In this document: positions 1 through 64,000 of the stretch, piece after piece
How the letters are laid out: each line of letters begins with the position of its first letter
How positions within the stretch are numbered: the stretch's first letter is position 1
Virus record (IMG/VR): IMGVR_UViG_3300033153_007973
Coordinates: 1 to 64,000 of that record
Reading direction: 5' to 3' (one strand)
DNA: 64,000 nucleotides
Notes under the pieces: model-generated
What the model was told of the DNA's origin: nothing
Seen by the model: only the letters and a program-made list of their open reading frames with translations
The model's database searches: none
Program-made: the position numbers and the translations under genes

Positions 1-540
1 TAATTGAGGAATAGCATTGAATGCAAGTAGTCGTGCGAGTCCTTTTACAACAGAGGTCTTACCGACACCAGTTTTACCAATAACAAATGGAACTCTGTTC
101 TTTCTAGCTATGCATGCTGCTAGTTGTGTGATTTCATGTAAGCGACCTACTATTGGTTCTTCTAGGGAGTCCAGGCACATGTTCCCTGGCATTTCTACCT
201 TTGATGCTACCCTTGTTCCACTCTCTGATAGAATGTAGCTGTATAAGTGGTTGCTTGTGTATTTAGCTATCTTAGCAGCAGCACATACGATATCAGTGCT
301 CTCTATTTCATTGGATAATCGGGATCTGGATATCGAACTAGCAACTAAGAGCACCTCATTCATGGTGGTCTTCTTGTTGCCGGCCTTAGTGGCGATTTCT
401 TTAAGCATGACATCATTATCTCCGAGTTGTTCGGTTCTTGTCATAGCATTCGAAATGCATCTTGTTAGTGAGTTAATCGTCTTTGGGGACGAGTCAAACT
501 CTCTTAATATTGCTTTTGCAAGCCTACTTACGCTCTCCAT
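1..540 (-). CDS. ClpA/ClpB/ClpC-family AAA+ ATPase, N-terminal part (runs off window start; not in ORF track)
   Basis: Manual translation from ATG at 540 (AGGAG upstream) gives ...EEPIVGRLHEITQLAACIARKNRVPFVIGKTGVGKTSVVKGLARLL..., matching Clp NBD1 'DPVIGR..EI......RR.[22 protein letters not shown]'. Confidence 0.8.
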   Translation of the reverse strand, partial: MESVSRLAKAILREFDSSPKTINSLTRCISNAMTRTEQLGDNDVMLKEIATKAGNKKTTMNEVLLVASSISRSRLSNEIESTDIVCAAAKIAKYTSNHLYSYILSESGTRVASKVEMPGNMCLDSLEEPIVGRLHEITQLAACIARKNRVPFVIGKTGVGKTSVVKGLARLLAFNAIPQL

Positions 541-554
541 GTTTTCTCCTTTGT

Positions 555-597
555 AAAAAGGGGGACACGAATGATACATTGACCATTCGTGTCCTCC
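555..597 (-). terminator. Rho-independent terminator after the RNAP gene
   Basis: Minus strand GGAGGACACGAATG-loop-CATTCGTGTCCCCC followed by TTTTT. Confidence 0.7.
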
Positions 598-607
598 ACT
601 GTGTCAG

Positions 608-3600
608 TTACTTCGACGTATCCGACATCACCATTGTGTTGCTTCTTGAAGCCATTTGAAGGAAGAGACTTACAATGCTCCCGTCATCACCTTGAGCCGC
701 TGCTCGATGGAGACTTATAACTCCTCCGCTCATTATGGAATGAGCAACTGGTGTTGTCCTTGCGCATATTACGCTGACGCCGGACTGCCACTTACCACCT
801 TTAAACATGCTTTCGACCACCTTCTGCGCGGTCTCTGGCAGGCGCACGAGCTTTGAGAGCTCGTCCTGCAGTTCCTGTCTTGGGACTGCTTCCAGTGACC
901 TTAGCATATTTGTTACTATATCTAGAGTAGCCTTTTGCCCTTCACTATTCTTACTGTTTAGAGCAGGCTGTGCGAGTGAATGGTAGAGATCATTTGCATA
1001 TGTAATCCCTACTCTACCATGATCTTGCACCATGATATTTCGCATGATATTACCAATGTTACCGGCATTTGCAGCACCTTCTTTCATAAATCTGAACTCG
1101 GCTGCTGCAGCTGCCTGACCTTTAACTATGTGCTCAATGCTGACTCTTCCCTTCATATACCTGTTGAAGTCAGCATTTTTCTCTTTGCTATATCTGTCGC
1201 GGATATCTCTCCAGTTTTCGCTGGTACCAGTGGACATTGAAAACCGAAAGTCTACTTTCCGCTTCATGAGATTTTCGCGGGGAGAGATTTTGAGCCCCTT
1301 TAAGGCTTTGGAACAAGAAAGCATGTTGAAATACTTGGCGATCCAGATTTTGCTCAAGTCTGCTTTTGCCTTTGCTCCTAATGGAGCATATGCAATCATT
1401 GTATCGCCATCAAAGTCACCATCGAAAACAGTAACTAATGCTGGATTGAAGCGAATTGTGTTTCCCTTCCATACTAGCATTCTCATGCCTGCTACGTTGT
1501 TTACCTGATGTGCCGGATTTCGGCTGATTAGGCATCTTGCCTTTTGGCGTTTCAGGATAGAATTAATGGATCCTGTTGTTAGGTCCATCCAGTCATCTTC
1601 CGGAATCATATAGGATTTTCGGAAATCGGCAGATGCACACCATTTCTTAAATAGCCGAATTGGAATCTCGCATGTTGTCATGTCTAGTTGTGGATTACCC
1701 GATATTACTGCATGGCAGCTTCTGATAACTCTTGGAAATGCCAGCATTCGGATTATACCTGTCTTCCTGAACAGACGCTTTGCGATACCATTCATTACCA
1801 TGTTGAACATTTGATTTGAGCGAGTTATCATACTTCGCTCTATCCATGGATTGTCATATCCTCCAGCTTTGTGCTTTTCGAAGTTCTGGAAGTATACGAG
1901 CAATGTGTTCAATGCGTTCTGAACATCCGAAACTGTGAAACTTCCATTATTGAGCATATGGGCTTTTAGCGTTTTCGGTACTCTGATGTACATTTCGCCA
2001 TCCGAGCACACATATACATCTTCGGTTTTCACTTTATCTCGGCCCATTCGTGCATTTCGCTCAAATTGGGTTGGGTCATATGATGGTACATTTATCGATC
2101 TTGCGAATGCACCTAAAATTAACTTCATGTCTTTTGGAACTCGAACATAGCCATTTGACTTTAGAAGCCGTGGATCTAGAACTGTTCTCTCACGTAGTTC
2201 TGATTCCACGATATCAGTTTCAGCTGTAAGTGCTGTTCGGTCGATTGCTGTATCGATCACAATCCCATCCATTTGCGATTTCGGCACCAAGAAGCCATTT
2301 CTGGATTTCTTAATAAATCCGCCTTCTAGTGTAAATCCGAAACATTGCATATGATCGATTGTCGCCTCTTCCGCTTGCGTTTTGCGTACTTCGAGGACTA
2401 TCTCTTTTATGAGCTCATCCGCATTAACAGAGTATAAGCTAAACATAACATCAGCAAGAGTATACATACCTTTACCGCGGGGAGCGACTCCTCTATAGTC
2501 CATTAGGACATCCCTGCTGGCCTTAGCCTTTGATTCGGCATGTTGTTCAAGTCGAAAGTATCTAACCCAACCATAGCCCACGTTTTCATACCAGCTACCA
2601 TTTGTCCAGTCTACAACTAGTGCTTCTCGAGGTAGTTTAACTTCTTTGAGTTTCTTCGTAGCATCTTTGAATGAAATGTCATTTGCCAAAAGGGGCATTT
2701 TGCCTTGTGTTGTCTTTCGGGCATATATGCTATACATTTCTTCAAGAATTCGACTCGGACAGCACCTTTTTCCGACATATGGTGGAACGATGATATCTAC
2801 TGGTTGATCATTTATCTTTGGCATATCTTTTCTTGGCAGGATTTTTGCCACAATAACCTTGTTGCCATGATGATCTGCCAGTTTGTCACCGATTGATAAT
2901 CTTAAGGGATAACTCGATTCAACTTGTATATACTTTACGTTTTCATCGGAGTCGTCTCCATTCTCGATTCTTATGTCCGTCACGATAGCTGTTCTCTGTA
3001 GAGATGATCGCATAGGTCCGGCTTTGCATTTCCCGAGGTGTCCTCTGTTTACATATGCATCTAGAGTGTTCACCGCGGAGCGGAACTTCTGGATCATCTC
3101 TGCAGGATTGATTCGCAGAGGTTGTACCGCCAATTCTGCATCTCTGGCTTTGAAGATATCATAGTGTTTGACAATTGTTATGAATTCTTCAGATGCTTCT
3201 TTCGAAATGACACAGCCATCTTCATGAGTATATCCATAATACTCCATTCTTGCTGCCAGAAGATTTCGACCATGGGGTCGGAATTCTGGCTCATCATTCA
3301 TGTCTGCTTCTGGATTTAACATGAGAGGAGGCTCATCGTAGAGTAACTCACATGCTTGTGTTGTATATCTGGCCACGACTTGTCTGTTCGGCGAGATATG
3401 TCGATGAAATGGGTTGTGAGCAAAGATCCAGCTTACTGGGTACTTACCATATGCAATGACATCTCCATCGCTAGTGATTTTGGTTCCCAAACTCAGGTGT
3501 ACTATCTCACCTGCTTTTCCGCTCTGTTGGGTATCACTCATGACAAGATATTCGTTATTGTAAATCTTTTCTGGAGCTCCAAATGGAAGCACAACCTTGC

Positions 3601-4234
3601 CTGCTACATCTCTAGCTTTTAGACGGCTAGGAATATACTCCATTCTGAGCGAGTTTTCGTTGGATACTATTCTTTGAAGCATACCCTGACTGATATTCTC
3701 ACATGCAAACTGATACAGCTTGGAGACTACTTTCTCGTATATCAGGGTATTCTTCCTTACGAGGCGCCATCGGGCAGCATTGTAGCACGATGGTAACGTA
3801 GTTGCGATAACTTTCTTGAATTCACTGAAGTTCAGATACCTGCTCTCTGGTATCCATCCGAAGGTTTGTTTAAACCTGGCTAATTCAGCATCACTGAATA
3901 CCGCACGTTGCAGTATTCTCTCGGTAGCTGTTCCATCGAACGTAGAAGCACGATGATGCTCATGTGGAATATGAAGCATCTTCTTTTCCCAGTTGTACTT
4001 AAGAAATTGTGTAATGGATACTTCTTGGTCATGTGTGATGCATACTGGTGATAACATTACATAATACGGTGGGATCATTCGGTCGTAGTCACGTGCCACG
4101 ACTCTCGCCTTCTTCTCTCCGCGCTTGGTGTTCGCAGTGATGTCGATTTTCATTTCGCCATCTTCGAATAATACACTTAGTTGCGCAGAAGCTCCCGTGG
4201 CGAATTCAACGTGCAGGTCGTTGAAACTCGTCAT
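608..4234 (-). CDS. Single-chain DNA-directed RNA polymerase (fused, minimal beta + beta' like)
   Basis: Beta motifs in order: PFHRH..NRQVVA..TQA, GRNL..YYGYTHEDGCVIS, IGDKLADHHGNKVIVAKILPRKDMP..VDII, YFRLEQHAESK. Then beta' motifs: KTGIIR..PRVIRSCHAVIS, LISRNPAH, catalytic FDGDFDGDTM. Confidence 0.93.
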   Translation of the reverse strand: MTSFNDLHVEFATGASAQLSVLFEDGEMKIDITANTKRGEKKARVVARDYDRMIPPYYVMLSPVCITHDQEVSITQFLKYNWEKKMLHIPHEHHRASTFDGTATERILQRAVFSDAELARFKQTFGWIPESRYLNFSEFKKVIATTLPSCYNAARWRLVRKNTLIYEKVVSKLYQFACENISQGMLQRIVSNENSLRMEYIPSRLKARDVAGKVVLPFGAPEKIYNNEYLVMSDTQQSGKAGEIVHLSLGTKITSDGDVIAYGKYPVSWIFAHNPFHRHISPNRQVVARYTTQACELLYDEPPLMLNPEADMNDEPEFRPHGRNLLAARMEYYGYTHEDGCVISKEASEEFITIVKHYDIFKARDAELAVQPLRINPAEMIQKFRSAVNTLDAYVNRGHLGKCKAGPMRSSLQRTAIVTDIRIENGDDSDENVKYIQVESSYPLRLSIGDKLADHHGNKVIVAKILPRKDMPKINDQPVDIIVPPYVGKRCCPSRILEEMYSIYARKTTQGKMPLLANDISFKDATKKLKEVKLPREALVVDWTNGSWYENVGYGWVRYFRLEQHAESKAKASRDVLMDYRGVAPRGKGMYTLADVMFSLYSVNADELIKEIVLEVRKTQAEEATIDHMQCFGFTLEGGFIKKSRNGFLVPKSQMDGIVIDTAIDRTALTAETDIVESELRERTVLDPRLLKSNGYVRVPKDMKLILGAFARSINVPSYDPTQFERNARMGRDKVKTEDVYVCSDGEMYIRVPKTLKAHMLNNGSFTVSDVQNALNTLLVYFQNFEKHKAGGYDNPWIERSMITRSNQMFNMVMNGIAKRLFRKTGIIRMLAFPRVIRSCHAVISGNPQLDMTTCEIPIRLFKKWCASADFRKSYMIPEDDWMDLTTGSINSILKRQKARCLISRNPAHQVNNVAGMRMLVWKGNTIRFNPALVTVFDGDFDGDTMIAYAPLGAKAKADLSKIWIAKYFNMLSCSKALKGLKISPRENLMKRKVDFRFSMSTGTSENWRDIRDRYSKEKNADFNRYMKGRVSIEHIVKGQAAAAAEFRFMKEGAANAGNIGNIMRNIMVQDHGRVGITYANDLYHSLAQPALNSKNSEGQKATLDIVTNMLRSLEAVPRQELQDELSKLVRLPETAQKVVESMFKGGKWQSGVSVICARTTPVAHSIMSGGVISLHRAAAQGDDGSIVSLFLQMASRSNTMVMSDTSK

Positions 4235-4292
4235 TCGTTTCCTCCCAGAGTTTGGTATATTGGCTACAGATGAGCCATTGCTGATATTGTAA

Positions 4293-4688
4293 TTAATCCT
4301 CCTTTTTGAGCTGATCGATTTGTGTTTTTAGTTCGTTGATAATGTCTTCGTCGCCTAATCCGTAGTTTTGTAGCGTTTTTATAAATGCAGTAGATGCTTC
4401 TCTTAGTTTGCGAAGATCATCGAATATTTTCATTAGTCTTCGTCCTGCTATAAGAATATTTGGCCCAACTACTGATCTTGAGTTAAGACTTATTCTAATT
4501 TTCATACTTTCCATGCTACTAAATGATGTATTAATATGTACTTGCATATTTTCACACCATTTTATAACTGCTGCGAGAGTTGTTTGTTTCTCTCGTTTTC
4601 GGTGGGGATGGTTGATATTCAGTTTCTTGTCACTTGTGGGGTCAAATAATTGGCCATTTGGATCATTTTGTGCATGTTTTATTCTCAT
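4293..4688 (-). CDS. Hypothetical protein with N-terminal QLFDP motif
   Basis: 131-aa ORF in gene orientation. Confidence 0.6.
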   Translation of the reverse strand: MRIKHAQNDPNGQLFDPTSDKKLNINHPHRKREKQTTLAAVIKWCENMQVHINTSFSSMESMKIRISLNSRSVVGPNILIAGRRLMKIFDDLRKLREASTAFIKTLQNYGLGDEDIINELKTQIDQLKKED

Positions 4689-4694
4689 AGTTTG

Positions 4695-5096
4695 TTACGA
4701 ATCTCTTTTTGTCCTTTCCCACTCTAGAATACGTGGCATTACTGCTATCTTAAATGCTGTGAGGAGTTTATCAACTCCTTGTGCTGTTACATCATTAGAA
4801 ATCATAGATCTTTCAAGTGTAGCTATAATCTCACACCAAATTTTATTATATGGATCGATTACTTCTCTGATGTTTGACACAGCAATTTTAAGGTTTAAGC
4901 CACTACTACAGAGTTCCATTCCACAAGTGTTAGTTGTTACTCTCACTCCGTTATCTAGGAACTCAATTCTTGCGCGGTTTTCTTTGCACCATTCTTGTGC
5001 GTCTTCTTCCTCTTTCGTCTCTGTCTTCTTCTCTTCTTTAACTTCTTTGATTGGTTCTCCTGGGATGGGGTCGAAGATGTTGTCAATATCGGGCAT
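4695..5096 (-). CDS. Hypothetical protein with N-terminal DNIFDP motif
   Basis: 133-aa ORF with GAGGTG SD. Confidence 0.65.
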   Translation of the reverse strand: MPDIDNIFDPIPGEPIKEVKEEKKTETKEEEDAQEWCKENRARIEFLDNGVRVTTNTCGMELCSSGLNLKIAVSNIREVIDPYNKIWCEIIATLERSMISNDVTAQGVDKLLTAFKIAVMPRILEWERTKRDS

Positions 5097-5260
5097 ATGT
5101 CACCTCTGTATGGATCAAATAAGTCATCGTTACTTTTCAGGACTTTTGATCTCATTTTATTGCCTTCTTTAGTGCTAAGAATAGACAGAACGGCATGATG
5201 ATTATAACCACTACTGCAATAACTAGTATATTAGCTGATGGTGCTTCGCATTTTTCCATT

Positions 5261-5333
5261 TAGCAGGGACTGGATTCGAACCAGTGACCTAGTGGTTATG
5301 AGCCACTCAAGCTAACCTCTGCTCCACCCTGCT
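5261..5333 (-). tRNA. tRNA-Met(CAT), initiator-like D arm; no encoded CCA
   Basis: AGCAGGG/CCCTGCT acceptor, TGGAGCAG..GGTTAGCT D arm, anticodon loop CTCATAA, T loop TTCGAAT. Confidence 0.9.
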
Positions 5334-5381
5334 GTTGTTTCTGTTTTAACTTGTGATATTCCTTGAAAGCATAAAGAAAAA

Positions 5382-5697
5382 GCATCTTCTAATGACAGCC
5401 AGTTGTGTGTGGATGCCGAGAGTAGCTACACATGATCTGGATTTCTCCAGTGTCGGAATTCACCGAACACCATGTCGTAAGTCTTTTGTCCTGACACATG
5501 ATAACCCGAGTTTAGTCACCTGGGTAGGGTGTGAGTCGTGATGTCGTGAGTCATAAGTCGTTATATTTGAGTCGTGGATCGCTAATGCGATACCAATCTG
5601 AATATAGGTTTCAGGCCTATTCCTCAGTGAGTTTGATCACGATATCGTTCGTGTCAAGGACGCTCTCTATTTCCTCTGTTTACATCACAGAAGATGC
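5382..5697 (-). ncRNA. Candidate ~315-nt structured RNA with short internal repeats, downstream of the coiled-coil gene
   Basis: Ends pair (GCATCTTCT/AGAAGATGC) followed by a T run; internal repeats CACGAC/AACGAC/TATGAC/TACGAC; no credible ORF. Confidence 0.5.
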
Positions 5698-5706
5698 AGT
5701 TTTTGT

Positions 5707-6243
5707 CTAGTCGACCATGTTTGTGGTGGCATTTATCACTTCCAAACGCGATTCAATCTCGTCCAGAAGGTCCTGCCACGCACGCTGTTTCTTGCGCTTG
5801 TCGTCCTCGTTGAACATCGCCATGGCAGTGGGTGTTTTCTCGTTCTCCCGAGCACGCATGCTCAGACGACTCATGCGGCTTTCTGCTTCGTGCAGGTTCA
5901 GGGCGTTGTACGCCAGCGATACAAGGTTCTTGGTCTTCCTGCGGATGTACAGCAGATCAGCCAGAGAGTACTCTTTCCCTTGGATCGTGACTTTGACGGA
6001 CATGTTAGTTCGATCAATCTGGAGCTTCAGTCCGCGCATCTCACGTTCCATGCTTTCGACAGATTGGACAAGGGAAGCGACTTTGGCGGTCTGTTTCTCT
6101 TTTGTCTCGAACCGAGGGATCTCGGTAGAAACCACGGATGCATACTCCTGAATGTCAGTAGCTGTATCGTGACAGCGCTTCTCCAGGACCCGGAGTCTTT
6201 TCAGCCCCTCGATGATCTTTTCTGGTTTCTTCTCTTCTGGCAT
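5707..6243 (-). CDS. Coiled-coil protein resembling the DIP1984/DUF6847-like family
   Basis: IIEGLKRLRVLEKR at the N-terminus and DEIESRLEVINATT at the C-terminus; strong AAGGAG SD. Confidence 0.6.
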   Translation of the reverse strand: MPEEKKPEKIIEGLKRLRVLEKRCHDTATDIQEYASVVSTEIPRFETKEKQTAKVASLVQSVESMEREMRGLKLQIDRTNMSVKVTIQGKEYSLADLLYIRRKTKNLVSLAYNALNLHEAESRMSRLSMRARENEKTPTAMAMFNEDDKRKKQRAWQDLLDEIESRLEVINATTNMVD

Positions 6244-6291
6244 TGTGTTCTCCTTTTAATCGTGATGTAATATAGCTGATACTTGACCATG

Positions 6292-6909
6292 TCAAGTCTT
6301 TTTCTTACGTTTTTCGAGTTCTCGCATTGTCTTTACTTTGTCCTCGACGAATTGTAGTTGCTCTTTAAGATCGTTTCTGACCTGTAGTAATAGTTCTGTT
6401 GAAACAACTTTGATCTTGTGTTCTTCTATAAATGCATGCATATCTTTAGCCTTATAGAAGTGCATCAAGAGATGCCATTTGTTATCTACTGTGTCTGGCA
6501 TAACGCTGGCTCTTACCTCAACCTTTCCGTTCTTGCTGTACCATGAAAAGTCGAATGAGTCTCTAACAAGTGGTCTGATTCCATCTATGACATACTTTGG
6601 TAGTGCTCGTCTTGTTCTGATAGTGAAGTTATGAAAATGAGGACTATATTCCCAAGTGAAGTATCTCATGACATCGTTGGAGAAGATGACTACCGATGCA
6701 ATCTTTAGTTTCTGCTGGATTATCTTGTGTTCTCGGGCACGGAGTGCATCCATATGTTTCTTTGCGGCACGGAACATGCCTCTGACAGTAAACCTTATAT
6801 CTTTGGACTGTGTTTTTGGCACTTTTTGCATACGAATATGTAACTCCCTTTCGTGATACAGTGTATCTGGATTATCCAGTGATGTCTGCACCAGAGCTCT
6901 TTCCACCAA
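6292..6909 (-). CDS. Hypothetical protein
   Basis: 205-aa ORF in operon orientation; start uncertain. Confidence 0.5.
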   Translation of the reverse strand: MVERALVQTSLDNPDTLYHERELHIRMQKVPKTQSKDIRFTVRGMFRAAKKHMDALRAREHKIIQQKLKIASVVIFSNDVMRYFTWEYSPHFHNFTIRTRRALPKYVIDGIRPLVRDSFDFSWYSKNGKVEVRASVMPDTVDNKWHLLMHFYKAKDMHAFIEEHKIKVVSTELLLQVRNDLKEQLQFVEDKVKTMRELEKRKKKT

Positions 6910-6984
6910 TCTTTGATGTCATACTTCTTTAAGAACCACTTCATACGGAGTTTGGTCTTTAGGTTCATAAAAGATGCGACAACC

Positions 6985-7647
6985 TCACGGTATTTCTTCA
7001 ATAGGCACATGTAAGTCTTCCGGAGTGGTTTTGTAGATTTCGGAGCATTCTGGGCTCCAGGGTTCTTTGTATTCAATTTTGAGCTCCTTGCAAAGTTCTT
7101 GAATGAACGGTAGCCAACCTTTATACCATATATGAAGTATGTGGCTATCGCAAGTCTTCTGTATCAGGATGAACTCCCAATCATCATACAGGTTCGGTTT
7201 GCCTATGCTATCCGCGAAATCACGAAGTTTATCCATGATCCAATGAGCTACCCAATGTGCACCGCTGGTTTCCGTGGGCATGTTATCCTTGATATAGTCA
7301 TACAAAGCTCGAGCTTGTTTCCTATCGAGTTCATTTTCTCTCCGTAACTCAGTAACCTGCGACAAGAATGCTTTCTCTGTTTCCTCTTGGAGATATTGGG
7401 AGTTGACCAGATCCGGGAACAGCTTCTTCGACCAATAGTCGAAGCCGATCCTCGTGAGGAATTCCTTAATCCCGCAACCGCAGGATCCCCATGTATACAT
7501 ACCCTGTGTGTCAGCACAGGCAACAATGACTACACCACCTTGATAATCATCTCTCTTGAAGGGTTCAATTGATACACGCATTTCATCGAGCCATTTTCTC
7601 TGAATAACATATGTCTCTATTTGTTTTTTGGTGATTATTACGCTCAT
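6985..7647 (-). CDS. Hypothetical phage protein
   Basis: 220-aa ORF with AGGAG SD. Confidence 0.6.
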   Translation of the reverse strand: MSVIITKKQIETYVIQRKWLDEMRVSIEPFKRDDYQGGVVIVACADTQGMYTWGSCGCGIKEFLTRIGFDYWSKKLFPDLVNSQYLQEETEKAFLSQVTELRRENELDRKQARALYDYIKDNMPTETSGAHWVAHWIMDKLRDFADSIGKPNLYDDWEFILIQKTCDSHILHIWYKGWLPFIQELCKELKIEYKEPWSPECSEIYKTTPEDLHVPIEEIP

Positions 7648-7971
7648 TTAAGCACTCCTACTGGATATCAGATATTTTGGTCCGGTCCATGTTACATCCC
7701 ATGGAGGTTGGTATATATTGCCTCTTGCATGTTTGGCTGGTCTTGTCCAGCATGCAGCTCTTAGGATGTCGCCATTTGATTTGTCAACAAAGCCCCAGAC
7801 GTGGCGACCATTTATGCCATCTTGCGTTACAATAAGCTTAATGTATTTGTTGCCTTCAGAGTGTCTAATTGCTTGTTCGCGTCCTATTGCTTCACATAGT
7901 AGTTTATCTATGTGTTCTACAAGGCGAGAGAGTGCTGCATCGAATTCAAGGTTTCTTTGGATTGATCTCAC
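7648..7971 (-). CDS. Conserved small phage protein
   Basis: KYIKL..VWGFVDK.NGDILRAA.W..PAKHARGNI pattern is common in large phages. Confidence 0.65.
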   Translation of the reverse strand: MRSIQRNLEFDAALSRLVEHIDKLLCEAIGREQAIRHSEGNKYIKLIVTQDGINGRHVWGFVDKSNGDILRAACWTRPAKHARGNIYQPPWDVTWTGPKYLISSRSA

Positions 7972-8426
7972 ATACGATCCTTTAACATATAAAGTGCAAA
8001 TCTATATTTGTCCTTAAGTGTGCCTTCTTTGAGATCAGACATGTTGTGTTCGATATCGCAGATTTTAATAATTCTAGCGATATTGTGGCAGTCAACTTTT
8101 TGGATGAAGTCAAAATAGTTCTCTCCTTTGTCTTTCTCTCGAGTTAGACATACAACAGTATCAACAATTTCATCAGAGAATTCATCTTGCAGGTTTTCTT
8201 TAGTGTATTCTGTATCTTCGATAACATCATGGAGCCACGCTGCAGCTACTGCTCGATTAATCTGAATGGTGCCGTATATGCCTCTTTCCTTCATCCTTCT
8301 CTGAACTTCCTTTGCTACAGCTTCAGGATGTGTCCAATATGGACATGGGCAGACTAGTGTCTTGCGCATTTGATTCATATGCGCAAGCTTGGCAAACTTT
8401 TCTGCTCTTTCGGTTAGGTTACTCAT
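7968..8426 (-). CDS. HD-domain hydrolase, RelA/SpoT-HD (small alarmone hydrolase / MESH1-like)
   Basis: AEKFAKLAH..Q.RK, PYWTHPEAVA, AAAWLHDVIEDT, IKICDIEHN. Confidence 0.85.
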   Translation of the reverse strand: MSNLTERAEKFAKLAHMNQMRKTLVCPCPYWTHPEAVAKEVQRRMKERGIYGTIQINRAVAAAWLHDVIEDTEYTKENLQDEFSDEIVDTVVCLTREKDKGENYFDFIQKVDCHNIARIIKICDIEHNMSDLKEGTLKDKYRFALYMLKDRM

Positions 8427-9298
8427 TTCTTCTCCTTTATGAGTTGCTGTGCAAAATACTTAACTTCTTTATCTGTCCATGTGTTTTTGCACATGTTATA
8501 CATTAAACAAACTAGCTGTACATTGTCTTTTGTATATCCTTCACTGGGGTTGATTTGATCTATTGATGCTGACCATGGTGATCTAGCACCAACTTGTCTG
8601 CCAGTATCGTTTAATACAAAGGATATGCCAGTTCTCGCACATGAGCAATTTTGCTTACGCAGGAGACCTACTATGAAGTCGGTCGTTATGTTACATGGCA
8701 TCCCGTGCTTCTTTGCCCTGCAGATCGCACCCTTCGCTGTGTAGCTTAGGTTTAGCTCAATGGGTGTCTTCCACTTCCTTCCTTCAGAGAATTTGCGGTT
8801 CCTTTTGTGGGACTCTGATTCATGCTGCTTCCTGCATTTCTCTGAGCAGGTTAGTGGATGCGTAGGTGCGTTATACTCAAAGTCCTTGCCACAAATCTGA
8901 CAAACTGTCTTCTTTATCTTCCAGCGACCCTTCTTGCATCTATTTTCTTGTTGGAAGCAGCCACAACTTTTGGCTGATCCTTGTCGTAGATAGTCTCCTC
9001 TAACTCTTTTTGTGTTTCCACAGTCACATTTGCAAAGCCAGGCTGGTGATTTGGTTATGAGACCATCTCTCTTGATGACAACAAGTCTTCCAAATCTTGT
9101 GTCTGTTAATATCAGGATTCCACCTGCTCTGCATCCACAAGATTTTGTGTGCCCGTTTCTGAGCTTGCTCGTGACTACTTCAGTTTCTCCGCCACAGTCG
9201 CATTTGCAGATCCACGTTTTGCGTTTCTGCCCGTTCTTGTAGGTCTTTCCTGACCCTTCTTTAACAGTCTTCAGATGTCCAAATGTTTGTCCTATCAT
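8423..9298 (-). CDS. Free-standing HNH-type homing endonuclease
   Basis: Two WxCKCDCG...KSCGC repeats plus C-terminal SIDQINPSEGYTKDNVQLVC..YN..K; start at 9298 follows AGGAGG. Confidence 0.8.
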   Translation of the reverse strand: MIGQTFGHLKTVKEGSGKTYKNGQKRKTWICKCDCGGETEVVTSKLRNGHTKSCGCRAGGILILTDTRFGRLVVIKRDGLITKSPAWLCKCDCGNTKRVRGDYLRQGSAKSCGCFQQENRCKKGRWKIKKTVCQICGKDFEYNAPTHPLTCSEKCRKQHESESHKRNRKFSEGRKWKTPIELNLSYTAKGAICRAKKHGMPCNITTDFIVGLLRKQNCSCARTGISFVLNDTGRQVGARSPWSASIDQINPSEGYTKDNVQLVCLMYNMCKNTWTDKEVKYFAQQLIKEKK

Positions 9299-9318
9299 GG
9301 TGGTGCCTCCTAGATAGG

Positions 9319-9347
9319 AGTGTACCACACATTCTAGTCATTGTCAA
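9319..9347 (-). promoter_or_regulatory. sigma70-type promoter for the HNH gene, overlapping an SD-sequestering hairpin
   Basis: TTGACA-17 nt-TACACT; GTGGT..CTCCT/AGGAG..ACCAC inverted repeat. Confidence 0.7.
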
Positions 9348-9350
9348 CGG

Positions 9351-10493
9351 TTATTCGTAATCACGAATTATGCCGACTGGAAACTGAGGAACTGCCTTGC
9401 CATTTCCATCGGTACTACTAGTAATTGTCTGGTATCGTACCGTTAGTTGTTTACCGAGGTATGTGCCTTCTCCAGCTTTGAGCATTTCTTGACGATAAAG
9501 AAGAGTTCCTTTTGGGCGAACATTGAATTCTGCACCATCTTTAGTCTTACATTTAAACATAATACAGGTATAATGAATTCCATTTATGTCTTGAGTCTCA
9601 GACTCTACGCCTATGATTTTATATTCTTTCTCTTCCATATCTTTTTTCTTGAGTAAATCATTGCTTCTGTGACCATAAAGGTATTCAGATGCAGCATTAC
9701 GGATGATCGTGCCTTCGAAGCCTTCTTTGATGAAGTCTTTATGGAATTTCTCCATATCGGCTTCAGTTTTACATGGTTCAGTAGCCACGGCTCTGAGGGG
9801 ATTCTTCACCGCTCCTTGCCAACTACTTTTGCTACCCCATCTGTGTTCAAACCTACCTGTATCTGGAGTTGCATCATCGAATATCCAGTATTCGAGTGTT
9901 TGGGTATCTTCGCGAGCTTTCTTGGTTGCTGAGGCAATTCTCTGAAGGCTCCATCCATGATAATAGAGCTCACCATCTAGAGTTTGTCCGGGTCTCATGA
10001 TTTCTTTCAGGCGTTCTATGAGCTTCTTATTCTCTTTCATAACGGCATAGTAGTCCTTACCGTTACGACTGGTCATAGTCAAGCTACCATCATCATTCAT
10101 GGTGGTCATGCAGCGAACGCCATCAAGCTTTGGTTGGACATATGCTGGCCATGTTATATGTTTCTTGCGTTCTTTGTACTTATGTGCTAACATTGGGCGT
10201 GTGGAGATATGCTTTTCGGCGTCCTTCATAGATTCTGTATACTCTTTGCGTTCCTTCTTGTGTGTCCAAGATGCTTCTGCTTCAAGATATGCTTGCTCGA
10301 GGGGTGTAGTGGCGTTTGACTTACCAATATTCTTTCCCTCTGTAATGGTTTTGCTACGTTCGATCATCTTACCATCGACTTTGCCATTATTGGTAACAAT
10401 AATTGCATACTTACCGACACTTGCCACGCGGATGGACCATTGCTTGATTCCTCCATCCTTGGACTTTGCATAGAGTATTGGAAACTTAGTCAT
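9351..10493 (-). CDS. ATP-dependent DNA ligase
   Basis: PMLA, QPKLDGVRC, LDGELY, FEGTIIR, RSNDLLKKK, TVRYQ, PQFPV. Confidence 0.93.
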   Translation of the reverse strand: MTKFPILYAKSKDGGIKQWSIRVASVGKYAIIVTNNGKVDGKMIERSKTITEGKNIGKSNATTPLEQAYLEAEASWTHKKERKEYTESMKDAEKHISTRPMLAHKYKERKKHITWPAYVQPKLDGVRCMTTMNDDGSLTMTSRNGKDYYAVMKENKKLIERLKEIMRPGQTLDGELYYHGWSLQRIASATKKAREDTQTLEYWIFDDATPDTGRFEHRWGSKSSWQGAVKNPLRAVATEPCKTEADMEKFHKDFIKEGFEGTIIRNAASEYLYGHRSNDLLKKKDMEEKEYKIIGVESETQDINGIHYTCIMFKCKTKDGAEFNVRPKGTLLYRQEMLKAGEGTYLGKQLTVRYQTITSSTDGNGKAVPQFPVGIIRDYE

Positions 10494-10896
10494 AGTAATT
10501 ATCCTCTTCTTTTGTGGTCTCTTCCACGATAGTTTTCTGTCCTTTTCTTTCGTGAGATCTTAGCGTATTCGTAATATGTGCACCGAGAGTTGCATATCGT
10601 TCATTGGTTGAGCATGCGAGAATCCAGCCATCATCCATGGAGAAGATCTTGCTTTCGATCTCCATTGACTCCTTGTTTACGTAGGAAATCTTGTAAGATA
10701 CCTGATCATCTTCTGTATGGTAGAATCGCTTCTCTTCACCAGGTGATCTTGCTGCGTTGGTAAAGCACCAGTTGGCTTTTCCGACTGGTCCTTTTCCATA
10801 TTCTATCTTGTGGTTATCTCCGCACGTGAGACAGCCAATGAGAAAGATTCCGCATAGGAAACCGATGAGTCCGCCAGCCCAGAATTCTCCGTCCAT
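10486..10896 (-). CDS. Hypothetical membrane-anchored protein
   Basis: N-terminal hydrophobic helix. Confidence 0.55.
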   Translation of the reverse strand: MDGEFWAGGLIGFLCGIFLIGCLTCGDNHKIEYGKGPVGKANWCFTNAARSPGEEKRFYHTEDDQVSYKISYVNKESMEIESKIFSMDDGWILACSTNERYATLGAHITNTLRSHERKGQKTIVEETTKEEDNYYD

Positions 10897-11486
10897 TATT
10901 TCTTCTCCTTCTTTGTTATAACCTCATCGACGAGGCCATACTTGACTGCTTCCTCGGCAGTCATGTAATTATTTCTCTCAGTATCGATGGTGATCTTCTC
11001 GATTTTATGACCTGTATGATATGCCAGAATTTCGTCGAGCTTTCTCCTGGTCTTTTTCATCTCCTCGGCTTCGATCATGACATCTGTTTCCTGTCCGGAT
11101 GCGCCGCCAGCCACCTGGTGAATCATTACTTTTGCATTGGGTAGGATCTTACGTTTACCCTTAGCGCCCGCGGTCAGGAGAAGTGACCCCATAGAAGCAG
11201 CCATACCGATGCAGAGAGTACATACATCTGCCTCGATATATTGCATAGTATCATAAATGGCTAATCCCTCGGAGACAATACCACCCGGTGAATTGATATA
11301 GAAGAAGATATCTTTCTTGGGATCCTCAGCTTCAAGGAACAGAAGCTGCGCTGTGATCAATGCAGAGGAAACAGATTCAACTGCCCCATGAAGCATGACT
11401 ACTCGTTCTTTAAGCAGTCTGGAGAAGATATCATAGGATCGTTCACCTCTGCTGGTCTGTTCGATTACGACTGGTACGAGGTTCAT
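10896..11486 (-). CDS. clpP: ATP-dependent Clp protease proteolytic subunit
   Basis: [54 protein letters not shown]. Confidence 0.97.
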
Positions 11487-12039
11487 GTAGTCTCCTTTAA
11501 GTCTGTACTGCCGATACCAGGGACTTCGCTCATGATTTCCCCGATCTTCTCAGCTTCTTTATTGTTATTATATATGTTGCTTCGTGATAGGGTATAGTTT
11601 TTGTAGGACATACAATCTTTCGAGTATGCCTTGTCAGTTCCTGCACGGTTTTCATGTCCAAGTTTACGGTATCGACCGCATGCTGGGCATCTTATGTGTT
11701 TAATCATCGTTGACTCTCCTATATCCGTTAGTTACATTTGAGTATGACCATGATACTCTACCATTTGGCCATTGTATAAGGCAATGGTGTGGCATTACAA
11801 GAGTAATGTCTTGACCATCACTGTTCCTATAGTAAGTATTTGTTCCTTCTCCAATCCAGATCTTAACTCTAATCGGGTCTTTTGGCGGAATGATAATATA
11901 CTCAATGCTATTGTGCTGATTTTCCTTGAAGAGCTGTTCTGCACTCTTCCAGTATGGTTTGGGTCCTTCTGCTGATTTTTGTTGTGTGATAGGTCCACAG
12001 GATAGAACTAGAACGAGCACCACTATTATATATTTCATT

Positions 12040-12774
12040 TTAGTTATAAGGATGGAATGGCAGCTGTTCTTTAAAGTCATTGTATCTAACTCTGCTGACA
12101 ATCGTTCCTATTTGTTCTTCTGTTACTCGAGTATTACGAGATAATGGTTGACTATCGTATACATATTTGAGAATGGCATCCATCTCAGCATAAGTCATTC
12201 CGATGTCACCTTCATCTGTCTGATCCTTCCATAGTTCAGCAGTTGCTGGTCTATCGATAATCTCTTCAGGTACTTTGAGAATTTTCGCCATCTCATATAC
12301 GTCTGTTTTGTAGACATTCCAGAGAGGAGCAATATCTTCTGCACCATCACCATGAAGAGTATAGTATCCTAGCATTCTCTCGGTCTTATTGCTTGTACCG
12401 AGTACGATTGATTGATGGGCTTTAGCCTGATCATATAGACAAATCATGCGCACTCTGGCCATGATGTTGCCTTTACGTATTAAACTGAGATCTGTATTAA
12501 GGTCTGCACATGCATTTACTGCATGTGAGATAGGTATGGTCATGTGATTTACATGCATCTGTTCTGCGAGGCGACCTGCAATAGTGGTTGATGATGTACG
12601 AGTATACGGTAAGCTGTATGTTCGTACACAGTCATATCCTATGGCCTTCACTGCCAACATAAGACAGACCGCTGAGTCCAAGCCTCCGGAGAGACCCAGA
12701 ACCACTCCTTGCATGTCTCCTACTTTTTCTACGATAAACTTTGTGAGTTCATCTATCTTATATTCTATATTCAT
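12040..12774 (-). CDS. nadE: NH3-dependent NAD+ synthetase
   Basis: VVLGLSGGLDSA, GNIMARVRM, VLGTSNKTE..LGYYTLHGDG, PATAELW..QTDE. The ORF-track start overlaps a tRNA; true start likely 12774. Confidence 0.93.
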   Translation of the reverse strand: MNIEYKIDELTKFIVEKVGDMQGVVLGLSGGLDSAVCLMLAVKAIGYDCVRTYSLPYTRTSSTTIAGRLAEQMHVNHMTIPISHAVNACADLNTDLSLIRKGNIMARVRMICLYDQAKAHQSIVLGTSNKTERMLGYYTLHGDGAEDIAPLWNVYKTDVYEMAKILKVPEEIIDRPATAELWKDQTDEGDIGMTYAEMDAILKYVYDSQPLSRNTRVTEEQIGTIVSRVRYNDFKEQLPFHPYN

Positions 12775-12794
12775 CTCATATCCTCCCAGATATG

Positions 12795-12866
12795 CAGCCG
12801 GTGTTGGAATCGAACCAAACGTTCTCAGGATCAAAACCTGATGTCCTACCATTGAACGAACCGGCT
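12795..12866 (-). tRNA. tRNA-Gln(TTG)
   Basis: AGCCGGT/ACCGGCT acceptor, TCAGG-TTTTGAT-CCTGA anticodon arm, TTCGATT T loop. Confidence 0.9.
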
Positions 12867-12868
12867 AT

Positions 12869-14023
12869 TTATGCTCCTGCCTTGAAATTATAGATAGGCT
12901 TAACAAACTTCTTGACCTCGACGGTGTCCTCCATTGCCTTGATAATCATATCTTTATCTTTGTATGCGCCTGGAGCTTCATCGAGAGTGTTCTTTGTTGC
13001 TGATGTTGTAAATACGCCGGCATCCTTCATGCCTGCCTGCATGTCTTCTAGGGAGAGCTGTTCCTTAGCTCTCTTCCTGGAGAGGACTCGGCCGGCACCA
13101 TGTGGTGCTGAGAAGTTCCAGTCCTTATTACCTTTGCCCTTACCAAGAATTAAGCCATCCTTCATATTAAATGGAATGACTACTTCTAGATCCTTAGATG
13201 CATTAATAGCACCCTTGCGGATGATACCAGCATGTGTATCTATATAGTTATGTACTGAATGAATCTGATGTCGTGGTTCGAGACTACACCCCTTTTGCAG
13301 ATGTTCCAGAATCTTCTTAGTTAGTAGTTCTCGATTGATTTGTGCGAAGGTTGTAGCAACTCGCATGTCTTCTAGATACTCTTTAGATCCAAATTCCTCT
13401 GTGAGGAACTCGAGACGGTGATATGCAGCACCAATGAACATCTTCTTCATTGCTTCTTTGGCTTTGTTCTGGTGGTGCATGCAGATATCATTACCAAACT
13501 TTCTGGATCCTGAGTGTATCGTGAGCCATTTCTGATCTTCCTCATCGATGCCTATCTCAATGAAGTGGTTCCCACCACCTAGGCTACCCATTGCATGGAG
13601 GTTTCTGTTAGTGTCTGTCTTCATGCGAGTACCAACTTCTGTGATTCTCTCCATGAGAGGGCCTAAGATGCCTCTGGGATTTGGTGTCTTAGCGTTTACA
13701 CTGAAACCGCTTGCGATGCTATTATGAATAAAGTTGTCAAGCTTCTCGAGGTTGATATCGTCATCATTTAGTTTCGTGGAGAGCACGCCACATCCGATAT
13801 CTACACCCACAATGCAAGGAATGACATATTCATTCGTGGTCATAGTGAATCCAATACAGCTACCCATACCAGCATGACAATCAGGCATAATTACGATATT
13901 GGACTTTGCAAATGCAGGATGGTTAAGGAAGCCATAAATCTGAGTAGTGACAGATTCTTCCAGATGAGATTCATCTGGAAGCATGATCTTAGCTACGTTG
14001 TGCTTTGCTTTGATTACGAACAT
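12869..14023 (-). CDS. rtcB: RtcB RNA ligase (3'-phosphate/5'-OH)
   Basis: IMPDCHAG, VGVDIGCG, GSLGGGNHFIE, IHSGSR, HNY, RKGA, SAPHGAGR, DEAPGAYK. Confidence 0.96.
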   Translation of the reverse strand: MFVIKAKHNVAKIMLPDESHLEESVTTQIYGFLNHPAFAKSNIVIMPDCHAGMGSCIGFTMTTNEYVIPCIVGVDIGCGVLSTKLNDDDINLEKLDNFIHNSIASGFSVNAKTPNPRGILGPLMERITEVGTRMKTDTNRNLHAMGSLGGGNHFIEIGIDEEDQKWLTIHSGSRKFGNDICMHHQNKAKEAMKKMFIGAAYHRLEFLTEEFGSKEYLEDMRVATTFAQINRELLTKKILEHLQKGCSLEPRHQIHSVHNYIDTHAGIIRKGAINASKDLEVVIPFNMKDGLILGKGKGNKDWNFSAPHGAGRVLSRKRAKEQLSLEDMQAGMKDAGVFTTSATKNTLDEAPGAYKDKDMIIKAMEDTVEVKKFVKPIYNFKAGA

Positions 14024-14580
14024 TGTTCTTCCTCCTTCTCCTTCTTGGCTTTGTCTATTTCCAACATACGATGGTACATTACATATACCATAGGATCGAC
14101 AGCTTCATCAATATTATCAGTCCAGTAACAGTGTGCTTTCTTTTCCAGCTCCGAACCATCACCCTCGCCTTTACCAGTGCGTTTAACTTCGGATAGGTCT
14201 ACAGTGAATAGGTGATATACTGTGTCACATGATTTCGTTCCGCGGCAAGTGCCTAAAGACACGAGTTTATCTACGTGAATAGCATATCCTGCTTCTTCCC
14301 ATAACTCTTTGGTAGCCAAAGCAGAGTGGAGAAGCTGGGGTTCCATTCCTCCTGTTAGAGAACTGATCTCTTGTTTCATCGACCAGCAAGGTGTGACTTC
14401 CTTCCGTAGGAGAAATTGGACACCATCTTCTGCATCCTCAGAATATCGGTATGGTAGAATGGCTATAATCTCACCATTACAGCGTTTCTCATGAGAGAAT
14501 ACGTATCCCTTGATGCCCTTTGCAGGGTCAACAGCTCTCTTCAGGGATACCCATTCGTTTTCGTATAGTGTTTCTATCAT
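14014..14580 (-). CDS. NUDIX hydrolase
   Basis: GGMEP....ALATKELWEEAGY Nudix box. Confidence 0.8.
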   Translation of the reverse strand: MIETLYENEWVSLKRAVDPAKGIKGYVFSHEKRCNGEIIAILPYRYSEDAEDGVQFLLRKEVTPCWSMKQEISSLTGGMEPQLLHSALATKELWEEAGYAIHVDKLVSLGTCRGTKSCDTVYHLFTVDLSEVKRTGKGEGDGSELEKKAHCYWTDNIDEAVDPMVYVMYHRMLEIDKAKKEKEEEQCS

Positions 14581-14594
14581 TTTTATCTCCTTTA

Positions 14595-14668
14595 TTGACC
14601 CGGCGAGATTCGAACTCGCGACATTCAGATTAGGAATCTGATACTCTATCCAGCTGAGCTACGAGTCA
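14595..14668 (-). tRNA. tRNA-Arg(CCT)
   Basis: TAGCTCAGCTGGATAGAG D arm; TCAGA-TTCCTAA-TCTGA; TTCGAAT. Confidence 0.92.
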
Positions 14669-14895
14669 GTATTATCTACGTGCTGAAGGCATAATGCTGA
14701 GATCAGCTGCGACAACTGCAAAGTCTCTGCGATTGATACCATGTTGTTCCCATTTGTAATCGTTATCTAACTCAGTTATGGCACGATTCATCTGACGAAA
14801 CGTAAGTATCTTGTCTTCTTCAGTTGCAGATACCGAGATCTTTTGTCTGTTGCGGCAAATGAATTCACCGCGATCATTCATAAAGACATAGACTC

Positions 14896-15435
14896 TCATT
14901 GCTGGCCATCCCTTCTTCCGTGAATAATATGGCTGATATATGATGTTGTGCATTTGTATTTGCGTGCAATTTCTTGTCCTTCAATGCCTGCTCTCCAGAG
15001 ACGTTTTACTTCTCGTCTCATTTTCTTGCGAGACTTTCTTCTGGCAGCATTGATTTTACGTACACGGGTTTTCTTATCGACAGCTGTCTTGATTCGATCA
15101 GCTACATCATTACTATGATTTCTAGATGCATCAATTACTGCAAGCATTTGTTTAATGTCTCTTTGTCTGTGTATTCCCATATAAGGGTATAGCTTAGCTA
15201 AGAGATTCTCAATTTCGTATCGCTTATGAAGACCCCACATATATGCTGTACCATGTACGCGAGGGCGGTTCTTAATTGGATGTACTGTACCGCCGGCGAT
15301 TCCCTTTATCTTGTACATGATATCTCGTTTGTATGATGTGGTGCGGAGTTGAGTAATATTACTATATTTCTGTATGATAAAGGATCCTCGACTCTCAAAG
15401 AACCCAGCTAACCATTTTAAATCACCTATCTTCAT
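14896..15435 (-). CDS. LAGLIDADG-like homing endonuclease with C-terminal HTH
   Basis: LKWLAGFFESRGSF (degenerate LAGLIDADG), LYPYM, EIARKYKCTTSYISHI. Confidence 0.65.
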   Translation of the reverse strand: MKIGDLKWLAGFFESRGSFIIQKYSNITQLRTTSYKRDIMYKIKGIAGGTVHPIKNRPRVHGTAYMWGLHKRYEIENLLAKLYPYMGIHRQRDIKQMLAVIDASRNHSNDVADRIKTAVDKKTRVRKINAARRKSRKKMRREVKRLWRAGIEGQEIARKYKCTTSYISHIIHGRRDGQQ

Positions 15436-15685
15436 CTTTTCTTCCTCTCTTTTTGGACTAGGAAAAACATAGACCAGCTACCAAATTGTATGCCATTTGA
15501 CATCGATGAGTGAACGTATATGTCTGGTTTGTTCTTATCGCTGCAAGCTTCATACTTACCAATGTTAAAGAGATCTCCTGATTGCTTAATGTCTTTCGGT
15601 CTTGCTGGACGATACTCGGTCATATTTGGCTCTATGATATTATAGCGTGTATTCTTGTGCTTCATTTGTTTCTCCTCCCAGAGAT

Positions 15686-15706
15686 CTGGCGTGACAGGAA
15701 TCGAAC
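15686..15706 (-). pseudogene. tRNA 3'-end remnant
   Basis: GTTCGATTCCTGTCACGCCAG: T loop, 3' T stem and acceptor strand only. Confidence 0.45.
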
Positions 15707-15718
15707 GTGTTAGTAATA

Positions 15719-16351
15719 TTATGCGTTTGCCTCTATTTCTTCCTGGATTTCTTCTTTCCTGATTTCATCTAGAAGATCATCTAGGAGAATAGCTTTCTTA
15801 TATGTCATCTCGTACCCGAGAATCTTCGGTTGCTTGGCTGTCCACTCGTCCAGTAGCTTCTGAAGTTCATTCATATCGAGGCTGTCTCTTGCATCTTCAT
15901 GGAAGTTCTCGAGTATGTGATACATTACATCGTCAGCATCAGGAGTCGGTGTGGGACATGAGTTACATGCCCACACATACTTGGGTCTGTCCTCTGGCTT
16001 TCTGTCGCACAGTTCGTCGTCGATTCCTCCATCGGTATTGACGTATCCGTCATTGGAGAAGTCATCGTGATACACGAATTCTCCTTTGTAGTCTTTGAGC
16101 TTAATCTTCTCAGCCGCTTCGAATGCTTTGGCTTCTTTCTCGGATTCCCTCTTGTCGCTACATGCTTGACAGATCGTATAGTGCTTCCTTTTAATGATAG
16201 CACCACATGTGCAGATATTATTGCAGCACTCTTTGGCTATGTTTTGAGCATCAGGTACCTTCGAGCTCCAATGGGTACCGCACTTTCCACAGGCATACGC
16301 CAATACGCCTTGAGGGTTTGAGTCCTTCGAAACTAATTCGATTACGTTCAT
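15719..16351 (-). CDS. Hypothetical Cys-rich (Zn-binding) protein
   Basis: CGKC, CTC, CQAC; start at 16351 follows AAGGAG. Confidence 0.6.
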   Translation of the reverse strand: MNVIELVSKDSNPQGVLAYACGKCGTHWSSKVPDAQNIAKECCNNICTCGAIIKRKHYTICQACSDKRESEKEAKAFEAAEKIKLKDYKGEFVYHDDFSNDGYVNTDGGIDDELCDRKPEDRPKYVWACNSCPTPTPDADDVMYHILENFHEDARDSLDMNELQKLLDEWTAKQPKILGYEMTYKKAILLDDLLDEIRKEEIQEEIEANA

Positions 16352-16362
16352 CTTCGTCTCCT

Positions 16363-16390
16363 TGCGGGTCTGAGAGGATTCGAATCCCTC
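16363..16390 (-). pseudogene. tRNA 3'-half remnant (Trp-like acceptor strand)
   Basis: GAGGGATTCGAATCCTCTCAGACCCGCA. Confidence 0.5.
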
Positions 16391-16408
16391 ATACTCTTTT
16401 CTGTTTAT

Positions 16409-16482
16409 TATCCCTGGGAGGGGTCGAACCTCCAGTCTCTCGGTTCGTAGCCGAGCGCTCTTATCCATTGAGCCACAGGGAC
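16409..16482 (-). tRNA. tRNA-Arg(ACG)
   Basis: GTCCCTG/CAGGGAT; CTCGG-CTACGAA-CCGAG; TTCGACC. Confidence 0.92.
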
Positions 16483-16861
16483 ATTAAAATGAGTAGCGAC
16501 CTTAGTGGGCGGGAAAGCACCGACAGGGAACAGCCTATCCCAGGTCAGGAGCTACTCTTCAGTAACCTGCAACTTCTAATATAATAACCGTTTAACGTAG
16601 TCACCAGCGGTCGCGCCAGGAATCTAGAGTTCCTGTCTAAATACTCATTTTTACCGGTCTGAGTATCCACACAACTTAAATGCTACAACGGCCTTCAACC
16701 GCGCTTTCCACGCAGTATCAGTTTCTTCTTTAAGTATGTATATTGCTATTTGTTTGTCATCTTATCTCACTATAAAGAACATTGTATACGTTACACCCAT
16801 TACGAATCCAAACATCATAAGGGCTATACGTACGTGATATTCTTGCATCTTTTCTCCTTTG

Positions 16862-16936
16862 AGCCGGAAACCGGACTCGAACCGGTAAATGATGGCTTTG
16901 CGGGCCATTGCCTTCCCATTATTTGGCGATTCCGGC
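16862..16936 (-). tRNA. tRNA-Cys(GCA)
   Basis: GCCGGAA/TTCCGGC, U73; ATGGC-CCGCAAA-GCCAT; TTCGAGT. Confidence 0.9.
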
Positions 16937-16939
16937 ATG

Positions 16940-16968
16940 CGGGCCCAGAGGGATTTGAACCCCCAACA
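16940..16968 (-). pseudogene. 3' half of an interrupted tRNA (probably Trp)
   Basis: TGTT-GGGGG-TTCAAAT-CCCTC-TGGGCCC-G begins right after the HNH stop; can pair with the GGGTCTA 5' half at 17578-17615. Confidence 0.7.
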
Positions 16969-17451
16969 CTACATGATATTATATCTTTTGGCCCATTTTC
17001 GTACTGCATTATCGGTTACTCCGAATTCTCTTCCGATAGTGCACCATGATTTGGTCTGTATTGCTATCTTTAGTTCTTCTCTGGAAGGTCTTTCCACCTT
17101 TCTGGATCCTACTGCGGAACATCTATATGAGCAATACTTCTTGTTCTCTGTGAGTTTTCCGCATTGCTTACATACTTGAGTTGGTACAGATTTTTCGCAG
17201 GAATATGTTCCATCATTTTCTAGCTTTGCGATTCCACCCATGTGGAATCTTGCATGTTCTCCTAGACTCCTGAATAACATGAGATTATCAATTTTGTTGT
17301 TAGTGCGATCGTTATCTCTATGATGAACAGTTTCTGATGACGTTAATGGTCGTCCAAACTTTTGTGAGATAACGTATCTATGCTCTAACATCATTCCGTT
17401 TTTACGCGTACTATTGCCTTTTGATGTTTCTTTATATTGCCATTTGCTCAT
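16969..17451 (-). CDS. HNH homing endonuclease with Zn ribbon and C-terminal HTH
   Basis: EHRYV..GRPL...ETVHHRDNDRTNNKIDNL; CKQC..YCSYRC; IGREFGVTDNAVRKW. Confidence 0.88.
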   Translation of the reverse strand: MSKWQYKETSKGNSTRKNGMMLEHRYVISQKFGRPLTSSETVHHRDNDRTNNKIDNLMLFRSLGEHARFHMGGIAKLENDGTYSCEKSVPTQVCKQCGKLTENKKYCSYRCSAVGSRKVERPSREELKIAIQTKSWCTIGREFGVTDNAVRKWAKRYNIM

Positions 17452-17469
17452 ATTCGAACCTCCATACCT

Positions 17470-17498
17470 ATTATAGTATGCAGGTTCGAATTTGTCAA
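17470..17498 (-). promoter_or_regulatory. Consensus sigma70 promoter inside an inverted repeat that covers the SD
   Basis: TTGACA-17-TATAAT; ATTCGAACCT.CATAC / GTATG.AGGTTCGAAT inverted repeat. Confidence 0.85.
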
Positions 17499-17500
17499 CT

Positions 17501-17571
17501 CGGGGTGACCAGGAATCGGACCCGGGTCAAGCGGGTTGGAACCGCGTATGTTGCCACTACACCATCACCCC
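17501..17571 (-). tRNA. tRNA-Trp(CCA), atypical (T loop TCCGATT)
   Basis: GGGGTGA/TCACCCC, G73; GCGG-TTCCAAC-CCGC. Confidence 0.8.
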
Positions 17572-17577
17572 ATTACA

Positions 17578-17615
17578 TTGGAATCCGATGCTCTGCCAAT
17601 TAGAGCTATAGACCC
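17578..17615 (-). pseudogene. 5' half of tRNA-Trp(CCA), truncated in the anticodon loop
   Basis: GGGTCTA-TA-GCTCTAATTGGCAGAGC-A-TCGGA-TTCCAA, then unrelated sequence. Confidence 0.8.
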
Positions 17616-18300
17616 AGCTGTTACTTATCTTTCTCTGCGTCACGTTTGTGTCGTCCTTCATCATCTTCCATGTTATACCACATGTTATCCAACATGTGGC
17701 CAATCATCTGGTATGTTTCGAAGGACGAGCTTGTGAGCTGTCTTATTTCTTTCTCTGTGAAATCAATTTCAGCGATTGTTCTGCCTTTAGGTCCCGGTTT
17801 TCCCACAGATATATTCTGTGTAAACTGTGAGTTTTTCCCGCGCCATCCCGATAGATAGTAACCATCGAGACCACGAATCATCATGTAGTCGGCCTTTACT
17901 GTAGCCCATGGACGTACAATGAAGGATAGTACTACTACTAATAAGCAAATGAATAGCGTATTCCCGAACCACTTTAGCATTATTCCTCCCTTATGACAGC
18001 TTCGTGGTTGCAGCATGGCATATAGAATATTTCCTCGTCCTGATCGGTGGTGTGTTCACCATTGACGTAGAAACCATCATTCCCCGCTTTGACAGTAATC
18101 TTCTTACCACAGTTGGGACATTTGGTGTCCTCTGGAGGTGTAAAGATTATTAGCTCTTCGCCGTATTCTTCGTCCAGTTTCTTAACTGCCATATTTTCCT
18201 CCTATTCCCAAATCTTATATACTATAAACTGCAGAATACCTAATCCAATTATTACTGGAATCATCCATTTATACTTTATTGTGTCAATCATTATTCTCTC

Positions 18301-18831
18301 CTATATGATTTTCTTGTTGAAGAACTTGTATGCTTCTTGGTGTCGCCATTTGCTGATGGCCTTATAATACTCTTGTCGTCCTTTATGAGTGATAATTGTT
18401 ACCGGATACTTCTTGATCTTGTTCTCGCACCACAGTAAGAGCAAGCGACCGGTTCGGCCATTTCCATCCACAAATGGATGTGTTACTTCGAATGCATAGT
18501 GTACATTCATGCAGTCAATTGGCTTCTTTACTTCGTTGGCTGCCTTCACTACTCTCTCCAGCATACCAAGAATCTTGGTAGGAGGCGGACAGCTAAAGCC
18601 TCCTACTCTAACAGCAACAGGTCTGATAAGTCCTGTATAATGAGGAGGTAAGATCCCTTTCATCATGGTCTTATGCCAGTTAAGGATGTCCTGAATTATC
18701 AGGTTTTTCTTGGTTGTCAATGCTTTTGCTGCAGCTTTTAAGTGTTGGTCGAACTCCGGTGTTCCTGGATCCTCAAAGATGTCCTCGATAGCATTTGACT
18801 CACTAACTAGTTCTTCTATTCTGTTTTCCAC
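18301..18831 (-). CDS. Fic-domain protein
   Basis: HPFVDGNGRTGR canonical motif; ESNAIE. Confidence 0.93.
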   Translation of the reverse strand: MENRIEELVSESNAIEDIFEDPGTPEFDQHLKAAAKALTTKKNLIIQDILNWHKTMMKGILPPHYTGLIRPVAVRVGGFSCPPPTKILGMLERVVKAANEVKKPIDCMNVHYAFEVTHPFVDGNGRTGRLLLLWCENKIKKYPVTIITHKGRQEYYKAISKWRHQEAYKFFNKKII

Positions 18832-19196
18832 TTGTTACTCCTTAGTCTTTTTATATGGGTCAAATAGTTCATCTATACTGAATTTTCTCGACTTATGCTG
18901 CTTTCGTTTTGGCCGCTATTCTTGATATATGCTTTCTTCATCTTCTTTGTTATCTTATCTGACATATGCTACTCCTTCTTGATTATGAAACTAGTTCCTA
19001 CCATTACACTTTGCTCAATTTCTCTTCTTAGCCTTCTCAGCTTTAGGAAACTGAACATATATCGGAATTTAGGTATCTTGATGACGATAGTGTTATTTTC
19101 TCCTGGTTCTATTTTATACCAGTTGAAACCAAGGAATAACATGATTTGTTCATAATCATATATACTAACTAATGTTCTTAACATCTGTTACTCCTT

Positions 19197-19268
19197 TCGG
19201 GGTGAGAGGGATCGAACCTCCGATCTCTGCGTCCCAAACGCAGCGCCCTACCGCTAGGCTACACCCCG
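19197..19268 (-). tRNA. tRNA-Pro(TGG); its 5' end contains the HNH stop codon
   Basis: CGGGGTG/CACCCCG; CTGCG-TTTGGGA-CGCAG; TTCGATC. Confidence 0.92.
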
Positions 19269-19753
19269 TTTTTCATGTAGTGCTCTTCTGCATGACAGTT
19301 TCTGCAGAGCACTTCTAAATTTCTCAATCTGTTATCCTTTCTGTTTCTGTTCTTATGATGTACTTCTAATGCTGATACACACTTCTTATATGAGCATTTG
19401 CTGCATTCCTTCCCATAGTGGTCGAATGCTTTCTGTCGATAACCCCCACTATCTTCACGGTAGTTTGGGTGTTTCTTTCCAAAGTACAATGTATTTCTAT
19501 GAGCATTCGAACAAGATCTACCGCAGAAGCTCTTGCCGCTTTTAGATCTCTTCAGTTGACTTGGTTTGGCATAGAATTCTTTGCTGCACCAAGCACACTT
19601 AACTTCTTTTCCTTTCAGCCTGGATGCTTTAATACATTCTTTGGAGCAATAGTTCTTGTGTCCAAGCCATTGATTTTGTTGATGATACTTAATGTATTTC
19701 TCATAGGTCTTGCCACATTGTGCACATTTGACGGTTACATTTTTATGTCTCAT
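19259..19753 (-). CDS. HNH homing endonuclease with Zn-finger repeats
   Basis: CAQC..YCSKEC, CAWC..FCGRSC, LEVHHKNRNRKDNRLRNLEVLCRNCHAEEH. Confidence 0.9.
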   Translation of the reverse strand: MRHKNVTVKCAQCGKTYEKYIKYHQQNQWLGHKNYCSKECIKASRLKGKEVKCAWCSKEFYAKPSQLKRSKSGKSFCGRSCSNAHRNTLYFGKKHPNYREDSGGYRQKAFDHYGKECSKCSYKKCVSALEVHHKNRNRKDNRLRNLEVLCRNCHAEEHYMKNGV

Positions 19754-19759
19754 GTACCT

Positions 19760-19788
19760 ATTGTATCATGATATCTGCTTTCCGTCAA
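19760..19788 (-). promoter_or_regulatory. sigma70-type promoter giving a probably leaderless HNH mRNA
   Basis: TTGACG-17-TACAAT with TG extension; ATG follows 6 nt after the -10 box and has no SD. Confidence 0.75.
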
Positions 19789-19791
19789 CCA

Positions 19792-19832
19792 TCCCAAAGC
19801 AGGCGTCCTAGACCAGGCTAGACCATCTCCCG
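19792..19832 (-). pseudogene. 5' half of tRNA-Pro(TGG), truncated at the anticodon loop
   Basis: CGGGAGA-TG-GTCTAGCCTGGTCTAGGAC-G-CCTGC-TTTGGGA, then the HNH promoter. Confidence 0.8.
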
Positions 19833-20473
19833 TTGTATTATTTATCCCATACTATGTTCTTGATCCGCTTACATTCCCCTACTTTTAGTTTAGGTCCGAA
19901 CGATTTCGGCCATCCATAAAAGCTTGTTTCCCATTCTGATTTTAGGAACATGAAATGTGGATCATATTCATCATAATAGATATTGCGCCAGCCTTTTGGG
20001 TTCATTGCGATAGTAGTATATGGTAACGGATTATTATCGTCGCCGTTTCTGCCTACCCATAAACCTGCTTTCATTTTTGACAATATGATCTCCTTTTTGT
20101 CTATGGCAAATCCCGTTTTCTGCCACACCACGTACATCTTGTTCTTACCCCTTTTCGGTATCCCAAGAGGAATACAATTATACTATATGTTGATAGTCCA
20201 ATTGCTATCAACATAATGCTCATGTATTCCTCCTGGTGTTCAGTTGTTTTATCGTAACTGGTTTATTATCCTTTTCTAAGAATGCTTTCATGCATTCTGG
20301 GCATAGAGACATGGATCCTTTCTTTTTGTATCCTTCGCTTGCCTTCTTCTCTGTAATGATAACCGATGGTTTATTCTTGCATCTCTTCATAGAAGGAATA
20401 CCTAAAGTTATAAATGAATACTTTCTTGACTCGGCCTGACATCGTGTTTTATCCGGTGGTATAAGTTTCTCCG

Positions 20474-20686
20474 TCATGGTGCAATTCCTTCATCCCACAT
20501 ATATGTATCTGGTCCATCTTCACCATCACTATATTCTTTTACCCATTTCTTATATGCTTCATTACTTCTCATTAAAGCTCTGACAACCTGATCGATGACC
20601 CACATCTTATGGTGTCCTCCATCAAAGCCTCCATTATCATATATCATATCCATAGCTTCCTTAATTCTTTCTTCTGGTGTTTTCAT
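20474..20686 (-). CDS. Conserved small phage protein
   Basis: GGFDGGHHKMWVIDQVVRAL...WDEGIAP pattern. Confidence 0.65.
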   Translation of the reverse strand: MKTPEERIKEAMDMIYDNGGFDGGHHKMWVIDQVVRALMRSNEAYKKWVKEYSDGEDGPDTYMWDEGIAP

Positions 20687-20956
20687 CTTATTCTTCCTTG
20701 ATGGCTTTGATGAGAGCTTTTTCTATTGCTATCTCATCATCACCAAATGGGCATCCGAACTCAATATTTCTTAATGCTATATCCATGAGTTTCAGTATTC
20801 GGTCTTGTTCTTCATTCTTTCCATCCTTCTTTCCATATCTGTATCCGTATGCCTCGTTGAGTTTTCTATCCTTCTTTAGATCACCGAGTGTCATATCCGT
20901 GACCTGAAGATTGTTTAACTCTGCTTCTTTGGGACTATCCATCTTATTCTCCTTTG

Positions 20957-21028
20957 AGCCGGGAACTGGACACGATCCAGCAACCTACTGCTTACAGGGC
21001 AGTCGCTCTACCATTGAGCTATCCCGGC
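20957..21028 (-). tRNA. tRNA-Thr(TGT), atypical T loop
   Basis: GCCGGGA/TCCCGGC; ACTGC-CCTGTAA-GCAGT; T loop ATCGTGT. Confidence 0.85.
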
Positions 21029-21226
21029 GAAATTGTTACTTCTTCGGCTTTACATCTACCCATTCGTTACCATGTTTAATACGGATAGTGGTATTGAGTT
21101 TGTTTGCGCTCCTCTGGGCACGTGCTAACTTGTTCTTGTATGTTCTTTCTCTCTTTTCTTCTTCTGTGTATGTATTGCTTCTGGTCTTTTCGCCTGACAT
21201 TTTATTACTCCTTATTCTTTTGTTTA

Positions 21227-21299
21227 AGCCAACGGCAGGGATCGAACCTGCGTACTCCTCTTTACGGGAGAGGCGCTATTCCATCTTAGCTACGCTGGC
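21227..21299 (-). tRNA. tRNA-Thr(CGT)
   Basis: GCCAGCG/CGTTGGC; CCTCT-CCCGTAA-AGAGG; TTCGATC. Confidence 0.9.
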
Positions 21300-21749
21300 G
21301 AATTGCACTACCTTGTAGTGGGGCTACAGGTAGTGCGTCGCCAGCTCGGTTGTGGTGTGCGGAACTGAGTTGGGGAGGTATTGCAGCTGTTCGTGGATTC
21401 GAACATCTGACCATAGTATAGCATCCCCTCCCAGAATGTCAACTATTTCTTCCTAAATATTTTATGCCGTATTCTGTACTATGTTTTCGGTATCCCCATA
21501 GACCAGAAATGATACCATGATCGATAATTGAGTTTCTGAGTAGATGCGAGAAATCAGATGGTAACATATAATATTCTGTTTCTGTAGCTACATCTTTGAG
21601 GAAGCGACCGCGTGGTCTGGCGAATCGCATCGTTGCTTCAAATGTTCCTGAGCGCCACTCAATATCTGGACTATGTAGATTACTGTGGTACTCGCTCATA
21701 ATCATTCTGTTCTCGTTTGTATTAAATGGAACTCTCTTGTCCCAGGCCA

Positions 21750-22130
21750 TTACTTCTCTCCTTCTGTACCACAGTAGCTGCACTTTCCTCCGTCGGCAGC
21801 ACCTCTACCATTACACATGACACAGTCACCATCTACTGTATTATGTTGTCTTCGGGCAACCCTCATCAGGATAAGATACCCGATGAGATCTTGCTCAGTG
21901 TCTTCATGAATAGCCACTTCTGGCATATTCTTGATGTTCTGGATGCGCTTAAGCTTATCGTCAATCCTTACATCTATCTGCTCTTCAGCGCTAAGGGATG
22001 AGAAGACATTTATGGGCTCCAGCGCACTGTTGCCATATTCTTTGTTCTTCGCGAGTAGGAGGTTCTTCACCATGTCGCATTCCTCGACAATCATCTTTTG
22101 TACTCTTGTCAGTTCTTCTTCTTCTGGCAT
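21750..22130 (-). CDS. DUF1599 / nucleotide-modification-associated helical domain protein
   Basis: LLLAKNKEYGNS, VRIDDKLKRI, EDTEQDLIGYLIL. Confidence 0.7.
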   Translation of the reverse strand: MPEEEELTRVQKMIVEECDMVKNLLLAKNKEYGNSALEPINVFSSLSAEEQIDVRIDDKLKRIQNIKNMPEVAIHEDTEQDLIGYLILMRVARRQHNTVDGDCVMCNGRGAADGGKCSYCGTEGEK

Positions 22131-22997
22131 ATGATATATCTCCTATTAGTTTTGATCCCTCGAGCTTGTATATTTCACCTTTCTCTATCCTGAGGTGACC
22201 ATACTTATACTTGTCATACCTGACCAGGAATTCTGGATGTCTACTGTGATATGTATTCTTCTCCTTCTTGCATGGAATATGTTCTTCGAATCCATATGAT
22301 TTAGACCAGTGTATCCATTTGCCTGTTGTTACGAATGTAGCTTCGATGCCGCGGAGACGTGCACGTCCGATATATACTCCTGGATCTAGATAATCGTATC
22401 TATGGTGCCATAATCCGGGCCAGGGTGGTCTTACCATATCTTCCTCAGCATTTTGTTTACCTTCCTTAGGATTGGATCTACCCACTTACCTTCTACTGCA
22501 AAGCTGATCCATCCCCGGGTAGCTATAATGATTAGGAATAGTAATGTTGTATCTCCTACTCCGATAGCCCATGAGGTAAACATGAATATCATGTATATAA
22601 GTAATATCTTAAGCATCATATTAAGGATCATATTACCCCCTTGGTCTGACGCAGGATCGTTCACAGTTGGGACATTGTATTAGGTGTCCGATATATCGAT
22701 TCTTTCTATCGAGTTTGACCCAGTCGTTACAGTCGGCATGTTTGATCTTGCCAAAGACATTCCATTCCCATTTGCAGGAGTTGCATGTGAAAAGAGTTCC
22801 GCGGCCGAAGAATCGTGCAGTATCTCTAAGGAATTTGTTGATATCTACTTTGTCCCAGGTTCGATTAAATGAGAATCCTTCATTAAGTTTCTTCTTGATG
22901 TATTTGCTTAGCCAGCTCATATTTTCCTCTTTTCTTCTTGACATTCTGAGGATATATCATACATCTATGGTATCTTGTTCTTAAGGGGGTCTTTATC

Positions 22998-23450
22998 ATG
23001 ACTATTAACAACGTAAGTCTTGAGTATGCCGCCGGTTTTTTCGATGCAGATGGTGTAGTAGCTCTTCACCGTTGGAGAGAGGGTTGCTGGCGAGCGCCCG
23101 TGATCCGGTTCTCGAATATCTGTAAAGCTACTCTGCAAAAGATCCAGGCGGCTGCAGGGGAGAAGAGCTATTTGTCTGTCCAATCTGGATGCGATAAGAA
23201 ACGGCATCATAGCAAGCGTTATTACCTGGAGTTTTCGTATCATTCGGCTATTCGCTTTGCTGTTAAGCTTCTGAAGTATTCACATCATCCTCAAAAGCGT
23301 AAGCAACTTGACCTCGTAGCTAATAAGTATCTCGAGGTGACTTCTAGGGGTGGAAGCTATACACCCTCTATGCGCAAGGCCAAAGAACGATTTGAATCAA
23401 AGTTCCAAGCTATCCGCGTCTCTGCCAGCACTAAGCGTTGGTCATCCTGA
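22998..23450 (+). CDS. LAGLIDADG homing endonuclease, inserted antisense to the surrounding genes
   Basis: YAAGFFDADG motif; KRKQL; GGGGG SD. Confidence 0.8.
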   Translation: MTINNVSLEYAAGFFDADGVVALHRWREGCWRAPVIRFSNICKATLQKIQAAAGEKSYLSVQSGCDKKRHHSKRYYLEFSYHSAIRFAVKLLKYSHHPQKRKQLDLVANKYLEVTSRGGSYTPSMRKAKERFESKFQAIRVSASTKRWSS

Positions 23451-23881
23451 CCAGTAACTCCAATAGAGGCGAAGCGCTGGGCTTCTTAGTCGTAATAGTC
23501 TTCTTCTACTGCGTAGTAGTCTTTGTCTGATGCTTCTGTATTAGTAGAAGCTACGACTTCTACTCTGGCAAGAGCTCGTTTATTCTTGTAGTATCTCATA
23601 AGATTATTCTTTATGAGGAGATCTTCTTGAGACAGCTCTTGCTTAGCAATAGGTTTGATCTGACCTAAACTGCGTTCGTTAGCGAGAGGAGTGCTTGTTT
23701 GAGTGGAGTCAATGACTTCAGATACAGCTTTGGTCTTGCGATGATCTTCGATTGTTTTGTTCTTGTCTTTCTTATCGTCATCATTATTAAGAAGGAAGAA
23801 GAACACACCTGGGAGGATTAACAACCATGGGATTCCTGAGCTATCATCGGACATCTTAATCTCCTTATCTTATATGATATG

Positions 23882-23954
23882 CTCCCCAGGAGAGACTCGA
23901 ACTCTCAACCTACTGGTTAACAGCCAGTTGCTCTACCAATTGAGCTACCGGGGA
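23882..23954 (-). tRNA. tRNA-Asn(GTT)
   Basis: TCCCCGG/CTGGGGA, G73; ACTGG-CTGTTAA-CCAGT; TTCGAGT. Confidence 0.93.
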
Positions 23955-23959
23955 ATAAG

Positions 23960-24079
23960 ATGATTAACTGTGCCGAGTGTCGTTGGCAGACAACGCTCAT
24001 CAGGGTTTGTTCGCTGCCGCGACCCTGACCATCATAATACAACCAATCTGTCGTATATACGAGAGACACAGTTAATCAT
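23960..24079 (-). ncRNA. Candidate structured RNA between tmRNA and tRNA-Asn
   Basis: 13-bp terminal stem ATGATTAACTGTG/CACAGTTAATCAT enclosing three hairpins. Confidence 0.5.
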
Positions 24080-24081
24080 TT

Positions 24082-24457
24082 TGGACCCGGCGGCATCGAA
24101 GCCGCGTCCGCGATCTTTTCCCCTCAGAAAGTTTACTACCATTGGGAGCGAGCAAGCTCGCACGTTCCACCATCCCTTATTTAGCGACTAGGGAAGTCGT
24201 AACGAGTCCCTTTCGGGAGTAACTCCCTTCAGTGCGTGCCTCCCCGGGTACAGAAGGGTACTCTTGCCGGTTCAGCCCTGCACTCTTAAGCGCAGGCAAC
24301 GTTCTGGTTCATGGAACCGAAGTTCCCGACCAGAATCGTGTCGTTGGCGTTAGTTTCGTCAACTTTGGTTTGAATCCTCAGTTTTATGACTTAAGCATTC
24401 TTAGGTCAGGTAGCTTTCTTTGTTTACTAGAACCGCGTCGAAACCAATTTCGGGCCC
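24082..24457 (-). ncRNA. ssrA: tmRNA
   Basis: 5' GGGCCCGAAATTGGTTTCGAC and 3' GACGCGGCTTCGATGCCGCCGGGTCCA; G3-U acceptor wobble; tag ORF 24348-24286 reads ANDTILVGNFGSMNQNVACA*. Confidence 0.92.
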
Positions 24458-25613
24458 TGATGTTACTAAACTACTTTATTAATGCCTCCTTTTACATGCA
24501 ACATTTAGAATCATCGAGCTTTAAGACATAGCGTCTTCTTAGTTTTCTAAGGGTACTAATCCTTTTACATGCAGGACAGGTAACAGTAGTTCTATTACCT
24601 GCAGTGCGCCAGATGTTGCCACATTTACACTTTACTGTTAGTAGGTCTCCCATTGCCGAATCCTGTCTTATCACAGATAGTATGTCTTAGTGCTTCGAAG
24701 AGATCTAATGCTTTCTCTTCATCTAAAGTGTCATACTGTAGCAGCATGTCACTTTCATCTGCATCAACAATGCTGCCAGTTTCATACTCTTCCGCATGTT
24801 CTCCCTGTTCTTCGTCAGTTTCATACCGAGTTAGGGTTATTGAGATCCGGATCCGTTCCTTCGTGTTTTCTGCCATCGTCATTCTCCTCATTGAGGTGCT
24901 TCCCCTTCTCTATGGGAGTCTTCTCTTTGGCAGGACACTCAATGCCTGAGGAGGTAAATGTTATTATGAATGCGACCGTTACTACGATAGCTATTAGTAT
25001 GAACGGTATACTCATAACTGCAGTTGCCTCTCGTTGGAGTCTCCTATCTATTCTTTTATGATAAATTGTTTGCGTCATCATTTCTTCTTCTTCTCTTTCC
25101 AGCTTTTTATGTTCCTCTTTGCATGAAGGAAGTCCATTTTTAGTATGCATTCTTGATTCTCCACATCCACGATCTCTATGAGCTCGGGATTATTTATTGT
25201 TATTGTTTCGGCAGGACCTGTTATATTATTGTAGATCCTGATCTCTACTTTAGGGCAGGCATTTGCTTTAGCCATGCCTTCCATCTTACCATTGCCCCAT
25301 TTCTGCCATTCCTTACCAATCTTAAGAGCAGATGCAATCTCTGCTATATGAGAATTGATCCAGTCCCCTGGTCTTCCTTCTCGTATCTCTAGCTCTGTAA
25401 GATGCTTTATGGCTGCAGCTGTGCTGCGTTCTATCTCTGCCATACGTTGCATTCGTGCAAGATGTTCAGCATCGTTAGTCGCAACGCCAATGGACTTGCT
25501 TATGCTAGTCATGGCTTCGCGATCTGTCATCTTGTTATCTTTTGTATTGCGAGCAGCATATATCATGCCTAAGATAGTAAAGATACAGATTCCAGCGATA
25601 AAGAGATTTGATA

Positions 25614-26342
25614 TCAGCCCGTCGCGAGCTTCTTTGCTTTCTTTCTGTCTGTTCGCCATATTTCTCCTCGTGTTTTGGCTACAGTTTGAGCAAGTTTTAC
25701 GTACTCATTTCGTCCATCCTGAAAGCAGCCACTATTGATTACCTTAACTGATCCCATTTGTTTTACAAATGGTTTTTCGTGTGTATGTCCGTAGACTATG
25801 ATGTCTAATCGGTTGCCCTTTGCAAATTTATAAGCTTTATCTCTGAATGGTGTGTAATCTTTGTCGAGTCCACTGGATAGTTCCTTGCCCTTCTTCCAGC
25901 CAATTGCCATTTCGATTGGTTTCCATATCCATCTGACTGCCCATTTACATGCTTTCTTCTTGAGTCCGCGGTACTCGAGAGTAGGATCATGAATGATACC
26001 GACCTTTAGATCACCCCAAATAATGATTAGAAGATCGATTCCGATTGATAGTCCATCATCAGTATCATCATGGTTTCCATTGATGATCATTTGCTCCATG
26101 GCCCAGCTGGTTTCTTCTGGCCATGCTTTATATATATCTTCTATATCGTATTGCCATGCTTCAAACCAATCGCCACAAATGGTCCAGAACCACTTTTTGC
26201 GTGCTCCTGTCATCATCCATTCTAGACCAGCTTTACTGGCAACAGCATTATCTGCTGAGTCTTTTCCGCCTAAATGAGCATCTGATGCTACATATATAGG
26301 CTTCTTTGGGTCGTACTCTACGATCTTTGTTCGAATCTTCAT
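25614..26342 (-). CDS. Calcineurin-like metallophosphoesterase
   Basis: SDAHLG, GDWFE, GNHD, YGHTH, NSGCF. Confidence 0.85.
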   Translation of the reverse strand: MKIRTKIVEYDPKKPIYVASDAHLGGKDSADNAVASKAGLEWMMTGARKKWFWTICGDWFEAWQYDIEDIYKAWPEETSWAMEQMIINGNHDDTDDGLSIGIDLLIIIWGDLKVGIIHDPTLEYRGLKKKACKWAVRWIWKPIEMAIGWKKGKELSSGLDKDYTPFRDKAYKFAKGNRLDIIVYGHTHEKPFVKQMGSVKVINSGCFQDGRNEYVKLAQTVAKTRGEIWRTDRKKAKKLATG

Positions 26343-27093
26343 TGAGTACCTCCTGAGGTATATTATATACCTTTGGGGTACTGTGTCAACCTATCCCGAG
26401 TATTTGTACTGCTTTTGCCAGACCTTCAGGGGTCTTAAGTGTTATTCCATGTCTTTGCAGTCTGGATTGAAGGTCTCGTATTGCTCTTAGTCGCCACTCT
26501 ATATCGTTTCGTACTTGGTCCAGATTATCAATGTCGTTCCTCTGCATGTAAAATCTGATTGTACCTATGTTATTATTGAGATGTTGTGAGATCCTCCTTT
26601 GCAAGGACTTTATCAGGTCACCTTGTGCGATATTGTATAAGTCGATCTTGTAGACAGACTTCGCAAAGTCTGCATATAATCTCCAATCATCAGCGTTGTT
26701 ATCGGTGACAACGTGGAGGTTTTGTATGAATGGAAAGAGGACTTCGTTTATAACTCTGAACTGTTCTTCGTTTGTCATGTCATGGCCTCGAATCCTGGTA
26801 GTCTTTCCTTTTGGTCTGCGACAAATGGTTCTATTTCTTCGATAAGTTGTACATTATCGATGCTACTGTGATCCCATGATTCACGTAGTTCTTTAACGTC
26901 TTTGTCTCCTTGTTCGTTTAGTGCCTTCTCGCCTGCTTCTTTCTCGTTTTGTGCTACTACTTCGAATTCAATAGTTCTTTCGACGTTTATATCTACTTGA
27001 TATATCTTTCTTGGAATTGGTCTGAATGCTCTGCATCCCTCACAATCAGGACCATTACAATCGGTATGTTCACATGTTTCTGGTGTCTGTATA

Positions 27094-27963
27094 TCAGAAT
27101 GGAATGTCATTTTCAGCTACCTTTCTCACTTTCTTAAGTACAGGCTTAATCTTCTCCTCTTTCGCCATATCAGGTGCTAGTCCTTTCACATGTGCTGGAT
27201 CTAGTCGGCTGCCAATAACACCATTTCTAGAATCAAGGATATCAAGTAGATATTTACGTTCTTCTTCGTCTTCCTGTTTCTCTTTACTGAGATCAGTAGG
27301 TGCTCCACTGAGATATCCTCCAGTGTGCATCTTAAGATCTTCCCAATCATTAATAGCTAATGCATTGATTCCAACAGCTATTTTAGTAACATCTGCGCCG
27401 CGGATCTTATATCCGCGCTTGATAAACTTCATCATTCTGTAAAGAGTGCTGAATGGATATGGTAACTTATTGATTCGTAGCATACGTGACGCTACATCCT
27501 GTAGATAGTTCTGACTGCAGTTAATTATTCTAGTAAATGGATACCATGCTGCCATACATATCGTGAAGTCGAAGTTTTCTGTGATGAATGCAGGATCTCC
27601 TACTGGATCCTTGATAAACTGATAGAAATAGTTATCTATCTGTATATTAATAGCTCGCTTGCTTTCCTTCCATTTGTATCCTCGAATTACTAGACCTTTT
27701 CTTGACATACTTCTAGATCGATCGAATGATTTAAGATAGATACGTAGTTTCGTAATGAGTTCTTTGTGAGTACAGAAGATGTCGATATCACGAGGTTTCT
27801 CGCCTACGAAGAGTGACGTAATAGCACCTCCGGCCACGAAGAATGCACAATGCTCATTCTTCTTCCTAAGGACTTGAGAGTCCGCTATTTTGAGGAAGTC
27901 ACTAATAGGTTGTATTATCTGTGTGAGTGTATAAGTTTGATCCGGGGCTTCAATTTGGATCAT
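27094..27963 (-). CDS. Nucleotidyltransferase (tRNA-NTase / poly(A) polymerase head-like) with an SSB-like DIPF tail
   Basis: FVAGGAITSL..EKPRDIDIF, FDFTIC, RMMKFIKRGY; ends ENDIPF. Confidence 0.75.
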   Translation of the reverse strand: MIQIEAPDQTYTLTQIIQPISDFLKIADSQVLRKKNEHCAFFVAGGAITSLFVGEKPRDIDIFCTHKELITKLRIYLKSFDRSRSMSRKGLVIRGYKWKESKRAINIQIDNYFYQFIKDPVGDPAFITENFDFTICMAAWYPFTRIINCSQNYLQDVASRMLRINKLPYPFSTLYRMMKFIKRGYKIRGADVTKIAVGINALAINDWEDLKMHTGGYLSGAPTDLSKEKQEDEEERKYLLDILDSRNGVIGSRLDPAHVKGLAPDMAKEEKIKPVLKKVRKVAENDIPF

Positions 27964-28348
27964 CGGTAGGTTCCCCTCCCAGTGTTCTTGATATACTTTG
28001 ATCTTCCGCCGAGATGGCGGCTTCTACTTGCTTGATGTCTATATCGAGTCTCTTCTGGACTCGGTATTGCCTTCTAACTGTTTTGAGTACTTTCTCTACT
28101 GCTATTAGTTCTCGGATTCCCATCATTTTGAGGTCTTTTGGATCTATCACTAATGGCATTATTCACCTCCTTCGTGGATGTAATGTCCATGAACTTATAC
28201 TTGATCATATCAAGTTTGCTAAGTTCCTCCTTATTGCAATTGCAATGCGGCACCTCACAGATTTCACAGGGACCATTATGCTTGTCCTCTATCTTATTGC
28301 TGATTGGCCATCCCAGCTTTTCTCCGCATTCATTGCAATAATACATAA

Positions 28349-28792
28349 TTACATTCCCCTGATTTTCTTTATTGCTTTCTTGTTCCAAATACAACCACTT
28401 GCACAATCCCAGCCATAATACCAGCTCGTCTTAAGGTCTAGGCGGAGAGACCATTGATAAGGATTGATCTCAATGCCAGAATGTAGTTTTGCAACTTCTG
28501 GCCAGTTGATATGGAAGCCTGTTATTTCGCTATTGAATGATGTTACACCATACTTCTTCGTAAATATAAGAATTTCTTCTGCTGATTTTAGCGTAAGAAT
28601 CATGTTTTTGTTTATGTATATCTGATAATTGTGTGGCTTAATCCAGTCCGGCATCTCTGACTTACACCACTTATGCCATGATTTGCCAATACTGTACCAC
28701 ATGCCTTGAGGCTTTGAGTTAGCCATCTGGTGCATGATTAACCATGGTCTGAATGCTTCTTTCTTCTCCCTAGTATTTCTGATTCGTATCAT
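28349..28792 (-). CDS. Conserved hypothetical phage protein
   Basis: KPQGMWYS..W..WC, INWPEVA..SGIEI, WYYGWDCASGCIWN pattern. Confidence 0.6.
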   Translation of the reverse strand: MIRIRNTREKKEAFRPWLIMHQMANSKPQGMWYSIGKSWHKWCKSEMPDWIKPHNYQIYINKNMILTLKSAEEILIFTKKYGVTSFNSEITGFHINWPEVAKLHSGIEINPYQWSLRLDLKTSWYYGWDCASGCIWNKKAIKKIRGM

Positions 28793-28997
28793 ATAAGTAC
28801 CTCACATAGTGGCATCCCAGTCTGTGATCTCCTCTTCAATCTTGAAAGAGAAGTTAACGCAGTCCTTACACTTTTTATAATTGAAATCCTTTCCGACCCC
28901 CTTTACGGGGCAAGGCTTGTTTGCAATTAGGCAAATGCCTAGGCCTTCGATATACCAGTTCTTGTGCTTAGGTTCTCCATCTTTCCAGCGATCTTGG

Positions 28998-29744
28998 CTA
29001 CCCATCTTTCTTTGCCCTCCCAGTTATACCGATTTGTCTGAGAATCGGTGTTATATTACCATGTGTAGAAGCACAATATGGCCATTTTGGATCAAATAAG
29101 AATGTGTTTGTATCTATTACTGGTGCTCTTATATTTACGATTATATTGTCCTTAAGTCTGTATTCCTGGTACTTTTTCTCATTGATTGCTTTTACTACTG
29201 AACAGTGATCTTCATCATCATCTGAGAAGTCCTCGTTTTCGAATATACACCATCCTCCGACACCACTCGGACTTTTCTCGTCTTCTTCGAGTGGATCAAC
29301 TTCTCCACAGATAAGTCTGTCTTCTTTATTTCGATTGAGTATTTCACAGTGTGGGTATTCTTTTATAACGTCATACTCATTTCTGCCAATCCACATTGCT
29401 CTTGATTCCTCTGATTTGCCGCCAGTTCTGGCACCTTCCCATATTGTGTAGAACTTCTCTATAGCTTCTAGGATACTGTCAGCTTCTATCATTATTTGAC
29501 TAGAACGTCTTCCCGTGAGATATCGTCTGATATTTGATGGTATTAGATCTTTCTTCTTATTGTATCTGAAGTATAATCCGACATTATCTACACATATGAG
29601 TTTCTCTGGTCCCCAATTTGTGGAACCCGAACTGCGGACCATTATTGGTATCTTGTATATAAATCTGGGGCTACTAGAGAATGGTTCTGGCAAGCCTGGC
29701 AATGTTCCTTGCATCGTCTCCACCATTATGAGGTCGTCCTTCAA
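28998..29744 (-). CDS. Hypothetical protein
   Basis: 248-aa ORF; start uncertain. Confidence 0.55.
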   Translation of the reverse strand: MKDDLIMVETMQGTLPGLPEPFSSSPRFIYKIPIMVRSSGSTNWGPEKLICVDNVGLYFRYNKKKDLIPSNIRRYLTGRRSSQIMIEADSILEAIEKFYTIWEGARTGGKSEESRAMWIGRNEYDVIKEYPHCEILNRNKEDRLICGEVDPLEEDEKSPSGVGGWCIFENEDFSDDDEDHCSVVKAINEKKYQEYRLKDNIIVNIRAPVIDTNTFLFDPKWPYCASTHGNITPILRQIGITGRAKKDG

Positions 29745-30243
29745 ATTCCATATTCTTTATTTTAAGGGCACTACTAACGCCTTTGCCCTTCTTAATCTTC
29801 TCTCTGAATGAGAACAGGGTCTTAATGTTAATATGAGAGTCTCTGAATGGATACTTGATTTGTTTACGATTGCATTCTCTATGGAATTGCTTACGATCAT
29901 AATCGCCCCAGGATGCCCAGACTGTATCTTTGAGCTTTGGCACAAGACGAATTAACTCATCTAGTGCTTCTTTCAAGGGTATTCCGCCTTCTGTAAGCTC
30001 TTCTTCAGTGTGTCCTGTGAGCTCTGTGCAGAACTCACTGATATCCATGACACTAGGTTTTACGAGTATGCTGCCGCTGGCAGATGTTCTCCAGTCTGGA
30101 TGTTGAATGATTGCCCATCCGATTTCGATGATCTCCATTTCTTTCTCGATCTTAGTTTGGAGTCCATCTTTAGCATCTGTATTTTTCCAACACGTTGCCT
30201 CTAAATCTATAATAAGTAGCTTGTTAAGTTCCGTCCTGGTCAT
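29674..30243 (-). CDS. DEDDh 3'-5' exonuclease (ERI-1/KapD-like)
   Basis: IIDLEATCW, EIIEIG, FCTELTG, WASWGDYD, HNGGDDARN. Confidence 0.9.
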   Translation of the reverse strand: MTRTELNKLLIIDLEATCWKNTDAKDGLQTKIEKEMEIIEIGWAIIQHPDWRTSASGSILVKPSVMDISEFCTELTGHTEEELTEGGIPLKEALDELIRLVPKLKDTVWASWGDYDRKQFHRECNRKQIKYPFRDSHINIKTLFSFREKIKKGKGVSSALKIKNMEFEGRPHNGGDDARNIARLARTIL

Positions 30244-30983
30244 TTGCTGCTTCCTCTTGTACTGGATTGAATATTTCATCTTGAGTGGGTTGTTTTGGTA
30301 ACTCTGCTTCACCGCGGCAGACTTTGATCATATGTCGCTTCTCAGCTTCGAGTATGTTTTCATCGATTTCAAAGAACTTGGCTAGTATTTTTGGAATGTT
30401 GTGATATCTATCTCCTGTTCTTAGATAGTCTTTCTCGTATGCCCATTCCATGAATTCCCCTATCTTCTGGGAATACTTTGCTACTTTATCTAGTTTGTCG
30501 TGTTCTGGATATCCGCTCATGTTTTTCTCCATGGATCGAATAGTTCACTCATAGTTGGCTTCGCTGGTTCTATAACTTTCTGTTTTCTAAGAGTAATCTC
30601 GAGTGTTGCTCTTGCTTCTTCCTTTTTAATGTAGTTCATAAATGAGTTCATGAATCTATTATCTACTATGAGTGTTTTCTCATCCATAGCTTGTCGAATA
30701 TCTTGTATCTCTGTAACTCTTCGTTCTAGTTCGTCTAATGTATCCATCATTTTATGAGTGCTAGCCATATTTCCTCCTAGACAATAGTACCCTTATCTTC
30801 CTTCGCTTCCTTAACAGCTTTATCGAATTCTTCTCTTCTCAGTGGATCTGGATCGAATAAATCATTCATTGATGGTTTGGGTACTGGTTTGAATACTATA
30901 GTAAACTTTGCGTATCCTGATGGGCTACCACCTCTGTCTATTCTGACGTAGCCAGGAGTATTAGTATTATATTCAGTGTTCAT
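30224..30983 (-). CDS. Three small hypothetical proteins (30224-30532, 30517-30768, 30777-30983), each with the [DE][LI]F[DN]P tag
   Basis: PTQDEIFNP, PTMSELFDP, PSMNDLFDP. Confidence 0.65.
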
Positions 30984-30984
30984 T

Positions 30985-31026
30985 TGCCGGGGTGGGAGTC
31001 GAACCCACCTGGTGATCCAATCCGGC
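30985..31026 (-). ncRNA. tRNA minihelix-like element (acceptor + T arm only)
   Basis: GCCGG-ATTGGATCACCAG-GTGGG-TTCGACT-CCCAC-CCCGGC-A. Confidence 0.55.
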
Positions 31027-31037
31027 GACCTATTACT

Positions 31038-32246
31038 TTATTTCTTTGATGCTTTGCTTTTCACGCCAGCATCTCTCATCATTTTCTTGGAGAGATCATA
31101 CATGGCGTTGTAACCCATGGCAGCCAAGGGATTCTCGGCGCCACCACTTTTACCACTGTTGCCGCTCATTACGACACCAGGGAAGCGAGTCTTCGAAAGG
31201 TTCTTCGAGACTGCATCAGCAATCTTGAGATCAAATTCTGCCCTTTCTCTTGGTGTAAGTCCGGCAGCTACCAAAGCTCGGTTAGCTGCGGCCTTGGCTG
31301 CACCCTCGGCTCTGACCTTCTTGGCTGTTTCCAGAGCTCTTTTAGCTGCATACTGCTCGACTTCGAATGCTTTCTGGGCTTCGGTAACTGCAGCGACTCT
31401 GATAACGTCCTTCTCGGCTTTGGCCTTGGCGATTTTGGCTTTACCCATTTCCAGGGCAGTAATTGTATCCTGCTTTGCGCGGATGGCTGCTTGTTTCGCT
31501 AGCTCTGTAGCCATAGCTTCATCCTTGCGTTTGGCGATCATTTTCTCGACTTGCTCGTCAAACTGTGGTACGTCAATTACACATTGGTTGATGACGCAAC
31601 CAATTTTGGCGAGTTGGTTCGGGAGACGCTTAGGATTTCCGGCTTTGTCTCTTACAATAACAGTAACCTTCTGCATCTCTTTGGCGCCGACTGATTTCTC
31701 AATATATCGGGTGTCGGACTTGGTGACGTAAATGCCGTTCTGAAGCTGATCTTCAACTGCCTGTTGGAACAGTGCCAGTGTGGTGTATGCGTCCTGTGCA
31801 CTTCTTAGGTTCGCGGACAGCTTGACAGCATTCTGGACGATGGGAACCACACCGGATACGATAAAGTGATCGAATCCCGCGGCATAGTCGTTCTTCAGTT
31901 GGAGTGCTCCCTCAACCGTTTTCGGTAACTGGATTCTGACCAGGCCAGAGATCTGGGCTTTAGAGCCGTCATTGAAGATAACTGGAATAGCACTGATGTC
32001 GGCGGTTCCTTCACCCTTTGATTTTCCGAACCCGACCGTAGCCACGTTCTTGTAGGTAAAGATCTCGCCGAACATTTGTGCATACCAGCCTGGCCTAAGC
32101 CTGACTGACATGGAGCCTGTTCCGGCTGCTTGCTTGACCTGAAAGTATCCTGCTCTGTTTACCTCAAAGAGGGATCCTGCACACAGAAGGAGGACGAAGC
32201 CAGCGATACAGACGCCAATGACAATCTTCATCTTTTGGGTCATCAT
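31038..32246 (-). CDS. SPFH / band-7 domain membrane protein
   Basis: N-terminal TM, PGWY, IPVIFNDG, Ala/Lys-rich coiled-coil C-terminus. Confidence 0.8.
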   Translation of the reverse strand: MMTQKMKIVIGVCIAGFVLLLCAGSLFEVNRAGYFQVKQAAGTGSMSVRLRPGWYAQMFGEIFTYKNVATVGFGKSKGEGTADISAIPVIFNDGSKAQISGLVRIQLPKTVEGALQLKNDYAAGFDHFIVSGVVPIVQNAVKLSANLRSAQDAYTTLALFQQAVEDQLQNGIYVTKSDTRYIEKSVGAKEMQKVTVIVRDKAGNPKRLPNQLAKIGCVINQCVIDVPQFDEQVEKMIAKRKDEAMATELAKQAAIRAKQDTITALEMGKAKIAKAKAEKDVIRVAAVTEAQKAFEVEQYAAKRALETAKKVRAEGAAKAAANRALVAAGLTPRERAEFDLKIADAVSKNLSKTRFPGVVMSGNSGKSGGAENPLAAMGYNAMYDLSKKMMRDAGVKSKASKK

Positions 32247-32494
32247 TATCTATTCTCCTCTATTATTTTATGATCTTGTCGACATCGTCGACATCTTTCT
32301 TGGCTTGTTTTACGTCGACTTTACGAGCACGCTTAGCCAGTTTCGCATTCTCATCGACACCCTCGATTTTTTCGTCGAGTTGGTTCCCCCTTTCCTCTTT
32401 GTCGGCTGTTTTCCAGGCTTTCCTGGCACGTTTATAAATGAAGTAACCACCGATGAGTAGTATGATGAGTGTGACTATTATCTGCAAGAACATG

Positions 32495-32887
32495 TCATTC
32501 CCCTTTCATCTTTAATAAGCTGATAAGGTGTATACATTGCACCTTTGTAAGCGATCCTATATGTAGTTCAGCGAGGCCCATAGCTTTACCCACAGTGGAA
32601 TATGCTTCCTTACGAGATATTGCGGCACGGTGTCCTTTCCAGAGCTTGTCAAATTCTGTGTGTGCAGTGATTCTTGCTTGGCGGGTTTCCTTATCGGCGG
32701 GCACGCCCATTGGTTCCCCGGTTCCTTGATGAGCGCTGTGTTTGCAATCGCATTTTGGCCACGTAGAACAGCTGTAGAATAAGCCATACTTGCTGTTCTT
32801 TAGGACCATCTTGCTTTGGCATGATGGACATGTAACGTCATGCTCTTTGACCCCAGTGTCACTGAGCTTTCCAATCTTCTTTGGCAT
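32495..32887 (-). CDS. Zn-ribbon protein (topoisomerase C4 ribbon + DUF3268-like)
   Basis: CPSC..MVLKNSKYGLFYSCSTWPKC, AHTEFDKLW, LHIG. Confidence 0.7.
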   Translation of the reverse strand: MPKKIGKLSDTGVKEHDVTCPSCQSKMVLKNSKYGLFYSCSTWPKCDCKHSAHQGTGEPMGVPADKETRQARITAHTEFDKLWKGHRAAISRKEAYSTVGKAMGLAELHIGSLTKVQCIHLISLLKMKGE

Positions 32888-32901
32888 TTCCCCTCCTAGG
32901 A

Positions 32902-33237
32902 TTAATCGATGATCATGCCTATTACGAGGCCAGTGCACATACCATTGGAATGTCCTTCTGACTCGCCTTCTTCTTGGGAGATCTCCTGAATCTTCTTGAG
33001 TTCTCCACCGTCGAGCCATATTCCCTTACATTTTGGGCATTTATCAATAATGATTGTCTCAATGAGTTTCTTCTTCATTTTGGTGTTGCAGATCATACAT
33101 GTACGAGTTCCTTCGCGTTCTATCTTGATTTTGAGTTCACATTTTTCGCATACGTACAAATCCTCGAATTTATTGTGTGTACGTGTTCCACACCTATAAC
33201 ACTTTTTTCCTAGAAAGAAGTCTGCTACTTTTCCCAT
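32902..33237 (-). CDS. Small Zn-finger protein (zf-TFIIB-like)
   Basis: CMIC..M...IDKCPKCKGIWLDGGEL. Confidence 0.7.
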   Translation of the reverse strand: MGKVADFFLGKKCYRCGTRTHNKFEDLYVCEKCELKIKIEREGTRTCMICNTKMKKKLIETIIIDKCPKCKGIWLDGGELKKIQEISQEEGESEGHSNGMCTGLVIGMIID

Positions 33238-33267
33238 GATAATTCCTCCTTTTTGATCGTATCCATT

Positions 33268-33341
33268 CGTTCCTGGCGGGAGTCGAACCCACAATCTATG
33301 GAGTAGAAATCCATTGCCCTAATCCATTAGGCCACAGGAAC
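33268..33341 (-). tRNA. tRNA-Arg(TCT)
   Basis: GTTCCTG/CAGGAAC; ATGGA-TTTCTAC-TCCAT; TTCGACT. Confidence 0.92.
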
Positions 33342-33355
33342 TAATGTTTTATCCA

Positions 33356-34408
33356 TTATTTTCCATGAACGATATCATTGAACTTTTCGTTTGCGTCATA
33401 TCCCCATTCTCGACCGATTTTACACTCTTCTTCTTCATCAACCTTGAAGATATCAGCTGTGCACGTGGGTCCTTTAGGGATGAAACTTCCGGTACCGATA
33501 CCATCAAACGCATCTTTGACATGCATAAAGGCTTCTGTCTTCACGGCGTCAAATCCTGAGGATACAAAGATCTTAACGCCTTTTCCACCTGCTGCATCGA
33601 GTTCACTGCGTAAACGAGCAACGGCATTCATAGTAACACCTTTCTCTAGGGCATTTGAGGAACTGTCAATCTGAGCATAGTTCTCACCACAAGTGTCGGT
33701 GCGTACTCCATAAAGCTTGTCTCCACAGTGTTTAAGGAGTGATAAAGTATCATCAATCTCCTTATTATTATAATCGATCAGGGCAATAAACTTGTCATCT
33801 GGGAGAGCTTTCATGTATGCATCTGCCATCTTGATATAATCTCCGCGGAAGATAGCAATCAAAGCATGAGGTGTGGTTCCTATTCCTTTACCAGAAGGTA
33901 GGTCAATTTGATTGATAATGTTACGTATATCATCGGCACGGTTACTGAGATAATTCTGTGCTTCTGCTCCTGTATCAGTACTGACTCCTCTGATTCCGCC
34001 AACGTATCCACCATATGATGCTAGTGCAACAGATTCTGCACCATAGAGATGACGTGCAGAGAAATCAAGAACTGGTTTCCCATCTGCTGCGTTCACAATT
34101 GCTTTGGCATGATATGCACAGTAACAAGGTAGAGCGCACCATTGAAGGTAAAGAGTCTCGAGCTCTACGATGTTCTGGAAGAATCCTTTTACAATCATCA
34201 TAGTATCACCAGATTTAAACTCAGTTCCAGTGGGAAGGATATCGATATCTGACATGGGTGCTAGTGTTCTGATCAGTGCCGCTGCAGGTTCGAGTGCAGC
34301 AATACCATTAGAGCGACCAAATATACGATATGATACTCGTGGATTCATCCTGGTTTCCTCAGCAACAATTCGGGATTTGCTGAAGTACTTATCTGTGAAT
34401 GGATTCAT
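33356..34408 (-). CDS. pncB: Nicotinate phosphoribosyltransferase-like (short type II PRTase)
   Basis: TDKYF, ELET, DFSARH, GTTPHALI, LIDY, GVRTDT, IFVSSGF, GIGTGS, TADI. Confidence 0.82.
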   Translation of the reverse strand: MNPFTDKYFSKSRIVAEETRMNPRVSYRIFGRSNGIAALEPAAALIRTLAPMSDIDILPTGTEFKSGDTMMIVKGFFQNIVELETLYLQWCALPCYCAYHAKAIVNAADGKPVLDFSARHLYGAESVALASYGGYVGGIRGVSTDTGAEAQNYLSNRADDIRNIINQIDLPSGKGIGTTPHALIAIFRGDYIKMADAYMKALPDDKFIALIDYNNKEIDDTLSLLKHCGDKLYGVRTDTCGENYAQIDSSSNALEKGVTMNAVARLRSELDAAGGKGVKIFVSSGFDAVKTEAFMHVKDAFDGIGTGSFIPKGPTCTADIFKVDEEEECKIGREWGYDANEKFNDIVHGK

Positions 34409-34962
34409 TTGCTGGACCCATTTTGCACAGTTATACCGTATAGGGTCAACATACGTTGAAGAGCAGCTTCCCCTGCTTCTGGTATCAGATCATCTACGAG
34501 ATCTTTGTGAACAATGATTTTCGGGAGCTTCTTATCTTGGTTCTTCATCTCATTGATGATCGAGGTAACGACATCATGGACACAAATGCTTGTGCATACA
34601 CCAGTTATATGGATTTCGGGATTTTCCTTACCCTCACACCAGTCTATGATGTTATTAACAATGCAAGCAGATGTATATCCCTTCTTGACAAAGCGAATAA
34701 TGGCTTTGTTCTCCGGAATAGCATCTTCAATAGGTTCAACGATCTTCGTACCTTCTGTCTCTTCGATACAGTGTTCTGGGAACAGCTTGAATTCAGGATC
34801 ACCTTTGCTGTGTCTGTCCATGGTGAGCATAATATCACCATCAAATGCTTTGACGAAATTGGCTACACGACCTTGAAGTTCTTTCGTGTCGTGACCAATA
34901 TACAACTTACCATCCTTATTTAGAAAGTCATTCTGCATATCTACTACGATTAGTAATTTCAT
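34405..34962 (-). CDS. pncA: Nicotinamidase / pyrazinamidase
   Basis: VVDMQNDF...G.L, MDRH, FPEHC...TEG, K, GVCTSICV. Confidence 0.88.
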   Translation of the reverse strand: MKLLIVVDMQNDFLNKDGKLYIGHDTKELQGRVANFVKAFDGDIMLTMDRHSKGDPEFKLFPEHCIEETEGTKIVEPIEDAIPENKAIIRFVKKGYTSACIVNNIIDWCEGKENPEIHITGVCTSICVHDVVTSIINEMKNQDKKLPKIIVHKDLVDDLIPEAGEAALQRMLTLYGITVQNGSSK

Positions 34963-35064
34963 CTTGTTCTCCCTTTTAGTTTATTTATTTATTTACTGCA
35001 GTAAGAATAATTAGTATTGCACAAATTAATATAATGCCGCCCATCTTTCCTCCCAAATAAGTCA

Positions 35065-35091
35065 AAAAACACCCCCATTATGGGGGTGTTC
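35065..35091 (-). terminator. Rho-independent terminator
   Basis: AACACCCCCAT/ATGGGGGTGTT hairpin followed by a T run. Confidence 0.75.
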
Positions 35092-35113
35092 TAGTATCCC
35101 TTTGCCTATTTTT

Positions 35114-35281
35114 CTACATGATCTCTGCGATTTTCTCAATCGCTGTTGCTTGATCATGAAGCATGTTCGCGGCAGCCATCAAATGAGACTGGACTGTCAT
35201 GTGTTTAGGTTTTCTGGATTGAACTTGTCTGTTCTTGGCTCCGGGCGGACGACCGCGCTTTCTCTTCTTTTTCTTTGCCAT
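35114..35281 (-). CDS. 55-aa basic AT-hook protein (below the ORF-track cutoff)
   Basis: MAKKKKRKRGRPPGAKNRQ...; AAGGAGG SD; terminator downstream. Confidence 0.75.
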   Translation of the reverse strand: MAKKKKRKRGRPPGAKNRQVQSRKPKHMTVQSHLMAAANMLHDQATAIEKIAEIM

Positions 35282-35402
35282 AATATTCCTCCTTCCCAGT
35301 ATTGTCCATCTTATTGGATAATACTGTTAATAGATTCATATATTGCTGATTATCGTAATCTCTATTCTTTCTGTTCCTTCTCTGCTTGTTCCTTGGCCTT
35401 TT

Positions 35403-37755
35403 TCATCCCAACTCCTCCAGTAATGCCTTGACTTGCGCTCGGTCGCGTTCCACGCACTCTACCGTAAGCACGTTACCTGTTCCAGAGCAATCTATCCACC
35501 GCCCTGCCAGCTTCGCCACGTCCCTCAGTAGGTCACGATACTTCCCGTTGCTAACTCGAAGAGATCCAACTTTGCTCAGCTTTTGGACCCCCCGTAGTCT
35601 CGTAACAAGGTCGGGGTCGCGCAACACCACCTTCATAGCGTTCTTCATCCCCTCCTTGCGGGTCAGATTATTCACTGCGTCTCGCCCCGATGGGTCGCAC
35701 CTCGAACACTCATACGGGTTCGGTGGGTCGCACCTGTCATGCCCGTTGTCTGCTGGTCCTCCACAGGTAGGACATTTACTCAGGTCGGGTTGTTCGTATC
35801 TCATCGTGGCCTCCACAGCCTCAATCGCCTTCCCTATGTTGCTGGCAGCGATAGGCATGTTGTCAGTCTCTTCCAGCTTATCCGCATACCCACGGGCAAC
35901 CCACACCGCCAGATTAAGTAACGCTCTCTCTGTTTCCTGGGTCATTTGTTGTCGCCTCCTGATATGTGGGTCACTGTTATGGTTCCTTGCCTTCTTTAGC
36001 TTGATTGCCAGCATGCTCAATTCTGTTCTGCGTTCTGTGTATTCCGAAACACTTACCTTCGTGTTCATGGCTCGTTCAGTCAAACGCTCCACCAAATCCA
36101 GTAACGCTCTCTCTGTTTCCTTGGTCATTTCCCCTCCCTTACAATCACTTCGACCTTGTATGCCTTGGGGTTGTCCAGCGAGAGTTCCTTTCTTTGTCTC
36201 TTGCTTTGTATCGTGCGTATCCTTATCGCATCCATGAGGTGATCTAGGATGAGCGTTTCCGTACTCTCATCGTCATTCAGATCATATACCGTTACCATGC
36301 GTCTCTTCATCCCTTCCCCTTCCTCATCTTATCGGCTTCGGCCAGCAACGCTCTGTCTGCCTCGCACTCCTCCTTACTCGCACAATCCCGGCACCAATAA
36401 TCACTCTCCCTACACTCTTCGGCCTTGATCCTCTCCCGCATCCTCCCCACCAGATCCAGCGCGGCTTTCAGCTTGTCCTCTACGTCTTCCGTCGCCTTCC
36501 CCTGATGCAAACTAAGCTTGGTCCATAGGCTCTCCTCGTGGCATTCACCGCATACTGCATTAGCCGTTCCGCAGTTTCCGCACGATTTCAGCTCATCCAT
36601 CACCCTCTCCCTTCGTGTACTGGTCGGCCTCCCGATACCAATCGAACTGGTTGAAGTATTCCTGTAGCCCCTTGTCCTTGGCTACGCACTCCAGCACTCC
36701 GGTCACAAACTTCCTCCCCTTCGCCCGTTCCTCTTTTATCGCCTGCTCATATTCGTTCGCCAGTCTGTGCGCGTCGATGTAGGCCACCGTCTGTTCCGTC
36801 CGTTGCGGAAGAATCTTCCTCATCTCCCTCGCTCGTTCTATCGTTTTCATTTCTTGCCTCGCTTCTCTCGTTCGGACATCATGGCATCGGCGTATCTGTA
36901 TGCCGATTTGGAAAACTCCTCACAGGTGCCGCCCAGATTATGGCCTGCCAGTATTCCCGTCAAGGCCGCAGCCGCGAATTGGTCCCTCCGCTGTTGCTCA
37001 ACGTCACTATACAACCTCTTCAACATTCCGTAGTTCGGGTCCAGTTCAGACAGCTCCGCTTCCAACTCTTTGATCCTCTCGTCTTTGGTCATTTGGTATT
37101 ACCTCCCTTTGGGTCGCGCTTCGCACGTTCCAACGTCCTCACCAGTTTTGCCACAAGGTAACCCGTCATAGGTTCAACGGCTTTCCAAACGTAGTTGACA
37201 GCATGGACAATCTTCCACTTCACCCTTCCCCCTCCTGCTTCTGGGTCGAGGGCTTCACCGGAACCCACGAGCCGTGTATTGCATTCATTGCTCTTATAAC
37301 CCTATTGAGCCGCCTGTTCAGCTTGCTTGTTTTGTGGCTGACCGCAAGGGCAAGCACAAGAAACGCAATTATAATAATTGCCATCAGCATCTTCATGTCT
37401 TATCCTCCTGCTCTTTGATGATGGTGTCAATTCTCTTTTTCGCCTCGCACAAACCGTTCCTTGACCCGACATAGTACCTCTTTTTATCCTGGTCTGTCTG
37501 AGACATCGGCTCTCCTCCGTAGATTTCTGCTGTTATATTCTCGTCACTCACCCTATCCCCCAGCTCCTTGCTCAACTCCTTTATGCGGGTTAATAGGTCG
37601 GGTTGGGTCGCCTTCGGCAAAACCTCCACGTGTTCTTTGGGGATGACGAAATCTTCAGCCATACCATACTTGTCTTCTCTGATAACATGATATTCCTTAC
37701 CGCTTTTGACAAACATCGGGTATTCTCGTCTATCCCGTTTATCGAGAATCTTCAT
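35403..37755 (-). other. Block of overlapping small hypothetical genes with a different compositional look
   Basis: ORFs 35403-36128, 36125-36310, 36307-36603, 36593-36850, 36847-37092, 37393-37755; G-rich SDs; RDQFAAAALTGIL motif typical of temperate-phage accessory genes. Confidence 0.55.
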
Positions 37756-38126
37756 GATTTTCCTCGCTTCTTCATTCTATTTCCCCTTTTCTAGTCGCCT
37801 AATATCCGCATTTGAGATCCCGTACTTTCTTCGTATGATTGCATCAGCAATTAGTCCTGCCATGCGATCTATAGTACTATCCATATACTTTTCCGTCTTT
37901 ACTTCTTGTTTAATTGTAGCAAGTGTTTTGATTCTTGGAAGCAGTCTCTTCTTGTTCCAGACCTGATAGCCAAATTCCCATAGGTCATAATTATTCTTTT
38001 TGATGCAGGATTTACATTCGCCTCTTCTTCCGTCCTTCCAAGACTTGCTTATATAGAATTCACATAATAGCTTTAATTTACCACAGTACATGCATTTCTT
38101 TTTATGCTTTTTCTTCATGTGTGATG

Positions 38127-38441
38127 TTACTCTATATACATTCGGTGCATTAGGCCAGAGAACATACCTACTACATATACCATAGTAAGCCAGTGAAGGA
38201 TTCTTTGATATATAGTGAGTCCTTCAATTGGGTCAATTAAGAATACAATTGCGGCGGTTACCCAATGTCCTAGACAATATGGGCAGCTGAATAGATTATA
38301 TATCAAACTGTCATCACCATAAGTATCTGCTAAGAATTGTCTTGGTTCTCTAAAGATTCTGGTTTTAGTGATTGTGATACATACTGTTGTTGCCGCTAAG
38401 GATGCGACAACAAAATTGAGTATACTTGCTAGTGTAAGCAT
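38127..38441 (-). CDS. Small membrane protein (DUF1360-like)
   Basis: IFREPR, LFSCPYCLGHW, several TM segments. Confidence 0.65.
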   Translation of the reverse strand: MLTLASILNFVVASLAATTVCITITKTRIFREPRQFLADTYGDDSLIYNLFSCPYCLGHWVTAAIVFLIDPIEGLTIYQRILHWLTMVYVVGMFSGLMHRMYIE

Positions 38442-38459
38442 TAATGTTTCTCCGTTTTG

Positions 38460-39299
38460 TTATGGATTGTTAAAGTGTCTATAATGTTCGTCATTAAGAT
38501 TATCGAATGGTTCTTTATCTACGTAAACTCTGTCTTTCATTCGTGCGAGATCAGGACTACCGATGCCGCCTCTCTGCATATTCATTAGGGATGCACCAAG
38601 GTCAGTTACCTCAGCAAGTACTATCCTTCTAGTAACTGCTGATAATGACGATATATACATGTCTATAAATAAGTGTTGGTCTGGTGCGTACTTAGTATGT
38701 GCATGTATAAGATATCCATCTCCGAATGCTGATCTGGATTCTGGGAAGTCTAATGTACTGGTATGCCAGTTTGGAGCATTTTGTCCAGATAATAGTGGTG
38801 CATTTAATAAATCTAGGTTTCGTCCATCTATAGCATACATGGTACCTTCTGTTTCTACTAGCACTGCGTTTGTATCTGGAGTGATCCATTGAATATGAAG
38901 CTTACCGTTTCTTTCTGGATCGCTGTATCTATTGTTATGTACGAATCTGTAGCCTACATTGGTGATATTAGCTGGACCAATAATATCTCTCTTGTTATAT
39001 ACGATTTTCTTGGCAAGGGTAAGGCATCGTTCGCTTACTTGTGTACTATGTATTGGATGGATGCTTCCATCGGGTTCTATCCTATAGTATTGTTTTGGAC
39101 CAGGAATATCATCACATATTGGCGATGGGCAAAACTCCTTTGGGATTTCCAGTACTACTTCGTAGTCTGTTAAGAATGCATAACCGTCATCATGAACTTC
39201 TATTATGCCCATTTCCCAGTCCTGCAGGAGTTGCCCTCCTGCTGGGCCAGAATGTCTTTCTGTCTGCATACGCTTTAGAAGCTGTTGAGCCAATGTCAT
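38460..39299 (-). CDS. Hypothetical protein
   Basis: 279-aa ORF. Confidence 0.6.
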   Translation of the reverse strand: MTLAQQLLKRMQTERHSGPAGGQLLQDWEMGIIEVHDDGYAFLTDYEVVLEIPKEFCPSPICDDIPGPKQYYRIEPDGSIHPIHSTQVSERCLTLAKKIVYNKRDIIGPANITNVGYRFVHNNRYSDPERNGKLHIQWITPDTNAVLVETEGTMYAIDGRNLDLLNAPLLSGQNAPNWHTSTLDFPESRSAFGDGYLIHAHTKYAPDQHLFIDMYISSLSAVTRRIVLAEVTDLGASLMNMQRGGIGSPDLARMKDRVYVDKEPFDNLNDEHYRHFNNP

Positions 39300-39305
39300 C
39301 GGTTA

Positions 39306-39923
39306 TTATCCAATAGGTCGTCGCTTCAACATTCGTTGAAGCCTAATGACTGGTATTGTTCGGCTGAGAATGGCGTCTTTGATTCCATCTCGTGCTCGTT
39401 TTATTAGAGCATTCATCTTCTTAGCTCCGTCTTTAGATATTGCTACATTAACAACTTCAATAATAGCTTGTTCGTCATCTTCACCATATCTATCATATGT
39501 CCATTTTAGTCCATTATTGGATGCAATAAATCTCTTTTCCTTATCTGGTGAGTTAATTATTGCGCCTTCATTGAGTGCGTTTTCGAATAGAATAGTCATC
39601 ATCTTGGATATGCCATGAGTTGCTGCTACAGCAGAGAGACATGCAGATTTTACTCTTCCTTGGCAGCATCTGCAAAGAGCTAGTGAGAAATTGTCCATGG
39701 CAAATGTGGTGAACTCAATATTTCGTCGGCTTACGCCACGTCTAAGCATTTCTCGCTCGGCGATTTCTATCCAGGCTTTATCTCGTATCTTTCTTTTATC
39801 GAAGCTGCTGGTAATGAACTTTAGATATCCAGTAGGAATCTCTGATATATACTTTCCTTTGTATTTTCCAAACGAGATTTGTGTAGCTGGTCCATTATCG
39901 CTTGGGGGCTTTTCCTCTGGCAT
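39306..39923 (-). CDS. Protein with a DUF3820-like FGKYKG domain
   Basis: ISFGKYKGKYISEIPTGYLKF. Confidence 0.65.
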   Translation of the reverse strand: MPEEKPPSDNGPATQISFGKYKGKYISEIPTGYLKFITSSFDKRKIRDKAWIEIAEREMLRRGVSRRNIEFTTFAMDNFSLALCRCCQGRVKSACLSAVAATHGISKMMTILFENALNEGAIINSPDKEKRFIASNNGLKWTYDRYGEDDEQAIIEVVNVAISKDGAKKMNALIKRARDGIKDAILSRTIPVIRLQRMLKRRPIG

Positions 39924-40318
39924 GACTGGATCATCTTTTCTTGGCACGTTTCCTCTCCGATCCTGCCCAGGTCTCAAGTGCAGATTTGAGCATTTTGTAT
40001 ATCTCTTGCTCAGACTTGAGGCTGATGTCATCTACTTTGGTAGTCGACTGTTTCTTAGTTCTTCCTTCTCTCGTAATTAATGTTAGCTTAATCATCTGGG
40101 TTTATCCGTATTCTGAAGGTACGATGTGGCAAATGCTACTCCTAGGGAGACCCAGACAACTTTCATACTAAAGAATGGGATCGGACCACCGATGAATCCC
40201 TTCAGTAAGAACCATGCACCTAAATAGATGAATACGATCGTTAATATGATTTTGGCGATCATAGCAACCAGTGCTGCTTTTGTTGATGCTTCCATTGTTT
40301 CCTCCAGTAATAAAGACC

Positions 40319-40737
40319 ACGTCGGCAAGGGACTCCAACAGCATCGGGAGGCAGAGCCCGCGGGAAACGACCATACTTTAATGAGGAAACCACTCCTCAC
40401 CCGATTTCGCCCGGCGTAGTCTAATTATTCAAGTTGTACCAGCAAGGGAACCCAACAGCATCGGGAGCAGGTTCCGCGGAGGCCCGCCAAGGTCTAATAG
40501 GGATGACTCCCTACCCGATTTCGCCTGGTACAACAGCTTACTATTCAAATTGTACTGGCTAGGGAGTCGCAAATCGGCAACGATACTCGCAGTCTCAGAG
40601 GACTATGCTCGATTCCGCCCAGTACAACAGCTTACTAGTTATCTCGGTAAAGAGTCCCAACAGCACTAGGAGCAGGACCCGCGGGCAAGCTTTAACGAGG
40701 ACTGTCAGGAACCCCGCCTAGTTTCGCCCGAGTTAAC
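40319..40737 (-). ncRNA. Tandem array of four homologous structured ncRNAs (40319-40417, 40433-40534, 40550-40627, 40638-40737)
   Basis: Shared GGCGAAA, TTARA, CCGC, TGCTGTTG and CTTG motifs with covarying stems. Confidence 0.75.
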
Positions 40738-41112
40738 TTATTCTTTGACTTTCTTGATCATATCTTCGAGTGCTTCGTTTGCCAGCTTTGCAATATTACT
40801 GGGTATCTTTTTGACATCCTCATTATTCGCGATCTTCGGTAAAACATAGATCATCGACATTGTTTTGGATGTTGGAATCAGCACTGAGATGGGAGTAAAG
40901 ATGAGACAGATAATTATTCCCCATTTCATGATCGGCCAAGCTTTCTCTGCATCGCAATCGCATTGTCTTCCATCTCTGTCGAAATCACTATTAGCGACAT
41001 ATGCAATGCCGGATATTACAGCTGTAATAGATGATAATGCAGCTATTACGATACAGATTGAAGAGATAGCATCCAACCTCGTAATAATGTAAATTGTCCA
41101 GCCTAAACTCAT
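40738..41112 (-). CDS. Membrane protein (conserved phage type)
   Basis: IYIITRLD, two TMs, LIPTSKTM. Confidence 0.65.
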   Translation of the reverse strand: MSLGWTIYIITRLDAISSICIVIAALSSITAVISGIAYVANSDFDRDGRQCDCDAEKAWPIMKWGIIICLIFTPISVLIPTSKTMSMIYVLPKIANNEDVKKIPSNIAKLANEALEDMIKKVKE

Positions 41113-41396
41113 GTTATTCCTCCTATTGGATCGAATAGTTCTTCCTGTGTTATTTTTTGGCTCTTCTCTTTCTTGGCTTTTGACTGATGCTGAACAAGAT
41201 ATCCAACAATTTCTGCATTCTCTGTATGAATAAAGCTTCCTGTTGAGATTTTATTAGACATTGTGATGTTGTACCCGAGGCTGGATCCAAGTTTATCGTT
41301 TGTTTGTATATATAATGAATTGCATCTAAATACCTTCCCGACAAAATCATTATACCATGCTGTTGGCTGCTGTTTCTTAATGACCTTGATTAGCAT
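41109..41396 (-). CDS. Small hypothetical protein with C-terminal EELFDP tag
   Basis: WYNDFVGKVF; ends TQEELFDPIGGIT. Confidence 0.6.
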   Translation of the reverse strand: MLIKVIKKQQPTAWYNDFVGKVFRCNSLYIQTNDKLGSSLGYNITMSNKISTGSFIHTENAEIVGYLVQHQSKAKKEKSQKITQEELFDPIGGIT

Positions 41397-41508
41397 TGTT
41401 TTCTCTAAGTATATATTGTTAGTCTTGAGTTTAGCTATATTCTTGGATCGTAATACTGTATCAGAGACAATTCTTCGTCTCTCTGCTTTTGTTGCTGCGA
41501 ATAGTTCG

Positions 41509-42609
41509 CTACTCATCATGGCGTAAAAGCCAGTTCGGATTGACCACCTTGAACGAAAGTCGGCCTATATGGTCATCTCTGAGACTCTCATTGACTGATC
41601 TGATGACAATACCTTCTCTGATGTGATCGGGATAAATCTTGCTCATTCCTTTGGATATCTCGACCATTTCCTCTACTGAATTAGGTAGAGTAGTACTGTT
41701 CTCGAGTATGGGTACATGTTCAAATCCATATCTTTGGCAGAACTTAAGCATATCTTCAAAATCCAAGTACTTGGATGTTTGAAGGTCTAGAACGTTATAT
41801 ACAAAGACTTTGTGTTCCTTAAGTCTGTACTTGTTCTTCTGGATGCCAGGTCCGCAAAGCTCACCTTGTATGCAGATATCTTGGTTTACGCTACGTAGTT
41901 TCTCTTCGATACTATCTCTAAGTGCTACTACCCAGAATGTGTTTTGCTTCTTGGGTTTAGGTTTTATGAATAAGCTCTTGAACCATGCAGGAAAGCCTTT
42001 CTTCTCAATATCTGGAAGAATCTGCATATTCCTACTAGCAACACCGAATTCATCATCTCGGATCCAATATGATGCCGAGGAACCATCAAGTTTCTCTGTA
42101 ATATAGAATTGTTTATCGCAGTGTCGTCTAATAATTCCAGGTATTGTCTGAATTCTGTCTTCGTCTGTCTTTGGGATAAATCCTGGGCGTGTTTTCGTCC
42201 GGCGTCCGCTGAGCATAGCTGGCATCTGGGGCTCCCACTTGAGAATGCCCAGTACTTTGGTGACATCATCTCCAATCTGTAGTGCCTTGTCGCCTTCGGA
42301 TTGATCGATGATGCTCATAGGAAATGCAATACCCTGTGAGACTTGTTTACGCAGCTTGATGGTCTTAATTCGATATCCGCGGTCTTTGAGGAACTCGAAT
42401 TCAGGTCGTGGCGGTAGGATGCTATCTATTTCACAATAAACGCACTTGCTGCCGATTTTGAAGTCGTCCTTCTTGTTGATGACGACTTTCCACCCGAGGA
42501 TCGTCGCGACTTCGATTTGGTTCGCGTTCGGGATAGCTTTGATCGCTTTGATTTCTTGGATCGAGGCGAGCTTTCTGCTGATTTCGTTGTTACTGTTGTC
42601 TGTGACCAC
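41509..42609 (-). CDS. RNA ligase, Rnl2 / DRB0094 family
   Basis: RKLASIQ.I..I..I.NA..IE, VYCEIDS.LP, SQG, KTDEDRIQ, TEKLDGSS, QGELCGPGIQKN, EGIVIR, SFKVVN. Confidence 0.92.
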   Translation of the reverse strand: MVTDNSNNEISRKLASIQEIKAIKAIPNANQIEVATILGWKVVINKKDDFKIGSKCVYCEIDSILPPRPEFEFLKDRGYRIKTIKLRKQVSQGIAFPMSIIDQSEGDKALQIGDDVTKVLGILKWEPQMPAMLSGRRTKTRPGFIPKTDEDRIQTIPGIIRRHCDKQFYITEKLDGSSASYWIRDDEFGVASRNMQILPDIEKKGFPAWFKSLFIKPKPKKQNTFWVVALRDSIEEKLRSVNQDICIQGELCGPGIQKNKYRLKEHKVFVYNVLDLQTSKYLDFEDMLKFCQRYGFEHVPILENSTTLPNSVEEMVEISKGMSKIYPDHIREGIVIRSVNESLRDDHIGRLSFKVVNPNWLLRHDE

Positions 42610-42892
42610 GATGTAAATCCTCCGTTTGTCTGTTGAAGTGATGGTGATAATTGCTGATTTTCTGGTGTTACGAATATACTAGCGTATATATCAGTGCCAA
42701 TACATTTTGACTTACCATGATATTGTGTTTCCATAATTATAGCGTTGTTTTCTTCAACTCTTCCTGTATTTGCACTGTTTGTCTCTATTTGTCGTGTTAG
42801 TGATATGATGAGATTAAGTGCTTCTTGTCGAGTGATATGTATAAGGAATGAGTCAAGTCTTTTCTTCTTCTTGAGCAGTGTTATTTCCATTC

Positions 42893-43300
42893 TTATCTCC
42901 TATATGGGTCAAATAGGTCATTCATCGTTGCTGTAATTGCAGCGTGTGTTTCTATTACTGTAGGCTCCTTGTGCGCTATTGTCCATACAATGATATCTTC
43001 TATACCTATGGTCCAGTTGCAGTATCGATTAAGCTTTGAGATTACTTCTGTCTTAAATTCCTGGTGTGATATAACTGCGATGTCTCTTGGGCAACAATCC
43101 AGTAATATAGCTAATGCGAGTTGTGCTGGTCCCGATCCATTATATCCCCAACAGAATCCGTCTGGTGAGTGGCGAATCTCTTTTAGTGAGCGGTTTGGAG
43201 TTATCTGCTTTGGTAATTTTCCACTGCGATGTTTATATACAGTATATGTTTCATTGGGTGTTCCTGCATGAAGTATTACTCCTTGGTAATGGTCGCTCAT
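42893..43300 (-). CDS. DUF6166-like protein with C-terminal NDLFDP tag
   Basis: HSPDGFCWGYNGSGPAQLALAIL; ends TMNDLFDPYRR. Confidence 0.75.
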   Translation of the reverse strand: MSDHYQGVILHAGTPNETYTVYKHRSGKLPKQITPNRSLKEIRHSPDGFCWGYNGSGPAQLALAILLDCCPRDIAVISHQEFKTEVISKLNRYCNWTIGIEDIIVWTIAHKEPTVIETHAAITATMNDLFDPYRR

Positions 43301-43821
43301 TATTTCTTCCTTAGTGGGTCGAATAAGTCATTCATTGTAGGAGGCTTTATCTCCTTTGGTTTACGTTGCCACCATGATCTGGTTCTCTTTACTTTGCCTG
43401 GGAATATTACTTTCTCGATGTGTCTTGTATAGCATAGACTTAGTATTCTACCTTGATCATATGGAAAAGGTATCTTTACAGAAACATGGACATCTGCTCT
43501 TTTCGTAATCATTACTAGTCGACCTATGAGTTCTATTGGTACGTTTCCATGTACAGTCATTTCATCGTTGACTTGGATGTAATCTCCTATTCCATATTTT
43601 GGATATAATCTAACTGGTACGAGGCATTTGCCTTCGTACCATTCTATATCTTTATCCATTGATATGGATTTGCTTCTTTCTCGCCAAGTTTTAATCTTAA
43701 GCTTAAGTCTCCAGAACCATCCAGGTTTCTGGCCATTAGAACGAGTGGCAGTGATCATGGTGAATAGTATATGTCCGCAAACAGCACCACCTGCAATGAG
43801 CAAGACAGTATCAGCGCTCAT
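43300..43821 (-). CDS. Hypothetical protein (N-terminal TM) with NDLFDP tag
   Basis: Ends PTMNDLFDPLRKK. Confidence 0.65.
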   Translation of the reverse strand: MSADTVLLIAGGAVCGHILFTMITATRSNGQKPGWFWRLKLKIKTWRERSKSISMDKDIEWYEGKCLVPVRLYPKYGIGDYIQVNDEMTVHGNVPIELIGRLVMITKRADVHVSVKIPFPYDQGRILSLCYTRHIEKVIFPGKVKRTRSWWQRKPKEIKPPTMNDLFDPLRKK

Positions 43822-44257
43822 GCTTTCCTCCTATCGGATCGAATAGGTCATCACTTGTTGGCATATTTCTCTTTCTTGCGGTGTTCTTCTTTGCTGATTT
43901 AGATCGTTTCTTTCTTGTTAGAGCTACTCGAGCTTTTCCTATTTGTATATCGATTTGATGGAATACCTCCGTCATTGGAGTATTTGGAAAACCAGTAAGT
44001 TCGAATTCATATAACGTACGACCACTAAATGCTCGGGTATGAAATCTGATCTTTATTCCCCATAAATATTCAAGTCTGTCTTGATTATAATAAGATGTTC
44101 TCATATTATATGAGACATATAGTTTGTAGTCTTCACATATTTCACGCCAAAATCGCACATACTTCTTTACGGAAGTGATTCTATCTACTGTGGGTGGCTT
44201 AGGTATAATAATATGTATAGCTTCGAGCACTTTACCATTAATCGGTGGAATGGGCAT
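43811..44257 (-). CDS. Hypothetical protein with DDLFDP tag
   Basis: Ends PTSDDLFDPIGGKHER. Confidence 0.65.
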   Translation of the reverse strand: MPIPPINGKVLEAIHIIIPKPPTVDRITSVKKYVRFWREICEDYKLYVSYNMRTSYYNQDRLEYLWGIKIRFHTRAFSGRTLYEFELTGFPNTPMTEVFHQIDIQIGKARVALTRKKRSKSAKKNTARKRNMPTSDDLFDPIGGKHER

Positions 44258-45130
44258 CTTATCTCCTTATCTTATCTATACCGCTGATCATTCTCATAAC
44301 TACTATGCCTTGGAGCACGAATGAACCGATCTTCATAACTACTGATTCCACGGGGAATCCCATTCGTTTCACCAATACTATTGGTAGAGATAGATGAATA
44401 ACTCCTATTATTAAATGTAATAGTGCTACCATAATATCTAGATCACCTCCCTTGTCAAGCATATTTCTCTGAAATATGTCGACCAAGCTAAGCATTATTG
44501 TGAGGATATGTAGGCAGGGCGCTTTTGAACTTTTGTTGTGCGTTTGCGACTGGCTCCGCCACAAAGCCTTACACGCTAAGCTGTCGATAACTGACAGCCG
44601 GAGTTGAGAAACCAGAGGCGCGGTTCATGCCGAGTTTCGCAATTCCGGTGATCTGGGCTGCTGTTGTCGAAAACTGATAATATTCGACCCAACTAGCATT
44701 ACGCACGTAAGCTGTCGCTGACTGACGGGGCGGGACAATCACCTGTAATTTGAGGGTGTTGGAGGGGGATCCCTGGATCCGCATTTAAACAGAATTACAG
44801 GTGATTGTCGCTGTGTTACTGCTATTTGACATAGGCTGTAAATAGCATCGGCAAACAAGAGTATGCACGTTATTATCTATAACTGATGGTATTTGTTGTC
44901 GGTTGATGGGTCGTAAAACTGGAAGGAATTCTACCATTACGGCTATTAGGAGTTGTGAGCACGACTTTCATCTTTGCGCAAAAACAAAAGCTGTTGACTT
45001 TGTGCCTTTCAAATCAACAGCGGTTGTCTTTGCGTTGGCAAAGATGAAAGGTGGCGCGGAACAAATCCGGAGCTGTAAGTAGTATAGTAGTGCAAATCGG
45101 TATATGTGTGTCATCTAACTGCTGATGGAT

Positions 45131-45166
45131 AAAAGAAGGGGGCGAGCAATAATGCTCACCCCCTTT
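45131..45166 (-). terminator. Rho-independent terminator
   Basis: AAGGGGGTGAGCA-TTAT-TGCTCGCCCCCTT-CTTTT. Confidence 0.75.
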
Positions 45167-45589
45167 GTGTTGATTGACCTGGATGGAGTTACAGACTGCT
45201 CCATCGCTCTGACTAGTGATGTGATGACTTTCTAAATCGAGCTTTTGGATCGGGTCGATTGTTAAAGTCGTACCGGTTCGCAGGTCTCCACGGAACGCAG
45301 AGTCCGGGTTCTGTCTGTACACATTATTAGCCAGTTATTCATGGCCTGTCTTATCTGATGGTAACTGTGTTGTATCAAGTACAGCTATTTTATGATCTGC
45401 GATGCCGTGAGTGTCCTCCCTGACGATCAGGACGTTGCCATTTCGTTCAACTCGCAGTTTTCCACCCTTCTTTAATATATTAATAGGTGTGTCTACTGCG
45501 CCTGATCGCTCCATCTCCTCGGCGATACCTTCTTCATCCAAGGATCCCACTTCAGGTACCAGATCTCCCATGTTTCTCTCCCTTCGATC

Positions 45590-46063
45590 TTAAGTTTTGA
45601 GTTCGTATTTTTCACAGAGGATAGATATGTTGGAATCGAGAGCCAGATTATAAATAGCTATTCCTCTGTCTGCTGCTAATCTCATAGCTTGGCCGGTGCC
45701 TCCAGTGGCAACACCATTGGGGGTCCAGCAGGTGATCATCTCACAGGGGGTTTTAAGGTCTTGCCCCAAGAGAATCATCATATTGCGCCCATGAAGTTTC
45801 TGGACATACGGTTTACATCGATCCCACGCAGGATGGAACTTGCTAGCCATCTCCACTGCTTCGATAGTTGCATCATCGGCCACGAAGATCTCACTCTCAC
45901 CACGATATGCATTGCAGCCATGTTCGAATGCACGATCAGCACCAATAGCATGTCCACTCCTCAGTGTCCAATTCTTCTCGGCTAACTGAGTAGCGATGTG
46001 TCTCATGGTATTGAGGATGTTGTCCGGTGTTGAACGAGCACCAATTCCGGCGTAATATTTCAT
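45590..46063 (-). CDS. SLOG / DprA-like nucleotide-binding protein
   Basis: YYAGIGARSTP, LRSGHAIGADRAFE, RN..ILLG, GGTGQA. Confidence 0.8.
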   Translation of the reverse strand: MKYYAGIGARSTPDNILNTMRHIATQLAEKNWTLRSGHAIGADRAFEHGCNAYRGESEIFVADDATIEAVEMASKFHPAWDRCKPYVQKLHGRNMMILLGQDLKTPCEMITCWTPNGVATGGTGQAMRLAADRGIAIYNLALDSNISILCEKYELKT

Positions 46064-46841
46064 TTTCCCGCAGCCCTCCCTTCGAGTTCGAGGTCGACTA
46101 TCTTGCCCACGATGTCTTCAGCCTTGCCTTCCATCTGTTTGGCAAGTGCTTCGATCTCATCGATGTTCAGGGCTATTTCCCCTTTCTCGGGCACGTCTAG
46201 CATTTCCCTGAACTTCTTGGCCACATGTGTGAAGAGCTCGGCTTCGCCCTTCAGCACAGGAATTTGCTTGCTTGCTTCCTTGAGTGATTCATTCATGGTG
46301 TTACCTCCATGTTCTCGAGGTCATCTAGGCTTGGTGCAGTTGCTTCCCAGATTCTCTCAGGTTCTACGGCCTTTTTGTCTATTGTATATTGGAAGGAGAT
46401 ATATAACTTTCCTTCCAAAAGATATGCGATAAACACACCAGAATATGGCCATTCGGGTATTGGTGGTTCGTGATGGAATGACCAGCATACGATGGCTTTC
46501 TTCTCACGTACCATCTTGGCCCACGGACTATTTGTATTGGGATTCTGTTCGTAGATATTGTGCTCTTTGCCCTTGAGGTAGTTGAATCCTCTTGAGCTAA
46601 CATCGTGTCTAGGAGTATGTGGCCCACGACCAAACACACCTAGCATAATGTTTTTCTGCTGCTGCTTGGTGAGGGTCACAAATGACCTCCTAGGCTTTGG
46701 TGAAGAACGCTTTCAGGCGCCCACGGATCGTTTTCTTCCGACGAAGTTTACCAAAGGCAGTGATTCCGGCGCTCACGCCGGCCACGGCCAGTAGTACACT
46801 GACGATAATGATTTTCATGGGTTCACCTCCTTGTTATGAGA

Positions 46842-47624
46842 TTAGTAATCGGTGCGAATAACGTTGAATTCTCCCTCTGTTATAACAAGAGACGTTAATA
46901 CACCATAAGCACCAGTGCTCTCGTTCACTGTAGCCGTGAATGTACCCTTAATTCTCTCTCCAGGTATACCAAATGACGTAACGATGATTTGAATAGCACC
47001 AAGACCAGCGGTTCCGTTTGCTACATATGCTGGATCTGGTTGGTATGTATACTGTAAGCCAGCAGGTGTATACCATACTTGTATTCCAGCAACTGAATAG
47101 TTGTATGTTCCAGTACTGAGCGGAGACCACGATAAATGTATATCATCATTGCTAGTCTCAATAATGATGGTTATATTGGGAGAGATACATGCACTTGATG
47201 TTGCTGTTGCTTCGTATGATGTACCATTTATCTTGTATGTACAGAAAGCATCTGGTTCAACTGGAGGATCTATAGGATCATCCCCAGGATCATCACTGGG
47301 GTCATCACCAGGATTATCCCCATCTGAATTATCGATAAGTCTGAAGTTGGCAGTGATGGTTTTATTCTTGGTCATGTAAATACTGATTGGGTTGGTTGTT
47401 GATGCAGTATCACCAGTCCACTCCCAGAATTCATACCCTGAATTTGCAGTAGCTGTGATCTTGACACTGATACCTTCATCATAGGGACCCGATGAAGGAT
47501 CATGCATCACGAGTCCACCATTTGCGGGTTCAATGGAGGTTTTGAGTGTATATTGATCTGGGGAAAACAAACCGCAACCACTTCCAAGATAGAGTGCTAT
47601 TAATAACAGGCTAAGTTTCTTCAT
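46842..47624 (-). CDS. Lipoprotein with an InlB-B-repeat-like domain and a Asp/Pro linker
   Basis: Lipobox LGSGC; YTL...P..GG.V..PSSGPY..G..V.ITATANSGYEFWEWTGD...NP..I.M..NKTITANF; GDDPSDDPGDDP. Confidence 0.75.
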   Translation of the reverse strand: MKKLSLLLIALYLGSGCGLFSPDQYTLKTSIEPANGGLVMHDPSSGPYDEGISVKITATANSGYEFWEWTGDTASTTNPISIYMTKNKTITANFRLIDNSDGDNPGDDPSDDPGDDPIDPPVEPDAFCTYKINGTSYEATATSSACISPNITIIIETSNDDIHLSWSPLSTGTYNYSVAGIQVWYTPAGLQYTYQPDPAYVANGTAGLGAIQIIVTSFGIPGERIKGTFTATVNESTGAYGVLTSLVITEGEFNVIRTDY

Positions 47625-48585
47625 GATTTTTCTCCTTGTTATGGGTTAGTGTTGAATGTTGTCATGATTCATTCTTGTATGCAATACCGAGTCCCACGAA
47701 CATGATAAGGTCGAGAGCAATACAGGTAAATATATACCATTCAGTAGGACTCATACCTCTATCTTCCTTTCGATCATGTGGTCATAAATCATGCCCGTTA
47801 CGATTTCCATATCATCATCATCGCTCACGGGCAGTTTGATTCCATCGATCATGATATATCCTCTTCGTGCTTCGAAGATAGTGATCTCTTTGAATTTGAC
47901 CATAAGAGATTCCATAGCTTGAAGGGGTCCTGTGCGTTTACGATCTTGTTCCTTTCCTTCCAGTCGAGCCACGAGGGTTCGAAGACTATCTGTCATCGAG
48001 GCACGCAGGAACATAGATATAATAGCTTGGCGAAACTCTTCAACAGATTTAAAGTCCATAAACGTAAGAGAGCGACTCGATTCACATTCGTCTTTACCAG
48101 AGCATTCATCACAGTTCATTTGGAGTTCCTCCTTTTCTTTTGGTTAGTGGGCATCATTCCATCTGTCTCAGATAGAAACTTGCCCATCTCTTCCTTGATT
48201 TCGCGGGCCACTTCTGCACCTTGCTTCATTGACAGTTCAAGCATTTTTATGATGTGCTCCCGTTTCTCCACTGTTGCTATTCGGTCGAGCAGCTGTTCTA
48301 TTATGAATGCGAGCATTACTGGATCTTTATCCTTGATCTTTCTATATATAGACGCTACGACCTTGGTTCTGGGAGCTGGATACTTGATCATGCCTGTTTT
48401 GTGTGCTTCTGACGTAGCTGTAGGGTCTCCTACAAGAGCTTCCTCAGCTTCCTTGGCTCTTTGTTTATAGATCTCAGATGTAGATACAAAGATGCTCTTA
48501 ATGAGCTTTCTCATGTCTTTTTCTGGGATGCCAGTGGCTTTACATACATCAGGTTCTTTGAGATTTATTCTCATAAAGATGTCTC

Positions 48586-49035
48586 CTAGAATAGGTTCTC
48601 CTTGATCTCTTTTCTGACATGCAGCCCCTCACGGATTTCCATCAGGATACGGCCCAGCATATTCTCTCCATGCATGGTTGTCAAGTCCTTTCCCCAGAAT
48701 ACGTCATTCCAGGTATTACCCTCGATGAGTTCTTCTGTGCCGGTTTTCAGCAGCATATTTGCTAACTGGGGCTTGGAGAACTTCTTGCGAACCAGCATCC
48801 GCATGATGGTTACTCTTACTTCCTGCCAGTCACTACGTAAGCTGACCTGCCGGCCGGCACGCTTGGCCTGGCCTGGTGAGGCTAGGTTGGATATTCTTAC
48901 TCTCTCTTTGATATCAGGGGTTTTACACGCCTGAAACGCATGCTCTACAGATGGGTAGTTCACACCATCGTGCACGAGTGTTGTTGGGAAGAAATTACTC
49001 AGAAAGAAGTGGCCTCCCTGGAATATCTTTATCAT
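48586..49035 (-). CDS. NADAR (YbiA-like) protein
   Basis: FLSNF, YPSVEHAFQA.K, AKRAGR, RSDW, LLKTG...LIEGNTWNDVFWG, GENMLGRILM. Confidence 0.92.
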   Translation of the reverse strand: MIKIFQGGHFFLSNFFPTTLVHDGVNYPSVEHAFQACKTPDIKERVRISNLASPGQAKRAGRQVSLRSDWQEVRVTIMRMLVRKKFSKPQLANMLLKTGTEELIEGNTWNDVFWGKDLTTMHGENMLGRILMEIREGLHVRKEIKENLF

Positions 49036-49441
49036 GTTATTTCTCCTTCTTGAGATATGCTTCTTCTGCATCCAGGCACTTATCTATTCTGTGGAAGCCG
49101 TCCTTAGGTCTGGATCCTATGGATGTAAGCCATCGTCTTGCCAGATCGAATTGGGTGCACACGGGACCGCTTCCCTTTTCACAGTTACCACAGTGAGTAC
49201 CATTTAGATCAGGATTGATCTCGATAGTTATCTTCATGTTATTCCTCCGTGAGTTCGATTGTGAGAGGATGTTGATCCGTTAGTAACATGGCTCCAATAA
49301 TGGATGCTCTCACCATTTGGGGTGAGGGTCCGCGCCTAAGGACCACAGCTTTGTGCACGCTTCCGTCTGAAGATCTCCATGTACATGTGGCTTTGTATTC
49401 CTTGCCTTCCCGTCCGAGAAATTCTCTTAGCGTCATGGCTA

Positions 49442-49699
49442 TTACTCCTTATGGGGGTCGAATAAATCCGCTATGGATGCGACATCAGGGTAGGGTAATG
49501 GTGGTGGTCGTTGTGTCATAGTATCTTTGAATGAGCATAGAATAGAATACCGATTGTCATCGTGCATTCTGTCAGAGTCATGAATATAGTGTTTGCACTT
49601 CGTGCATTCATTTGCGCCCACTTTGTTTAAATATATGTATGGGCACTGTGTCATACATGCTCCGCTCACTCTTACGAGATAGTATATCTCTTCTGCCAT
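49442..49699 (-). CDS. Small Cys-rich protein with ADLFDP tag
   Basis: CPY..KVGANECTKC; ends SIADLFDPHKE. Confidence 0.6.
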   Translation of the reverse strand: MAEEIYYLVRVSGACMTQCPYIYLNKVGANECTKCKHYIHDSDRMHDDNRYSILCSFKDTMTQRPPPLPYPDVASIADLFDPHKE

Positions 49700-49935
49700 A
49701 TCATGTCTTCTCCCTTTCTTTTGTCCTAAGATCATGTATGACCTGATCCAGGAGTTTGACCAGTCCTTGTGCGGATTCGAGTGAGAGTATAATCTCTTTC
49801 TTATCGTTGTATTCAGTAGTAGATCCATCACCGATAAATATGTTTGCCTCTCCGGTATTTGGTGTTTGGTCATCGAGATTATATCCCACGGAGATAGTAC
49901 GGTCAGCCTCAAAAGTCTGTGTTATCGTTTCGCGT

Positions 49936-50151
49936 TTAAGCATGGTCATTCTCCTTATATGGATCAAATAATTCATCCACTGATTTGATTCGACTCTTCC
50001 AGTGACATATTATAAACTTTTGATCATAGTTTAGGTATCCTCCAGCATGAGGACATATATTAACACACCATATGGATCCTATGTATACTAGATGGTCTAT
50101 GTCAATTGGATGATGTGAACATGTTCCTTTCGTTTCTACTTTCGTGTCCAT
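49936..50151 (-). CDS. Small Cys-rich protein with DELFDP tag
   Basis: CSHH..IGSIWCVNIC; ends SVDELFDPYKENDHA. Confidence 0.6.
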   Translation of the reverse strand: MDTKVETKGTCSHHPIDIDHLVYIGSIWCVNICPHAGGYLNYDQKFIICHWKSRIKSVDELFDPYKENDHA

Positions 50152-50624
50152 ATAGTTACATTGTTGTGTTTCTCCATGGGTTTCAGGCATGGTCTGACTT
50201 CCTGAGGGGTTAGCCCTCCATATCCAATACCAGGATAGTTTAGATGATACTGTTGTTTGGGATTGTCTTGTGCTATTTTGGTTAAGCACTCAGTAGAGTA
50301 TTTAATAAGTTCTAGTGTTGATGGCTGCTTATAGTGCGTCTTGGTCTGGAAGATGCCAGCATCACCACGTCGTGATGTGCTGTCCCATTCTTTATCATTG
50401 TCTATTGGTTGTAGTATTAATGTTCCATAGATCCCCATGGAACCACACGATTCTCGTATGGTCTTACCAGCTACTTCTGGTAGCCACCAGAATGTGTTAC
50501 GGGCTTGGAGCGCTGCACCTGCGCCCATAACAAGACAACCATTAGCAAGCACGATGGAGTTTGTGGTAACGATAATGATCTCGTTTTCTGGTACATAGAA
50601 CATGTTACCCTTTCTAAAGTTCAT
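50136..50624 (-). CDS. Macro-domain-like (ADP-ribose binding/processing) protein
   Basis: KGNMF, VTTN...G.LVMGAGAA, FQTK.H, PGIGYGGL. Confidence 0.75.
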   Translation of the reverse strand: MNFRKGNMFYVPENEIIIVTTNSIVLANGCLVMGAGAALQARNTFWWLPEVAGKTIRESCGSMGIYGTLILQPIDNDKEWDSTSRRGDAGIFQTKTHYKQPSTLELIKYSTECLTKIAQDNPKQQYHLNYPGIGYGGLTPQEVRPCLKPMEKHNNVTIWTRK

Positions 50625-51580
50625 ATTTATTCTCCTCGTTTTGTATAATGCTAAAATTCGTGATATTTCCATCTTGTCTCTCTAGTGTCCATAAGAAGTG
50701 TCCTCGAGATATCCGAGTTTTGTGATCCCATCTAAGTGCAGCTAGAGGCCTGAGTCTGTGTTTTTTGTTTGTGATGGATCGTGCTTCAATATAGATATCA
50801 ACAATGGTTGCTGGTCTTTTGAAGATGTGGTTGTCATCGATATCACGTGAGCCCACTTTAACATAGAGCTCATTGCACATACACATGACTCGATCACCAG
50901 CTTGCCAACCTGTATCGTTGGTGTGGTAGTCTTTCATGTGATTTCGTATCCTGTGACAGCTTCACCTACGACAACTGAATTTCCAATCCAGAATGTCATT
51001 GGCCGATCGTTTCTGCCAGATCGAATAAGCTCTTTAAAGCACTCGAGCTCTTCAGGGCTGTAACACACGGCACATGCGGTAAATGCGCCGTTGTCCACGA
51101 GTACCATGAGACGTTCTCCTCCGCTGAATTCTGCGGTGATGAAGTCACTCATCTTAATCTGCATGGCATTCTTCTCGAGCCATTCTTCTTTGGTCATGTT
51201 CTTCGGATTGATGTAATCTCCCATGTTATTCCTCCGTTATATTAAAATATCCTGTGAGCCAAGAAGCTGGCTTCGACACTTGCTGAGTAGTACTCCGATA
51301 CGCAAATCTCTTCTCCCATTCCTATCATGGATACTAAGGTGTAGGGGATTATTGCGTGACTCACACTCGGGATGGTTCGGCGAGGACACGATAATCAAGC
51401 TGTGTATCAAATCTCAATAAGCTCCACCTCTTCTCAACTCACAAGATATTGTATACAATAAAATGAGACGCTGAACCATACTCACATATTAGTAGACAAT
51501 GAGTCCTCACAAGCACTCTCGCCATAGAGGTGGATGGGTCAACGCCTCTGATCTTATGTGTATATAGCTTTGCCGGATTC

Positions 51581-51883
51581 CTAATCGGTTACCGGTCGAG
51601 GTGCGCCGATTCCCTTACTTATATTAAGATATTCTGCTATCACGTGACCGTGGCAAGCTTTTGGTGAACAGTAACATACGATATGTTTCCCTCGTAGTTC
51701 TGATACTGCCTTAAAGAATGTAGTATCATTGCGCATTCTTTCATGAAAGTGTTTCTCGAACTTCTCGATAACTTGTGTTCTGTCTCCATCCTTACCTATT
51801 ACGTAGGGATTACCATAGGGAGAACCACGGCCGATATATACGTCTCCAGGTTTCTTGTCCTTAATGTGACCTACAGTTGTCAT
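51581..51883 (-). CDS. DUF4326 protein
   Basis: DVYIGRGSPYGNPY, ELRGK...CYCSPKACHGHVI. Confidence 0.85.
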   Translation of the reverse strand: MTTVGHIKDKKPGDVYIGRGSPYGNPYVIGKDGDRTQVIEKFEKHFHERMRNDTTFFKAVSELRGKHIVCYCSPKACHGHVIAEYLNISKGIGAPRPVTD

Positions 51884-52149
51884 GATTTCTCCCGATGTGG
51901 ATCGAATATCTCATCCATTGTAGGTTGAGGTAGTGCTGGTATGTGTTGTGTTCTCTTGGCTTCAGGATAGTGACAGTAAACTAAACCTGTGATGCTGATG
52001 TCGGTTGCGCGAATTACTTCCTTACCGTCGAAGCACTTACAGGTTTGACATCTTATCGAGCTTACTCTACATGGTTGGTGATGTGGGCATGGTGGATTAG
52101 TTATACTTGATGTACCATATACTTGCACTGTATATCTATGTGTATGCAT
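51880..52149 (-). CDS. Small Cys-rich protein with DEIFDP tag
   Basis: CPHH..RVSSIRCQTC; ends QPTMDEIFDPHREKS. Confidence 0.65.
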   Translation of the reverse strand: MHTHRYTVQVYGTSSITNPPCPHHQPCRVSSIRCQTCKCFDGKEVIRATDISITGLVYCHYPEAKRTQHIPALPQPTMDEIFDPHREKS

Positions 52150-52960
52150 ATTTCTCCCTACGTAGGCAGATCATTCCTTATTCGTTCATTGGTGATCTTA
52201 TTAGTACCTGGCTCACGATCATATTCATACCATATGCCAGGCTCACCGTCTGCTGATTTGCGTACTTCCTGTTCACTGTTGGCGAATGAGAGTATGGTGG
52301 CATCATCTGTAGTTCCGCACTTTGCGCGTTCGTCGTAAAGAATATAGTATTTCTTCATGATTCATCCTCATTTTTGATCTTGGATAGAGACTTGCGTGCT
52401 CTGTCCACGAATCTTTCTTGGACATTGTCAGCACGAATTTCTTCTGCTTCTGCTCGGTTCTTGTCCTCGAGGTGGCGGACTTCGTCGCCACCACCCTTGA
52501 TGTCGGATTCATTACAGTATTCCACGAAGCGATCGAAGCAACGCTTACATCTCTGAAGATGATTACCTATGGATTGAATTCTGCTCTGTGACATAGTAAT
52601 TAATCCACAGAGCTCATCGTCAGTAGGGTGTCCAGATATATCTTTGATGGGTAACATTGTTCCTCCTCTGGTAAGTAAGAGACACGAGCCGACATCCTCC
52701 GGGATATGCTCCCTTCGCCAGATTTGCATCTGGATCAGCTCATGTCTCAATTATTTACATGTGAGCTTATAAAGAAGGCACGATGTTGCTTCACGTCAGC
52801 GGGCATCTCCGGCCCAACAAGTTCTTGAGGCAGCGCGCTCATCTCTGAGTGAAGGACGGACATCGTGCCATGTTGCCATTATTTATGCGAGACATTAAAA
52901 AGAAGACACGAGCGTCATTTACAGACACTCGTGTCTATTGGATTCAGTCAGGAGGAAGTT

Positions 52961-53575
52961 TTACATCGCGATATCGTCACCTTTCGCAGATGCTTTCTTT
53001 CCGTTCTTGGTTTCGACTGTGGGTGCACCTTGTGTACCGATCTCGAAGAGCTCGGACAGTTTCGTCATGTCCTTGGCGCCCTTCTTTGGCTCGAAGATGT
53101 GACCATAGTCGAAGTTCTTTGTCTCGTTTCCGACGAGCTTTCTGCCGTCGAAAGTGTGACCCTTCTCGCCCAGGTCTCGAAGGACATTCTCAGTGGCCTG
53201 CATGAACAGGGCTGACACACTGGCATTCGAAGAGAAAGCTGCATCTTTCGGCAGTTCTTTCGGACGTCGGTTGATGGGGACCAAATCGTTTTGATCCGTC
53301 ATCGAGCCGAGAATTCGAACTTGGGTTTGTCCCTTGTTCTGTCCTTTGGAGAATGTGACCTGCCCGAGTGCCAGCCGATAATAGGCACCCATGACTTTCT
53401 GGCCGGAGATTTCGGCGCTGATCCCGACCGCAATAATGGCCCGGAGGATTCCGCCTCCGACGGGATAAATACGCAGGTCCTTGATCTTTGCCCCGAACTG
53501 CTTGAGAACATCGTAAGGGCTTACATCCTGTGATGTGGTGGTACGCTTCGTGAATTTCATTGTGGTATCAGACAT
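52961..53575 (-). CDS. Putative single-stranded DNA-binding / abundant early protein
   Basis: Strong SD, optimised-looking codons, acidic-hydrophobic tail GDDIAM; SSB identity is inference. Confidence 0.4.
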   Translation of the reverse strand: MSDTTMKFTKRTTTSQDVSPYDVLKQFGAKIKDLRIYPVGGGILRAIIAVGISAEISGQKVMGAYYRLALGQVTFSKGQNKGQTQVRILGSMTDQNDLVPINRRPKELPKDAAFSSNASVSALFMQATENVLRDLGEKGHTFDGRKLVGNETKNFDYGHIFEPKKGAKDMTKLSELFEIGTQGAPTVETKNGKKASAKGDDIAM

Positions 53576-54288
53576 TTAACTAGACCTCCTTAAGGTCGTT
53601 GAGGGATATGAACTGAGTGGCTCCTGACCGAGTCTCATAAAAGATGCGAACTCTCAGTTGAACATGATAATGGTTACTTCTTCTTTCTGATCTCAAGGTC
53701 TTGCTTGATAGGCCAGACCTTGAGAAGCCAGGGCTCGGTAAAGATATACGTAGCGAAGATAGCAGAACCCATAAAGTTGGAGAATCCGGCCACCATACCA
53801 CTACCGATAAACTCGACAATGCCCATGGATAATCCCCAGTTCACACATATAGCGATGAACTTATGCTGCATTATCGCTTTGCGGACCGGGATATACCATC
53901 TGATGAACTTAACCTCGAATGGAAGCGCTCTATATACGCTGATACTTATGAACGCTACACCGAGGGATAAACAAACGGCGAAAGTCATAAACATACTCAT
54001 AGAATGCCTCCTTTCAAATGAGATGCGAAATCATGGTATTAATTATACATACCATTCCTTTTATTGCACTGTATTCTTTTCTGCTCTTCGCGTAGCCATT
54101 TTGTCCATTTCGGGATAACATATATGAATACGACGATAGCTCCCGCCACATGGCACAAACCTATAAAGATACGGATATTGCTGTTCCCGGCAATGAAATA
54201 CCTTAATGCGAAGAACACATTGGCGATTATGACTACGTATCCTGCCATAATCATTCTTTTTACGTTCGTTATGTTTAATTCCATAATA

Positions 54289-54597
54289 TTACTCCTTAAT
54301 CTTCCAGATGGGGGCAGATACATGTCCCGTCGAGACTGTCCGTCCCGTGTCCTCGAATACACCAGTGGCATATGCCACACGTGCAACAGCCTTATTCTCA
54401 CTCCAGTTCTTGATAATGACCTCATTTTCGGCCAACACCGACTCAGGAATATTCACAGTCAGCGTAGCAAAGGGTTCGCCATCATCATTCTTGATAAGGA
54501 TAGTAATGCGATCACCCTGTAAGTAATGAGAGGTCTCGAAGTGTACTTTCTCGCCGAACAATTGGAACGTAATATTCTTAAGAGTAGTTAGGTTCAT
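54289..54597 (-). CDS. DUF4313-like protein
   Basis: GEPFATLTVNI, IKNWSEN, TGRTVSTG. Confidence 0.65.
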   Translation of the reverse strand: MNLTTLKNITFQLFGEKVHFETSHYLQGDRITILIKNDDGEPFATLTVNIPESVLAENEVIIKNWSENKAVARVAYATGVFEDTGRTVSTGHVSAPIWKIKE

Positions 54598-56920
54598 AGT
54601 ATTACCTCCTCCAGAATGTAAGTAGGATAGAATAAAAGGGCCCAGTCAATCTAAGTATGTTGCATACATATCCCGAGACTGAGCCCCAGCTAGCTTTATC
54701 TTTGATACTCCAGAGGGTACACGGAGTAGGGTATGAGTATTGAATGAATCCAATAATAATGCGAAGCTATCATATGAATAGAGGCATTGTATGCTATCTA
54801 TACAGGGTGACAATAAGGTGTATGTTATAGGGTATGAGAGTGTAGTGATTCCAAAACACCCGAGTCATACCGTATTTATACGGGTAAGTATTACGAGGTT
54901 AGACGAGCTATAGCGCTGGTATATGCTTGGTGAGCATATTATGCGTATAGCATGTTAATCTCGAGTCATGAATCGACCTTGACGGCTATTCATACGTGCT
55001 CGATTTTCATTAGAGCACTGTTATTGCGTGCTCGCTCTGCTCGCACTTGGTGCTACTATATAGTTAGAGAGAGCGATAGTGTTCTGTTTTTGTATAAGTA
55101 GAGGGTTGCGCGCGGCGTCCCGCCGCGCGTTTACGACGTAGTTAGGTGTGGGAAAAAGAGAGCGCGAACACCTGTTGTGGTGCCCGCGCGCTTCTTAGGG
55201 TGATTGTGGTTCAGTCAGTGGTTTGAGATCGACTGGCTGTTCCGGTTCTGGTGATGCTTTGTCTTCTTCGGGAGGTGTCAGGTCAACGTTCTTCTCGTTG
55301 GATTGTCTGACTTTGCCGATGATGGCGATGCCGGCGATGGCTGCAACTCCCAGGATACCAAGTCCGATCAGGATCTTCTTCATGACTTGTTCTCCTTAAT
55401 GCCGAGTTTCTTCGAGGCGTCGATTGCCCCGGTGACTCCGGCTTTGATGATGATGGAGCAGTCTTTCACGGCGAGTTTGGTCATTTTAATGGCGGGTTTG
55501 GACGCTTCTTTCACGCCTTTCAGCCCTTCATTAAAACAGCTTTTGAGCTCTTTCAGATACTTGAGAATATTCATATATGTACCTCCTTAGAAGAATATCT
55601 TGATTGCCTCTATTGCATAATAGAGACATCCCAACAGGAATGCGATACTTGGGAGTATGATGAATGACAGCACAACCAAGCCGGCAATTCCGAGGACGAG
55701 CTTGAGCAGGACTTTGTTTATGAACCATTCGAGCATGTCCCATTTGTCAGCGATGACCATACCGCTCCAGATTCTCATTTGTGATACCTCCATTAGCTAA
55801 AGATTCTGCTGAGGAGATCGCCGATTAGTGCGAACCACCCAATGCAGAGTTGGGTTAATATGAACATGCCATCTTTGAGTGCTGGAAATATCATAGAGCA
55901 CAGCTTGAGAACAGGTACTGCAATGATCAGTATTATACCGATTAGTATACCTTTCATATGAGTACCTCCTAGAGTATGATTGCATGGCAGTGTGGCATGA
56001 AGATGGGGCTACTAACCCAGCCACCACTGAGATATCTCCCAGTGCCTGCGCAGGACCGCCATTATAAATGCGAAATCCATCTGATAAAAAGAAGCCACGA
56101 ACTATAGGCTGTAGTCCGTGGCTATGAGCAGGAGGAGGGTGCATATGTGTTACGCGGAGTTAAGGAAGGATGGAGAGTGGGCCAAAGGCGCATACCCTCC
56201 ATTATAAATGCGAAATCACTCATACTCAGCCGATAGCCACAGCGGTTCGATGCTCTGTTTGTCTAAGTTGTTTCGAACCTGCGTGATTGCATCCTGTTTA
56301 TCGGCTCCTGTTACCATCTGGTAATCATGGATATTCTTGCCGTCCTTGTCATGGTACAGGTAACTCACTCGGAATTGGCGCATATTATCCCCTCCTTTAT
56401 AATAGGATACTGGACGTAGAATTAAACGCCCAGCTCCAGCTGATTTGTGTGTGGTTTGAATTTCACACAGGTTATCTCGCCCACTACTATTTCTTTATAG
56501 TGGACTCGGGTCTCAATGGGAGTCACCCAACCCATTTTCCGGATCATCTGCATTGTGATGTTCCGGGTTGCGCTCTGACGCGTGGTTGCCAGAGTCTGGA
56601 ATTTGTATGAGGTCGAGCCCCAACGGGCGGTGGCCTCATACACAAGACGATTGAATTTGGATGTCATGATAAGCCTCCTTGATAGATTTTGGGGTTCGAT
56701 CTCGTTCCATTAATAATGCGAAAGCTATGAAATCGGCATACAGCACTAAAGCCATTATACATACGAAGGTCATATAGAAGACTATTGCTATCATGTTATA
56801 GGGCTGTCGGGTTCCTAGGACAAGCATTTTGGCATGCGTGACGCACCATAGCGCAGTAGTTATGTGACGATCCAATTACCTATGAACGGAGGCGGTGTGA
56901 GCCACCCCCGCTCGACCAGC

Positions 56921-59659
56921 TTAATCTTTCACGTGCTGGTTACGCTTGATCAGATGGTGTGTACCTGCCGCCCGATCAGATATGATACTCAATGTCCCAG
57001 GAGTCAGATTCAAGCGCTTCTCTTCACGCTCGAGGTCTGACTGGATAGCACCCAGGATCTTTTCGTTCTCTTCCTCCTTTCTAACGTCGACCGTAGCCAG
57101 CCAATATAGCCAGCTACGATCAATCACCCGCCTAGCACATGCCAGGACACGCGGGTCGAATCCTGACAGACCACCATACAGCCCCTTGTTATTGCTGCTG
57201 GTGTAACTGATGATACAGATCATGATCATAACCTGCATCTCCTCCAAGGCCACACCGAACTCCTTGGAGAACACGTGAGCTCCAGTATGGAACAACGCAG
57301 CCACTTTCTGCTGACTTGTTTCCATATTGGCATGTGCTCTCTTATCGGACTGCCAAATATCCATAGCCCGACAAATCATGGAGCGATACTTCTCGCGCAT
57401 CACTCCATCGGTGTACATCACTTTCTCCGATAGCTGCTTACCATCCTTGGTGGGTAGAGCAGCCTGTCGACCAGTGATTGGATTGATCCCGATCCGCTCT
57501 GCAACCTTATGCATAATAGGATCAGTCTTCACCATCTCACGTGCCTTGTTATGAATATGGTTCTCAGGTGTTCCGAGTTTCATATCAACTAGAGGCTCGA
57601 AGATCGCCCGCAGGAACGGATCTGAGCGATCGATGCGATGGTGATTACCAGCGATGGACATGAGCTTATCCATATCCACCTCACCAGTGTTAGCGTTAAC
57701 ACAACCAAGCTCATCCAGACCTCCGATGAGTTGCTCCCTGTTTGTATCAACAACCACAATCGTCCGACCGCCTTTCTGCTTGCGATTGAACGACTCGGAA
57801 GCGATCATATGTAACAGTGACCGCGGCCGAAGTGTGAATTTGGGATCGATCTTCTTAGCTGCATCAGTAAACGCGAAGACTGATGCTTTATAATCGATCT
57901 TCCGGACGGAGTGCTTAATTCCATCCAGAAAGCTCTGCAGGAAATGTAGTTTCATCCCCCGCAGGAAATACTGGACATCGTCTCTATAGAAGATGCCCAG
58001 ACGCAGGAATCCCTCTTGGAACCTGCGAAACAGCTGAGTTGCCCGCCCAATCATGAGCGAGTCGAACCCATATCCAGTTGTTGCTACCTGAATCAGCATA
58101 TCAGCAACTGGCTTAGTCACCTTGCATACTTTGCGAAGGTGTCCAACATCATTATTCTCATCCTCATGTACAACCTCAGGAGGACAGATCTCATCCTCGG
58201 GACGCCATGCTAGATTTCTAACGAGCCCGAAGACTTCATCAGGGTACACAACCACGATATCACCATCGAAGTCACCACCCAACTGCCCCATCAGGATAGG
58301 ATTCACCCTGATGCTGTCTCCCTCGAACCCCACCACCTTCACAGTAACGACGGTGTCAGGGAACACAGGATGCCTGGCGATGATGATCTTATCACCAAGC
58401 TCGAAGCCCTTGCCCTTGAAACATGTGGGCAGGATCACATTAAGCGCCCCGATGAGATGTTCAGGTACTGAGTATGAGAAGCGCCCAGCCGTAACTCCGC
58501 GAGTGATCAACCCACGGATTAACGGATAGATCATGCTCCGTGCTTTCTCGAGCATAGATCCAAACTGGGTGCTATCTACTTCACGTAACGCATCCATCAC
58601 TCCCTGTAGAGTGGCAGAGAATTTGCGATGGTCTTCTCCTTCCTCAGGTGCAACACCACGTGACATGACGTACCGTGCCAGGTGGTGATCACCAGTAGAC
58701 ACCGCAGCTGCAAACTCAGTAGCTCTTGTTTTGAGCCAGGTGAGTGGTTTATCCATATCCATCCATCTGGCCTTTGTCAGGAGACTCAAAGATCCGCGAG
58801 CTCCCTTATTCTTCAGATATGCATCCCCAGACTTATGGAGATAGATATCCATGAACAGGGTTCCCAATTCCCCATCCCAGCTGCCTATACCAATAACCTT
58901 CATGGTATCGACAGCTATCTTCATCTCTTTGTCAACATAACGGGAAGTTAACGCACACCCATCCATATTGATAGAGTTGGGTAGTACATAGAACTCTACC
59001 CCCATCAGTACCCCACTCTGCAGAGGTGTGTTACAATACTTGCCTAACTTGAACAGCTTCTGCCCAAGTAGGTTCTTCAGTGTGTCCGGAGTTACGAACA
59101 CAACGCCCCGCTCTGCCATTGCTAGCAGTGGGTCTATCATCTTCACATCTACGTGCTTGGAGACATGTTCTAATATCCAACGCCTCATGTACTTGTGTGA
59201 ACGCCGCTGGATAACACCCTTGAAGATCACAAGTACCTTCAATGATATCCCCAATACCTTCTTAATGGCACTGGAGACCGAACAGTTGATCGTAGCCATG
59301 AGCGGGGCCTGCCCGAACTCAGGTACGACACGCATCTTACCGGGGAACATGTGACGCCTGTTCTCCTTCAGATGTGTCACCATCCCTCCAATGCTCTCCA
59401 GTGCATCATCACACTGAAGACCAAGGAAGCCTTCTCTTGCTTGCACAAAGGCACCACCACATGCCTTCAGTACACGGGCCAGGATACTATCCTGAACCGA
59501 GACGGTGAGCTCCGACCCCTCGATCGGAATGTCCACTACAGGGTAGAGCCGGTCGCCCGACACCTCATCCTGTACTGGGTGTGCCACCATCCATGCCCCG
59601 AAGAACCTCTTCTTCAGGGAGGACAGTGCACCATCCAAGACACTGTTTATCTTGTTCAT
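56921..59659 (-). CDS. Second single-subunit double-barrel RNA polymerase (YonO / cellular RdRP-like)
   Basis: NMDGCALTS; IIIARHPVFP...SIRVNPILMGQLGGDFDGDIVVVY; FLDGIKH; AGGAGG SD. Confidence 0.8.
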   Translation of the reverse strand: MNKINSVLDGALSSLKKRFFGAWMVAHPVQDEVSGDRLYPVVDIPIEGSELTVSVQDSILARVLKACGGAFVQAREGFLGLQCDDALESIGGMVTHLKENRRHMFPGKMRVVPEFGQAPLMATINCSVSSAIKKVLGISLKVLVIFKGVIQRRSHKYMRRWILEHVSKHVDVKMIDPLLAMAERGVVFVTPDTLKNLLGQKLFKLGKYCNTPLQSGVLMGVEFYVLPNSINMDGCALTSRYVDKEMKIAVDTMKVIGIGSWDGELGTLFMDIYLHKSGDAYLKNKGARGSLSLLTKARWMDMDKPLTWLKTRATEFAAAVSTGDHHLARYVMSRGVAPEEGEDHRKFSATLQGVMDALREVDSTQFGSMLEKARSMIYPLIRGLITRGVTAGRFSYSVPEHLIGALNVILPTCFKGKGFELGDKIIIARHPVFPDTVVTVKVVGFEGDSIRVNPILMGQLGGDFDGDIVVVYPDEVFGLVRNLAWRPEDEICPPEVVHEDENNDVGHLRKVCKVTKPVADMLIQVATTGYGFDSLMIGRATQLFRRFQEGFLRLGIFYRDDVQYFLRGMKLHFLQSFLDGIKHSVRKIDYKASVFAFTDAAKKIDPKFTLRPRSLLHMIASESFNRKQKGGRTIVVVDTNREQLIGGLDELGCVNANTGEVDMDKLMSIAGNHHRIDRSDPFLRAIFEPLVDMKLGTPENHIHNKAREMVKTDPIMHKVAERIGINPITGRQAALPTKDGKQLSEKVMYTDGVMREKYRSMICRAMDIWQSDKRAHANMETSQQKVAALFHTGAHVFSKEFGVALEEMQVMIMICIISYTSSNNKGLYGGLSGFDPRVLACARRVIDRSWLYWLATVDVRKEEENEKILGAIQSDLEREEKRLNLTPGTLSIISDRAAGTHHLIKRNQHVKD

Positions 59660-59936
59660 AGCCTACCTCCTGCTTATTCTTTACTCACCTGTCCTCAATG
59701 AACAGGCGTCATATCCTTCTATCTCCCACTATCCCATGTTGTTGTCTACTAGTCGCTAAACCTAAAGGTCTTCATCTCACCCTTCGGCCCAGCGAGGATG
59801 TACATGCGTGCATACTTGAGGTACACGCATATCCATCCTGCGTCGATTAGCCTGTTGATCTCGAGCCATGTTGTGCTAGTCATGACTTGCCTCCTGTTGT
59901 GTTACTCACCCTCCTATACAGGTGGGTGTACTACAT

Positions 59937-59997
59937 TGGCCCATGTGGGGACTCGAACCCCAATGCACATACCACGTGCACCTGCCTAGCATGGGCC
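59937..59997 (-). ncRNA. D-armless tRNA-like RNA
   Basis: GGCCCATG/CATGGGCC-A acceptor; TGCAC-GTGGTAT-GTGCA; TGGGG-TTCGAGT-CCCCA. Confidence 0.6.
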
Positions 59998-60013
59998 ACC
60001 TCCTACTGCCAGG

Positions 60014-60220
60014 CTACTTGATGAACTTGTAGCCTGACATGTTACGGATCTTCTGTTCGGTACATGGCATACATATGTACCGATCATTGATCAGCTTGGC
60101 ATATGACATCTTCATGATGTCCATGCCGGTGGTCATGTCCACCTTTGACACAACCTTCGAACAACAACCACATGTGCGTACCCGTACTATCTTGCCCTTC
60201 TCTTTGATCATGTGTTCCAT
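60014..60220 (-). CDS. Small Zn-binding hypothetical protein
   Basis: CGCC..CMPC; AGGAGG SD. Confidence 0.6.
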   Translation of the reverse strand: MEHMIKEKGKIVRVRTCGCCSKVVSKVDMTTGMDIMKMSYAKLINDRYICMPCTEQKIRNMSGYKFIK

Positions 60221-60494
60221 TGTTATGCCTCCTGCTTATTTATTCCCGAGCCATCTGACCCGGGGGCGTGAATCTTTCTACTTTCAATACCACTAATATC
60301 ATAGGGTAACTCGCGGACAGCACTCGATTCGAGCCTCTTTACTGCTCTCAGATATACTAAAAAAACCAAAACGGTTTCGAGCCCCTTTACAGTCAGAATT
60401 TCGCGCCACGGGCGGGGCACCACAGCCCCAGCCAGCGCATACGCAATATATTTAAAGTCTCGCAACGTAGTTGCTCACTTTCCTAGGAAAGTGC

Positions 60495-60522
60495 TTGACA
60501 GATCCACAGCATATGCTACTAT
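60495..60522 (+). promoter_or_regulatory. sigma70-type promoter at the strand switch, driving the plus-strand operon
   Basis: TTGACA-16-TACTAT with TGn extension. Confidence 0.55.
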
Positions 60523-60698
60523 GTGCTTGACCTTTAGTTGAAGTGGATAGAGGCATGGGAGCATGCTTCTGAGGACTTCATAGTCTGAAGATGGAGGGTA
60601 CCGTAGATTACGGCCGTAATCGCGGGAGAGTAGATCCAGACTGCACAGCCACCCTTGTTGCTCTAATGGTCATGCAATATATTCCGGGAGGGGATATT

Positions 60699-61079
60699 AT
60701 GCCAATAACAGAAGCAAATATATACTTTAATGTGTCGGGTTATCCTATTAACAGTACATCTATACATCCTGGAGATGGACGCCCTATTATAGAATACGTC
60801 AAGGAAAGCTACAATGTGTCCTTTCCTGTGTCAGGTGGACCACATGCTGATTGCGGATATGATATGTGGGAGGTAGACATCTCATGCCCTTACTGTGGTA
60901 ATCATTTCAAGACATGTCGGAGAACTGACATAAATGCACCACGTATAACATGTCATAAGTGTAGGAATAATTTCGATGTATATAATGATATGATCAGAGA
61001 AGAACTGGCCAAGCAGAATGGAGAAAACGCGGACCCTTCTATAGTAGAGGTAATCAAAGATGGAATCATCACAGTGTAA
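60699..61079 (+). CDS. Zn-ribbon protein with C-terminal VIKDGIIT tag
   Basis: CPYC..CHKC; GGAGGGG SD before 60699. Confidence 0.7.
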   Translation: MPITEANIYFNVSGYPINSTSIHPGDGRPIIEYVKESYNVSFPVSGGPHADCGYDMWEVDISCPYCGNHFKTCRRTDINAPRITCHKCRNNFDVYNDMIREELAKQNGENADPSIVEVIKDGIITV

Positions 61080-61356
61080 ACATCCAGGGGATGGTTTTTA
61101 TATTGTCAGGAGAGTATCGAGATACTCTAAGGAGGATGGATATATTATAATACTGGGGTGTCCTCATTGTGGTAAGGAATTGCAGATGACGGGATATAAA
61201 GATCAGCGTATTATACGTACAGTATGTGTTGAGTGCAACGAACCGATCATGATATACAGGAACATGGTACAAGCAACGATACACAGACAACGCGGAGAAA
61301 CACTCTCGCCAGACAGTGTGAATGTAGTCAGGAAGGGACTTATTAGTGATTCTTAG
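61060..61356 (+). CDS. Zn-ribbon protein with VVRKGLIS tag
   Basis: CPHC..CVEC. Confidence 0.7.
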   Translation: MESSQCKHPGDGFYIVRRVSRYSKEDGYIIILGCPHCGKELQMTGYKDQRIIRTVCVECNEPIMIYRNMVQATIHRQRGETLSPDSVNVVRKGLISDS

Positions 61357-61669
61357 AGCAATACCACCTATTATACATGGTAAGAGGGTAGTTACCAATG
61401 ACATGGCTTTGCTTGTTCTCAGGTGTGATAACTGCGGGGCAGAATTCACTGTATATCATGAAACAAAGACACAAGACGAGGTTAAATGTGATGTATGTTC
61501 GGATACAGTAGTAGTTATGCCCAGACTAATGGAAGCAGCATGGGATAAGGAGAGGGGGCTGTGGGGTGAGCCGGAAGATGTACGAGTTCTAAAAACCGGT
61601 TTGATCCCTTTAGGTGAGTTAAAGGTGCAGAAGTGCCGCGAATTTATAGATCTTGTGAGGAGATCATAA
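61346..61669 (+). CDS. Zn-ribbon protein with VLKTGLIP tag
   Basis: CDNC..CDVC. Confidence 0.7.
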   Translation: MILRAIPPIIHGKRVVTNDMALLVLRCDNCGAEFTVYHETKTQDEVKCDVCSDTVVVMPRLMEAAWDKERGLWGEPEDVRVLKTGLIPLGELKVQKCREFIDLVRRS

Positions 61670-61977
61670 TGGCTATAACTATAGAGGAATATCGAGCATG
61701 GTTGGATGCAAATAATCAACATGTGAATATCGGTTCTGATCATTCACATATAGACCGGAGTATCATGAGTAACGATGCGGAGATTACTATTCCCGCTAGG
61801 ACCGTGATTGTTCCCCAGGTAGATATGGTGATGGGTGATGAGAATCAGATCATCTTTGAGTGCACGGACGGAATGGTAGTGATCTTTAATAAAAAAGATC
61901 TGAATGGTGTCTTCCCGGTGGTGGACCCCTCAAAATCCGAAATGGTGCGGTCTGGGTTGATCCCTAGTGGCGAATAA
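61669..61977 (+). CDS. Hypothetical protein with MVRSGLIP tag
   Basis: Start ATG overlaps the previous TAA; GAGGAG SD. Confidence 0.7.
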   Translation: MAITIEEYRAWLDANNQHVNIGSDHSHIDRSIMSNDAEITIPARTVIVPQVDMVMGDENQIIFECTDGMVVIFNKKDLNGVFPVVDPSKSEMVRSGLIPSGE

Positions 61978-62278
61978 TGACTATTTTGATGAGTTGATCC
62001 AGAGGACTAGAGATATGGGCAATGGACCTTCATTTATTGTTAAACATGCTAGAGCCGCCGATGATGCTGTTAATGTCGAGGTCATATGTCCACATTGTAG
62101 TAAGATTCAATATGATATGATCGTCAGAGGGATTGATGTTGGAAGATGCTGTATGCATTGCATGAGTTCAGCTACTATTAGAGCAAAGGATGTGGAACAC
62201 GCCATCAATGATTTGTTAGAACAAGATAAGCCCATGAATATGAGTGTGTTGCGTGATGGGCTTATACCGGAGGAATAA
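61967..62278 (+). CDS. Zn-ribbon protein with VLRDGLIP tag
   Basis: CPHC..CMHC. Confidence 0.7.
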   Translation: MANNDYFDELIQRTRDMGNGPSFIVKHARAADDAVNVEVICPHCSKIQYDMIVRGIDVGRCCMHCMSSATIRAKDVEHAINDLLEQDKPMNMSVLRDGLIPEE

Positions 62279-62733
62279 TGTCACAAGCAGATGCACTAGA
62301 AGCATTAATGAGGAGAAGAAATATGGCATTGACACCAGCACCACGAGCTATATCACGTAGTGAAGCAGCATACGAACGCCCACCAATGATTGCACAAAAT
62401 GCTTGGCTCCGGGTTCCAAATGGAAACGTAAAGCCGCCGGAGCCAAAAATAGATGGCCCTGATATCAGTACGAAAACGATTATCCTAGATATGATCTCTA
62501 TGGGTGTCGCTGTGCTGCGTCGGCTTTGGACCAAGAAGAAGGTATCATATGGTAATGTCGCGGCTGATGTACTGAAGACGCGTAAAAAAGAAGATGAGAA
62601 GCTGGCGATTCTGGTCAGTCCAGTTATCAGACCGGGGATTATTACACTGGATAAACTTCCAAAGAAGAGACCGCGACCGGTTCCAACTATAGATGGCATT
62701 GGCATAATGAGAGGAGATATCGATGGCGACTAA
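62278..62733 (+). CDS. Hypothetical protein with VIRPGIIT tag
   Basis: GGAGG SD; translationally coupled. Confidence 0.7.
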   Translation: MSQADALEALMRRRNMALTPAPRAISRSEAAYERPPMIAQNAWLRVPNGNVKPPEPKIDGPDISTKTIILDMISMGVAVLRRLWTKKKVSYGNVAADVLKTRKKEDEKLAILVSPVIRPGIITLDKLPKKRPRPVPTIDGIGIMRGDIDGD

Positions 62734-63028
62734 CGTAGGAGAGAATGATCCGCGTTTCCTTCAAGATATGCTCGATATACCGACGAATGAGCCAGCATGG
62801 CAGCTGGATAGTCGGGGCAATATCATAGGTATAGTTAATTGTCCGCGGGCTGTGCATTATCAGCTGGATGAGAATGGTGTGATAGATTTTAATCATACGG
62901 TTAATGTGCCGCCAGCGCTAGGAGATATATTCTCTGCTATGAATAAAGAGAATGAAGAAAAACCGGTAGTACCTGATGTTGCGCAGATAGTGCGTTCTGG
63001 ACTTATTCCTGATGATACCATTCGGTAG
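62723..63028 (+). CDS. Hypothetical protein with IVRSGLIP tag
   Basis: GAGGAG SD. Confidence 0.7.
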   Translation: MATNVGENDPRFLQDMLDIPTNEPAWQLDSRGNIIGIVNCPRAVHYQLDENGVIDFNHTVNVPPALGDIFSAMNKENEEKPVVPDVAQIVRSGLIPDDTIR

Positions 63029-63041
63029 TATAGGAGGAGAC

Positions 63042-63407
63042 ATGGGAATAGTAGTTTGCGGGCCAATGTGCATATATCGATCTGGACGTAAGTGTTCACA
63101 TGAGGATGCGCCGGATACTTTCCTCAGTAAATGGTTCCCGAAATGGTTCTCGCCCAGATGCACTGAGTGGGGTAAATTACAGGAAGACTGCGACATGCAT
63201 GAGCTTCCCCCGCGACCACCCATGCGTGGAAGAGCGATGCGAACTGAGAGGCCGGCTAATCTAGATGGTATCTCCATGCAGTTACATACGACAATGGACC
63301 CAGATGTATTCTTTGGTAAGAGGACAATGGGAGGAAAACAGTTGCAGCCAGACTCCACCAAGGTAATCAGGAAGGGACTTATCCCGGAGGATAAAAATGG
63401 CAAGTAA
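63042..63407 (+). CDS. Cys-rich hypothetical protein with VIRKGLIP tag
   Basis: AGGAGG SD before 63042. Confidence 0.7.
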   Translation: MGIVVCGPMCIYRSGRKCSHEDAPDTFLSKWFPKWFSPRCTEWGKLQEDCDMHELPPRPPMRGRAMRTERPANLDGISMQLHTTMDPDVFFGKRTMGGKQLQPDSTKVIRKGLIPEDKNGK

Positions 63408-63684
63408 AATATATTTCATGAGCGATGCACATATCGGAAATGGAGATATGATAGACAATCTGAAACTATATACTAGAGATCCAAGTAAAGAGATCTCGCT
63501 GCTTTGGGACAAGATCGCAGACCAGAAAAAGGTCTCTAGTGATCCAAATGACATGGTACTGACATATTCAGTGGGTAAGTTCGGGAAGGGGCTGAGAATA
63601 GAGGAGAAGAAGGAGAGACCGGTGATCCCTGAAATCTCGAAGACCATCAGAGATGGGATCATCCCGTTCAGCAAACTGACATAA
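63397..63684 (+). CDS. Small protein with a metallophosphoesterase-like N-terminal remnant and TIRDGIIP tag
   Basis: KIYFMSDAHIG only; remaining catalytic motifs absent. Confidence 0.65.
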   Translation: MASKIYFMSDAHIGNGDMIDNLKLYTRDPSKEISLLWDKIADQKKVSSDPNDMVLTYSVGKFGKGLRIEEKKERPVIPEISKTIRDGIIPFSKLT

Positions 63685-64000
63685 TGCCTATATCTAAGTC
63701 ACATTTTCTTGGTATTCTGAGAGAACGCCGGGACCGGCGCGAGCAAGAGAAGAGACTGGCCACACATGATGATGTATCAAAAGAGAAGAAGAGGAAGAAG
63801 CTTGCCAGGATCTCAATGACCGATGAGGTATTTATGAGATTCCTCACTGGAGAATACTACATAGATCTAGATGATGATATTGTCATAGAAAGAATGTGGA
63901 TTGAGAACCAATATGTGGAGGCCAAAATAAATATCGTTATATCAGGGGAGAGTCTGAAAGTAGGTTATACTACGCCAAATGCAAGTATCCCGGAGTTCTC
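63684..64000 (+). CDS. Hypothetical protein, partial (runs off window end)
   Basis: ATG overlaps the previous TAA; open to the end (MPISKSHFLGILRERR...). Confidence 0.55.
   Translation, partial: MPISKSHFLGILRERRDRREQEKRLATHDDVSKEKKRKKLARISMTDEVFMRFLTGEYYIDLDDDIVIERMWIENQYVEAKINIVISGESLKVGYTTPNASIPEF

Follow-up and report, generated by a model that had tools for sequence, protein, structure and literature searches.

Does a phage that carries a tmRNA, a ClpP peptidase and a Clp-type ATPase use them as one machine, in which the tag added by the RNA is read by the phage's own unfoldase? The question arises from a window of 64,000 nucleotides (the whole stretch of DNA analysed here), for which an earlier examination of the letters (hereafter the sequence-only reading) had proposed such a tag-and-destroy set. 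To our knowledge, phage-borne tmRNAs and Clp proteases have been catalogued, and none of them has been tested functionally. The present genome is a compact case, with one ClpP, one unfoldase, one tmRNA, and a tag without the AA end that is critical for ClpX. Should this tag, or the FDP motif described below, be read specifically by the phage unfoldase, the two would constitute a natural orthogonal pair of degron and protease; such specific reading would illustrate the viral takeover of protein quality control and offer a tool for synthetic biology, comparable to mf-Lon. If the parts are uncoupled, they are one more ordinary entry among the host-like genes known from jumbo phages. The explanation that we favour, with moderate confidence, is that the phage encodes a ClpCP-type protease and a working tmRNA, and that a link between the two is possible.

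Genome and gene layout

The phage genome of 234 kb is represented by one circularly assembled contig with a 114-bp terminal overlap (class: direct terminal repeats; 100% complete). The genes of the ATPase, ClpP and tmRNA are all real, and the positions given by the sequence-only reading (1-540, 10896-11486 and 24082-24457, respectively) proved accurate. A search of the whole genome yields a single AAA_2 ATPase and a single CLP_protease (ClpP). The three genes are separated by 10 and 13 kb, with dozens of genes in between, and do not form one operon; they are dispersed over a same-strand, non-structural arm.

The ATPase follows, as first described, a gene for an RNA-polymerase-like protein (608-4234, minus strand; 1208 aa), which matches Rpb2_6 (1.6e-19) and Rpb1_2 (8e-11), contains the motif GDFDGD, and combines double-psi barrels of the beta type and of the beta-prime type within a single chain. 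The open reading frame of the ATPase begins 29-68 nt past the stop codon of this gene; the likely start is the ATG at 540, with a Shine-Dalgarno sequence (AAAGGAG) 6 nt upstream. The ATPase gene is part of an operon-like run with the RNA-polymerase-like gene and the gene of an FDP-motif protein, and clpP is not adjacent to it. The tmRNA lies within an island whose genes serve as tRNAs or in RNA repair (RtcB, 31 tRNAs, HNH endonucleases), with a tRNA-Asn (23881-23954, minus strand) directly downstream. Eleven of the genome's 31 tRNAs lie in the window, and none of these eleven encodes CCA.

A ClpC-like ATPase and its probable partner ClpP

The window holds the 5' part of the ATPase gene, i.e. 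the first 180 codons (1-540, minus strand). The remainder was recovered across the circular junction, where the open reading frame continues past the 114-bp overlap (contig 232242-233894, corresponding to L001:8234-10000, minus strand). The full protein of 730 aa is a two-ring (D1 and D2) Clp/Hsp100 ATPase: models of ClpA, ClpB and ClpC match it with E values of 1e-112 to 1e-89, the domains AAA_2 (6e-64), ClpB_D2-small (1.5e-8) and AAA_lid_9 (1e-7) yield the two-module layout of class I, and its best match among solved structures, ClpC of Bacillus subtilis (PDB: 3j3t; 8e-89), spans D1, linker and D2. D2 is fully canonical, with Walker A, Walker B, GYIG pore loop, sensor and arginine finger all conserved, and its core is 55-60% identical to that of B. 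subtilis ClpC. According to the alignment, D1 retains Walker A, but Walker B, sensor-1 and the arginine fingers are replaced; the pattern hhhhDE is lost and ALERRF has become ELKKSA. These changes are common to the phage protein and its only relative found, a 71% identical protein on a 3-kb contig. Because Walker A is kept, D1 probably still binds ATP, and it may help in the assembly of the hexamer; hydrolysis in D1 is excluded by the loss of Walker B, sensor-1 and arginine fingers, the features of a catalytically competent ring. With this protein, nature has set up an experiment on the contribution that a D1 ring dead in hydrolysis makes to a machine of the ClpC type.

The N-domain is divergent and not recognisably Clp_N. 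Pfam detects no Clp_N (PF02861) in it, hhalign against 12 Clp_N domains returns a probability of 0.2%, and its language-model features cluster with Clp_N at 0.89, a value below the trust level of the tool. The 588-aa C-terminal part of the ATPase stays below the NCBIfam equivalog cut-offs (ClpA 377 vs 993; ClpB 364 vs 1232), and the predicted full-length model is mediocre (pLDDT 64; below 50 in the N-domain). ClpC-ClpP of Bacillota (PDB: 3j3t, 3pxi) is among the closest known systems. As in its ClpC, the middle region is short, and the MGF of the phage protein occupies the position of the ClpP loop VGF; unlike these proteins, the phage ATPase lacks a recognisable Clp_N and the D1 motifs named above, and it scores far below the equivalog cut-offs. 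Genes for ClpP, ClpS, ClpA and ClpX are patchily distributed among jumbo phages, and their products have been predicted to target host proteins or to serve in assembly (Iyer et al. 2021, PMC7824862). The ATPase analysed here differs from these in its degenerate D1, and it is at most 35% identical to any of them, including the class-I Clp ATPases of other large IMG/VR records.

A docking loop of the IGF/LGF type, which the sequence-only reading had suggested looking for in the rest of the ATPase, is present. The motif KYGMGF aligns with the VGF/IGF/MGF loop of ClpC, at a position where ClpB sequences have a gap or no GF; it is kept in the 71% identical relative, and it is disordered in the predicted model, as expected for such a loop. 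We know of no role for an MGF-type loop other than docking to ClpP, and ClpB-type disaggregases are without it. The linker likewise contains a short, ClpC-like M-region in place of the long M-domain of the ClpB type.

The presumed partner, clpP (10896-11486, minus strand), encodes 196 aa without a propeptide. It matches PF00574 with an E value of 1.4e-76 (256.8 bits; cut-off 20.2) and PRK00277 with 309 bits (cut-off 249), and falls slightly below the cut-off of the TIGR00493 equivalog (289.8 vs 308.6). In an alignment to 6mx2 and to ClpP of the E. coli type, the Ser-His-Asp triad is intact (AASMG, MIHQ and DTERN), as is the N-terminal pattern VPxVxE..RGERxYD; identity to bacterial ClpPs amounts to 64-69%. 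By these features the protein is classified as a canonical ClpP of the bacterial type (MEROPS S14).

Pairing of the ATPase with this ClpP is likely. In addition to the docking loop, recurrence in big phages speaks for it: of 19 further large IMG/VR records that contain a class-I Clp ATPase, 10 have ClpP as well. Prediction of the complex gave an ipSAE of 0.34 (best control: 0.00), rated as weak support by the tool. This value lies at the lower end of those that pass, and solved Clp complexes memorised by the predictor may have contributed to it; at least 84% of the contacts agree between runs, and the pLDDT of the partner is at least 73. One could alternatively read the ATPase as a disaggregase or translocase for virion assembly that works independently of ClpP, in which case the phage ClpP would pair with ClpX, ClpC or ClpA of the host. 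The degenerate D1 and the unusual N-domain agree with such a role, as do the modest score of the predicted complex, the location of the gene next to the RNA-polymerase-like and FDP-motif genes and away from clpP, and a ClpP that appears fully compatible with the host. We nevertheless consider it very unlikely, given the conserved MGF loop, which disaggregases of the ClpB type lack, and the short M-region. In the explanation that we favour, ClpP and the ATPase would most likely form a protease of the ClpCP type that is encoded by the phage: D2 would act as the motor for unfolding and threading, the MGF loop would dock into ClpP, and the divergent N-domain may confer a client or adaptor specificity of its own.

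The tmRNA and its tag

The tmRNA is a one-piece molecule of 375 nt (24083-24457, minus strand) with the discriminator A at 24082 and no encoded CCA. Rfam family RF00023 matches at 24079-24457 over the full length of the model (positions 1-374; E 1.7e-16); the score of 49.4 bits exceeds the gathering threshold of 47 by 2.4 bits, and PK2-PK4 align poorly. ARAGORN calls the gene only after insertion of one base into the T loop. The 5' strand of the acceptor stem (24451-24457, minus strand) forms seven base pairs with 24083-24089, including the wobble G3:U70, the identity element for alanine. The minimum-energy fold (z -2.7) recovers acceptor stem, P2, T arm and helix 5. PK1 is present, its 3' strand lying at 24372-24378, and according to Rfam alignment, fold and sequence, helix 5 (24275-24297, minus strand) carries the stop codon of the tag in its loop. 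The T arm (24090-24105, minus strand) consists of a 5-bp stem and a 6-nt loop (GCGGC-UUCGAU-GCCGC). The loop had been noted on first reading, and its length was stated correctly; the same 21-nt stretch is found in 117 metagenome stretches, and 17 of the 20 tested are Rfam tmRNAs. Since genuine tmRNAs commonly have exactly this arm, the loop is a common natural variant.

The complete phage genome contains no match to SmpB (PF01668), and the tmRNA therefore requires SmpB of the host. A candidate nucleotidyltransferase at 27094-27963 has a match of only 11.7 bits. As judged from its structure, the tmRNA would be a working RNA of trans-translation that borrows SmpB, AlaRS, EF-Tu and the CCA-adding enzyme from the host, rescues, in the infected cell, ribosomes that have stalled on broken messages, and adds alanine plus 24 residues ending in -VACA. 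The marginal Rfam score, the poor PK2-PK4, the missing ARAGORN call and the lack of an smpB gene could also indicate a copy in decay, or a decoy that acts by titrating SmpB of the host instead of tagging proteins; for a phage tmRNA reduced to the tRNA-like domain (DS6A), inhibition of tmRNA by titration of SmpB has been proposed (PMC4131195). The architecture is fully intact, however, from the 7-bp stem with G3:U70 through P2, PK1 and the 24-codon frame to the stop codon in helix 5, many bacterial tmRNAs that look functional have an identical T arm, and the long frame stays open through a structured insert, which speaks for selection on translation. Decay or a decoy function is hence extremely improbable.

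Including its TAA stop, the tag frame extends over 24286-24360 (minus strand) and encodes 24 residues from the resume codon GAC (24360), which lies 11 nt past PK1 and is placed there by both the Rfam alignment and ARAGORN. The sequence-only reading had let the tag begin with GCC (24348), four codons downstream in the same frame; it was right about the frame, the great length and the ending, and the start is probably to be moved to GAC. Most of the extra length is due to a long irregular hairpin with a UUCG tetraloop (24300-24338, minus strand; recognised by fold and sequence), which is in frame and without a stop.

The tag terminates in -NQNVACA-stop. None of the approximately 1,270 tags stored by ARAGORN ends in -VACA; 1190 of them end in AA, and none has a Cys among the last four residues. 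The string encoding the end of the tag was not found in the tmRNAs of 185,579 species genomes; its sole match, in Leeia oryzae, is not a tmRNA. LAA, the last three residues of the usual tag, is the critical determinant for ClpX (PMC9382460). Both phage tags stored by ARAGORN are atypical as well, that of phage G ending in QVA and that of mycobacteriophage Bxz1 in ALV.

Possible routing of the tag, and the FDP motif

An end other than AA would probably weaken recognition by ClpX of the host. Tagged chains would then either persist or pass to another unfoldase, for which the phage ATPase is the obvious candidate. The strict form of the second option is an orthogonal circuit, in which -VACA is a private degron that is poorly read by host ClpX, and is read specifically by the phage unfoldase and delivered to the phage ClpP. 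The co-occurrence of all three components in one genome, the docking loop, the unprecedented ending and an N-domain that could provide private specificity agree with it. There is a precedent for the co-evolution of tag and protease: in the Mollicutes Mesoplasma and Mycoplasma, the ssrA tag is similarly long, at about 27 residues, does not end in LAA, and is read by another protease, Lon (PMC9382460). In that case, however, the switch to Lon was shown experimentally in a cell without ClpXP, whereas the host of the phage presumably keeps ClpXP.

Giant phages that combine tmRNA, ClpP and a Clp unfoldase have been described before. Bacillus phage G (499 kb) joins a tmRNA with a non-AA tag (AKLNITNNELQVA) to its own ClpP and ClpX (PMC12484599; PMC4131195), which likewise favours a circuit. 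Its unfoldase is a single-ring ClpX encoded beside clpP. In the present genome, the unfoldase is ClpC-like and has two rings, of which D1 is dead; its gene is 10 kb away from clpP, and the tag is about twice as long. A search of the phage collection gave no match that would relate the two phages by sequence.

Bxz1 (cluster C) points in the opposite direction. It resembles the present phage in having a one-piece tmRNA with a long (25 residues), non-AA tag, and a phage SmpB is not reported (PMC4131195). Unlike the present phage, it yielded neither an AAA_2 Clp ATPase nor ClpP in our search. A deviant phage tag does not imply a private unfoldase, because Bxz1 has such a tag without Clp genes; the earlier suggestion that the tag is tuned to the phage unfoldase is weakened by this case and is rated here as possible. 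Nor are the three genes linked, lying 10-13 kb apart, and in 19 further large phage records that have Clp ATPases, no tmRNA exceeded the cut-off of a search with limited sensitivity. Moreover, unfoldases of the ClpA/ClpC type usually read C-terminal tags loosely or via adaptors. We regard a strictly orthogonal circuit as unlikely.

The same dispersal, the tmRNA's place in a tRNA and RNA-repair island, and the atypical tags of phages without Clp genes are compatible with rescue without destruction. The tmRNA would then only recycle ribosomes, its non-AA end sparing the tagged proteins, which are mostly those of the phage, from host ClpXP; the Clp pair would serve other ends, such as degradation of host proteins or defence factors, recycling of amino acids, or timed removal of early proteins. 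In reviews, ClpP, ClpA and ClpX of phages are seen as factors that act against the host or in assembly (PMC7824862), and the tmRNAs of huge phages have been interpreted as a means of ribosome rescue (PMC7162821). Against such uncoupled modules, the tag appears degron-like rather than inert, being long, with small hydrophobic residues at its end and a C-terminal Ala that is kept; we deem them distinctly unlikely.

Two peptide-tag families had furthermore been proposed as adaptors or substrates of the machine. The underlying motif, [DE][LI]FDP, is real and far above chance: a dozen small early proteins have it at their terminus, and two conserved copies occur in the gene whose translation is coupled to that of the ATPase. 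One may imagine a private degradation code, in which an unfoldase whose D2 is only a motor, whose D1 is structural and whose N-domain has no counterpart elsewhere reads both the -VACA tag of the tmRNA and the terminal [DE][LI]FDP. Tag, adaptor and protease would then make up an orthogonal system for the timed removal of early proteins and of stalled translation products; we consider this quite improbable. The family-B DNA polymerase has a C-terminal tail similar to the motif, and the phage encodes a clamp loader. Because of these two observations, a sliding-clamp-binding motif is a reading of FDP at least as good as that of a degron.

The Clp-type ATPase and ClpP

Our analysis confirms the earlier observation, made from the sequence alone, that this phage carries a Clp-type ATPase, clpP and a tmRNA; the most probable interpretation is a phage ClpCP-like protease and a tmRNA that acts separately and depends on the host. 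The genome is a single contig of 234,008 bp, whose first 64 kb make up the window. Both contig ends share a stretch of 114 bases (window 1-114 = genome 233895-234008), and the collection classes the record as a virus with direct terminal repeats, 100% complete. Within the first 60 kb the minus strand carries nearly all genes, and the standard genetic code is sufficient for the genes of the phage. An RNA polymerase-like gene (4234 to 608, minus) is followed by the ATPase ORF, whose best start is the ATG at 540, with AAAGGAG 6 nt upstream; this agrees with the ATPase previously placed at 1-540. The ORF exits the window and resumes at the opposite contig end. Its complete product, P0003 (730 aa), was taken from the public gene call on a 120-kb piece of this same phage; the piece does not include the clpP-tmRNA region, and a search of IMG/VR for relatives of the phage yielded nothing else. 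The artificial contig break falls inside the ATPase gene, which is therefore cut short or counted twice when the linear record is annotated.

In Pfam, the ATPase matches AAA_lid_9, AAA_2 (6e-64) and ClpB_D2-small. In NCBIfam it aligns to ClpA, ClpB, ClpV, ClpG and ClpK, with every equivalog cut-off far above its score. The closest solved relative is Bacillus subtilis ClpC (8e-89), and the match spans the first AAA+ ring (D1), the linker and the second ring (D2). The motifs were read from an alignment that included ClpC and ClpB proteins as well as P0004, the single relative found by word search (71% identical, on a 3-kb JGI contig). According to this alignment, all motifs of D2 are canonical; D1 retains Walker A, and its Walker B DE, sensor-1 and two arginine fingers are gone in both P0003 and P0004. 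The long middle domain of the ClpB type is absent. The sequence-only reading had proposed to look for a ClpP-docking loop in the remainder of the protein, and such a loop is present: KYGMGF occupies the exact site of the VGF/IGF/MGF loop of ClpC, whereas the ClpB sequences have no loop there. The N-terminal ~135 residues give no Clp_N signal in Pfam or in profile-profile comparison (probability 0.2%); a search with language-model features hints at Clp_N clusters, with a score that counts as no more than a lead. The AlphaFold (AF2) model is mediocre, with a pLDDT of 64 overall and below 50 in the N-domain. Judged by its architecture and docking loop, the protein would be a ClpC-like partner of ClpP, and it lies outside ClpC, ClpA and ClpE proper. 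A ClpC-like unfoldase with a dead D1 and a private N-domain is new here. It is the sole Clp-type AAA_2 protein of the genome; a second, weak AAA_2 match is a clamp-loader subunit.

The assignment of clpP to 10896-11486 holds. The product, 196 aa long, is a textbook ClpP in which the N-terminal loop and the Ser, His and Asp motifs are all retained, and the genome has no other CLP_protease match. Its PRK00277 score exceeds the cut-off, and it shares 66% identity with a bacterial ClpP of solved structure. Its nearest homologs, none closer than 64-69% identity, come from Spirochaetota and Clostridia. For complex prediction, two ClpP copies were combined with D2 residues 415-730 of the ATPase and compared with three controls. 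The predicted interface reached an ipSAE of 0.34 versus 0.00 for the best control, a verdict of "weak support" in a type of test where passes in families with solved complexes may reflect memory. Contact agreement between runs was at least 84%, and the partner pLDDT at least 73. Together with the conserved docking loop, the model suggests that the ATPase and ClpP are likely to associate. Furthermore, ClpP is also present in 10 of 19 other large IMG/VR records with a class-I Clp ATPase; the pair thus recurs among phages, in line with existing reviews (PMC7824862).

The tmRNA and its tag

The proposed tmRNA gene is borne out by a full-length match to RF00023 in Rfam (24079-24457, minus; 49.4 bits against a gathering threshold of 47, E 1.7e-16). 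The alternative that it is an attP site or a 3' fragment of ssrA is ruled out by the full length, the 5' part of the tRNA-like domain (TLD), the pseudoknot PK1 and the tag frame. The acceptor stem has 7 bp with G3:U70. CCA is not encoded, as is the case for all 11 tRNAs of the window. The minimum-energy fold (z -2.7) reproduces the acceptor stem, a long P2 helix, the T arm and helix 5, and places the stop codon of the tag in the loop of helix 5. ARAGORN does not call the native sequence, but when one base is added to the T loop it calls a tmRNA of 377 nt.

The T loop does have 6 nt, as previously noted. A scan of metagenome contigs recovered the exact 21-nt T arm in 117 stretches, which rules out an assembly error. 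Unmodified ARAGORN called 16 of the 80 fetched stretches tmRNAs, with ordinary tags such as ADHEFALAA, and 17 of 20 tested were one-piece or permuted tmRNAs in Rfam (up to 162 bits); none of the stretches is otherwise related to the phage tmRNA. Because this arm is so widespread, and mostly in tmRNAs among the stretches tested, the 6-nt loop is a common natural variant and not a distinguishing feature.

Both the Rfam alignment and ARAGORN set the resume codon at GAC (24360), at the usual distance of 11 nt past PK1. With this start, the tag consists of DETN followed by the 20 residues read earlier, 24 in total. The start of the earlier tag probably has to be moved four codons upstream, while its frame stands; the C-terminus is unaffected, because the GCC taken as its start shares the frame of GAC. 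Most of the extra tag length is accounted for by a long hairpin at 24300-24338 (minus), in frame and capped by a UUCG tetraloop; it appears to have been inserted into a tag that was originally shorter. For comparison we used the library of about 1,270 tags embedded in ARAGORN. There, AA terminates 1190 tags; a CA ending, or a Cys among the final four residues, does not occur, and tags of at least 20 residues make up about 5%. The phage tag has NQNVA in common with the B. subtilis tag. DNA encoding NQNVACA followed by a stop has one match in 185,579 species genomes, and this match is no tmRNA; the ending is therefore rare and was not taken over from any known host. New here are the -VACA tag and the hairpin in its reading frame.

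Searches of the whole phage genome revealed no SmpB and no RF-1/ArfB domain. A 289-aa ORF at 27094-27963 (minus), 3 kb from the tmRNA, has a very weak match of the PolyA_pol/CCA-adding type (11.7 bits), unconfirmed by Pfam; this candidate would matter for a tmRNA and window tRNAs without encoded CCA. RtcB RNA ligase (12869-14023), two HNH endonucleases (16969-17451 and 18301-18831) and a Fic/DOC-family protein (19259-19753), all on the minus strand, are interspersed with tRNA genes. These extend over window 5261-33341 and genome 65314-70657; the genome counts 31 tRNAs, spanning nearly all amino acids.

Gene arrangement and possible coupling through the tag

In the sequence-only reading, the ATPase, clpP and the tmRNA with its unusual tag form one tag-and-destroy set. 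The three genes have strand and genome arm in common and share no operon: they are spaced 10 and 13 kb apart, with dozens of genes between them, among which are DNA ligase, NAD synthase, RtcB, tRNAs, HNH endonucleases and the Fic/DOC protein. Comparable gene sets are on record for phage G and Sinorhizobium phage AP-J-162 (PMC12484599, PMC11242549), and tmRNAs for huge phages generally (PMC7162821). Both phage tags in the ARAGORN library deviate as well: that of phage G ends in QVA, and that of Bxz1/Catera has 25 residues and ends in ALV. Phage G combines its QVA tag with its own ClpP and ClpX (PMC12484599), yet Bxz1, according to our analysis, lacks both ClpP and an AAA_2 ATPase. It follows that phage tmRNAs seem in general to depart from -LAA, and that no phage unfoldase is needed for this. 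Published support is limited to two points: ClpX depends critically on the final three residues of the tag, and in Mollicutes the tag has switched to Lon (PMC9382460). Taken together, we regard a coupling of protease and tmRNA through the tag as plausible but unproven, and a dedicated tag-and-destroy circuit as unlikely.

The distribution in other viruses was examined as well. A tmRNA above the cut-off was found in 0 of 19 other big viral records with Clp ATPases, a search whose sensitivity is too low for a negative. In the phage collection, the tmRNA query gave no match and the RNA polymerase query nothing beyond cellular rpoB-level matches; the 5' tmRNA pattern had no match in IMG/VR.

Peptide motif families and further genes

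Of the two peptide-tag families proposed earlier, the first is real, with 11 occurrences of [DENS][LIM]FDP in called ORFs versus 0.33 expected from shuffles; the second is small and comprises four ORFs. In six-frame translation the FDP motif occurs 16 times, always on the minus strand. It lies mostly within 8 residues of the C-terminus in small proteins that are otherwise unrelated, a dozen of which have the fuller consensus P-[TS]-M-x-[DE]-[LI]-F-D-P in common. The minus-strand sites in the window are 30517-30768, 30777-30983, 41109-41519, 42893-43300, 43300-43821, 43811-44257, 49442-49912, about 49950-50300, 51880-52149, and 5081 and 5125; further genomic sites are 206249, 213035 and 222041-222334. 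The residues that follow the motif are set by the Shine-Dalgarno sequence and ATG of the next gene. However, synonymous sites within the motif vary, and the motif additionally turns up at N-termini, at position 5081 and in a VWA protein; selection therefore acts on the peptide and not on the DNA.

The motif is loosely tied to the ATPase via P0244 (L001:7463-8233, minus, in a genome stretch beyond the window), the protein whose gene start overlaps the ATPase stop, so that the two genes are translationally coupled, and whose tail contains two FDP copies. Its homolog on the contig of P0004 is only 37% identical overall and the linker has diverged, but the two FDP copies on either side of it are preserved. 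For P0244 itself, we found no Pfam or PHROG function, no atlas lead and, by word search, no further homologs. The family-B DNA polymerase (genome 213059-215620) has a similar sequence, VDIFDV, nine residues from its end. This tail presumably resembles those by which T4/RB69 polymerases bind the clamp, a likeness that we treat as a lead only. A clamp-loader subunit (DNA_pol3_delta2, 2e-30) is encoded at genome 204284-205282 (minus; 925-1923 of stretch L083), and a search of the phage for a sliding clamp of the DnaN or gp45 type gave no match. The FDP motif might serve as a degron, in adaptor docking or in clamp binding; the motif network is new here. The second family, R[SD]G[LI]IP, marks the C-terminal ends of four neighbouring ORFs on the plus strand, at 61.9-63.7 kb (61633-61977, 61967-62278, about 62700-63010 and 63397-63684), where a plus-strand block begins; these proteins end in [VI]-R-[SD]-G-[LI]-I-P and two to five further residues.

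The active-site motif of the RNA polymerase beta-prime subunit, GDFDGD, is present in three large proteins of 1208, 912 and 2274 aa (window 608-4234 and 56921-59659, both minus; genome 113448-120272, plus). The 1208-aa protein combines beta-type and beta-prime-type barrels within one chain, which suggests several single-chain two-barrel RNA polymerases, one of them possibly packaged in the virion. NAD synthase (12040-12852), a phosphoribosyltransferase-like protein with a weak QRPTase_N match (33356-34408) and an isochorismatase/nicotinamidase-like protein (34405-34962), all on the minus strand, may form a set for NAD+ salvage or reconstitution, possibly as a counter to NAD-depleting defence. 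Judged by eye, the N-termini AAGFFDADG (22998-23450, plus) and LAGFFESRGSF (14896-15435, minus; no Pfam match) resemble LAGLIDADG homing endonucleases. Finally, an SPFH/Band 7 domain protein of 402 aa with an N-terminal membrane segment is encoded at 31038-32246 (minus).

What the first reader, a model, noticed from the sequence alone, without database searches (positions are those of the whole stretch)
608..4234. Minimal single-polypeptide beta-beta' RNA polymerase
Seen: ordered beta motifs followed by beta' motifs, including DFDGD, a bridge-helix-like FMKEGAANAG and a trigger-loop-like LAQPALNSK, all in only 1208 aa. Established: bacterial beta plus beta' total roughly 2700 aa, and phiKZ-like phages split rather than fuse them. 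This enzyme retains clearly cellular-like motifs yet is a compact fusion, so it may represent a little-described phage RNAP lineage.
Basis: partly seen in the sequence, partly recalled or inferred. Interest (0 to 1): 0.7.

Follow-up and report, generated by a model that had tools for sequence, protein, structure and literature searches.

The report
Compact fused beta-beta' phage RNA polymerase
An uncultured 234-kb jumbo phage carries a 1,208-residue gene that joins stripped-down versions of both catalytic subunits of a cell-type RNA polymerase into one protein, and its metagenome-only family has not been studied experimentally as far as I could find.

Summary
Window 608-4234 (-) is one open 1,208-aa frame. 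Pfam finds Rpb2_6 (beta barrel, residues 286-569) followed by Rpb1_2 (beta' barrel, 900-964). The quoted motifs are at residues 940, 1049 and 1087.

An AlphaFold2 model (pLDDT 83, pTM 0.86) matches beta/Rpb2 chains over residues 43-620 (Z 20-24). It matches beta'/Rpb1 chains over 636-1194 (Z 13-15). The beta flap, the clamp coiled-coil, switch 2, a bridge helix and a trigger-loop-like segment are kept. Lobes, rudder and jaw are largely lost.

An exhaustive search found about 40 fused homologue clusters of 1,070-1,280 aa, plus smaller and split forms. All are metagenomic and unnamed. No GenBank phage record matched over the full length. YonO, crAss gp66 and P23-45 polymerases are much more distant.

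The genome encodes no recognisable alpha, omega or sigma. It does carry two more DFDGD proteins: a 912-aa orphan and a 2,274-aa protein in the virion module.

Best reading: a post-infection, single-chain, cell-type RNA polymerase that transcribes phage genes. Its promoter-specificity factor is unknown. I rate it a new variant of a known kind. The closest architectural analogue is the yeast killer-plasmid polymerase K2ORF6p.

The parts
608..4234 (-). Gene for the 1208-aa fused beta-beta' RNA polymerase (P0001); the stop codon is at 608-610.
   Evidence: ORF and translation; Pfam Rpb2_6 plus Rpb1_2; AF2 model with pLDDT 83.3.
2345..4234 (-). Beta-like module, residues 1-630. Residues 1-55 are modelled with low confidence.
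   Evidence: VIA-align: model 9/43..616/620 matches beta/Rpb2 chains at Z 20-24; Foldseek best hits are bacterial and plastid beta chains.
2903..3181 (-). Flap-like SBHM insert in the beta barrel, residues 352-444.
   Evidence: Matches isolated beta-flap structures 3tbi_B and 3woe_A at Z 6.0-6.2.
2858..2890 (-). Beta barrel motif GDKLADHHGNK, residues 449-459, with the two active-site lysines K451 and K459.
   Evidence: G449, K451 and K459 are invariant in 37 fused homologues; aligned to GDKMAGRHGNKG of a bacterial beta chain.
611..2329 (-). Beta'-like module, residues 636-1208.
   Evidence: VIA-align: model 636..1194 matches M. tuberculosis beta' 6..1256 at Z 14.9 with 523 residues aligned, and Rpb1 chains at Z 13-14.
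1772..1927 (-). Two long helices, residues 770-821, equivalent to the beta' clamp coiled-coil. The rudder that follows it in bacteria is deleted.
   Evidence: Profile alignment to S. aureus beta' 234-335, with a 17-residue gap at the rudder; helices H770-790 and H796-821 in the model.
1694..1768 (-). Switch-2-like segment RKTGIIRMLAFPRVIRSCHAVISGN, residues 823-847.
   Evidence: Aligned to [23 protein letters not shown] of bacterial beta'; K824 and V843 are nearly invariant.
1343..1537 (-). Beta' barrel (Rpb1_2), residues 900-964, containing RNPAH...DFDGD. The metal-binding triad D940/D942/D944 lies at window 1403-1417.
   Evidence: Pfam; P907, D940, D942, G943 and D944 are invariant in 37 homologues; coordinates checked.
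1019..1138 (-). Bridge-helix candidate: a 40-residue helix, residues 1033-1072, containing FMKEGAANAG.
   Evidence: Helix H1033-1072 at pLDDT above 90; K1051, A1055 and G1058 are conserved in 30-34 of 37 homologues.
899..1012 (-). Trigger-loop-like helices, residues 1075-1112, containing LAQPALNSK.
   Evidence: H1075-1096 and H1101-1112 in the model; Q1089 in 30/37, L1092 in 33/37 and K1095 in 36/37 homologues. The position after K1095 (N1096) is Ser, Ala or Asn in the fused family, not His.
563..594 (-). Intrinsic-terminator-like hairpin (13-bp stem followed by a T-run), directly after the polymerase stop codon.
   Evidence: Consensus scan.
4293..5096 (-). I found no evidence that they belong to the enzyme.
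   Evidence: No Pfam or PHROG hit; no homologue next to the polymerase in 80 related loci.
1..579 (-). Start of a 743-aa Clp-like AAA+ gene lying directly downstream; it continues across the record ends.
   Evidence: PHROG 4871 and AAA Pfam hits; full frame reconstructed across the 114-bp terminal repeat; an AAA+ gene also follows the polymerase in L014, one small ORF further on.
56921..59659 (-). Second DFDGD protein (P0002, 912 aa), a candidate divergent single-subunit two-barrel polymerase.
   Evidence: RHP...GGDFDGD at residues 429-467; BLASTP to the P0001 beta' barrel at E 7e-8; Atlas feature look-alikes are phage RdRP/YonO-type clusters, score 0.91.

Best explanation
The ORF encodes a genuine, probably active, DNA-dependent RNA polymerase of the cellular two-barrel (beta/beta') type, made as one 1,208-residue chain. 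A pared-down beta module (about residues 1-630: reduced lobes, flap, lysine-bearing barrel) is fused through a short connector to a pared-down beta' module (about residues 636-1208). The beta' module keeps the lid region, clamp coiled-coil, switch 2, the DFDGD barrel, a bridge helix, trigger-loop-like helices and a short C-terminal part.

Shown here: the architecture, the conservation of catalytic residues, and the existence of a family.

Inferred: the enzyme is synthesised after infection rather than packaged. It needs no alpha or omega scaffold, because the fusion replaces assembly. It transcribes phage middle and/or late genes independently of the host core enzyme. Because the flap and the clamp helices are retained (the two surfaces that hold sigma in bacteria), promoter recognition probably needs a separate specificity factor that has not been identified.
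For: - Gene and domains: one open frame with Rpb2_6 followed by Rpb1_2.
- Conservation: 37 fused homologues keep R284, D339, G449, K451, K459, R490, E498, P907, D940, D942, G943 and D944 invariant. This is the pattern expected of an enzyme under selection.
- Homology to solved structures: the family profile matches bacterial beta at 2e-50, beta' at 6e-34 and the AR9 nvRNAP beta-C subunit at 7e-36.
- Structure: AF2 model with pLDDT 83.3 and pTM 0.86. Beta and beta' matches reach Z 20-24 and 13-15, and the flap Z 6.
- Retained beta' elements: the profile aligns to the lid, coiled-coil and switch 2 of bacterial beta', with the rudder deleted.
- No partner subunits: no RNA_pol_L (alpha), Rpb6 (omega), Rpb1_5, Sigma70_r2 or Sigma70_r4_2 matches anywhere in the 234-kb genome, while the positive controls were found.
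- Gene position: it lies in the leftward block with tRNAs, DNA ligase, PolB, primase-helicase and NrdD, not in the structural block at 72-183 kb.
- Host promoters: sigma70-like promoter matches are not enriched in window 1-20000 (51 found against 45.7 +/- 6.8 expected).
Against: - No activity, expression or virion-content data exist, and no sequencing run could be listed.
- No promoter motif was found.
- No specificity factor was identified, and the flanking genes are not conserved even in the closest relative.
- The trigger-loop histidine of cellular enzymes is not conserved in the fused family, so catalysis may differ in detail.
- The phage has two further DFDGD proteins, so the division of labour among them is unknown.
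- The structure is a prediction built from a 61-sequence alignment.
Confidence: 0.7

Rival explanations
1. The enzyme is a minimal core that borrows the host's sigma factor or factors. Retaining the flap and the clamp coiled-coil serves to bind host sigma regions 4 and 2, so the phage enzyme would read host-type or slightly altered promoters.
For: Flap-like SBHM (Z 6.0-6.2) and coiled-coil helices are retained. The phage has no sigma gene detectable by Pfam. A perfect TTGACA-17-TATAAT site lies at 17498-17470.
Against: Sigma70-like sites are not enriched overall. The host is unknown. phiKZ and AR9 enzymes also keep a flap yet use a phage-specific fifth subunit (established knowledge; PMC7598289, PMC7824862). 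A single consensus promoter is equally explained by host RNAP transcribing early genes.
Confidence: 0.15
2. The enzyme is packaged in the virion and injected with the DNA to transcribe early genes, as the phiKZ vRNAP, N4 vRNAP, crAss gp66 and P23-45 gp96 are.
For: Jumbo and other phages that avoid host RNAP need an injected enzyme (PMC7598289, PMC10770324). The enzyme is a single chain.
Against: The gene sits in the replication and nucleotide-metabolism block, about 70 kb from the structural module. A better candidate exists: a 2,274-aa protein with NRKPTL...DFDGD lies between 2,570-aa and 3,795-aa giants inside the virion module.
Confidence: 0.1
3. It is not the phage's transcriptase. It has another nucleic-acid role (for example replication priming or RNA-templated synthesis, as in QDE-1/RDR enzymes), or it is a decaying relic.
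For: Two-barrel enzymes have repeatedly switched template or product (PMC7281927). RDR2 and QDE-1 align at Z 13. The phage has other polymerase candidates.
Against: The phage has its own DnaG-type primase-helicase. The cellular-type features (flap, coiled-coil, switch 2) match beta/beta' more strongly than RdRPs (Z 20-24 and 15 against 13). Catalytic residues are invariant across a wide family, which argues against decay.
Confidence: 0.05

Closest known systems
Yeast cytoplasmic virus-like element (killer plasmid pGKL2) RNA polymerase K2ORF6p/K2ORF7p (PMC6211774)
   Same: It is a cellular-clade two-barrel enzyme in which a shortened beta is fused N-terminally to beta' sequence in one polypeptide of about 1,000 aa, with no alpha or omega. 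Spacing between conserved regions is compressed.
   Different: In the VLE enzyme the C-terminal beta' regions sit on a separate small subunit (K2ORF7p). Almost the whole clamp is missing, including the coiled-coil, lid and rudder. Here one chain carries the bridge helix, the trigger-loop-like helices and a C-terminal part, and the lid region and clamp coiled-coil are retained. The host is a bacterial virus, not a eukaryotic cytoplasmic element. I could not compare the sequences directly.
phiKZ/AR9-type jumbo-phage multisubunit RNAPs (PMC7598289; PDB 7OGP, 7S00)
   Same: They are phage-encoded, cellular-like beta/beta' homologues without alpha or omega, found in jumbo myoviruses. The beta-C subunits match residues 262-588 (AR9, 7S00) and 262-882 (phiKZ, 7OGP) at Z 20-22, and the AR9 sequence matches the family profile at E 7e-36.
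   Different: Those enzymes split beta and beta' into four or five polypeptides and add a fifth specificity subunit. This one fuses everything and totals less than half the mass. The family profile scores bacterial beta higher (175 bits against 127).
Single-subunit two-barrel RNAPs of the YonO / QDE-1 / crAss gp66 / P23-45 gp64-gp96 clade (PMC10770324)
   Same: One polypeptide carries both barrels, and they are phage-encoded.
   Different: Those enzymes show almost no sequence similarity to beta/beta' and lack the flap. Here Pfam beta and beta' models hit directly. Structural matches to crAss gp66, P74 gp62 and P23-45 gp96 are only Z 7-9, and to QDE-1 Z 13, against Z 15-24 for beta/beta' chains.
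mReC: uncultured Caudovirales with deeply branching beta and beta' (PMC7481178); related fused proteins of about 2,100 aa in IMG/VR
   Same: They are metagenomic tailed phages, some of jumbo size, with cellular-like polymerases. Many IMG/VR relatives are also beta-beta' fusions.
   Different: mReC membership required separate matches of at least 800 aa to each subunit. The IMG/VR fusions are 2,050-2,150 aa and group with bacterial beta in a beta-core tree. P0001 falls in a separate clade of 39 compact, extra-small and split forms (branch support 0.965).

Membership tests
Two-barrel RNAP, cellular (beta/beta') clade | Beta-type double-psi beta-barrel with the two active-site lysines (GDK...HGNK) | tested here: met
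   Pfam Rpb2_6 at E 1.6e-19; K451 and K459 invariant in 37/37 homologues; aligned to the bacterial motif.
Two-barrel RNAP, cellular (beta/beta') clade | Beta'-type barrel with RxP...DFDGD metal-binding triad | tested here: met
   Pfam Rpb1_2 at E 8.4e-11; P907, D940, D942 and D944 invariant.
Two-barrel RNAP, cellular (beta/beta') clade | SBHM 'flap' inserted in the beta barrel (absent from the RdRP/YonO clade; PMC7824862) | tested here: met
   Model residues 352-444 match isolated flap structures at Z 6.0-6.2. This rests on a predicted structure.
Two-barrel RNAP, cellular (beta/beta') clade | Bridge helix and trigger loop after the beta' barrel | tested here: inconclusive
   A 40-residue helix (1033-1072) and following helices align within beta' chains as far as residue 1256 of M. 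tuberculosis beta', with conserved K1051/A1055/G1058 and Q1089/L1092/K1095. The cellular trigger-loop His is not conserved, and no residue-level superposition was available.
Two-barrel RNAP, cellular (beta/beta') clade | DNA-templated RNA synthesis | not testable with these tools
   Needs biochemistry.
phiKZ/AR9-type jumbo-phage multisubunit RNAP | Beta and beta' each split into two or more polypeptides, plus a gp68/gp226-like fifth subunit | tested here: not met
   One ORF spans both modules. The only other match to P0001 in the genome is the barrel of P0002, and no Rpb1_5 match was found. The fifth subunit was not searched for specifically.
YonO / QDE-1 / crAss gp66 single-subunit clade | No flap; similarity to beta/beta' limited to the DxDxD region; RdRP-like fold elements | tested here: not met
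   Strong Pfam and PDB beta/beta' matches; flap present; Z 7-13 against these enzymes compared with 15-24 for beta/beta'; no PF05183 match (but that control matched nothing anywhere).
VLE (killer-plasmid) K2ORF6p-type fused RNAP | Beta fused to the N-terminal part of beta' only; C-terminal beta' regions on a separate small subunit; clamp almost absent | tested here: not met
   The fusion order is shared, but P0001 carries the bridge helix, trigger-loop region and C-terminal part itself, and keeps the coiled-coil. Direct sequence or profile comparison with K2ORF6p was not possible with the sequences held.
mReC phage RNAPs (PMC7481178) | Separate beta and beta' matches of at least 800 aa each, with NADxDGD | tested here: not met
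   The total length is 1,208 aa for both modules, and the motif reads GDFDGD. The protein falls in a separate clade in the beta-core tree.

The most novel reading that the evidence does not exclude
This uncultured jumbo phage runs a host-independent programme with three unrelated-looking two-barrel polymerases: an injected 2,274-aa virion enzyme, a 912-aa YonO-like orphan, and the 1,208-aa fusion. The fusion would be the smallest known polymerase that still has the cellular beta/beta' layout, including the sigma- and NusG-docking surfaces. It would work as a self-sufficient single chain with a new kind of specificity factor, giving a natural 'minimal cellular RNAP'.
Probability: 0.2. Interest if true: 0.85.

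Novelty: new variant of a known kind. Interest (0 to 1): 0.62.

Why it matters
Cellular RNA polymerases need about 2,300-2,900 residues in beta plus beta', along with assembly subunits. A natural 1,208-residue single chain that keeps both barrels, the flap, the clamp coiled-coil, the bridge helix and a trigger-loop-like element marks out what can be removed from the cellular design.

It would be an attractive target for structure determination. It also bears on how fusion can replace alpha- and omega-assisted assembly, and on whether such enzymes are reduced derivatives or early offshoots. It could serve as an orthogonal transcription tool with a different lineage from T7-type enzymes.

It also extends the known range of phage transcription strategies beyond phiKZ-like split enzymes and the YonO/crAss clade.

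Tried and rejected
- **GenBank phage searches.** Megablast of the gene and of window 30-50 kb against phage records found no match. tblastn with P0001, P0040 and P0059 gave only short rpoB-like pieces.
- **Word-index protein search.** It returned only cellular rpoB and one 1,479-aa fusion. The exhaustive search was needed to find the family.
- **Promoter discovery.** K-mer enrichment and mismatch clustering in upstream and intergenic DNA gave only Shine-Dalgarno and tRNA T-arm signals, plus a weak ATCTTATATGATAT-like word that is not concentrated in intergenic DNA. I abandoned this line.
- **Host-type promoters.** The sigma70 consensus scan showed no enrichment.
- **Expression data.** No sequencing run was listed for either query, so no expression or transcript-end data could be examined.
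- **P0002.** Pfam, PHROG and two word-index searches found no relatives. The single-sequence AF2 model is unusable at pLDDT 36. It has no homologue in four related phage records beyond their own polymerase barrels.
- **The 2,274-aa protein.** PHROG, PDB and Atlas gave nothing. BLASTP to the P0001 barrel gave only E 0.012.
- **Upstream ORFs 4293-5096 as accessory subunits.** They have no domain hits and no conserved synteny. For that reason I sent no complex prediction.
- **BK019826.** This record is listed in PMC10770324 Supplementary Data 4 as a non-phiKZ jumbo phage with two 'Bacteria'-profile polymerases. It is not in the phage collection, so I could not check it.
Full report
**Observation**

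Window 608-4234 on the minus strand is a single open reading frame of 1,208 codons. It starts with ATG behind a GGGAGG ribosome-binding site.

Pfam places RNA_pol_Rpb2_6 on residues 286-569 (E 1.6e-19) and RNA_pol_Rpb1_2 on residues 900-964 (E 8.4e-11). Both are above their curated thresholds. The single sequence matches solved bacterial beta chains at about 1e-11 and beta' chains at about 1e-4.

**Genome context**

The window is the first 64 kb of a 234,008-bp IMG/VR virus record with a 114-bp terminal repeat, rated 100% complete. A second IMG/VR contig carries a 100% identical copy of the gene and runs across the record's ends. The map is therefore circular or permuted, and the gene is not an assembly artefact.

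The phage is a jumbo myovirus.
- Terminase, portal, major head and sheath genes lie in a rightward block at 72-183 kb.
- PolB, a DnaG-DnaB primase-helicase, anaerobic ribonucleotide reductase (NrdD), a RecA-like protein, an intein-containing SF2 helicase and an SbcC-like protein lie in a leftward block.
- That leftward block continues through the record ends into the window, where it also holds DNA ligase, an HNH endonuclease and 11 tRNA genes.

The polymerase gene belongs to this leftward, non-structural block. A strong terminator-like hairpin follows it at 594-563, and then comes a 743-aa Clp-like AAA+ gene.

**Family**

The word-index search saw only cellular rpoB. An exhaustive phmmer scan of 1.84 billion cluster representatives gave 1,303 hits at E<=1e-3, 105 at E<=1e-10 and 11 at E<=1e-30. 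The hits include:
- About 40 proteins of 1,070-1,280 aa that align end to end and carry DxDGD at residues 820-1,000.
- An even smaller class of 830-945 aa that lacks the first ~275 positions.
- Forms split into a ~650-aa beta-like protein and a ~550-aa beta'-like protein.

All of those I looked up are metagenomic and either unnamed or 'hypothetical protein'. Some sit on contigs of 137-225 kb.

In an alignment of 37 fused members, the invariant residues are R284, D339, G449, K451, K459, R490, E498, P907, D940, D942, G943 and D944. These include the two barrel lysines and the metal-binding triad.

AlphaFold DB and the ESM Atlas also hold compact relatives, auto-labelled as RNA polymerase. Examples are entries of 1,052 and 1,262 aa, an Atlas cluster of 208 members that is 94% viral, and another cluster of 135 members. 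No GenBank phage record in the INPHARED collection gave a full-length match to P0001 or to two other family members.

**Structure**

With a 61-sequence alignment, AlphaFold2 gave a confident model: mean pLDDT 83.3, pTM 0.86, and 631 residues at pLDDT 90 or above.
- Foldseek's best PDB hits are bacterial and plastid beta chains.
- VIA-align against 48,161 chains matches residues 43-620 to beta/Rpb2-type subunits of plastids, Pol IV, Xanthomonas, Pol I, ASFV and vaccinia at Z 20-24. The AR9 and phiKZ beta-C subunits match from residue 262 onward at Z 20-22.
- Residues 636-1194 match beta'/Rpb1 chains at Z 13-15, with 523 residues aligned to M. tuberculosis beta' 6-1256.
- Residues 352-444 match isolated beta-flap structures at Z 6.
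- RDR2 and QDE-1 reach Z 13. P74 gp62, crAss gp66 and P23-45 gp96 reach only Z 7-9.

A profile of the beta' half aligns to S. aureus beta' 234-480. That stretch covers the lid region, both clamp coiled-coil helices, switch 2 and the catalytic barrel. There is a 17-residue gap where the rudder lies.

After the barrel comes a 40-residue helix (1033-1072) carrying the conserved K..(T/A)A..G motif. It is followed by helices with conserved Q1089, L1092 and K1095. I read these as the bridge helix and trigger-loop helices. The cellular trigger-loop histidine is not conserved in the fused family, so this assignment remains provisional.

In size, the beta module is about 630 residues, against 1,119-1,342 in solved bacterial beta chains. 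The beta' module is about 570 residues, against roughly 1,200-1,520 (chain lengths). The chain is less than half of a bacterial beta plus beta'.

**Relation to other phage polymerases**

The family profile scores bacterial beta at 2e-50 (175 bits), bacterial beta' at 6e-34, and the AR9 non-virion beta-C subunit at 7e-36.

A scan of IMG/VR with one conserved beta motif found more than 476 loci that encode relatives. Among the best 80:
- Most carry fused beta-beta' proteins of 2,050-2,150 aa, or separate beta (~1,120 aa) and beta' genes.
- Only three carry compact proteins.

So fusion as such is common in uncultured phages. Compaction to about 1,200 aa is the rarer feature.

In a FastTree of the beta core (303 columns, 132 sequences, midpoint-rooted), P0001 falls in a clade of 39 sequences: 31 compact, 6 extra-small and 2 split. 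A branch with support 0.965 separates this clade from bacterial beta and the mid-size and large fusions. Nine other compact proteins fall elsewhere. This is a quick tree without archaeal, eukaryotic or phiKZ sequences. It shows a distinct lineage but says nothing about its origin.

**Literature**

The library I could search holds descriptions of the following:
- phiKZ/AR9 split enzymes (PMC7598289, PMC7824862);
- YonO, crAss gp66 and the P23-45 enzymes (PMC10770324);
- mReC, which requires separate subunits of at least 800 aa each (PMC7481178);
- the yeast killer-plasmid enzyme K2ORF6p/K2ORF7p (PMC6211774).

K2ORF6p/K2ORF7p is a fusion of beta with part of beta' that lacks most of the clamp. 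Its authors described the fusion as otherwise unknown. PMC10770324 mentions in passing derivatives of cellular enzymes 'with fused DPBB domains', and lists non-phiKZ jumbo phages with 'Bacteria'-profile polymerases in a supplement. I found no paper that characterises a compact phage beta-beta' fusion. That is absence from this library, not proof of absence.

**How it probably works**

Shown here: the chain has both barrels with intact catalytic residues, and it forms a beta/beta'-like cleft in the model. The genome has no detectable alpha, omega, extra beta' C-terminal piece or sigma domain, while the control genomes all gave hits.

Inferred:
- Fusion replaces the alpha- and omega-assisted assembly of the two large subunits.
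- The enzyme is made after infection, because its gene lies among replication and nucleotide-metabolism genes.
- It transcribes phage genes without the host core enzyme.
- Because the flap and clamp helices are retained, I expect a separate specificity factor rather than intrinsic promoter recognition.

I could not identify that factor. A ResIII/DEAD helicase (genome 206571-208085) has homologues within 10 kb of the polymerase in 12 related loci. This recalls the helicases tied to transcription in phiKZ-like phages and killer plasmids, but it is only a lead.

**Other polymerase candidates in the same genome**

DFDGD occurs in three proteins of the genome.
- **P0002** (window 56921-59659, 912 aa) has RHP...GGDFDGD. 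It aligns to the P0001 beta' barrel at E 7e-8. Its ESM Atlas feature look-alikes are phage RdRP/YonO-type clusters. It has no detectable sequence relatives, and its single-sequence model failed.
- **A 2,274-aa protein** (genome 113448-120272) carries NRKPTL...(45 residues)...SGDFDGD. It sits between 2,570-aa and 3,795-aa proteins in the virion block. That position resembles injected polymerases such as crAss gp66, but no search supported it further.

If both are real polymerases, the phage may have an injected early enzyme and one or two later enzymes. This remains conjecture.

**Verdict**

This is a real, compact, single-polypeptide polymerase of the cellular beta/beta' type, and it belongs to an uncharacterised, metagenome-only phage lineage.

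It fails the membership tests for the phiKZ, YonO/crAss, mReC and killer-plasmid families. The killer-plasmid enzyme is the nearest architectural analogue. I rate it a new variant of a known kind, with interest of about 0.6.

Noticed in passing
window 56921-59659 (-): A 912-aa orphan protein (P0002) with an RHP...GGDFDGD beta'-barrel signature. Its Atlas feature look-alikes are phage RdRP/YonO-type clusters. No sequence relatives were found, and the AF2 single-sequence model is unusable.
   Followed up: partly
genome 113448-120272 (+), = L006:7748-14572: A 2,274-aa protein with NRKPTL...SGDFDGD, flanked by 2,570-aa and 3,795-aa proteins in the virion gene block. The 3,795-aa protein has endolysin-like and exonuclease-like PHROG hits. 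It is a candidate injected polymerase with no database support beyond the motif.
   Followed up: partly
window 1-579 (-) joined to genome 233894-232242: A 743-aa Clp-like AAA+ protein gene spans the record ends, directly downstream of the polymerase. An AAA+ gene also follows the polymerase, one small ORF further on, on a distant 217-kb relative contig (L014).
   Followed up: partly
window 563-594 (-): A strong intrinsic-terminator-like hairpin (13-bp stem plus T-run) lies between the polymerase stop codon and the AAA+ start.
   Followed up: no
window 17470-17498 (-): A perfect TTGACA-17-TATAAT sigma70 consensus lies upstream of ORF 16969-17451, although such sites are not enriched overall in window 1-20000.
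   Followed up: no
window 5261-33341 (-): Eleven tRNA genes (Met, Gln, Arg x3, Cys, Trp, Pro, Thr x2, Asn), all on the minus strand and scattered among small early-region ORFs.
   Followed up: no
genome 206571-208085 (-), = L097:571-2085: A 504-aa ResIII/DEAD-box helicase with homologues within 10 kb of the polymerase gene in 12 of 80 related IMG/VR loci. It may be a transcription-associated helicase.
   Followed up: partly
genome 193441-197193 (-), = L011:6041-9793: A 1,250-aa SF2 helicase interrupted by an intein (Intein_splicing, residues 516-867). The distant relative contig L014 has an intein in a UDG-family gene.
   Followed up: no
genome 198796-200916 (-), = L011:11396-13516: An anaerobic ribonucleotide reductase NrdD (E 3e-182), which suggests an anaerobic host or habitat.
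   Followed up: no
L017-L094 (IMG/VR loci): Many uncultured phage contigs encode fused beta-beta' proteins of 2,050-2,150 aa. Others encode beta' (~900 aa) upstream of beta (~1,010-1,040 aa), or beta (~1,120 aa) with short beta' pieces (~390 aa). This is a broad, little-explored range of cellular-like phage polymerases.
   Followed up: partly
BFVD hits of the P0001 model: The best viral structural hit is a segment of a 'minor tail protein' of Siphoviridae sp. ctnpt50, aligned over about 1,300 columns. Uncharacterised proteins of Acinetobacter phage vB_AbaM_ME3 (798 aa) and Microcystis phage MaMV-DC also align. These may be further unrecognised two-barrel polymerases.
   Followed up: no

What the first reader, a model, noticed from the sequence alone, without database searches (positions are those of the whole stretch)
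4293..52149. A second dispersed peptide tag, [ST]-x-x-[DE]-[LI]-F-D-P, on ~14 unrelated minus-strand ORFs
Seen at or near C-termini: PTQDEIFNP (30224 gene), PTMSELFDP (30517), PSMNDLFDP (30777), ITQEELFDP (41109), ATMNDLFDP (42893), PTMNDLFDP (43300), PTSDDLFDP (43811), ASIADLFDP (49442), KSVDELFDP (49936) and PTMDEIFDP (51880). Also KSNDDLFDP (~5110) and FSIDELFDP (~18855, frame lacks an obvious start). It is N-terminal in the two genes just upstream of the large RNAP (GQLFDP, DNIFDP). The variable bases fall at wobble positions (TTY GAY CCN), and the copies I found are read in the FDP frame, which favours a protein motif. The tag is even appended to a recognisable domain (DUF6166-like). Established: PIP-box and T4 gp45-binding peptides have a similar [ST]-hydrophobic-x-x-hydrophobic-F shape; QPTMDEIF fits Qxx[M]xx[hydrophobic]F. 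Inference: a short linear motif that docks many accessory proteins on one hub (sliding clamp, RNAP or Clp ATPase). With the GLIP tag, the phage appears to use two separate address labels.
Basis: partly seen in the sequence, partly recalled or inferred. Interest (0 to 1): 0.88.

Follow-up and report, generated by a model that had tools for sequence, protein, structure and literature searches.

The report
Shared clamp-like docking tail, phage proteins
A large uncultured phage has put the same eight-residue tail ([ST]-x-x-[DE]-[LI]-F-D-P) on about twenty otherwise unrelated small proteins; a variant also ends its DNA polymerase, so the tail is most likely an address label for the DNA sliding clamp, though binding is untested.

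Summary
[LI]FDP occurs 11 times in the predicted minus-strand proteins against 0.22 in shuffles. Its DNA form TATTYGAYCC occurs 14 times against 0.71 expected, 13 of them on the coding strand and all in the F-D-P frame.

It is a translated peptide motif:
- Variation falls at synonymous sites, and Ser uses both TCN and AGY codons.
- Copies also sit at N-termini and inside proteins, with other codons and no ribosome-binding site nearby.
- The protein bodies are unrelated.
- None of 119 DUF6166 homologues from other genomes carries the tail.
- No conserved RNA fold, Rfam family or promoter/terminator signal coincides with it.

Walking the 234-kb genome added about six copies. The family-B DNA polymerase ends in ..ELVDIFDVSGNIL, a variant of the tag at the position where such polymerases carry their clamp-binding peptide. 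A DnaX/gp44-like clamp loader is encoded. The core x-[DE]-[LI]-F matches bacterial clamp-binding motifs (QL[SD]LF; Qx[DE][LM]F of Mu Mor/MuC) and resembles the T4 gp43/gp55 tails (PSLDFLY).

Best reading: a sliding-clamp docking motif (about 0.5). Rivals are a degron or adaptor tag for the phage ClpA-ClpP system, another hub, or a coupled mRNA-level role.

Open points: no clamp gene was identified, the Leu/Ile codon is almost always NTA, and two copies lie outside credible ORFs.

The parts
51898..51921 (-). Tag TMDEIFDP, 5 residues before the stop of ORF 51880-52149 (89 aa, Cys-rich)
49960..49983 (-). Tag SVDELFDP, 7 residues before the stop of ORF 49936-50151 (71 aa from ATG 50151, Cys/His-rich)
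49454..49477 (-). Tag SIADLFDP, 3 residues before the stop of ORF 49442-49873/49912 (CxxC-rich; 27% identical over 85 aa to the 51880 protein)
43835..43858 (-). Tag TSDDLFDP, 7 residues before the stop of ORF 43811-44257 (148 aa; basic linker before the tag)
43315..43338 (-). Tag TMNDLFDP, 4 residues before the stop of ORF 43300-43821 (173 aa; N-terminal hydrophobic helix)
42905..42928 (-). Tag TMNDLFDP, 3 residues before the stop of ORF 42893-43300 (135 aa; DUF6166 at residues 36-106)
41127..41150 (-). Tag TQEELFDP, 5 residues before the stop of ORF 41109-41519 (136 aa)
30849..30872 (-). Tag SMNDLFDP, 23 residues before the stop of ORF 30777-30983 (68 aa); no ribosome-binding site next to it
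30532..30555 (-). Tag TMSELFDP, 4 residues before the stop of ORF 30517-30768 (83 aa)
30263..30286 (-). Tag variant TQDEIFNP, 12 residues before the stop of ORF 30224-30532 (102 aa; phrog_21869)
29088..29111 (-). Weaker copy TNTFLFDP (same DNA core TTATTTGATCCA), 29 residues before the stop of ORF 28998-29744 (248 aa)
18856..18879 (-). Orphan copy SIDELFDP in a 26-codon open frame without a start codon, 24 nt before the GTG of the Fic-domain gene 18301-18831. A 30-codon ORF ends 8 nt upstream in another frame, and a one-base length change in the A-run between them would join the two.
5111..5134 (-). Orphan or leader copy SNDDLFDP, 14 nt before the ATG of gene 4695-5096. It lies in a 66-codon ORF (4955-5155) that overlaps that gene out of frame and was not called by JGI.
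5067..5090 (-). N-terminal copy: residues 3-10 (DIDNIFDP) of ORF 4695-5096 (133 aa), second gene upstream of the RNAP gene; Ile codon is ATC
4638..4661 (-). N-terminal copy PNGQLFDP (residues 10-17) of ORF 4293-4688 (131 aa), directly upstream of the RNAP gene; start codon uncertain
608..4234 (-). Context: single-chain beta/beta'-fused RNA polymerase (1208 aa). Its C-terminal tail holds a clamp-motif-like IVSLF 17 residues from the end.
10896..11486 (-). Context (rival hub): phage ClpP protease. Its ClpA-like ATPase lies just past the window start (L127:1204-3396).

Best explanation
The element is a translated short linear motif, P-[ST]-[MIVQ]-x-[DE]-[LI]-F-D-P. It sits in a basic or proline-rich tail at the C-terminus, less often at the N-terminus, of about twenty mostly orphan proteins of one roughly 234-kb phage.

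It most likely works as a sliding-clamp-binding peptide. The hydrophobic [LI]-F pair and the upstream hydrophobic residue would plug the clamp's hydrophobic cleft. This would tether the tagged proteins to the ring that the phage's own clamp loader puts on DNA, in the way the polymerase tail is tethered.

What is shown:
- The motif exists, is far beyond chance and is read as protein.
- It is appended to unrelated bodies.
- A variant ends the phage DNA polymerase.
- A clamp loader is encoded.

What is inferred:
- That the tag binds a clamp.
- That the clamp is beta-type. It could be the phage's own (ORF L129:5742-6911 is a weak candidate) or the host's.
- That the two N-terminally tagged genes in front of the RNAP gene, and the RNAP tail IVSLF, couple transcription to the clamp as in T4 and Mu.

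The tight spacing to the next gene follows from economy. The tag is placed at the very end of the ORF, followed by just enough codons (3-7) to carry the next gene's ribosome-binding site.
For: Peptide rather than DNA:
- All 13 coding-strand TATTYGAYCC copies are in the F-D-P frame of an open frame, and 11 are inside credible ORFs.
- Codon positions 1 and 2 of F and P are invariant, and those of D are invariant but for one Asn copy, while their third positions vary (C8/T4, T8/C4, A10/C1/G1). Thr uses ACA/ACG/ACT and Ser uses TCA/TCC/AGT.
- Copies at N-termini and inside proteins use other codons (ATC, ATG, CTG) and have no adjacent ribosome-binding site.
- The bodies are unrelated in all-against-all BLASTP, apart from one pair.
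- None of 119 DUF6166 homologues carries the tail.
- No consensus RNA structure, no Rfam family at the sites, and sigma-70-like promoters and terminators at chance level and not at the sites.

Clamp:
- I noted the polymerase test before seeing the sequence. The family-B polymerase ends ..QEAIELVDIFDVSGNIL. My estimate of the chance of hydrophobic-x-[DE]-[LI]-F-D falling in its last 15 residues is about 1e-4.
- Its nearest solved relatives are archaeal PolB enzymes. From established knowledge, these bind PCNA through a C-terminal peptide.
- A clamp loader is encoded (phrog_5846 7e-48; Pfam DNA_pol3_delta2).
- T4 tails read from NC_000866 are gp43 ..KASLDFLFG and gp55 ..SPSLDFLYEAND. They are described as shared, interchangeable, hydrophobic-acidic clamp-binding tails on unstructured linkers (PMC2988020; PMC7892883).
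- The bacterial consensus is QL[SD]LF (PMC9690074).
[quoted passage not shown] The Mor/MuC family consensus is Qx[D/E][L/M]F (PMC12867686).
- The relaxed pentapeptide [QMILV]x[DES][LIM]F is about 10 times denser within 30 residues of termini than in interiors across 199 proteins.
Against: - No sliding-clamp gene was recognised by Pfam, PHROGs or NCBIfam in the roughly 131 kb examined.
- The best candidate, L129:5742-6911 (389 aa), is only weakly DnaN-like. It is the top hit of a DnaN HMM among 408 ORF segments (E 0.004). hhalign gives P 0.017, colinear over 230 columns, but it ranks only 2nd of 143 in an hhalign null. phmmer against PDB sequences and NCBIfam gave no DnaN match.
- Q at position 1 of the bacterial motif is present in only 2 copies.
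- The invariant D-P after the Phe has no counterpart in known clamp motifs.
- The ligase, UDG, RecA-like proteins, primase-helicase and loader lack the tag.
- The tagged proteins have no recognisable DNA-related domains, and one has an N-terminal membrane helix.
- The Leu/Ile codon is NTA in 13 of 14 copies next to a ribosome-binding site, against about one third genome-wide.
- Two copies lie outside credible ORFs.
- A ClpA-like ATPase and ClpP are encoded, and tagged genes flank the RNAP-Clp operon.
Confidence: 0.5

Rival explanations
1. Degron or adaptor-docking tag for the phage's own ClpA-like/ClpP protease. The N-domain of the phage Clp ATPase recognises the tail, so that a set of early proteins is removed, or delivered, on schedule.
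For: - The phage encodes ClpP (Pfam 1e-76).
- It encodes a two-ring ClpA-like ATPase (TIGR02639 5.5e-117; AAA_2 plus ClpB_D2-small). That ATPase has an MGF tripeptide where ClpA has its ClpP-docking loop (loop position recalled from memory).
- The ATPase gene follows the RNAP gene. It is flanked by two N-terminally tagged genes upstream and a doubly tagged 256-aa gene downstream.
- The phage also encodes a tmRNA, so tag-directed proteolysis is part of its biology.
- The tags sit mostly on small orphan proteins near C-termini.
Against: - The motif is never at the extreme terminus. It is followed by 3 to 29 variable residues, and it also occurs at N-termini and in tandem inside a protein.
- The DNA polymerase carries a variant at the canonical clamp-binding position.
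- The phage tmRNA tag frame (ending ..NQNVACA) is unrelated to the motif.
- No known Clp recognition motif resembles it (from memory; not tested).
Confidence: 0.17
2. Docking motif for another hub: the phage's single-chain RNA polymerase, the 559-aa AAA protein, SSB, a recombinase, or a host protein.
For: - Two paralogous-looking genes with N-terminal copies lie directly upstream of the RNAP gene.
- The evidence that it is a peptide and sits at termini fits any hub equally well.
Against: - No precedent and no specific evidence for any of these hubs.
- The polymerase tail and the match to clamp motifs favour the clamp.
Confidence: 0.13
3. The primary role is in cis, at the mRNA or nascent-chain level. 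Options are a translated arrest or coupling peptide ending in Pro, or an RNA processing or standby site, placed 11-17 nt before the next start codon to tune expression of the downstream gene.
For: - The distance from the CCA codon to the next ATG is 11-19 nt in 9 of 12 window copies, most often 14. The ribosome-binding site starts 1-4 nt after the motif.
- The NTA codon is near-invariant, and T-ending Asp/Asn codons and CCA are over-used.
- The one C-terminal copy with ATC is the one whose ribosome-binding site is 17 nt away.
- Two copies lie before genes without being the end of a credible ORF. One of them looks like a 15-codon leader peptide.
Against: - The same peptide occurs at residues 2-10 of proteins and inside proteins, far from any start codon and with different codons.
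- A copy 23 residues from a C-terminus has no ribosome-binding site near it.
- There is no conserved RNA structure.
- General A-richness upstream of ribosome-binding sites does not reach the NTA position.
- The spacing is equally explained by a terminal tag plus the minimal codons needed for the next ribosome-binding site.
Confidence: 0.1
4. A junction scar with no function of its own. A tail-plus-ribosome-binding-site cassette serves as microhomology for shuffling gene cassettes, as proposed for promoter-stem-loop cassettes in T4-type phages (from memory), and the peptide is a passenger.
For: - Tagged genes cluster in runs (30.2-31.0 kb, 42.9-44.3 kb, 49.4-50.2 kb).
- DNA identity exceeds what the peptide requires.
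- The tag is specific to this phage. The only RNAP relative (32% identity) has none in 38 genes.
Against: - Variation is concentrated at synonymous sites, which indicates purifying selection on the peptide.
- DNA similarity fades within about 20 nt on either side of the motif.
- N-terminal and internal copies, and the polymerase variant, cannot be junction scars.
Confidence: 0.07

Closest known systems
Bacterial beta-clamp-binding motif (QL[SD]LF; Qx[D/E][L/M]F and QPDLF in phage Mu Mor/MuC)
   Same: - Pentapeptide ending [DE/S]-[LIM]-F.
- Placed at N- or C-termini of many unrelated client proteins, including small phage transcription factors.
- Two window copies read Q-x-[DE]-[LI]-F exactly (TQEELF, TQDEIF).
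- The system has a DnaX-like loader (PMC9690074, PMC12867686).
   Different: - Position 1 is usually M, I or V rather than Q.
- There is a conserved [ST] before the pentapeptide and an invariant D-P after the Phe.
- About twenty clients in one phage, nearly all orphans.
- The clamp itself is not identified and binding is untested.
T4-family sliding-clamp-binding tails of gp43, gp55 and gp33 (SCBM)
   Same: - One hydrophobic-acidic tail shared by the DNA polymerase and by small non-replication proteins.
- Joined to the body by a variable linker.
- Skeleton P/A-S-L-D-F-L-[FY] against P-[ST]-M-x-[DE]-L-F (PMC2988020; PMC7892883).
   Different: - T4 has three to four such clients; here there are about twenty.
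- No gp45-like gene was detected.
- The RNAP is phage-encoded and single-chain, not the host enzyme.
- Here the polymerase copy is the divergent one (no S/T, V instead of P).
PIP-box of PCNA partners (Qxx[ILM]xx[FY][FY])
   Same: - Terminal docking peptide.
- Spacing of the hydrophobic residues (M at position 4, [LI]-F at positions 7-8).
- The polymerase is of the archaeal PolB type.
   Different: - No double aromatic.
- Q is present in 2 copies only.
- No PCNA-like gene was found.
ssrA-type and other Clp degrons
   Same: - Short C-terminal tag on unrelated proteins.
- The phage has tmRNA, ClpP and a ClpA-like ATPase.
   Different: - The tag is not at the extreme C-terminus and is also found at N-termini and internally.
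- The sequence is unrelated to the phage tmRNA tag.

Membership tests
Bacterial beta-clamp-binding motif (CBM) | Pentapeptide Q-L-[SD]-L-F or a near variant (Qx[DE][LM]F) | tested here: inconclusive
   Positions 3-5 ([DE]-[LI]-F) are met in nearly all copies. Position 1 is Q in only 2 copies and M, I, V, S or N in the rest (consensus taken).
Bacterial beta-clamp-binding motif (CBM) | Located in an exposed N- or C-terminal tail of otherwise unrelated proteins | tested here: met
   Seven of 11 copies lie within 12 residues of a C-terminus (P about 3e-5) and two are at N-termini. The bodies are unrelated.
Bacterial beta-clamp-binding motif (CBM) | Present on the replicative polymerase of the same system | tested here: met
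   The family-B polymerase ends ..ELVDIFDVSGNIL, a variant of the tag 6 residues from the end.
Bacterial beta-clamp-binding motif (CBM) | A clamp and a clamp loader in the system | tested here: inconclusive
   The loader is found (phrog_5846 7e-48). The clamp is not recognised. L129:5742-6911 is only weakly DnaN-like. About 104 kb of the genome was not examined, and the host clamp is unknown.
Bacterial beta-clamp-binding motif (CBM) | Physical binding in the clamp's hydrophobic cleft | not testable with these tools
   No complex prediction or experiment is available.
T4-type clamp-binding tail (SCBM) | Hydrophobic-acidic C-terminal tail shared by the polymerase and other clients, on a variable linker | tested here: met
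   T4 gp43 ..ASLDFLFG and gp55 ..PSLDFLYEAND, against P-[ST]-M-x-[DE]-L-F-D-P and the polymerase tail.
T4-type clamp-binding tail (SCBM) | gp45-like trimeric clamp encoded by the phage | tested here: inconclusive
   No gp45 or PCNA family hit in Pfam or PHROGs for the ORFs tested. The genome is not fully covered.
PIP-box | Q-x-x-[ILM]-x-x-[FY]-[FY] | tested here: not met
   No copy has the double aromatic, and Q is at position 1 in 2 copies only.
Clp/ssrA-type degron | Recognition element at the free terminus; resemblance to the system's tmRNA tag | tested here: not met
   Three to 29 variable residues follow the motif. The phage tmRNA tag frame ends ..NQNVACA. Recognition by the phage Clp N-domain itself is not testable here.
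Nucleic-acid element (promoter, processing site, structured RNA) | Independence from reading frame; conservation not tied to codon position; conserved structure or known family | tested here: not met
   All 13 coding-strand copies are in one frame. Variation falls at third codon positions. There are no conserved pairs, no Rfam hit, and promoter and terminator scans are at chance. The residual NTA bias stays unexplained.

The most novel reading that the evidence does not exclude
This phage uses a sliding clamp as a general address hub for a whole class of small orphan proteins: zinc-ribbon-like proteins, a DUF6166 protein, a VWA protein and a membrane-anchored protein. The same hub would serve factors of its own single-chain RNA polymerase, giving clamp-coupled transcription by a non-host polymerase. 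Possibly the same 24 nt are also constrained at the mRNA level (NTA codon, fixed distance to the next start codon), making the tag a dual-coded element.
Probability: 0.25. Interest if true: 0.8.

Novelty: new variant of a known kind. Interest (0 to 1): 0.62.

Why it matters
Terminal clamp-binding peptides are known for a handful of clients per system. T4 has three or four, and Mu's Mor/MuC were shown only recently.

A single phage that stamps one stereotyped tail on about twenty orphan proteins would make its clamp (or another hub) a recruitment platform for accessory and possibly host-takeover functions.

It would also give an immediate experimental handle on proteins that otherwise have no annotation. 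One peptide, one bait and one set of point mutants could assign a location of action to about twenty unknown genes.

It would extend replication-coupled transcription, seen in T4 and Mu, to a phage with its own fused beta/beta' RNA polymerase.

The unexplained codon-level constraint makes it a possible case of overlapping protein and RNA constraints.

Tried and rejected
1. Relatives.
- megablast of 15.5 kb against 50,697 phage records found nothing.
- The RNAP has one homologue (32% identity) among 5.8e9 proteins. Its contig (L123) has no tag system.
2. Collection scan for ANGANNTATTCGATCCA returned only chance hits in unrelated contigs.
3. Scan with an alignment of the tails. The second matched 95 stretches, about chance level, and only the query was confirmed.
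4. Literature search for DLFDP/ELFDP/FDP motif found nothing relevant.
5. Hunt for the clamp.
- Pfam, PHROGs and NCBIfam on about 50 ORFs gave no clamp family.
- PDB sequence search of three candidates gave no clamp match.
- The 218-aa ORF next to the SbcC-like gene (T4-like synteny) has a membrane helix and is an orphan.
- The 267-aa ORF carries a radical-SAM-type Cys motif.
- The 389-aa ORF has no homologues by word search and only weak DnaN similarity.
- Phages with the closest loader or PolB have no annotated clamp nearby.
7. The idea that GATCC pairs with the 16S 3' end was rejected. It lies on the wrong side of the ribosome-binding site, and only part of the copies have GATCC.
8. T-loop mimicry was rejected. 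TTCGAYCC also hits four tRNA genes, but the flanks do not pair.
9. A-richness upstream of ribosome-binding sites was tested as the cause of NTA and does not reach that position.
10. The loader's N-terminal RLSEMFP is the conserved AAA+ box, not a tag.
11. Cluster look-up for natural variants of tagged proteins found all singletons.

Full report
**What the window is.** The window is the first 64 kb of a 234-kb IMG/VR contig (3300033153_007973). A second, 120-kb contig from a sister sample shares the RNAP gene at 100% identity. The window has no DNA relatives among 50,697 phage records. Its 1208-aa RNA polymerase is a single chain that fuses beta-like and beta'-like parts (Pfam Rpb2_6 and Rpb1_2). 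That protein has a single 32% homologue among 5.8 billion proteins. Nearly all genes from position 1 to about 60.4 kb are on the minus strand, and a plus-strand operon starts at 60591. Walking the contig showed that the same transcription block continues past the window start into contig positions 234 to about 183 kb. It is therefore a block of about 111 kb.

**Observation.**
- [LIMV]F[DN]P occurs 15 times in the three minus-strand frames and 3 times in the plus frames.
- In a non-overlapping minus-strand ORF set (138 ORFs, 18,761 codons), [LI]FDP occurs 11 times. Residue shuffles give 0.22, with a maximum of 3 in 2000.
- [DE][LI]FDP occurs 8 times against 0.02.
- LFDP is the single most enriched tetrapeptide of the proteome.
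- At DNA level TATTYGAYCC has 14 matches against 0.71 +/- 0.83 in dinucleotide-preserving shuffles. Thirteen are on the coding strand.
- Seven of 11 [LI]FDP copies lie within 12 residues of a C-terminus (P about 3e-5).

The consensus over 12 copies is P-[ST]-[MIVQ]-x-[DE]-[LI]-F-D-P. It is usually preceded by a Lys/Arg/Pro-rich stretch.

All 13 coding-strand copies of the DNA core are read as F-D-P in an open frame. Eleven are inside credible ORFs and none is out of frame within a longer gene.

The pattern of variation is the coding one. Codon positions 1 and 2 of Phe and Pro are invariant, and those of Asp are invariant but for one Asn copy, while their third positions vary. Thr is written ACA, ACG and ACT. 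Ser is written TCA, TCC and AGT.

The same peptide also occurs where no downstream ribosome-binding site is near, and with other codons:
- residues 3-10 of gene 4695-5096 (ATC);
- the N-terminal region of 4293-4688;
- outside the window, residues 2-9 of a VWA protein (MSDAELFDP, CTG);
- two tandem copies near the end of a 256-aa protein (GEMFDP with ATG, DSLFDP with CTG).

All-against-all BLASTP finds similarity between tagged proteins only in the tail, except one Cys-rich pair (27% over 85 aa). The 42893-43300 protein is a DUF6166 domain (1e-20, residues 36-106) with the tail added. None of 119 DUF6166 homologues from other genomes has the tail. Six tagged ORFs were called with identical boundaries by the JGI pipeline.

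On the nucleic-acid side:
- Ten sites aligned with flanks give no consensus RNA pairs.
- Rfam finds only tRNAs and a tmRNA in the window.
- Sigma-70-like promoters and intrinsic terminators are at chance level and do not coincide with the sites.

I conclude that the motif is a translated, selected peptide.

**What remains odd at the DNA level.** The Leu/Ile codon is TTA, CTA or ATA in all 12 window copies of the C-terminal type, and in 13 of 14 when the flanks are included. These codons make up only about one third of Leu and Ile codons in the genome. The single exception (ATC) is the copy whose ribosome-binding site is 17 nt away rather than 1-4 nt. The N-terminal and internal copies use ATC, ATG, CTG, CTG, TTA and TTA.

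Asp/Asn at the x position are always T-ending (9 of 9), and Pro is CCA in 10 of 12. The general A-richness just upstream of ribosome-binding sites does not extend to the NTA position.

Two copies are not at the end of a credible gene.
- 18856-18879 lies in a 26-codon frame without a start. It follows, out of frame, a 30-codon ORF, and a one-base length change in an A-run would join them.
- 5111-5134 lies 14 nt before the start of gene 4695-5096, in an uncalled 66-codon ORF.
Both lie between a tRNA gene and the next gene.

The regular spacing (CCA to the next ATG mostly 11-17 nt) needs no separate function. The motif itself cannot encode a ribosome-binding site. A tag placed at the very end of an ORF in a tightly packed operon must therefore be followed by the 3-7 codons that carry the next gene's site, and the stop/start arrangements differ from copy to copy. 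The excess DNA identity is best explained by recent common descent or gene conversion of a tail-plus-ribosome-binding-site cassette. A second, mRNA-level constraint is not excluded.

**Which hub?** Before seeing it, I noted that the phage DNA polymerase should be checked for the tail. The contig walk found a replication module:
- UDG, SSB, RecA-like proteins, an SbcC-like protein and a Cas4-like nuclease;
- an 815-aa family-B polymerase;
- a helicase, a DnaX/gp44-like clamp loader, NrdD/NrdG, an SNF2 helicase with an intein, and a primase-helicase.

The polymerase ends ..QEAIELVDIFDVSGNIL. This is hydrophobic-x-D-I-F-D six residues from the end, a variant of the tag. By residue frequencies such a match in the last 15 residues of one named protein has a probability of about 1e-4. 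The nearest solved relatives of this polymerase are archaeal PolB enzymes. It is established knowledge that these, like T4/RB69 gp43 and E. coli Pol II, bind their clamp through a C-terminal peptide.

I read the T4 tails from the T4 genome: gp43 ..KASLDFLFG and gp55 ..SPSLDFLYEAND. Published work supports the comparison:
- T4 reviews describe these tails and that of gp33 as highly similar, hydrophobic and acidic. They are interchangeable, joined by an unstructured linker, and bind the clamp's hydrophobic patch (PMC2988020; PMC7892883).
- The bacterial consensus is QL[SD]LF (PMC9690074).
- Phage Mu's MuC uses QHDLF at its N-terminus and QPDLF at its C-terminus. The Mor/MuC family consensus is Qx[D/E][L/M]F (PMC12867686).

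The tag's core, x-[DE]-[LI]-F, fits these. Two copies (TQEELF, TQDEIF) fit exactly.

A relaxed pentapeptide, [QMILV]x[DES][LIM]F, is about ten times denser within 30 residues of termini than in interiors across 199 proteins of this phage. The hits include IVSLF, 17 residues from the end of the RNAP.

Further tagged proteins outside the window are:
- a 97-aa protein (..PNFIFDPTLKEK);
- a 108-aa zinc-ribbon-like protein (..PSMDDIFDPHKEE..);
- the VWA protein;
- the 256-aa protein after the Clp ATPase.

A partial copy (NDMLFDP) sits in a plus-strand gene at about 67 kb.

**Weak points of the clamp reading.** I could not identify a clamp gene. Pfam, PHROGs and NCBIfam gave nothing on about 50 candidate ORFs. 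The 389-aa ORF L129:5742-6911, between the polymerase and the loader, is the best candidate.
- It is the best hit of a DnaN profile built from E. coli and eight phage DnaN proteins, among 408 ORF segments (E 0.004).
- It aligns colinearly with DnaN over 230 columns (hhalign P 0.017).
- BLASTP aligns residues 62-107 to DnaN 62-109.
- However, it is only second of 143 in an hhalign null, and it has no match in PDB sequences or NCBIfam.

It is a lead, not a finding. About 104 kb of the genome was not examined, and the host clamp is unknown.

Other weak points are that Q is mostly absent from position 1, the invariant D-P has no known counterpart, and classical clients (ligase, UDG) lack the tag.

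**Rivals.** The strongest rival is the phage's own Clp system.
- ClpP is at 10896-11486.
- A ClpA-like two-ring ATPase lies directly downstream of the RNAP gene.
- Tagged genes sit on both sides of that operon, and a phage tmRNA is at 24079-24457.

Against it:
- The motif is never at the free end.
- It also occurs N-terminally and internally.
- It is on the polymerase.
- It is unrelated to the tmRNA tag frame.

A cis-acting role, as an arrest peptide or an mRNA site before the next gene, explains the spacing, the codon bias and the two orphan copies. It does not explain the N-terminal and internal copies or the polymerase tail. A pure recombination scar is contradicted by the synonymous-site pattern.

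**Verdict.** The reading as a protein motif is well supported (about 0.9). A docking function is likely. The sliding clamp is the best-supported hub (about 0.5 overall) but is unproven. This is a new variant of a known kind (clamp-binding tails), unusual for its stereotypy, for the number of orphan clients, and for the residual codon-level constraint.

Noticed in passing
window 24079-24457 (-): Phage-encoded tmRNA (Rfam RF00023, 49.4 bits against a gathering score of 47). ARAGORN did not report it. The tag reading frame, ending at the loop UAA, finishes ..NQNVACA.
   Followed up: partly
window 10896-11486 (-); L127:1204-3396: Complete phage Clp system. It has ClpP (Pfam 1e-76) and a ClpA-like two-ring ATPase (TIGR02639 5.5e-117) directly downstream of the RNAP gene. 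The ATPase has an MGF tripeptide where ClpA has its ClpP-docking loop.
   Followed up: partly
window 608-4234 (-): Single-chain RNA polymerase that fuses beta-like and beta'-like parts (1208 aa). It has only one homologue (32% identity, 879 aa) among 5.8e9 proteins. Its C-terminal tail carries IVSLF 17 residues from the end.
   Followed up: partly
window 27094-27963 (-): A 289-aa protein ends ..ENDIPF, like the C-terminal tip of bacterial SSB (D-D-D-I-P-F, recalled from memory). It may be a second borrowed docking tail.
   Followed up: no
window 18301-18831 (-): Fic-domain protein (PF02661 in the precomputed hits) with an N-terminal ..SNAIEDIFEDP.., a tag-like sequence with one extra residue. 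The orphan tag copy lies 24 nt upstream of its start codon.
   Followed up: partly
L129:5742-6911 (contig about 209-210 kb): A 389-aa orphan between the polymerase and the clamp loader with weak, colinear similarity to beta clamps (DnaN HMM E 0.004; hhalign P 0.017). It is a candidate clamp, not established.
   Followed up: partly
window 5261-33341 (11 genes); L134:12303-17646 (20 genes): At least 31 tRNA genes, including four tRNA-Leu and an array of 20 on the plus strand just past the window end.
   Followed up: no
window 44681-44690 (+): The only plus-strand TATTCGACCC (reads ..IIFDPTS.. in an open plus frame), antisense to ORF 44569-44784. Probably chance.
   Followed up: no
L127-L133 (contig 177-234 kb): The replication and repair module includes anaerobic NrdD/NrdG, an intein in a 1250-aa SNF2-type helicase, a Rad52-like protein, two RecA-like proteins, a radical-SAM-like 267-aa ORF and a 913-aa glycosyltransferase. 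The window itself holds NAD synthase, RtcB, an RNA ligase, a DNA ligase and a NADAR domain.
   Followed up: no
window 42893-44257, 30224-30983, 49442-50151: Tagged genes come in runs of two or three neighbours. The three copies written ATGAATGAY (M-N-D) are in two adjacent genes plus one at 30.8 kb, which suggests local copying of the tail.
   Followed up: partly
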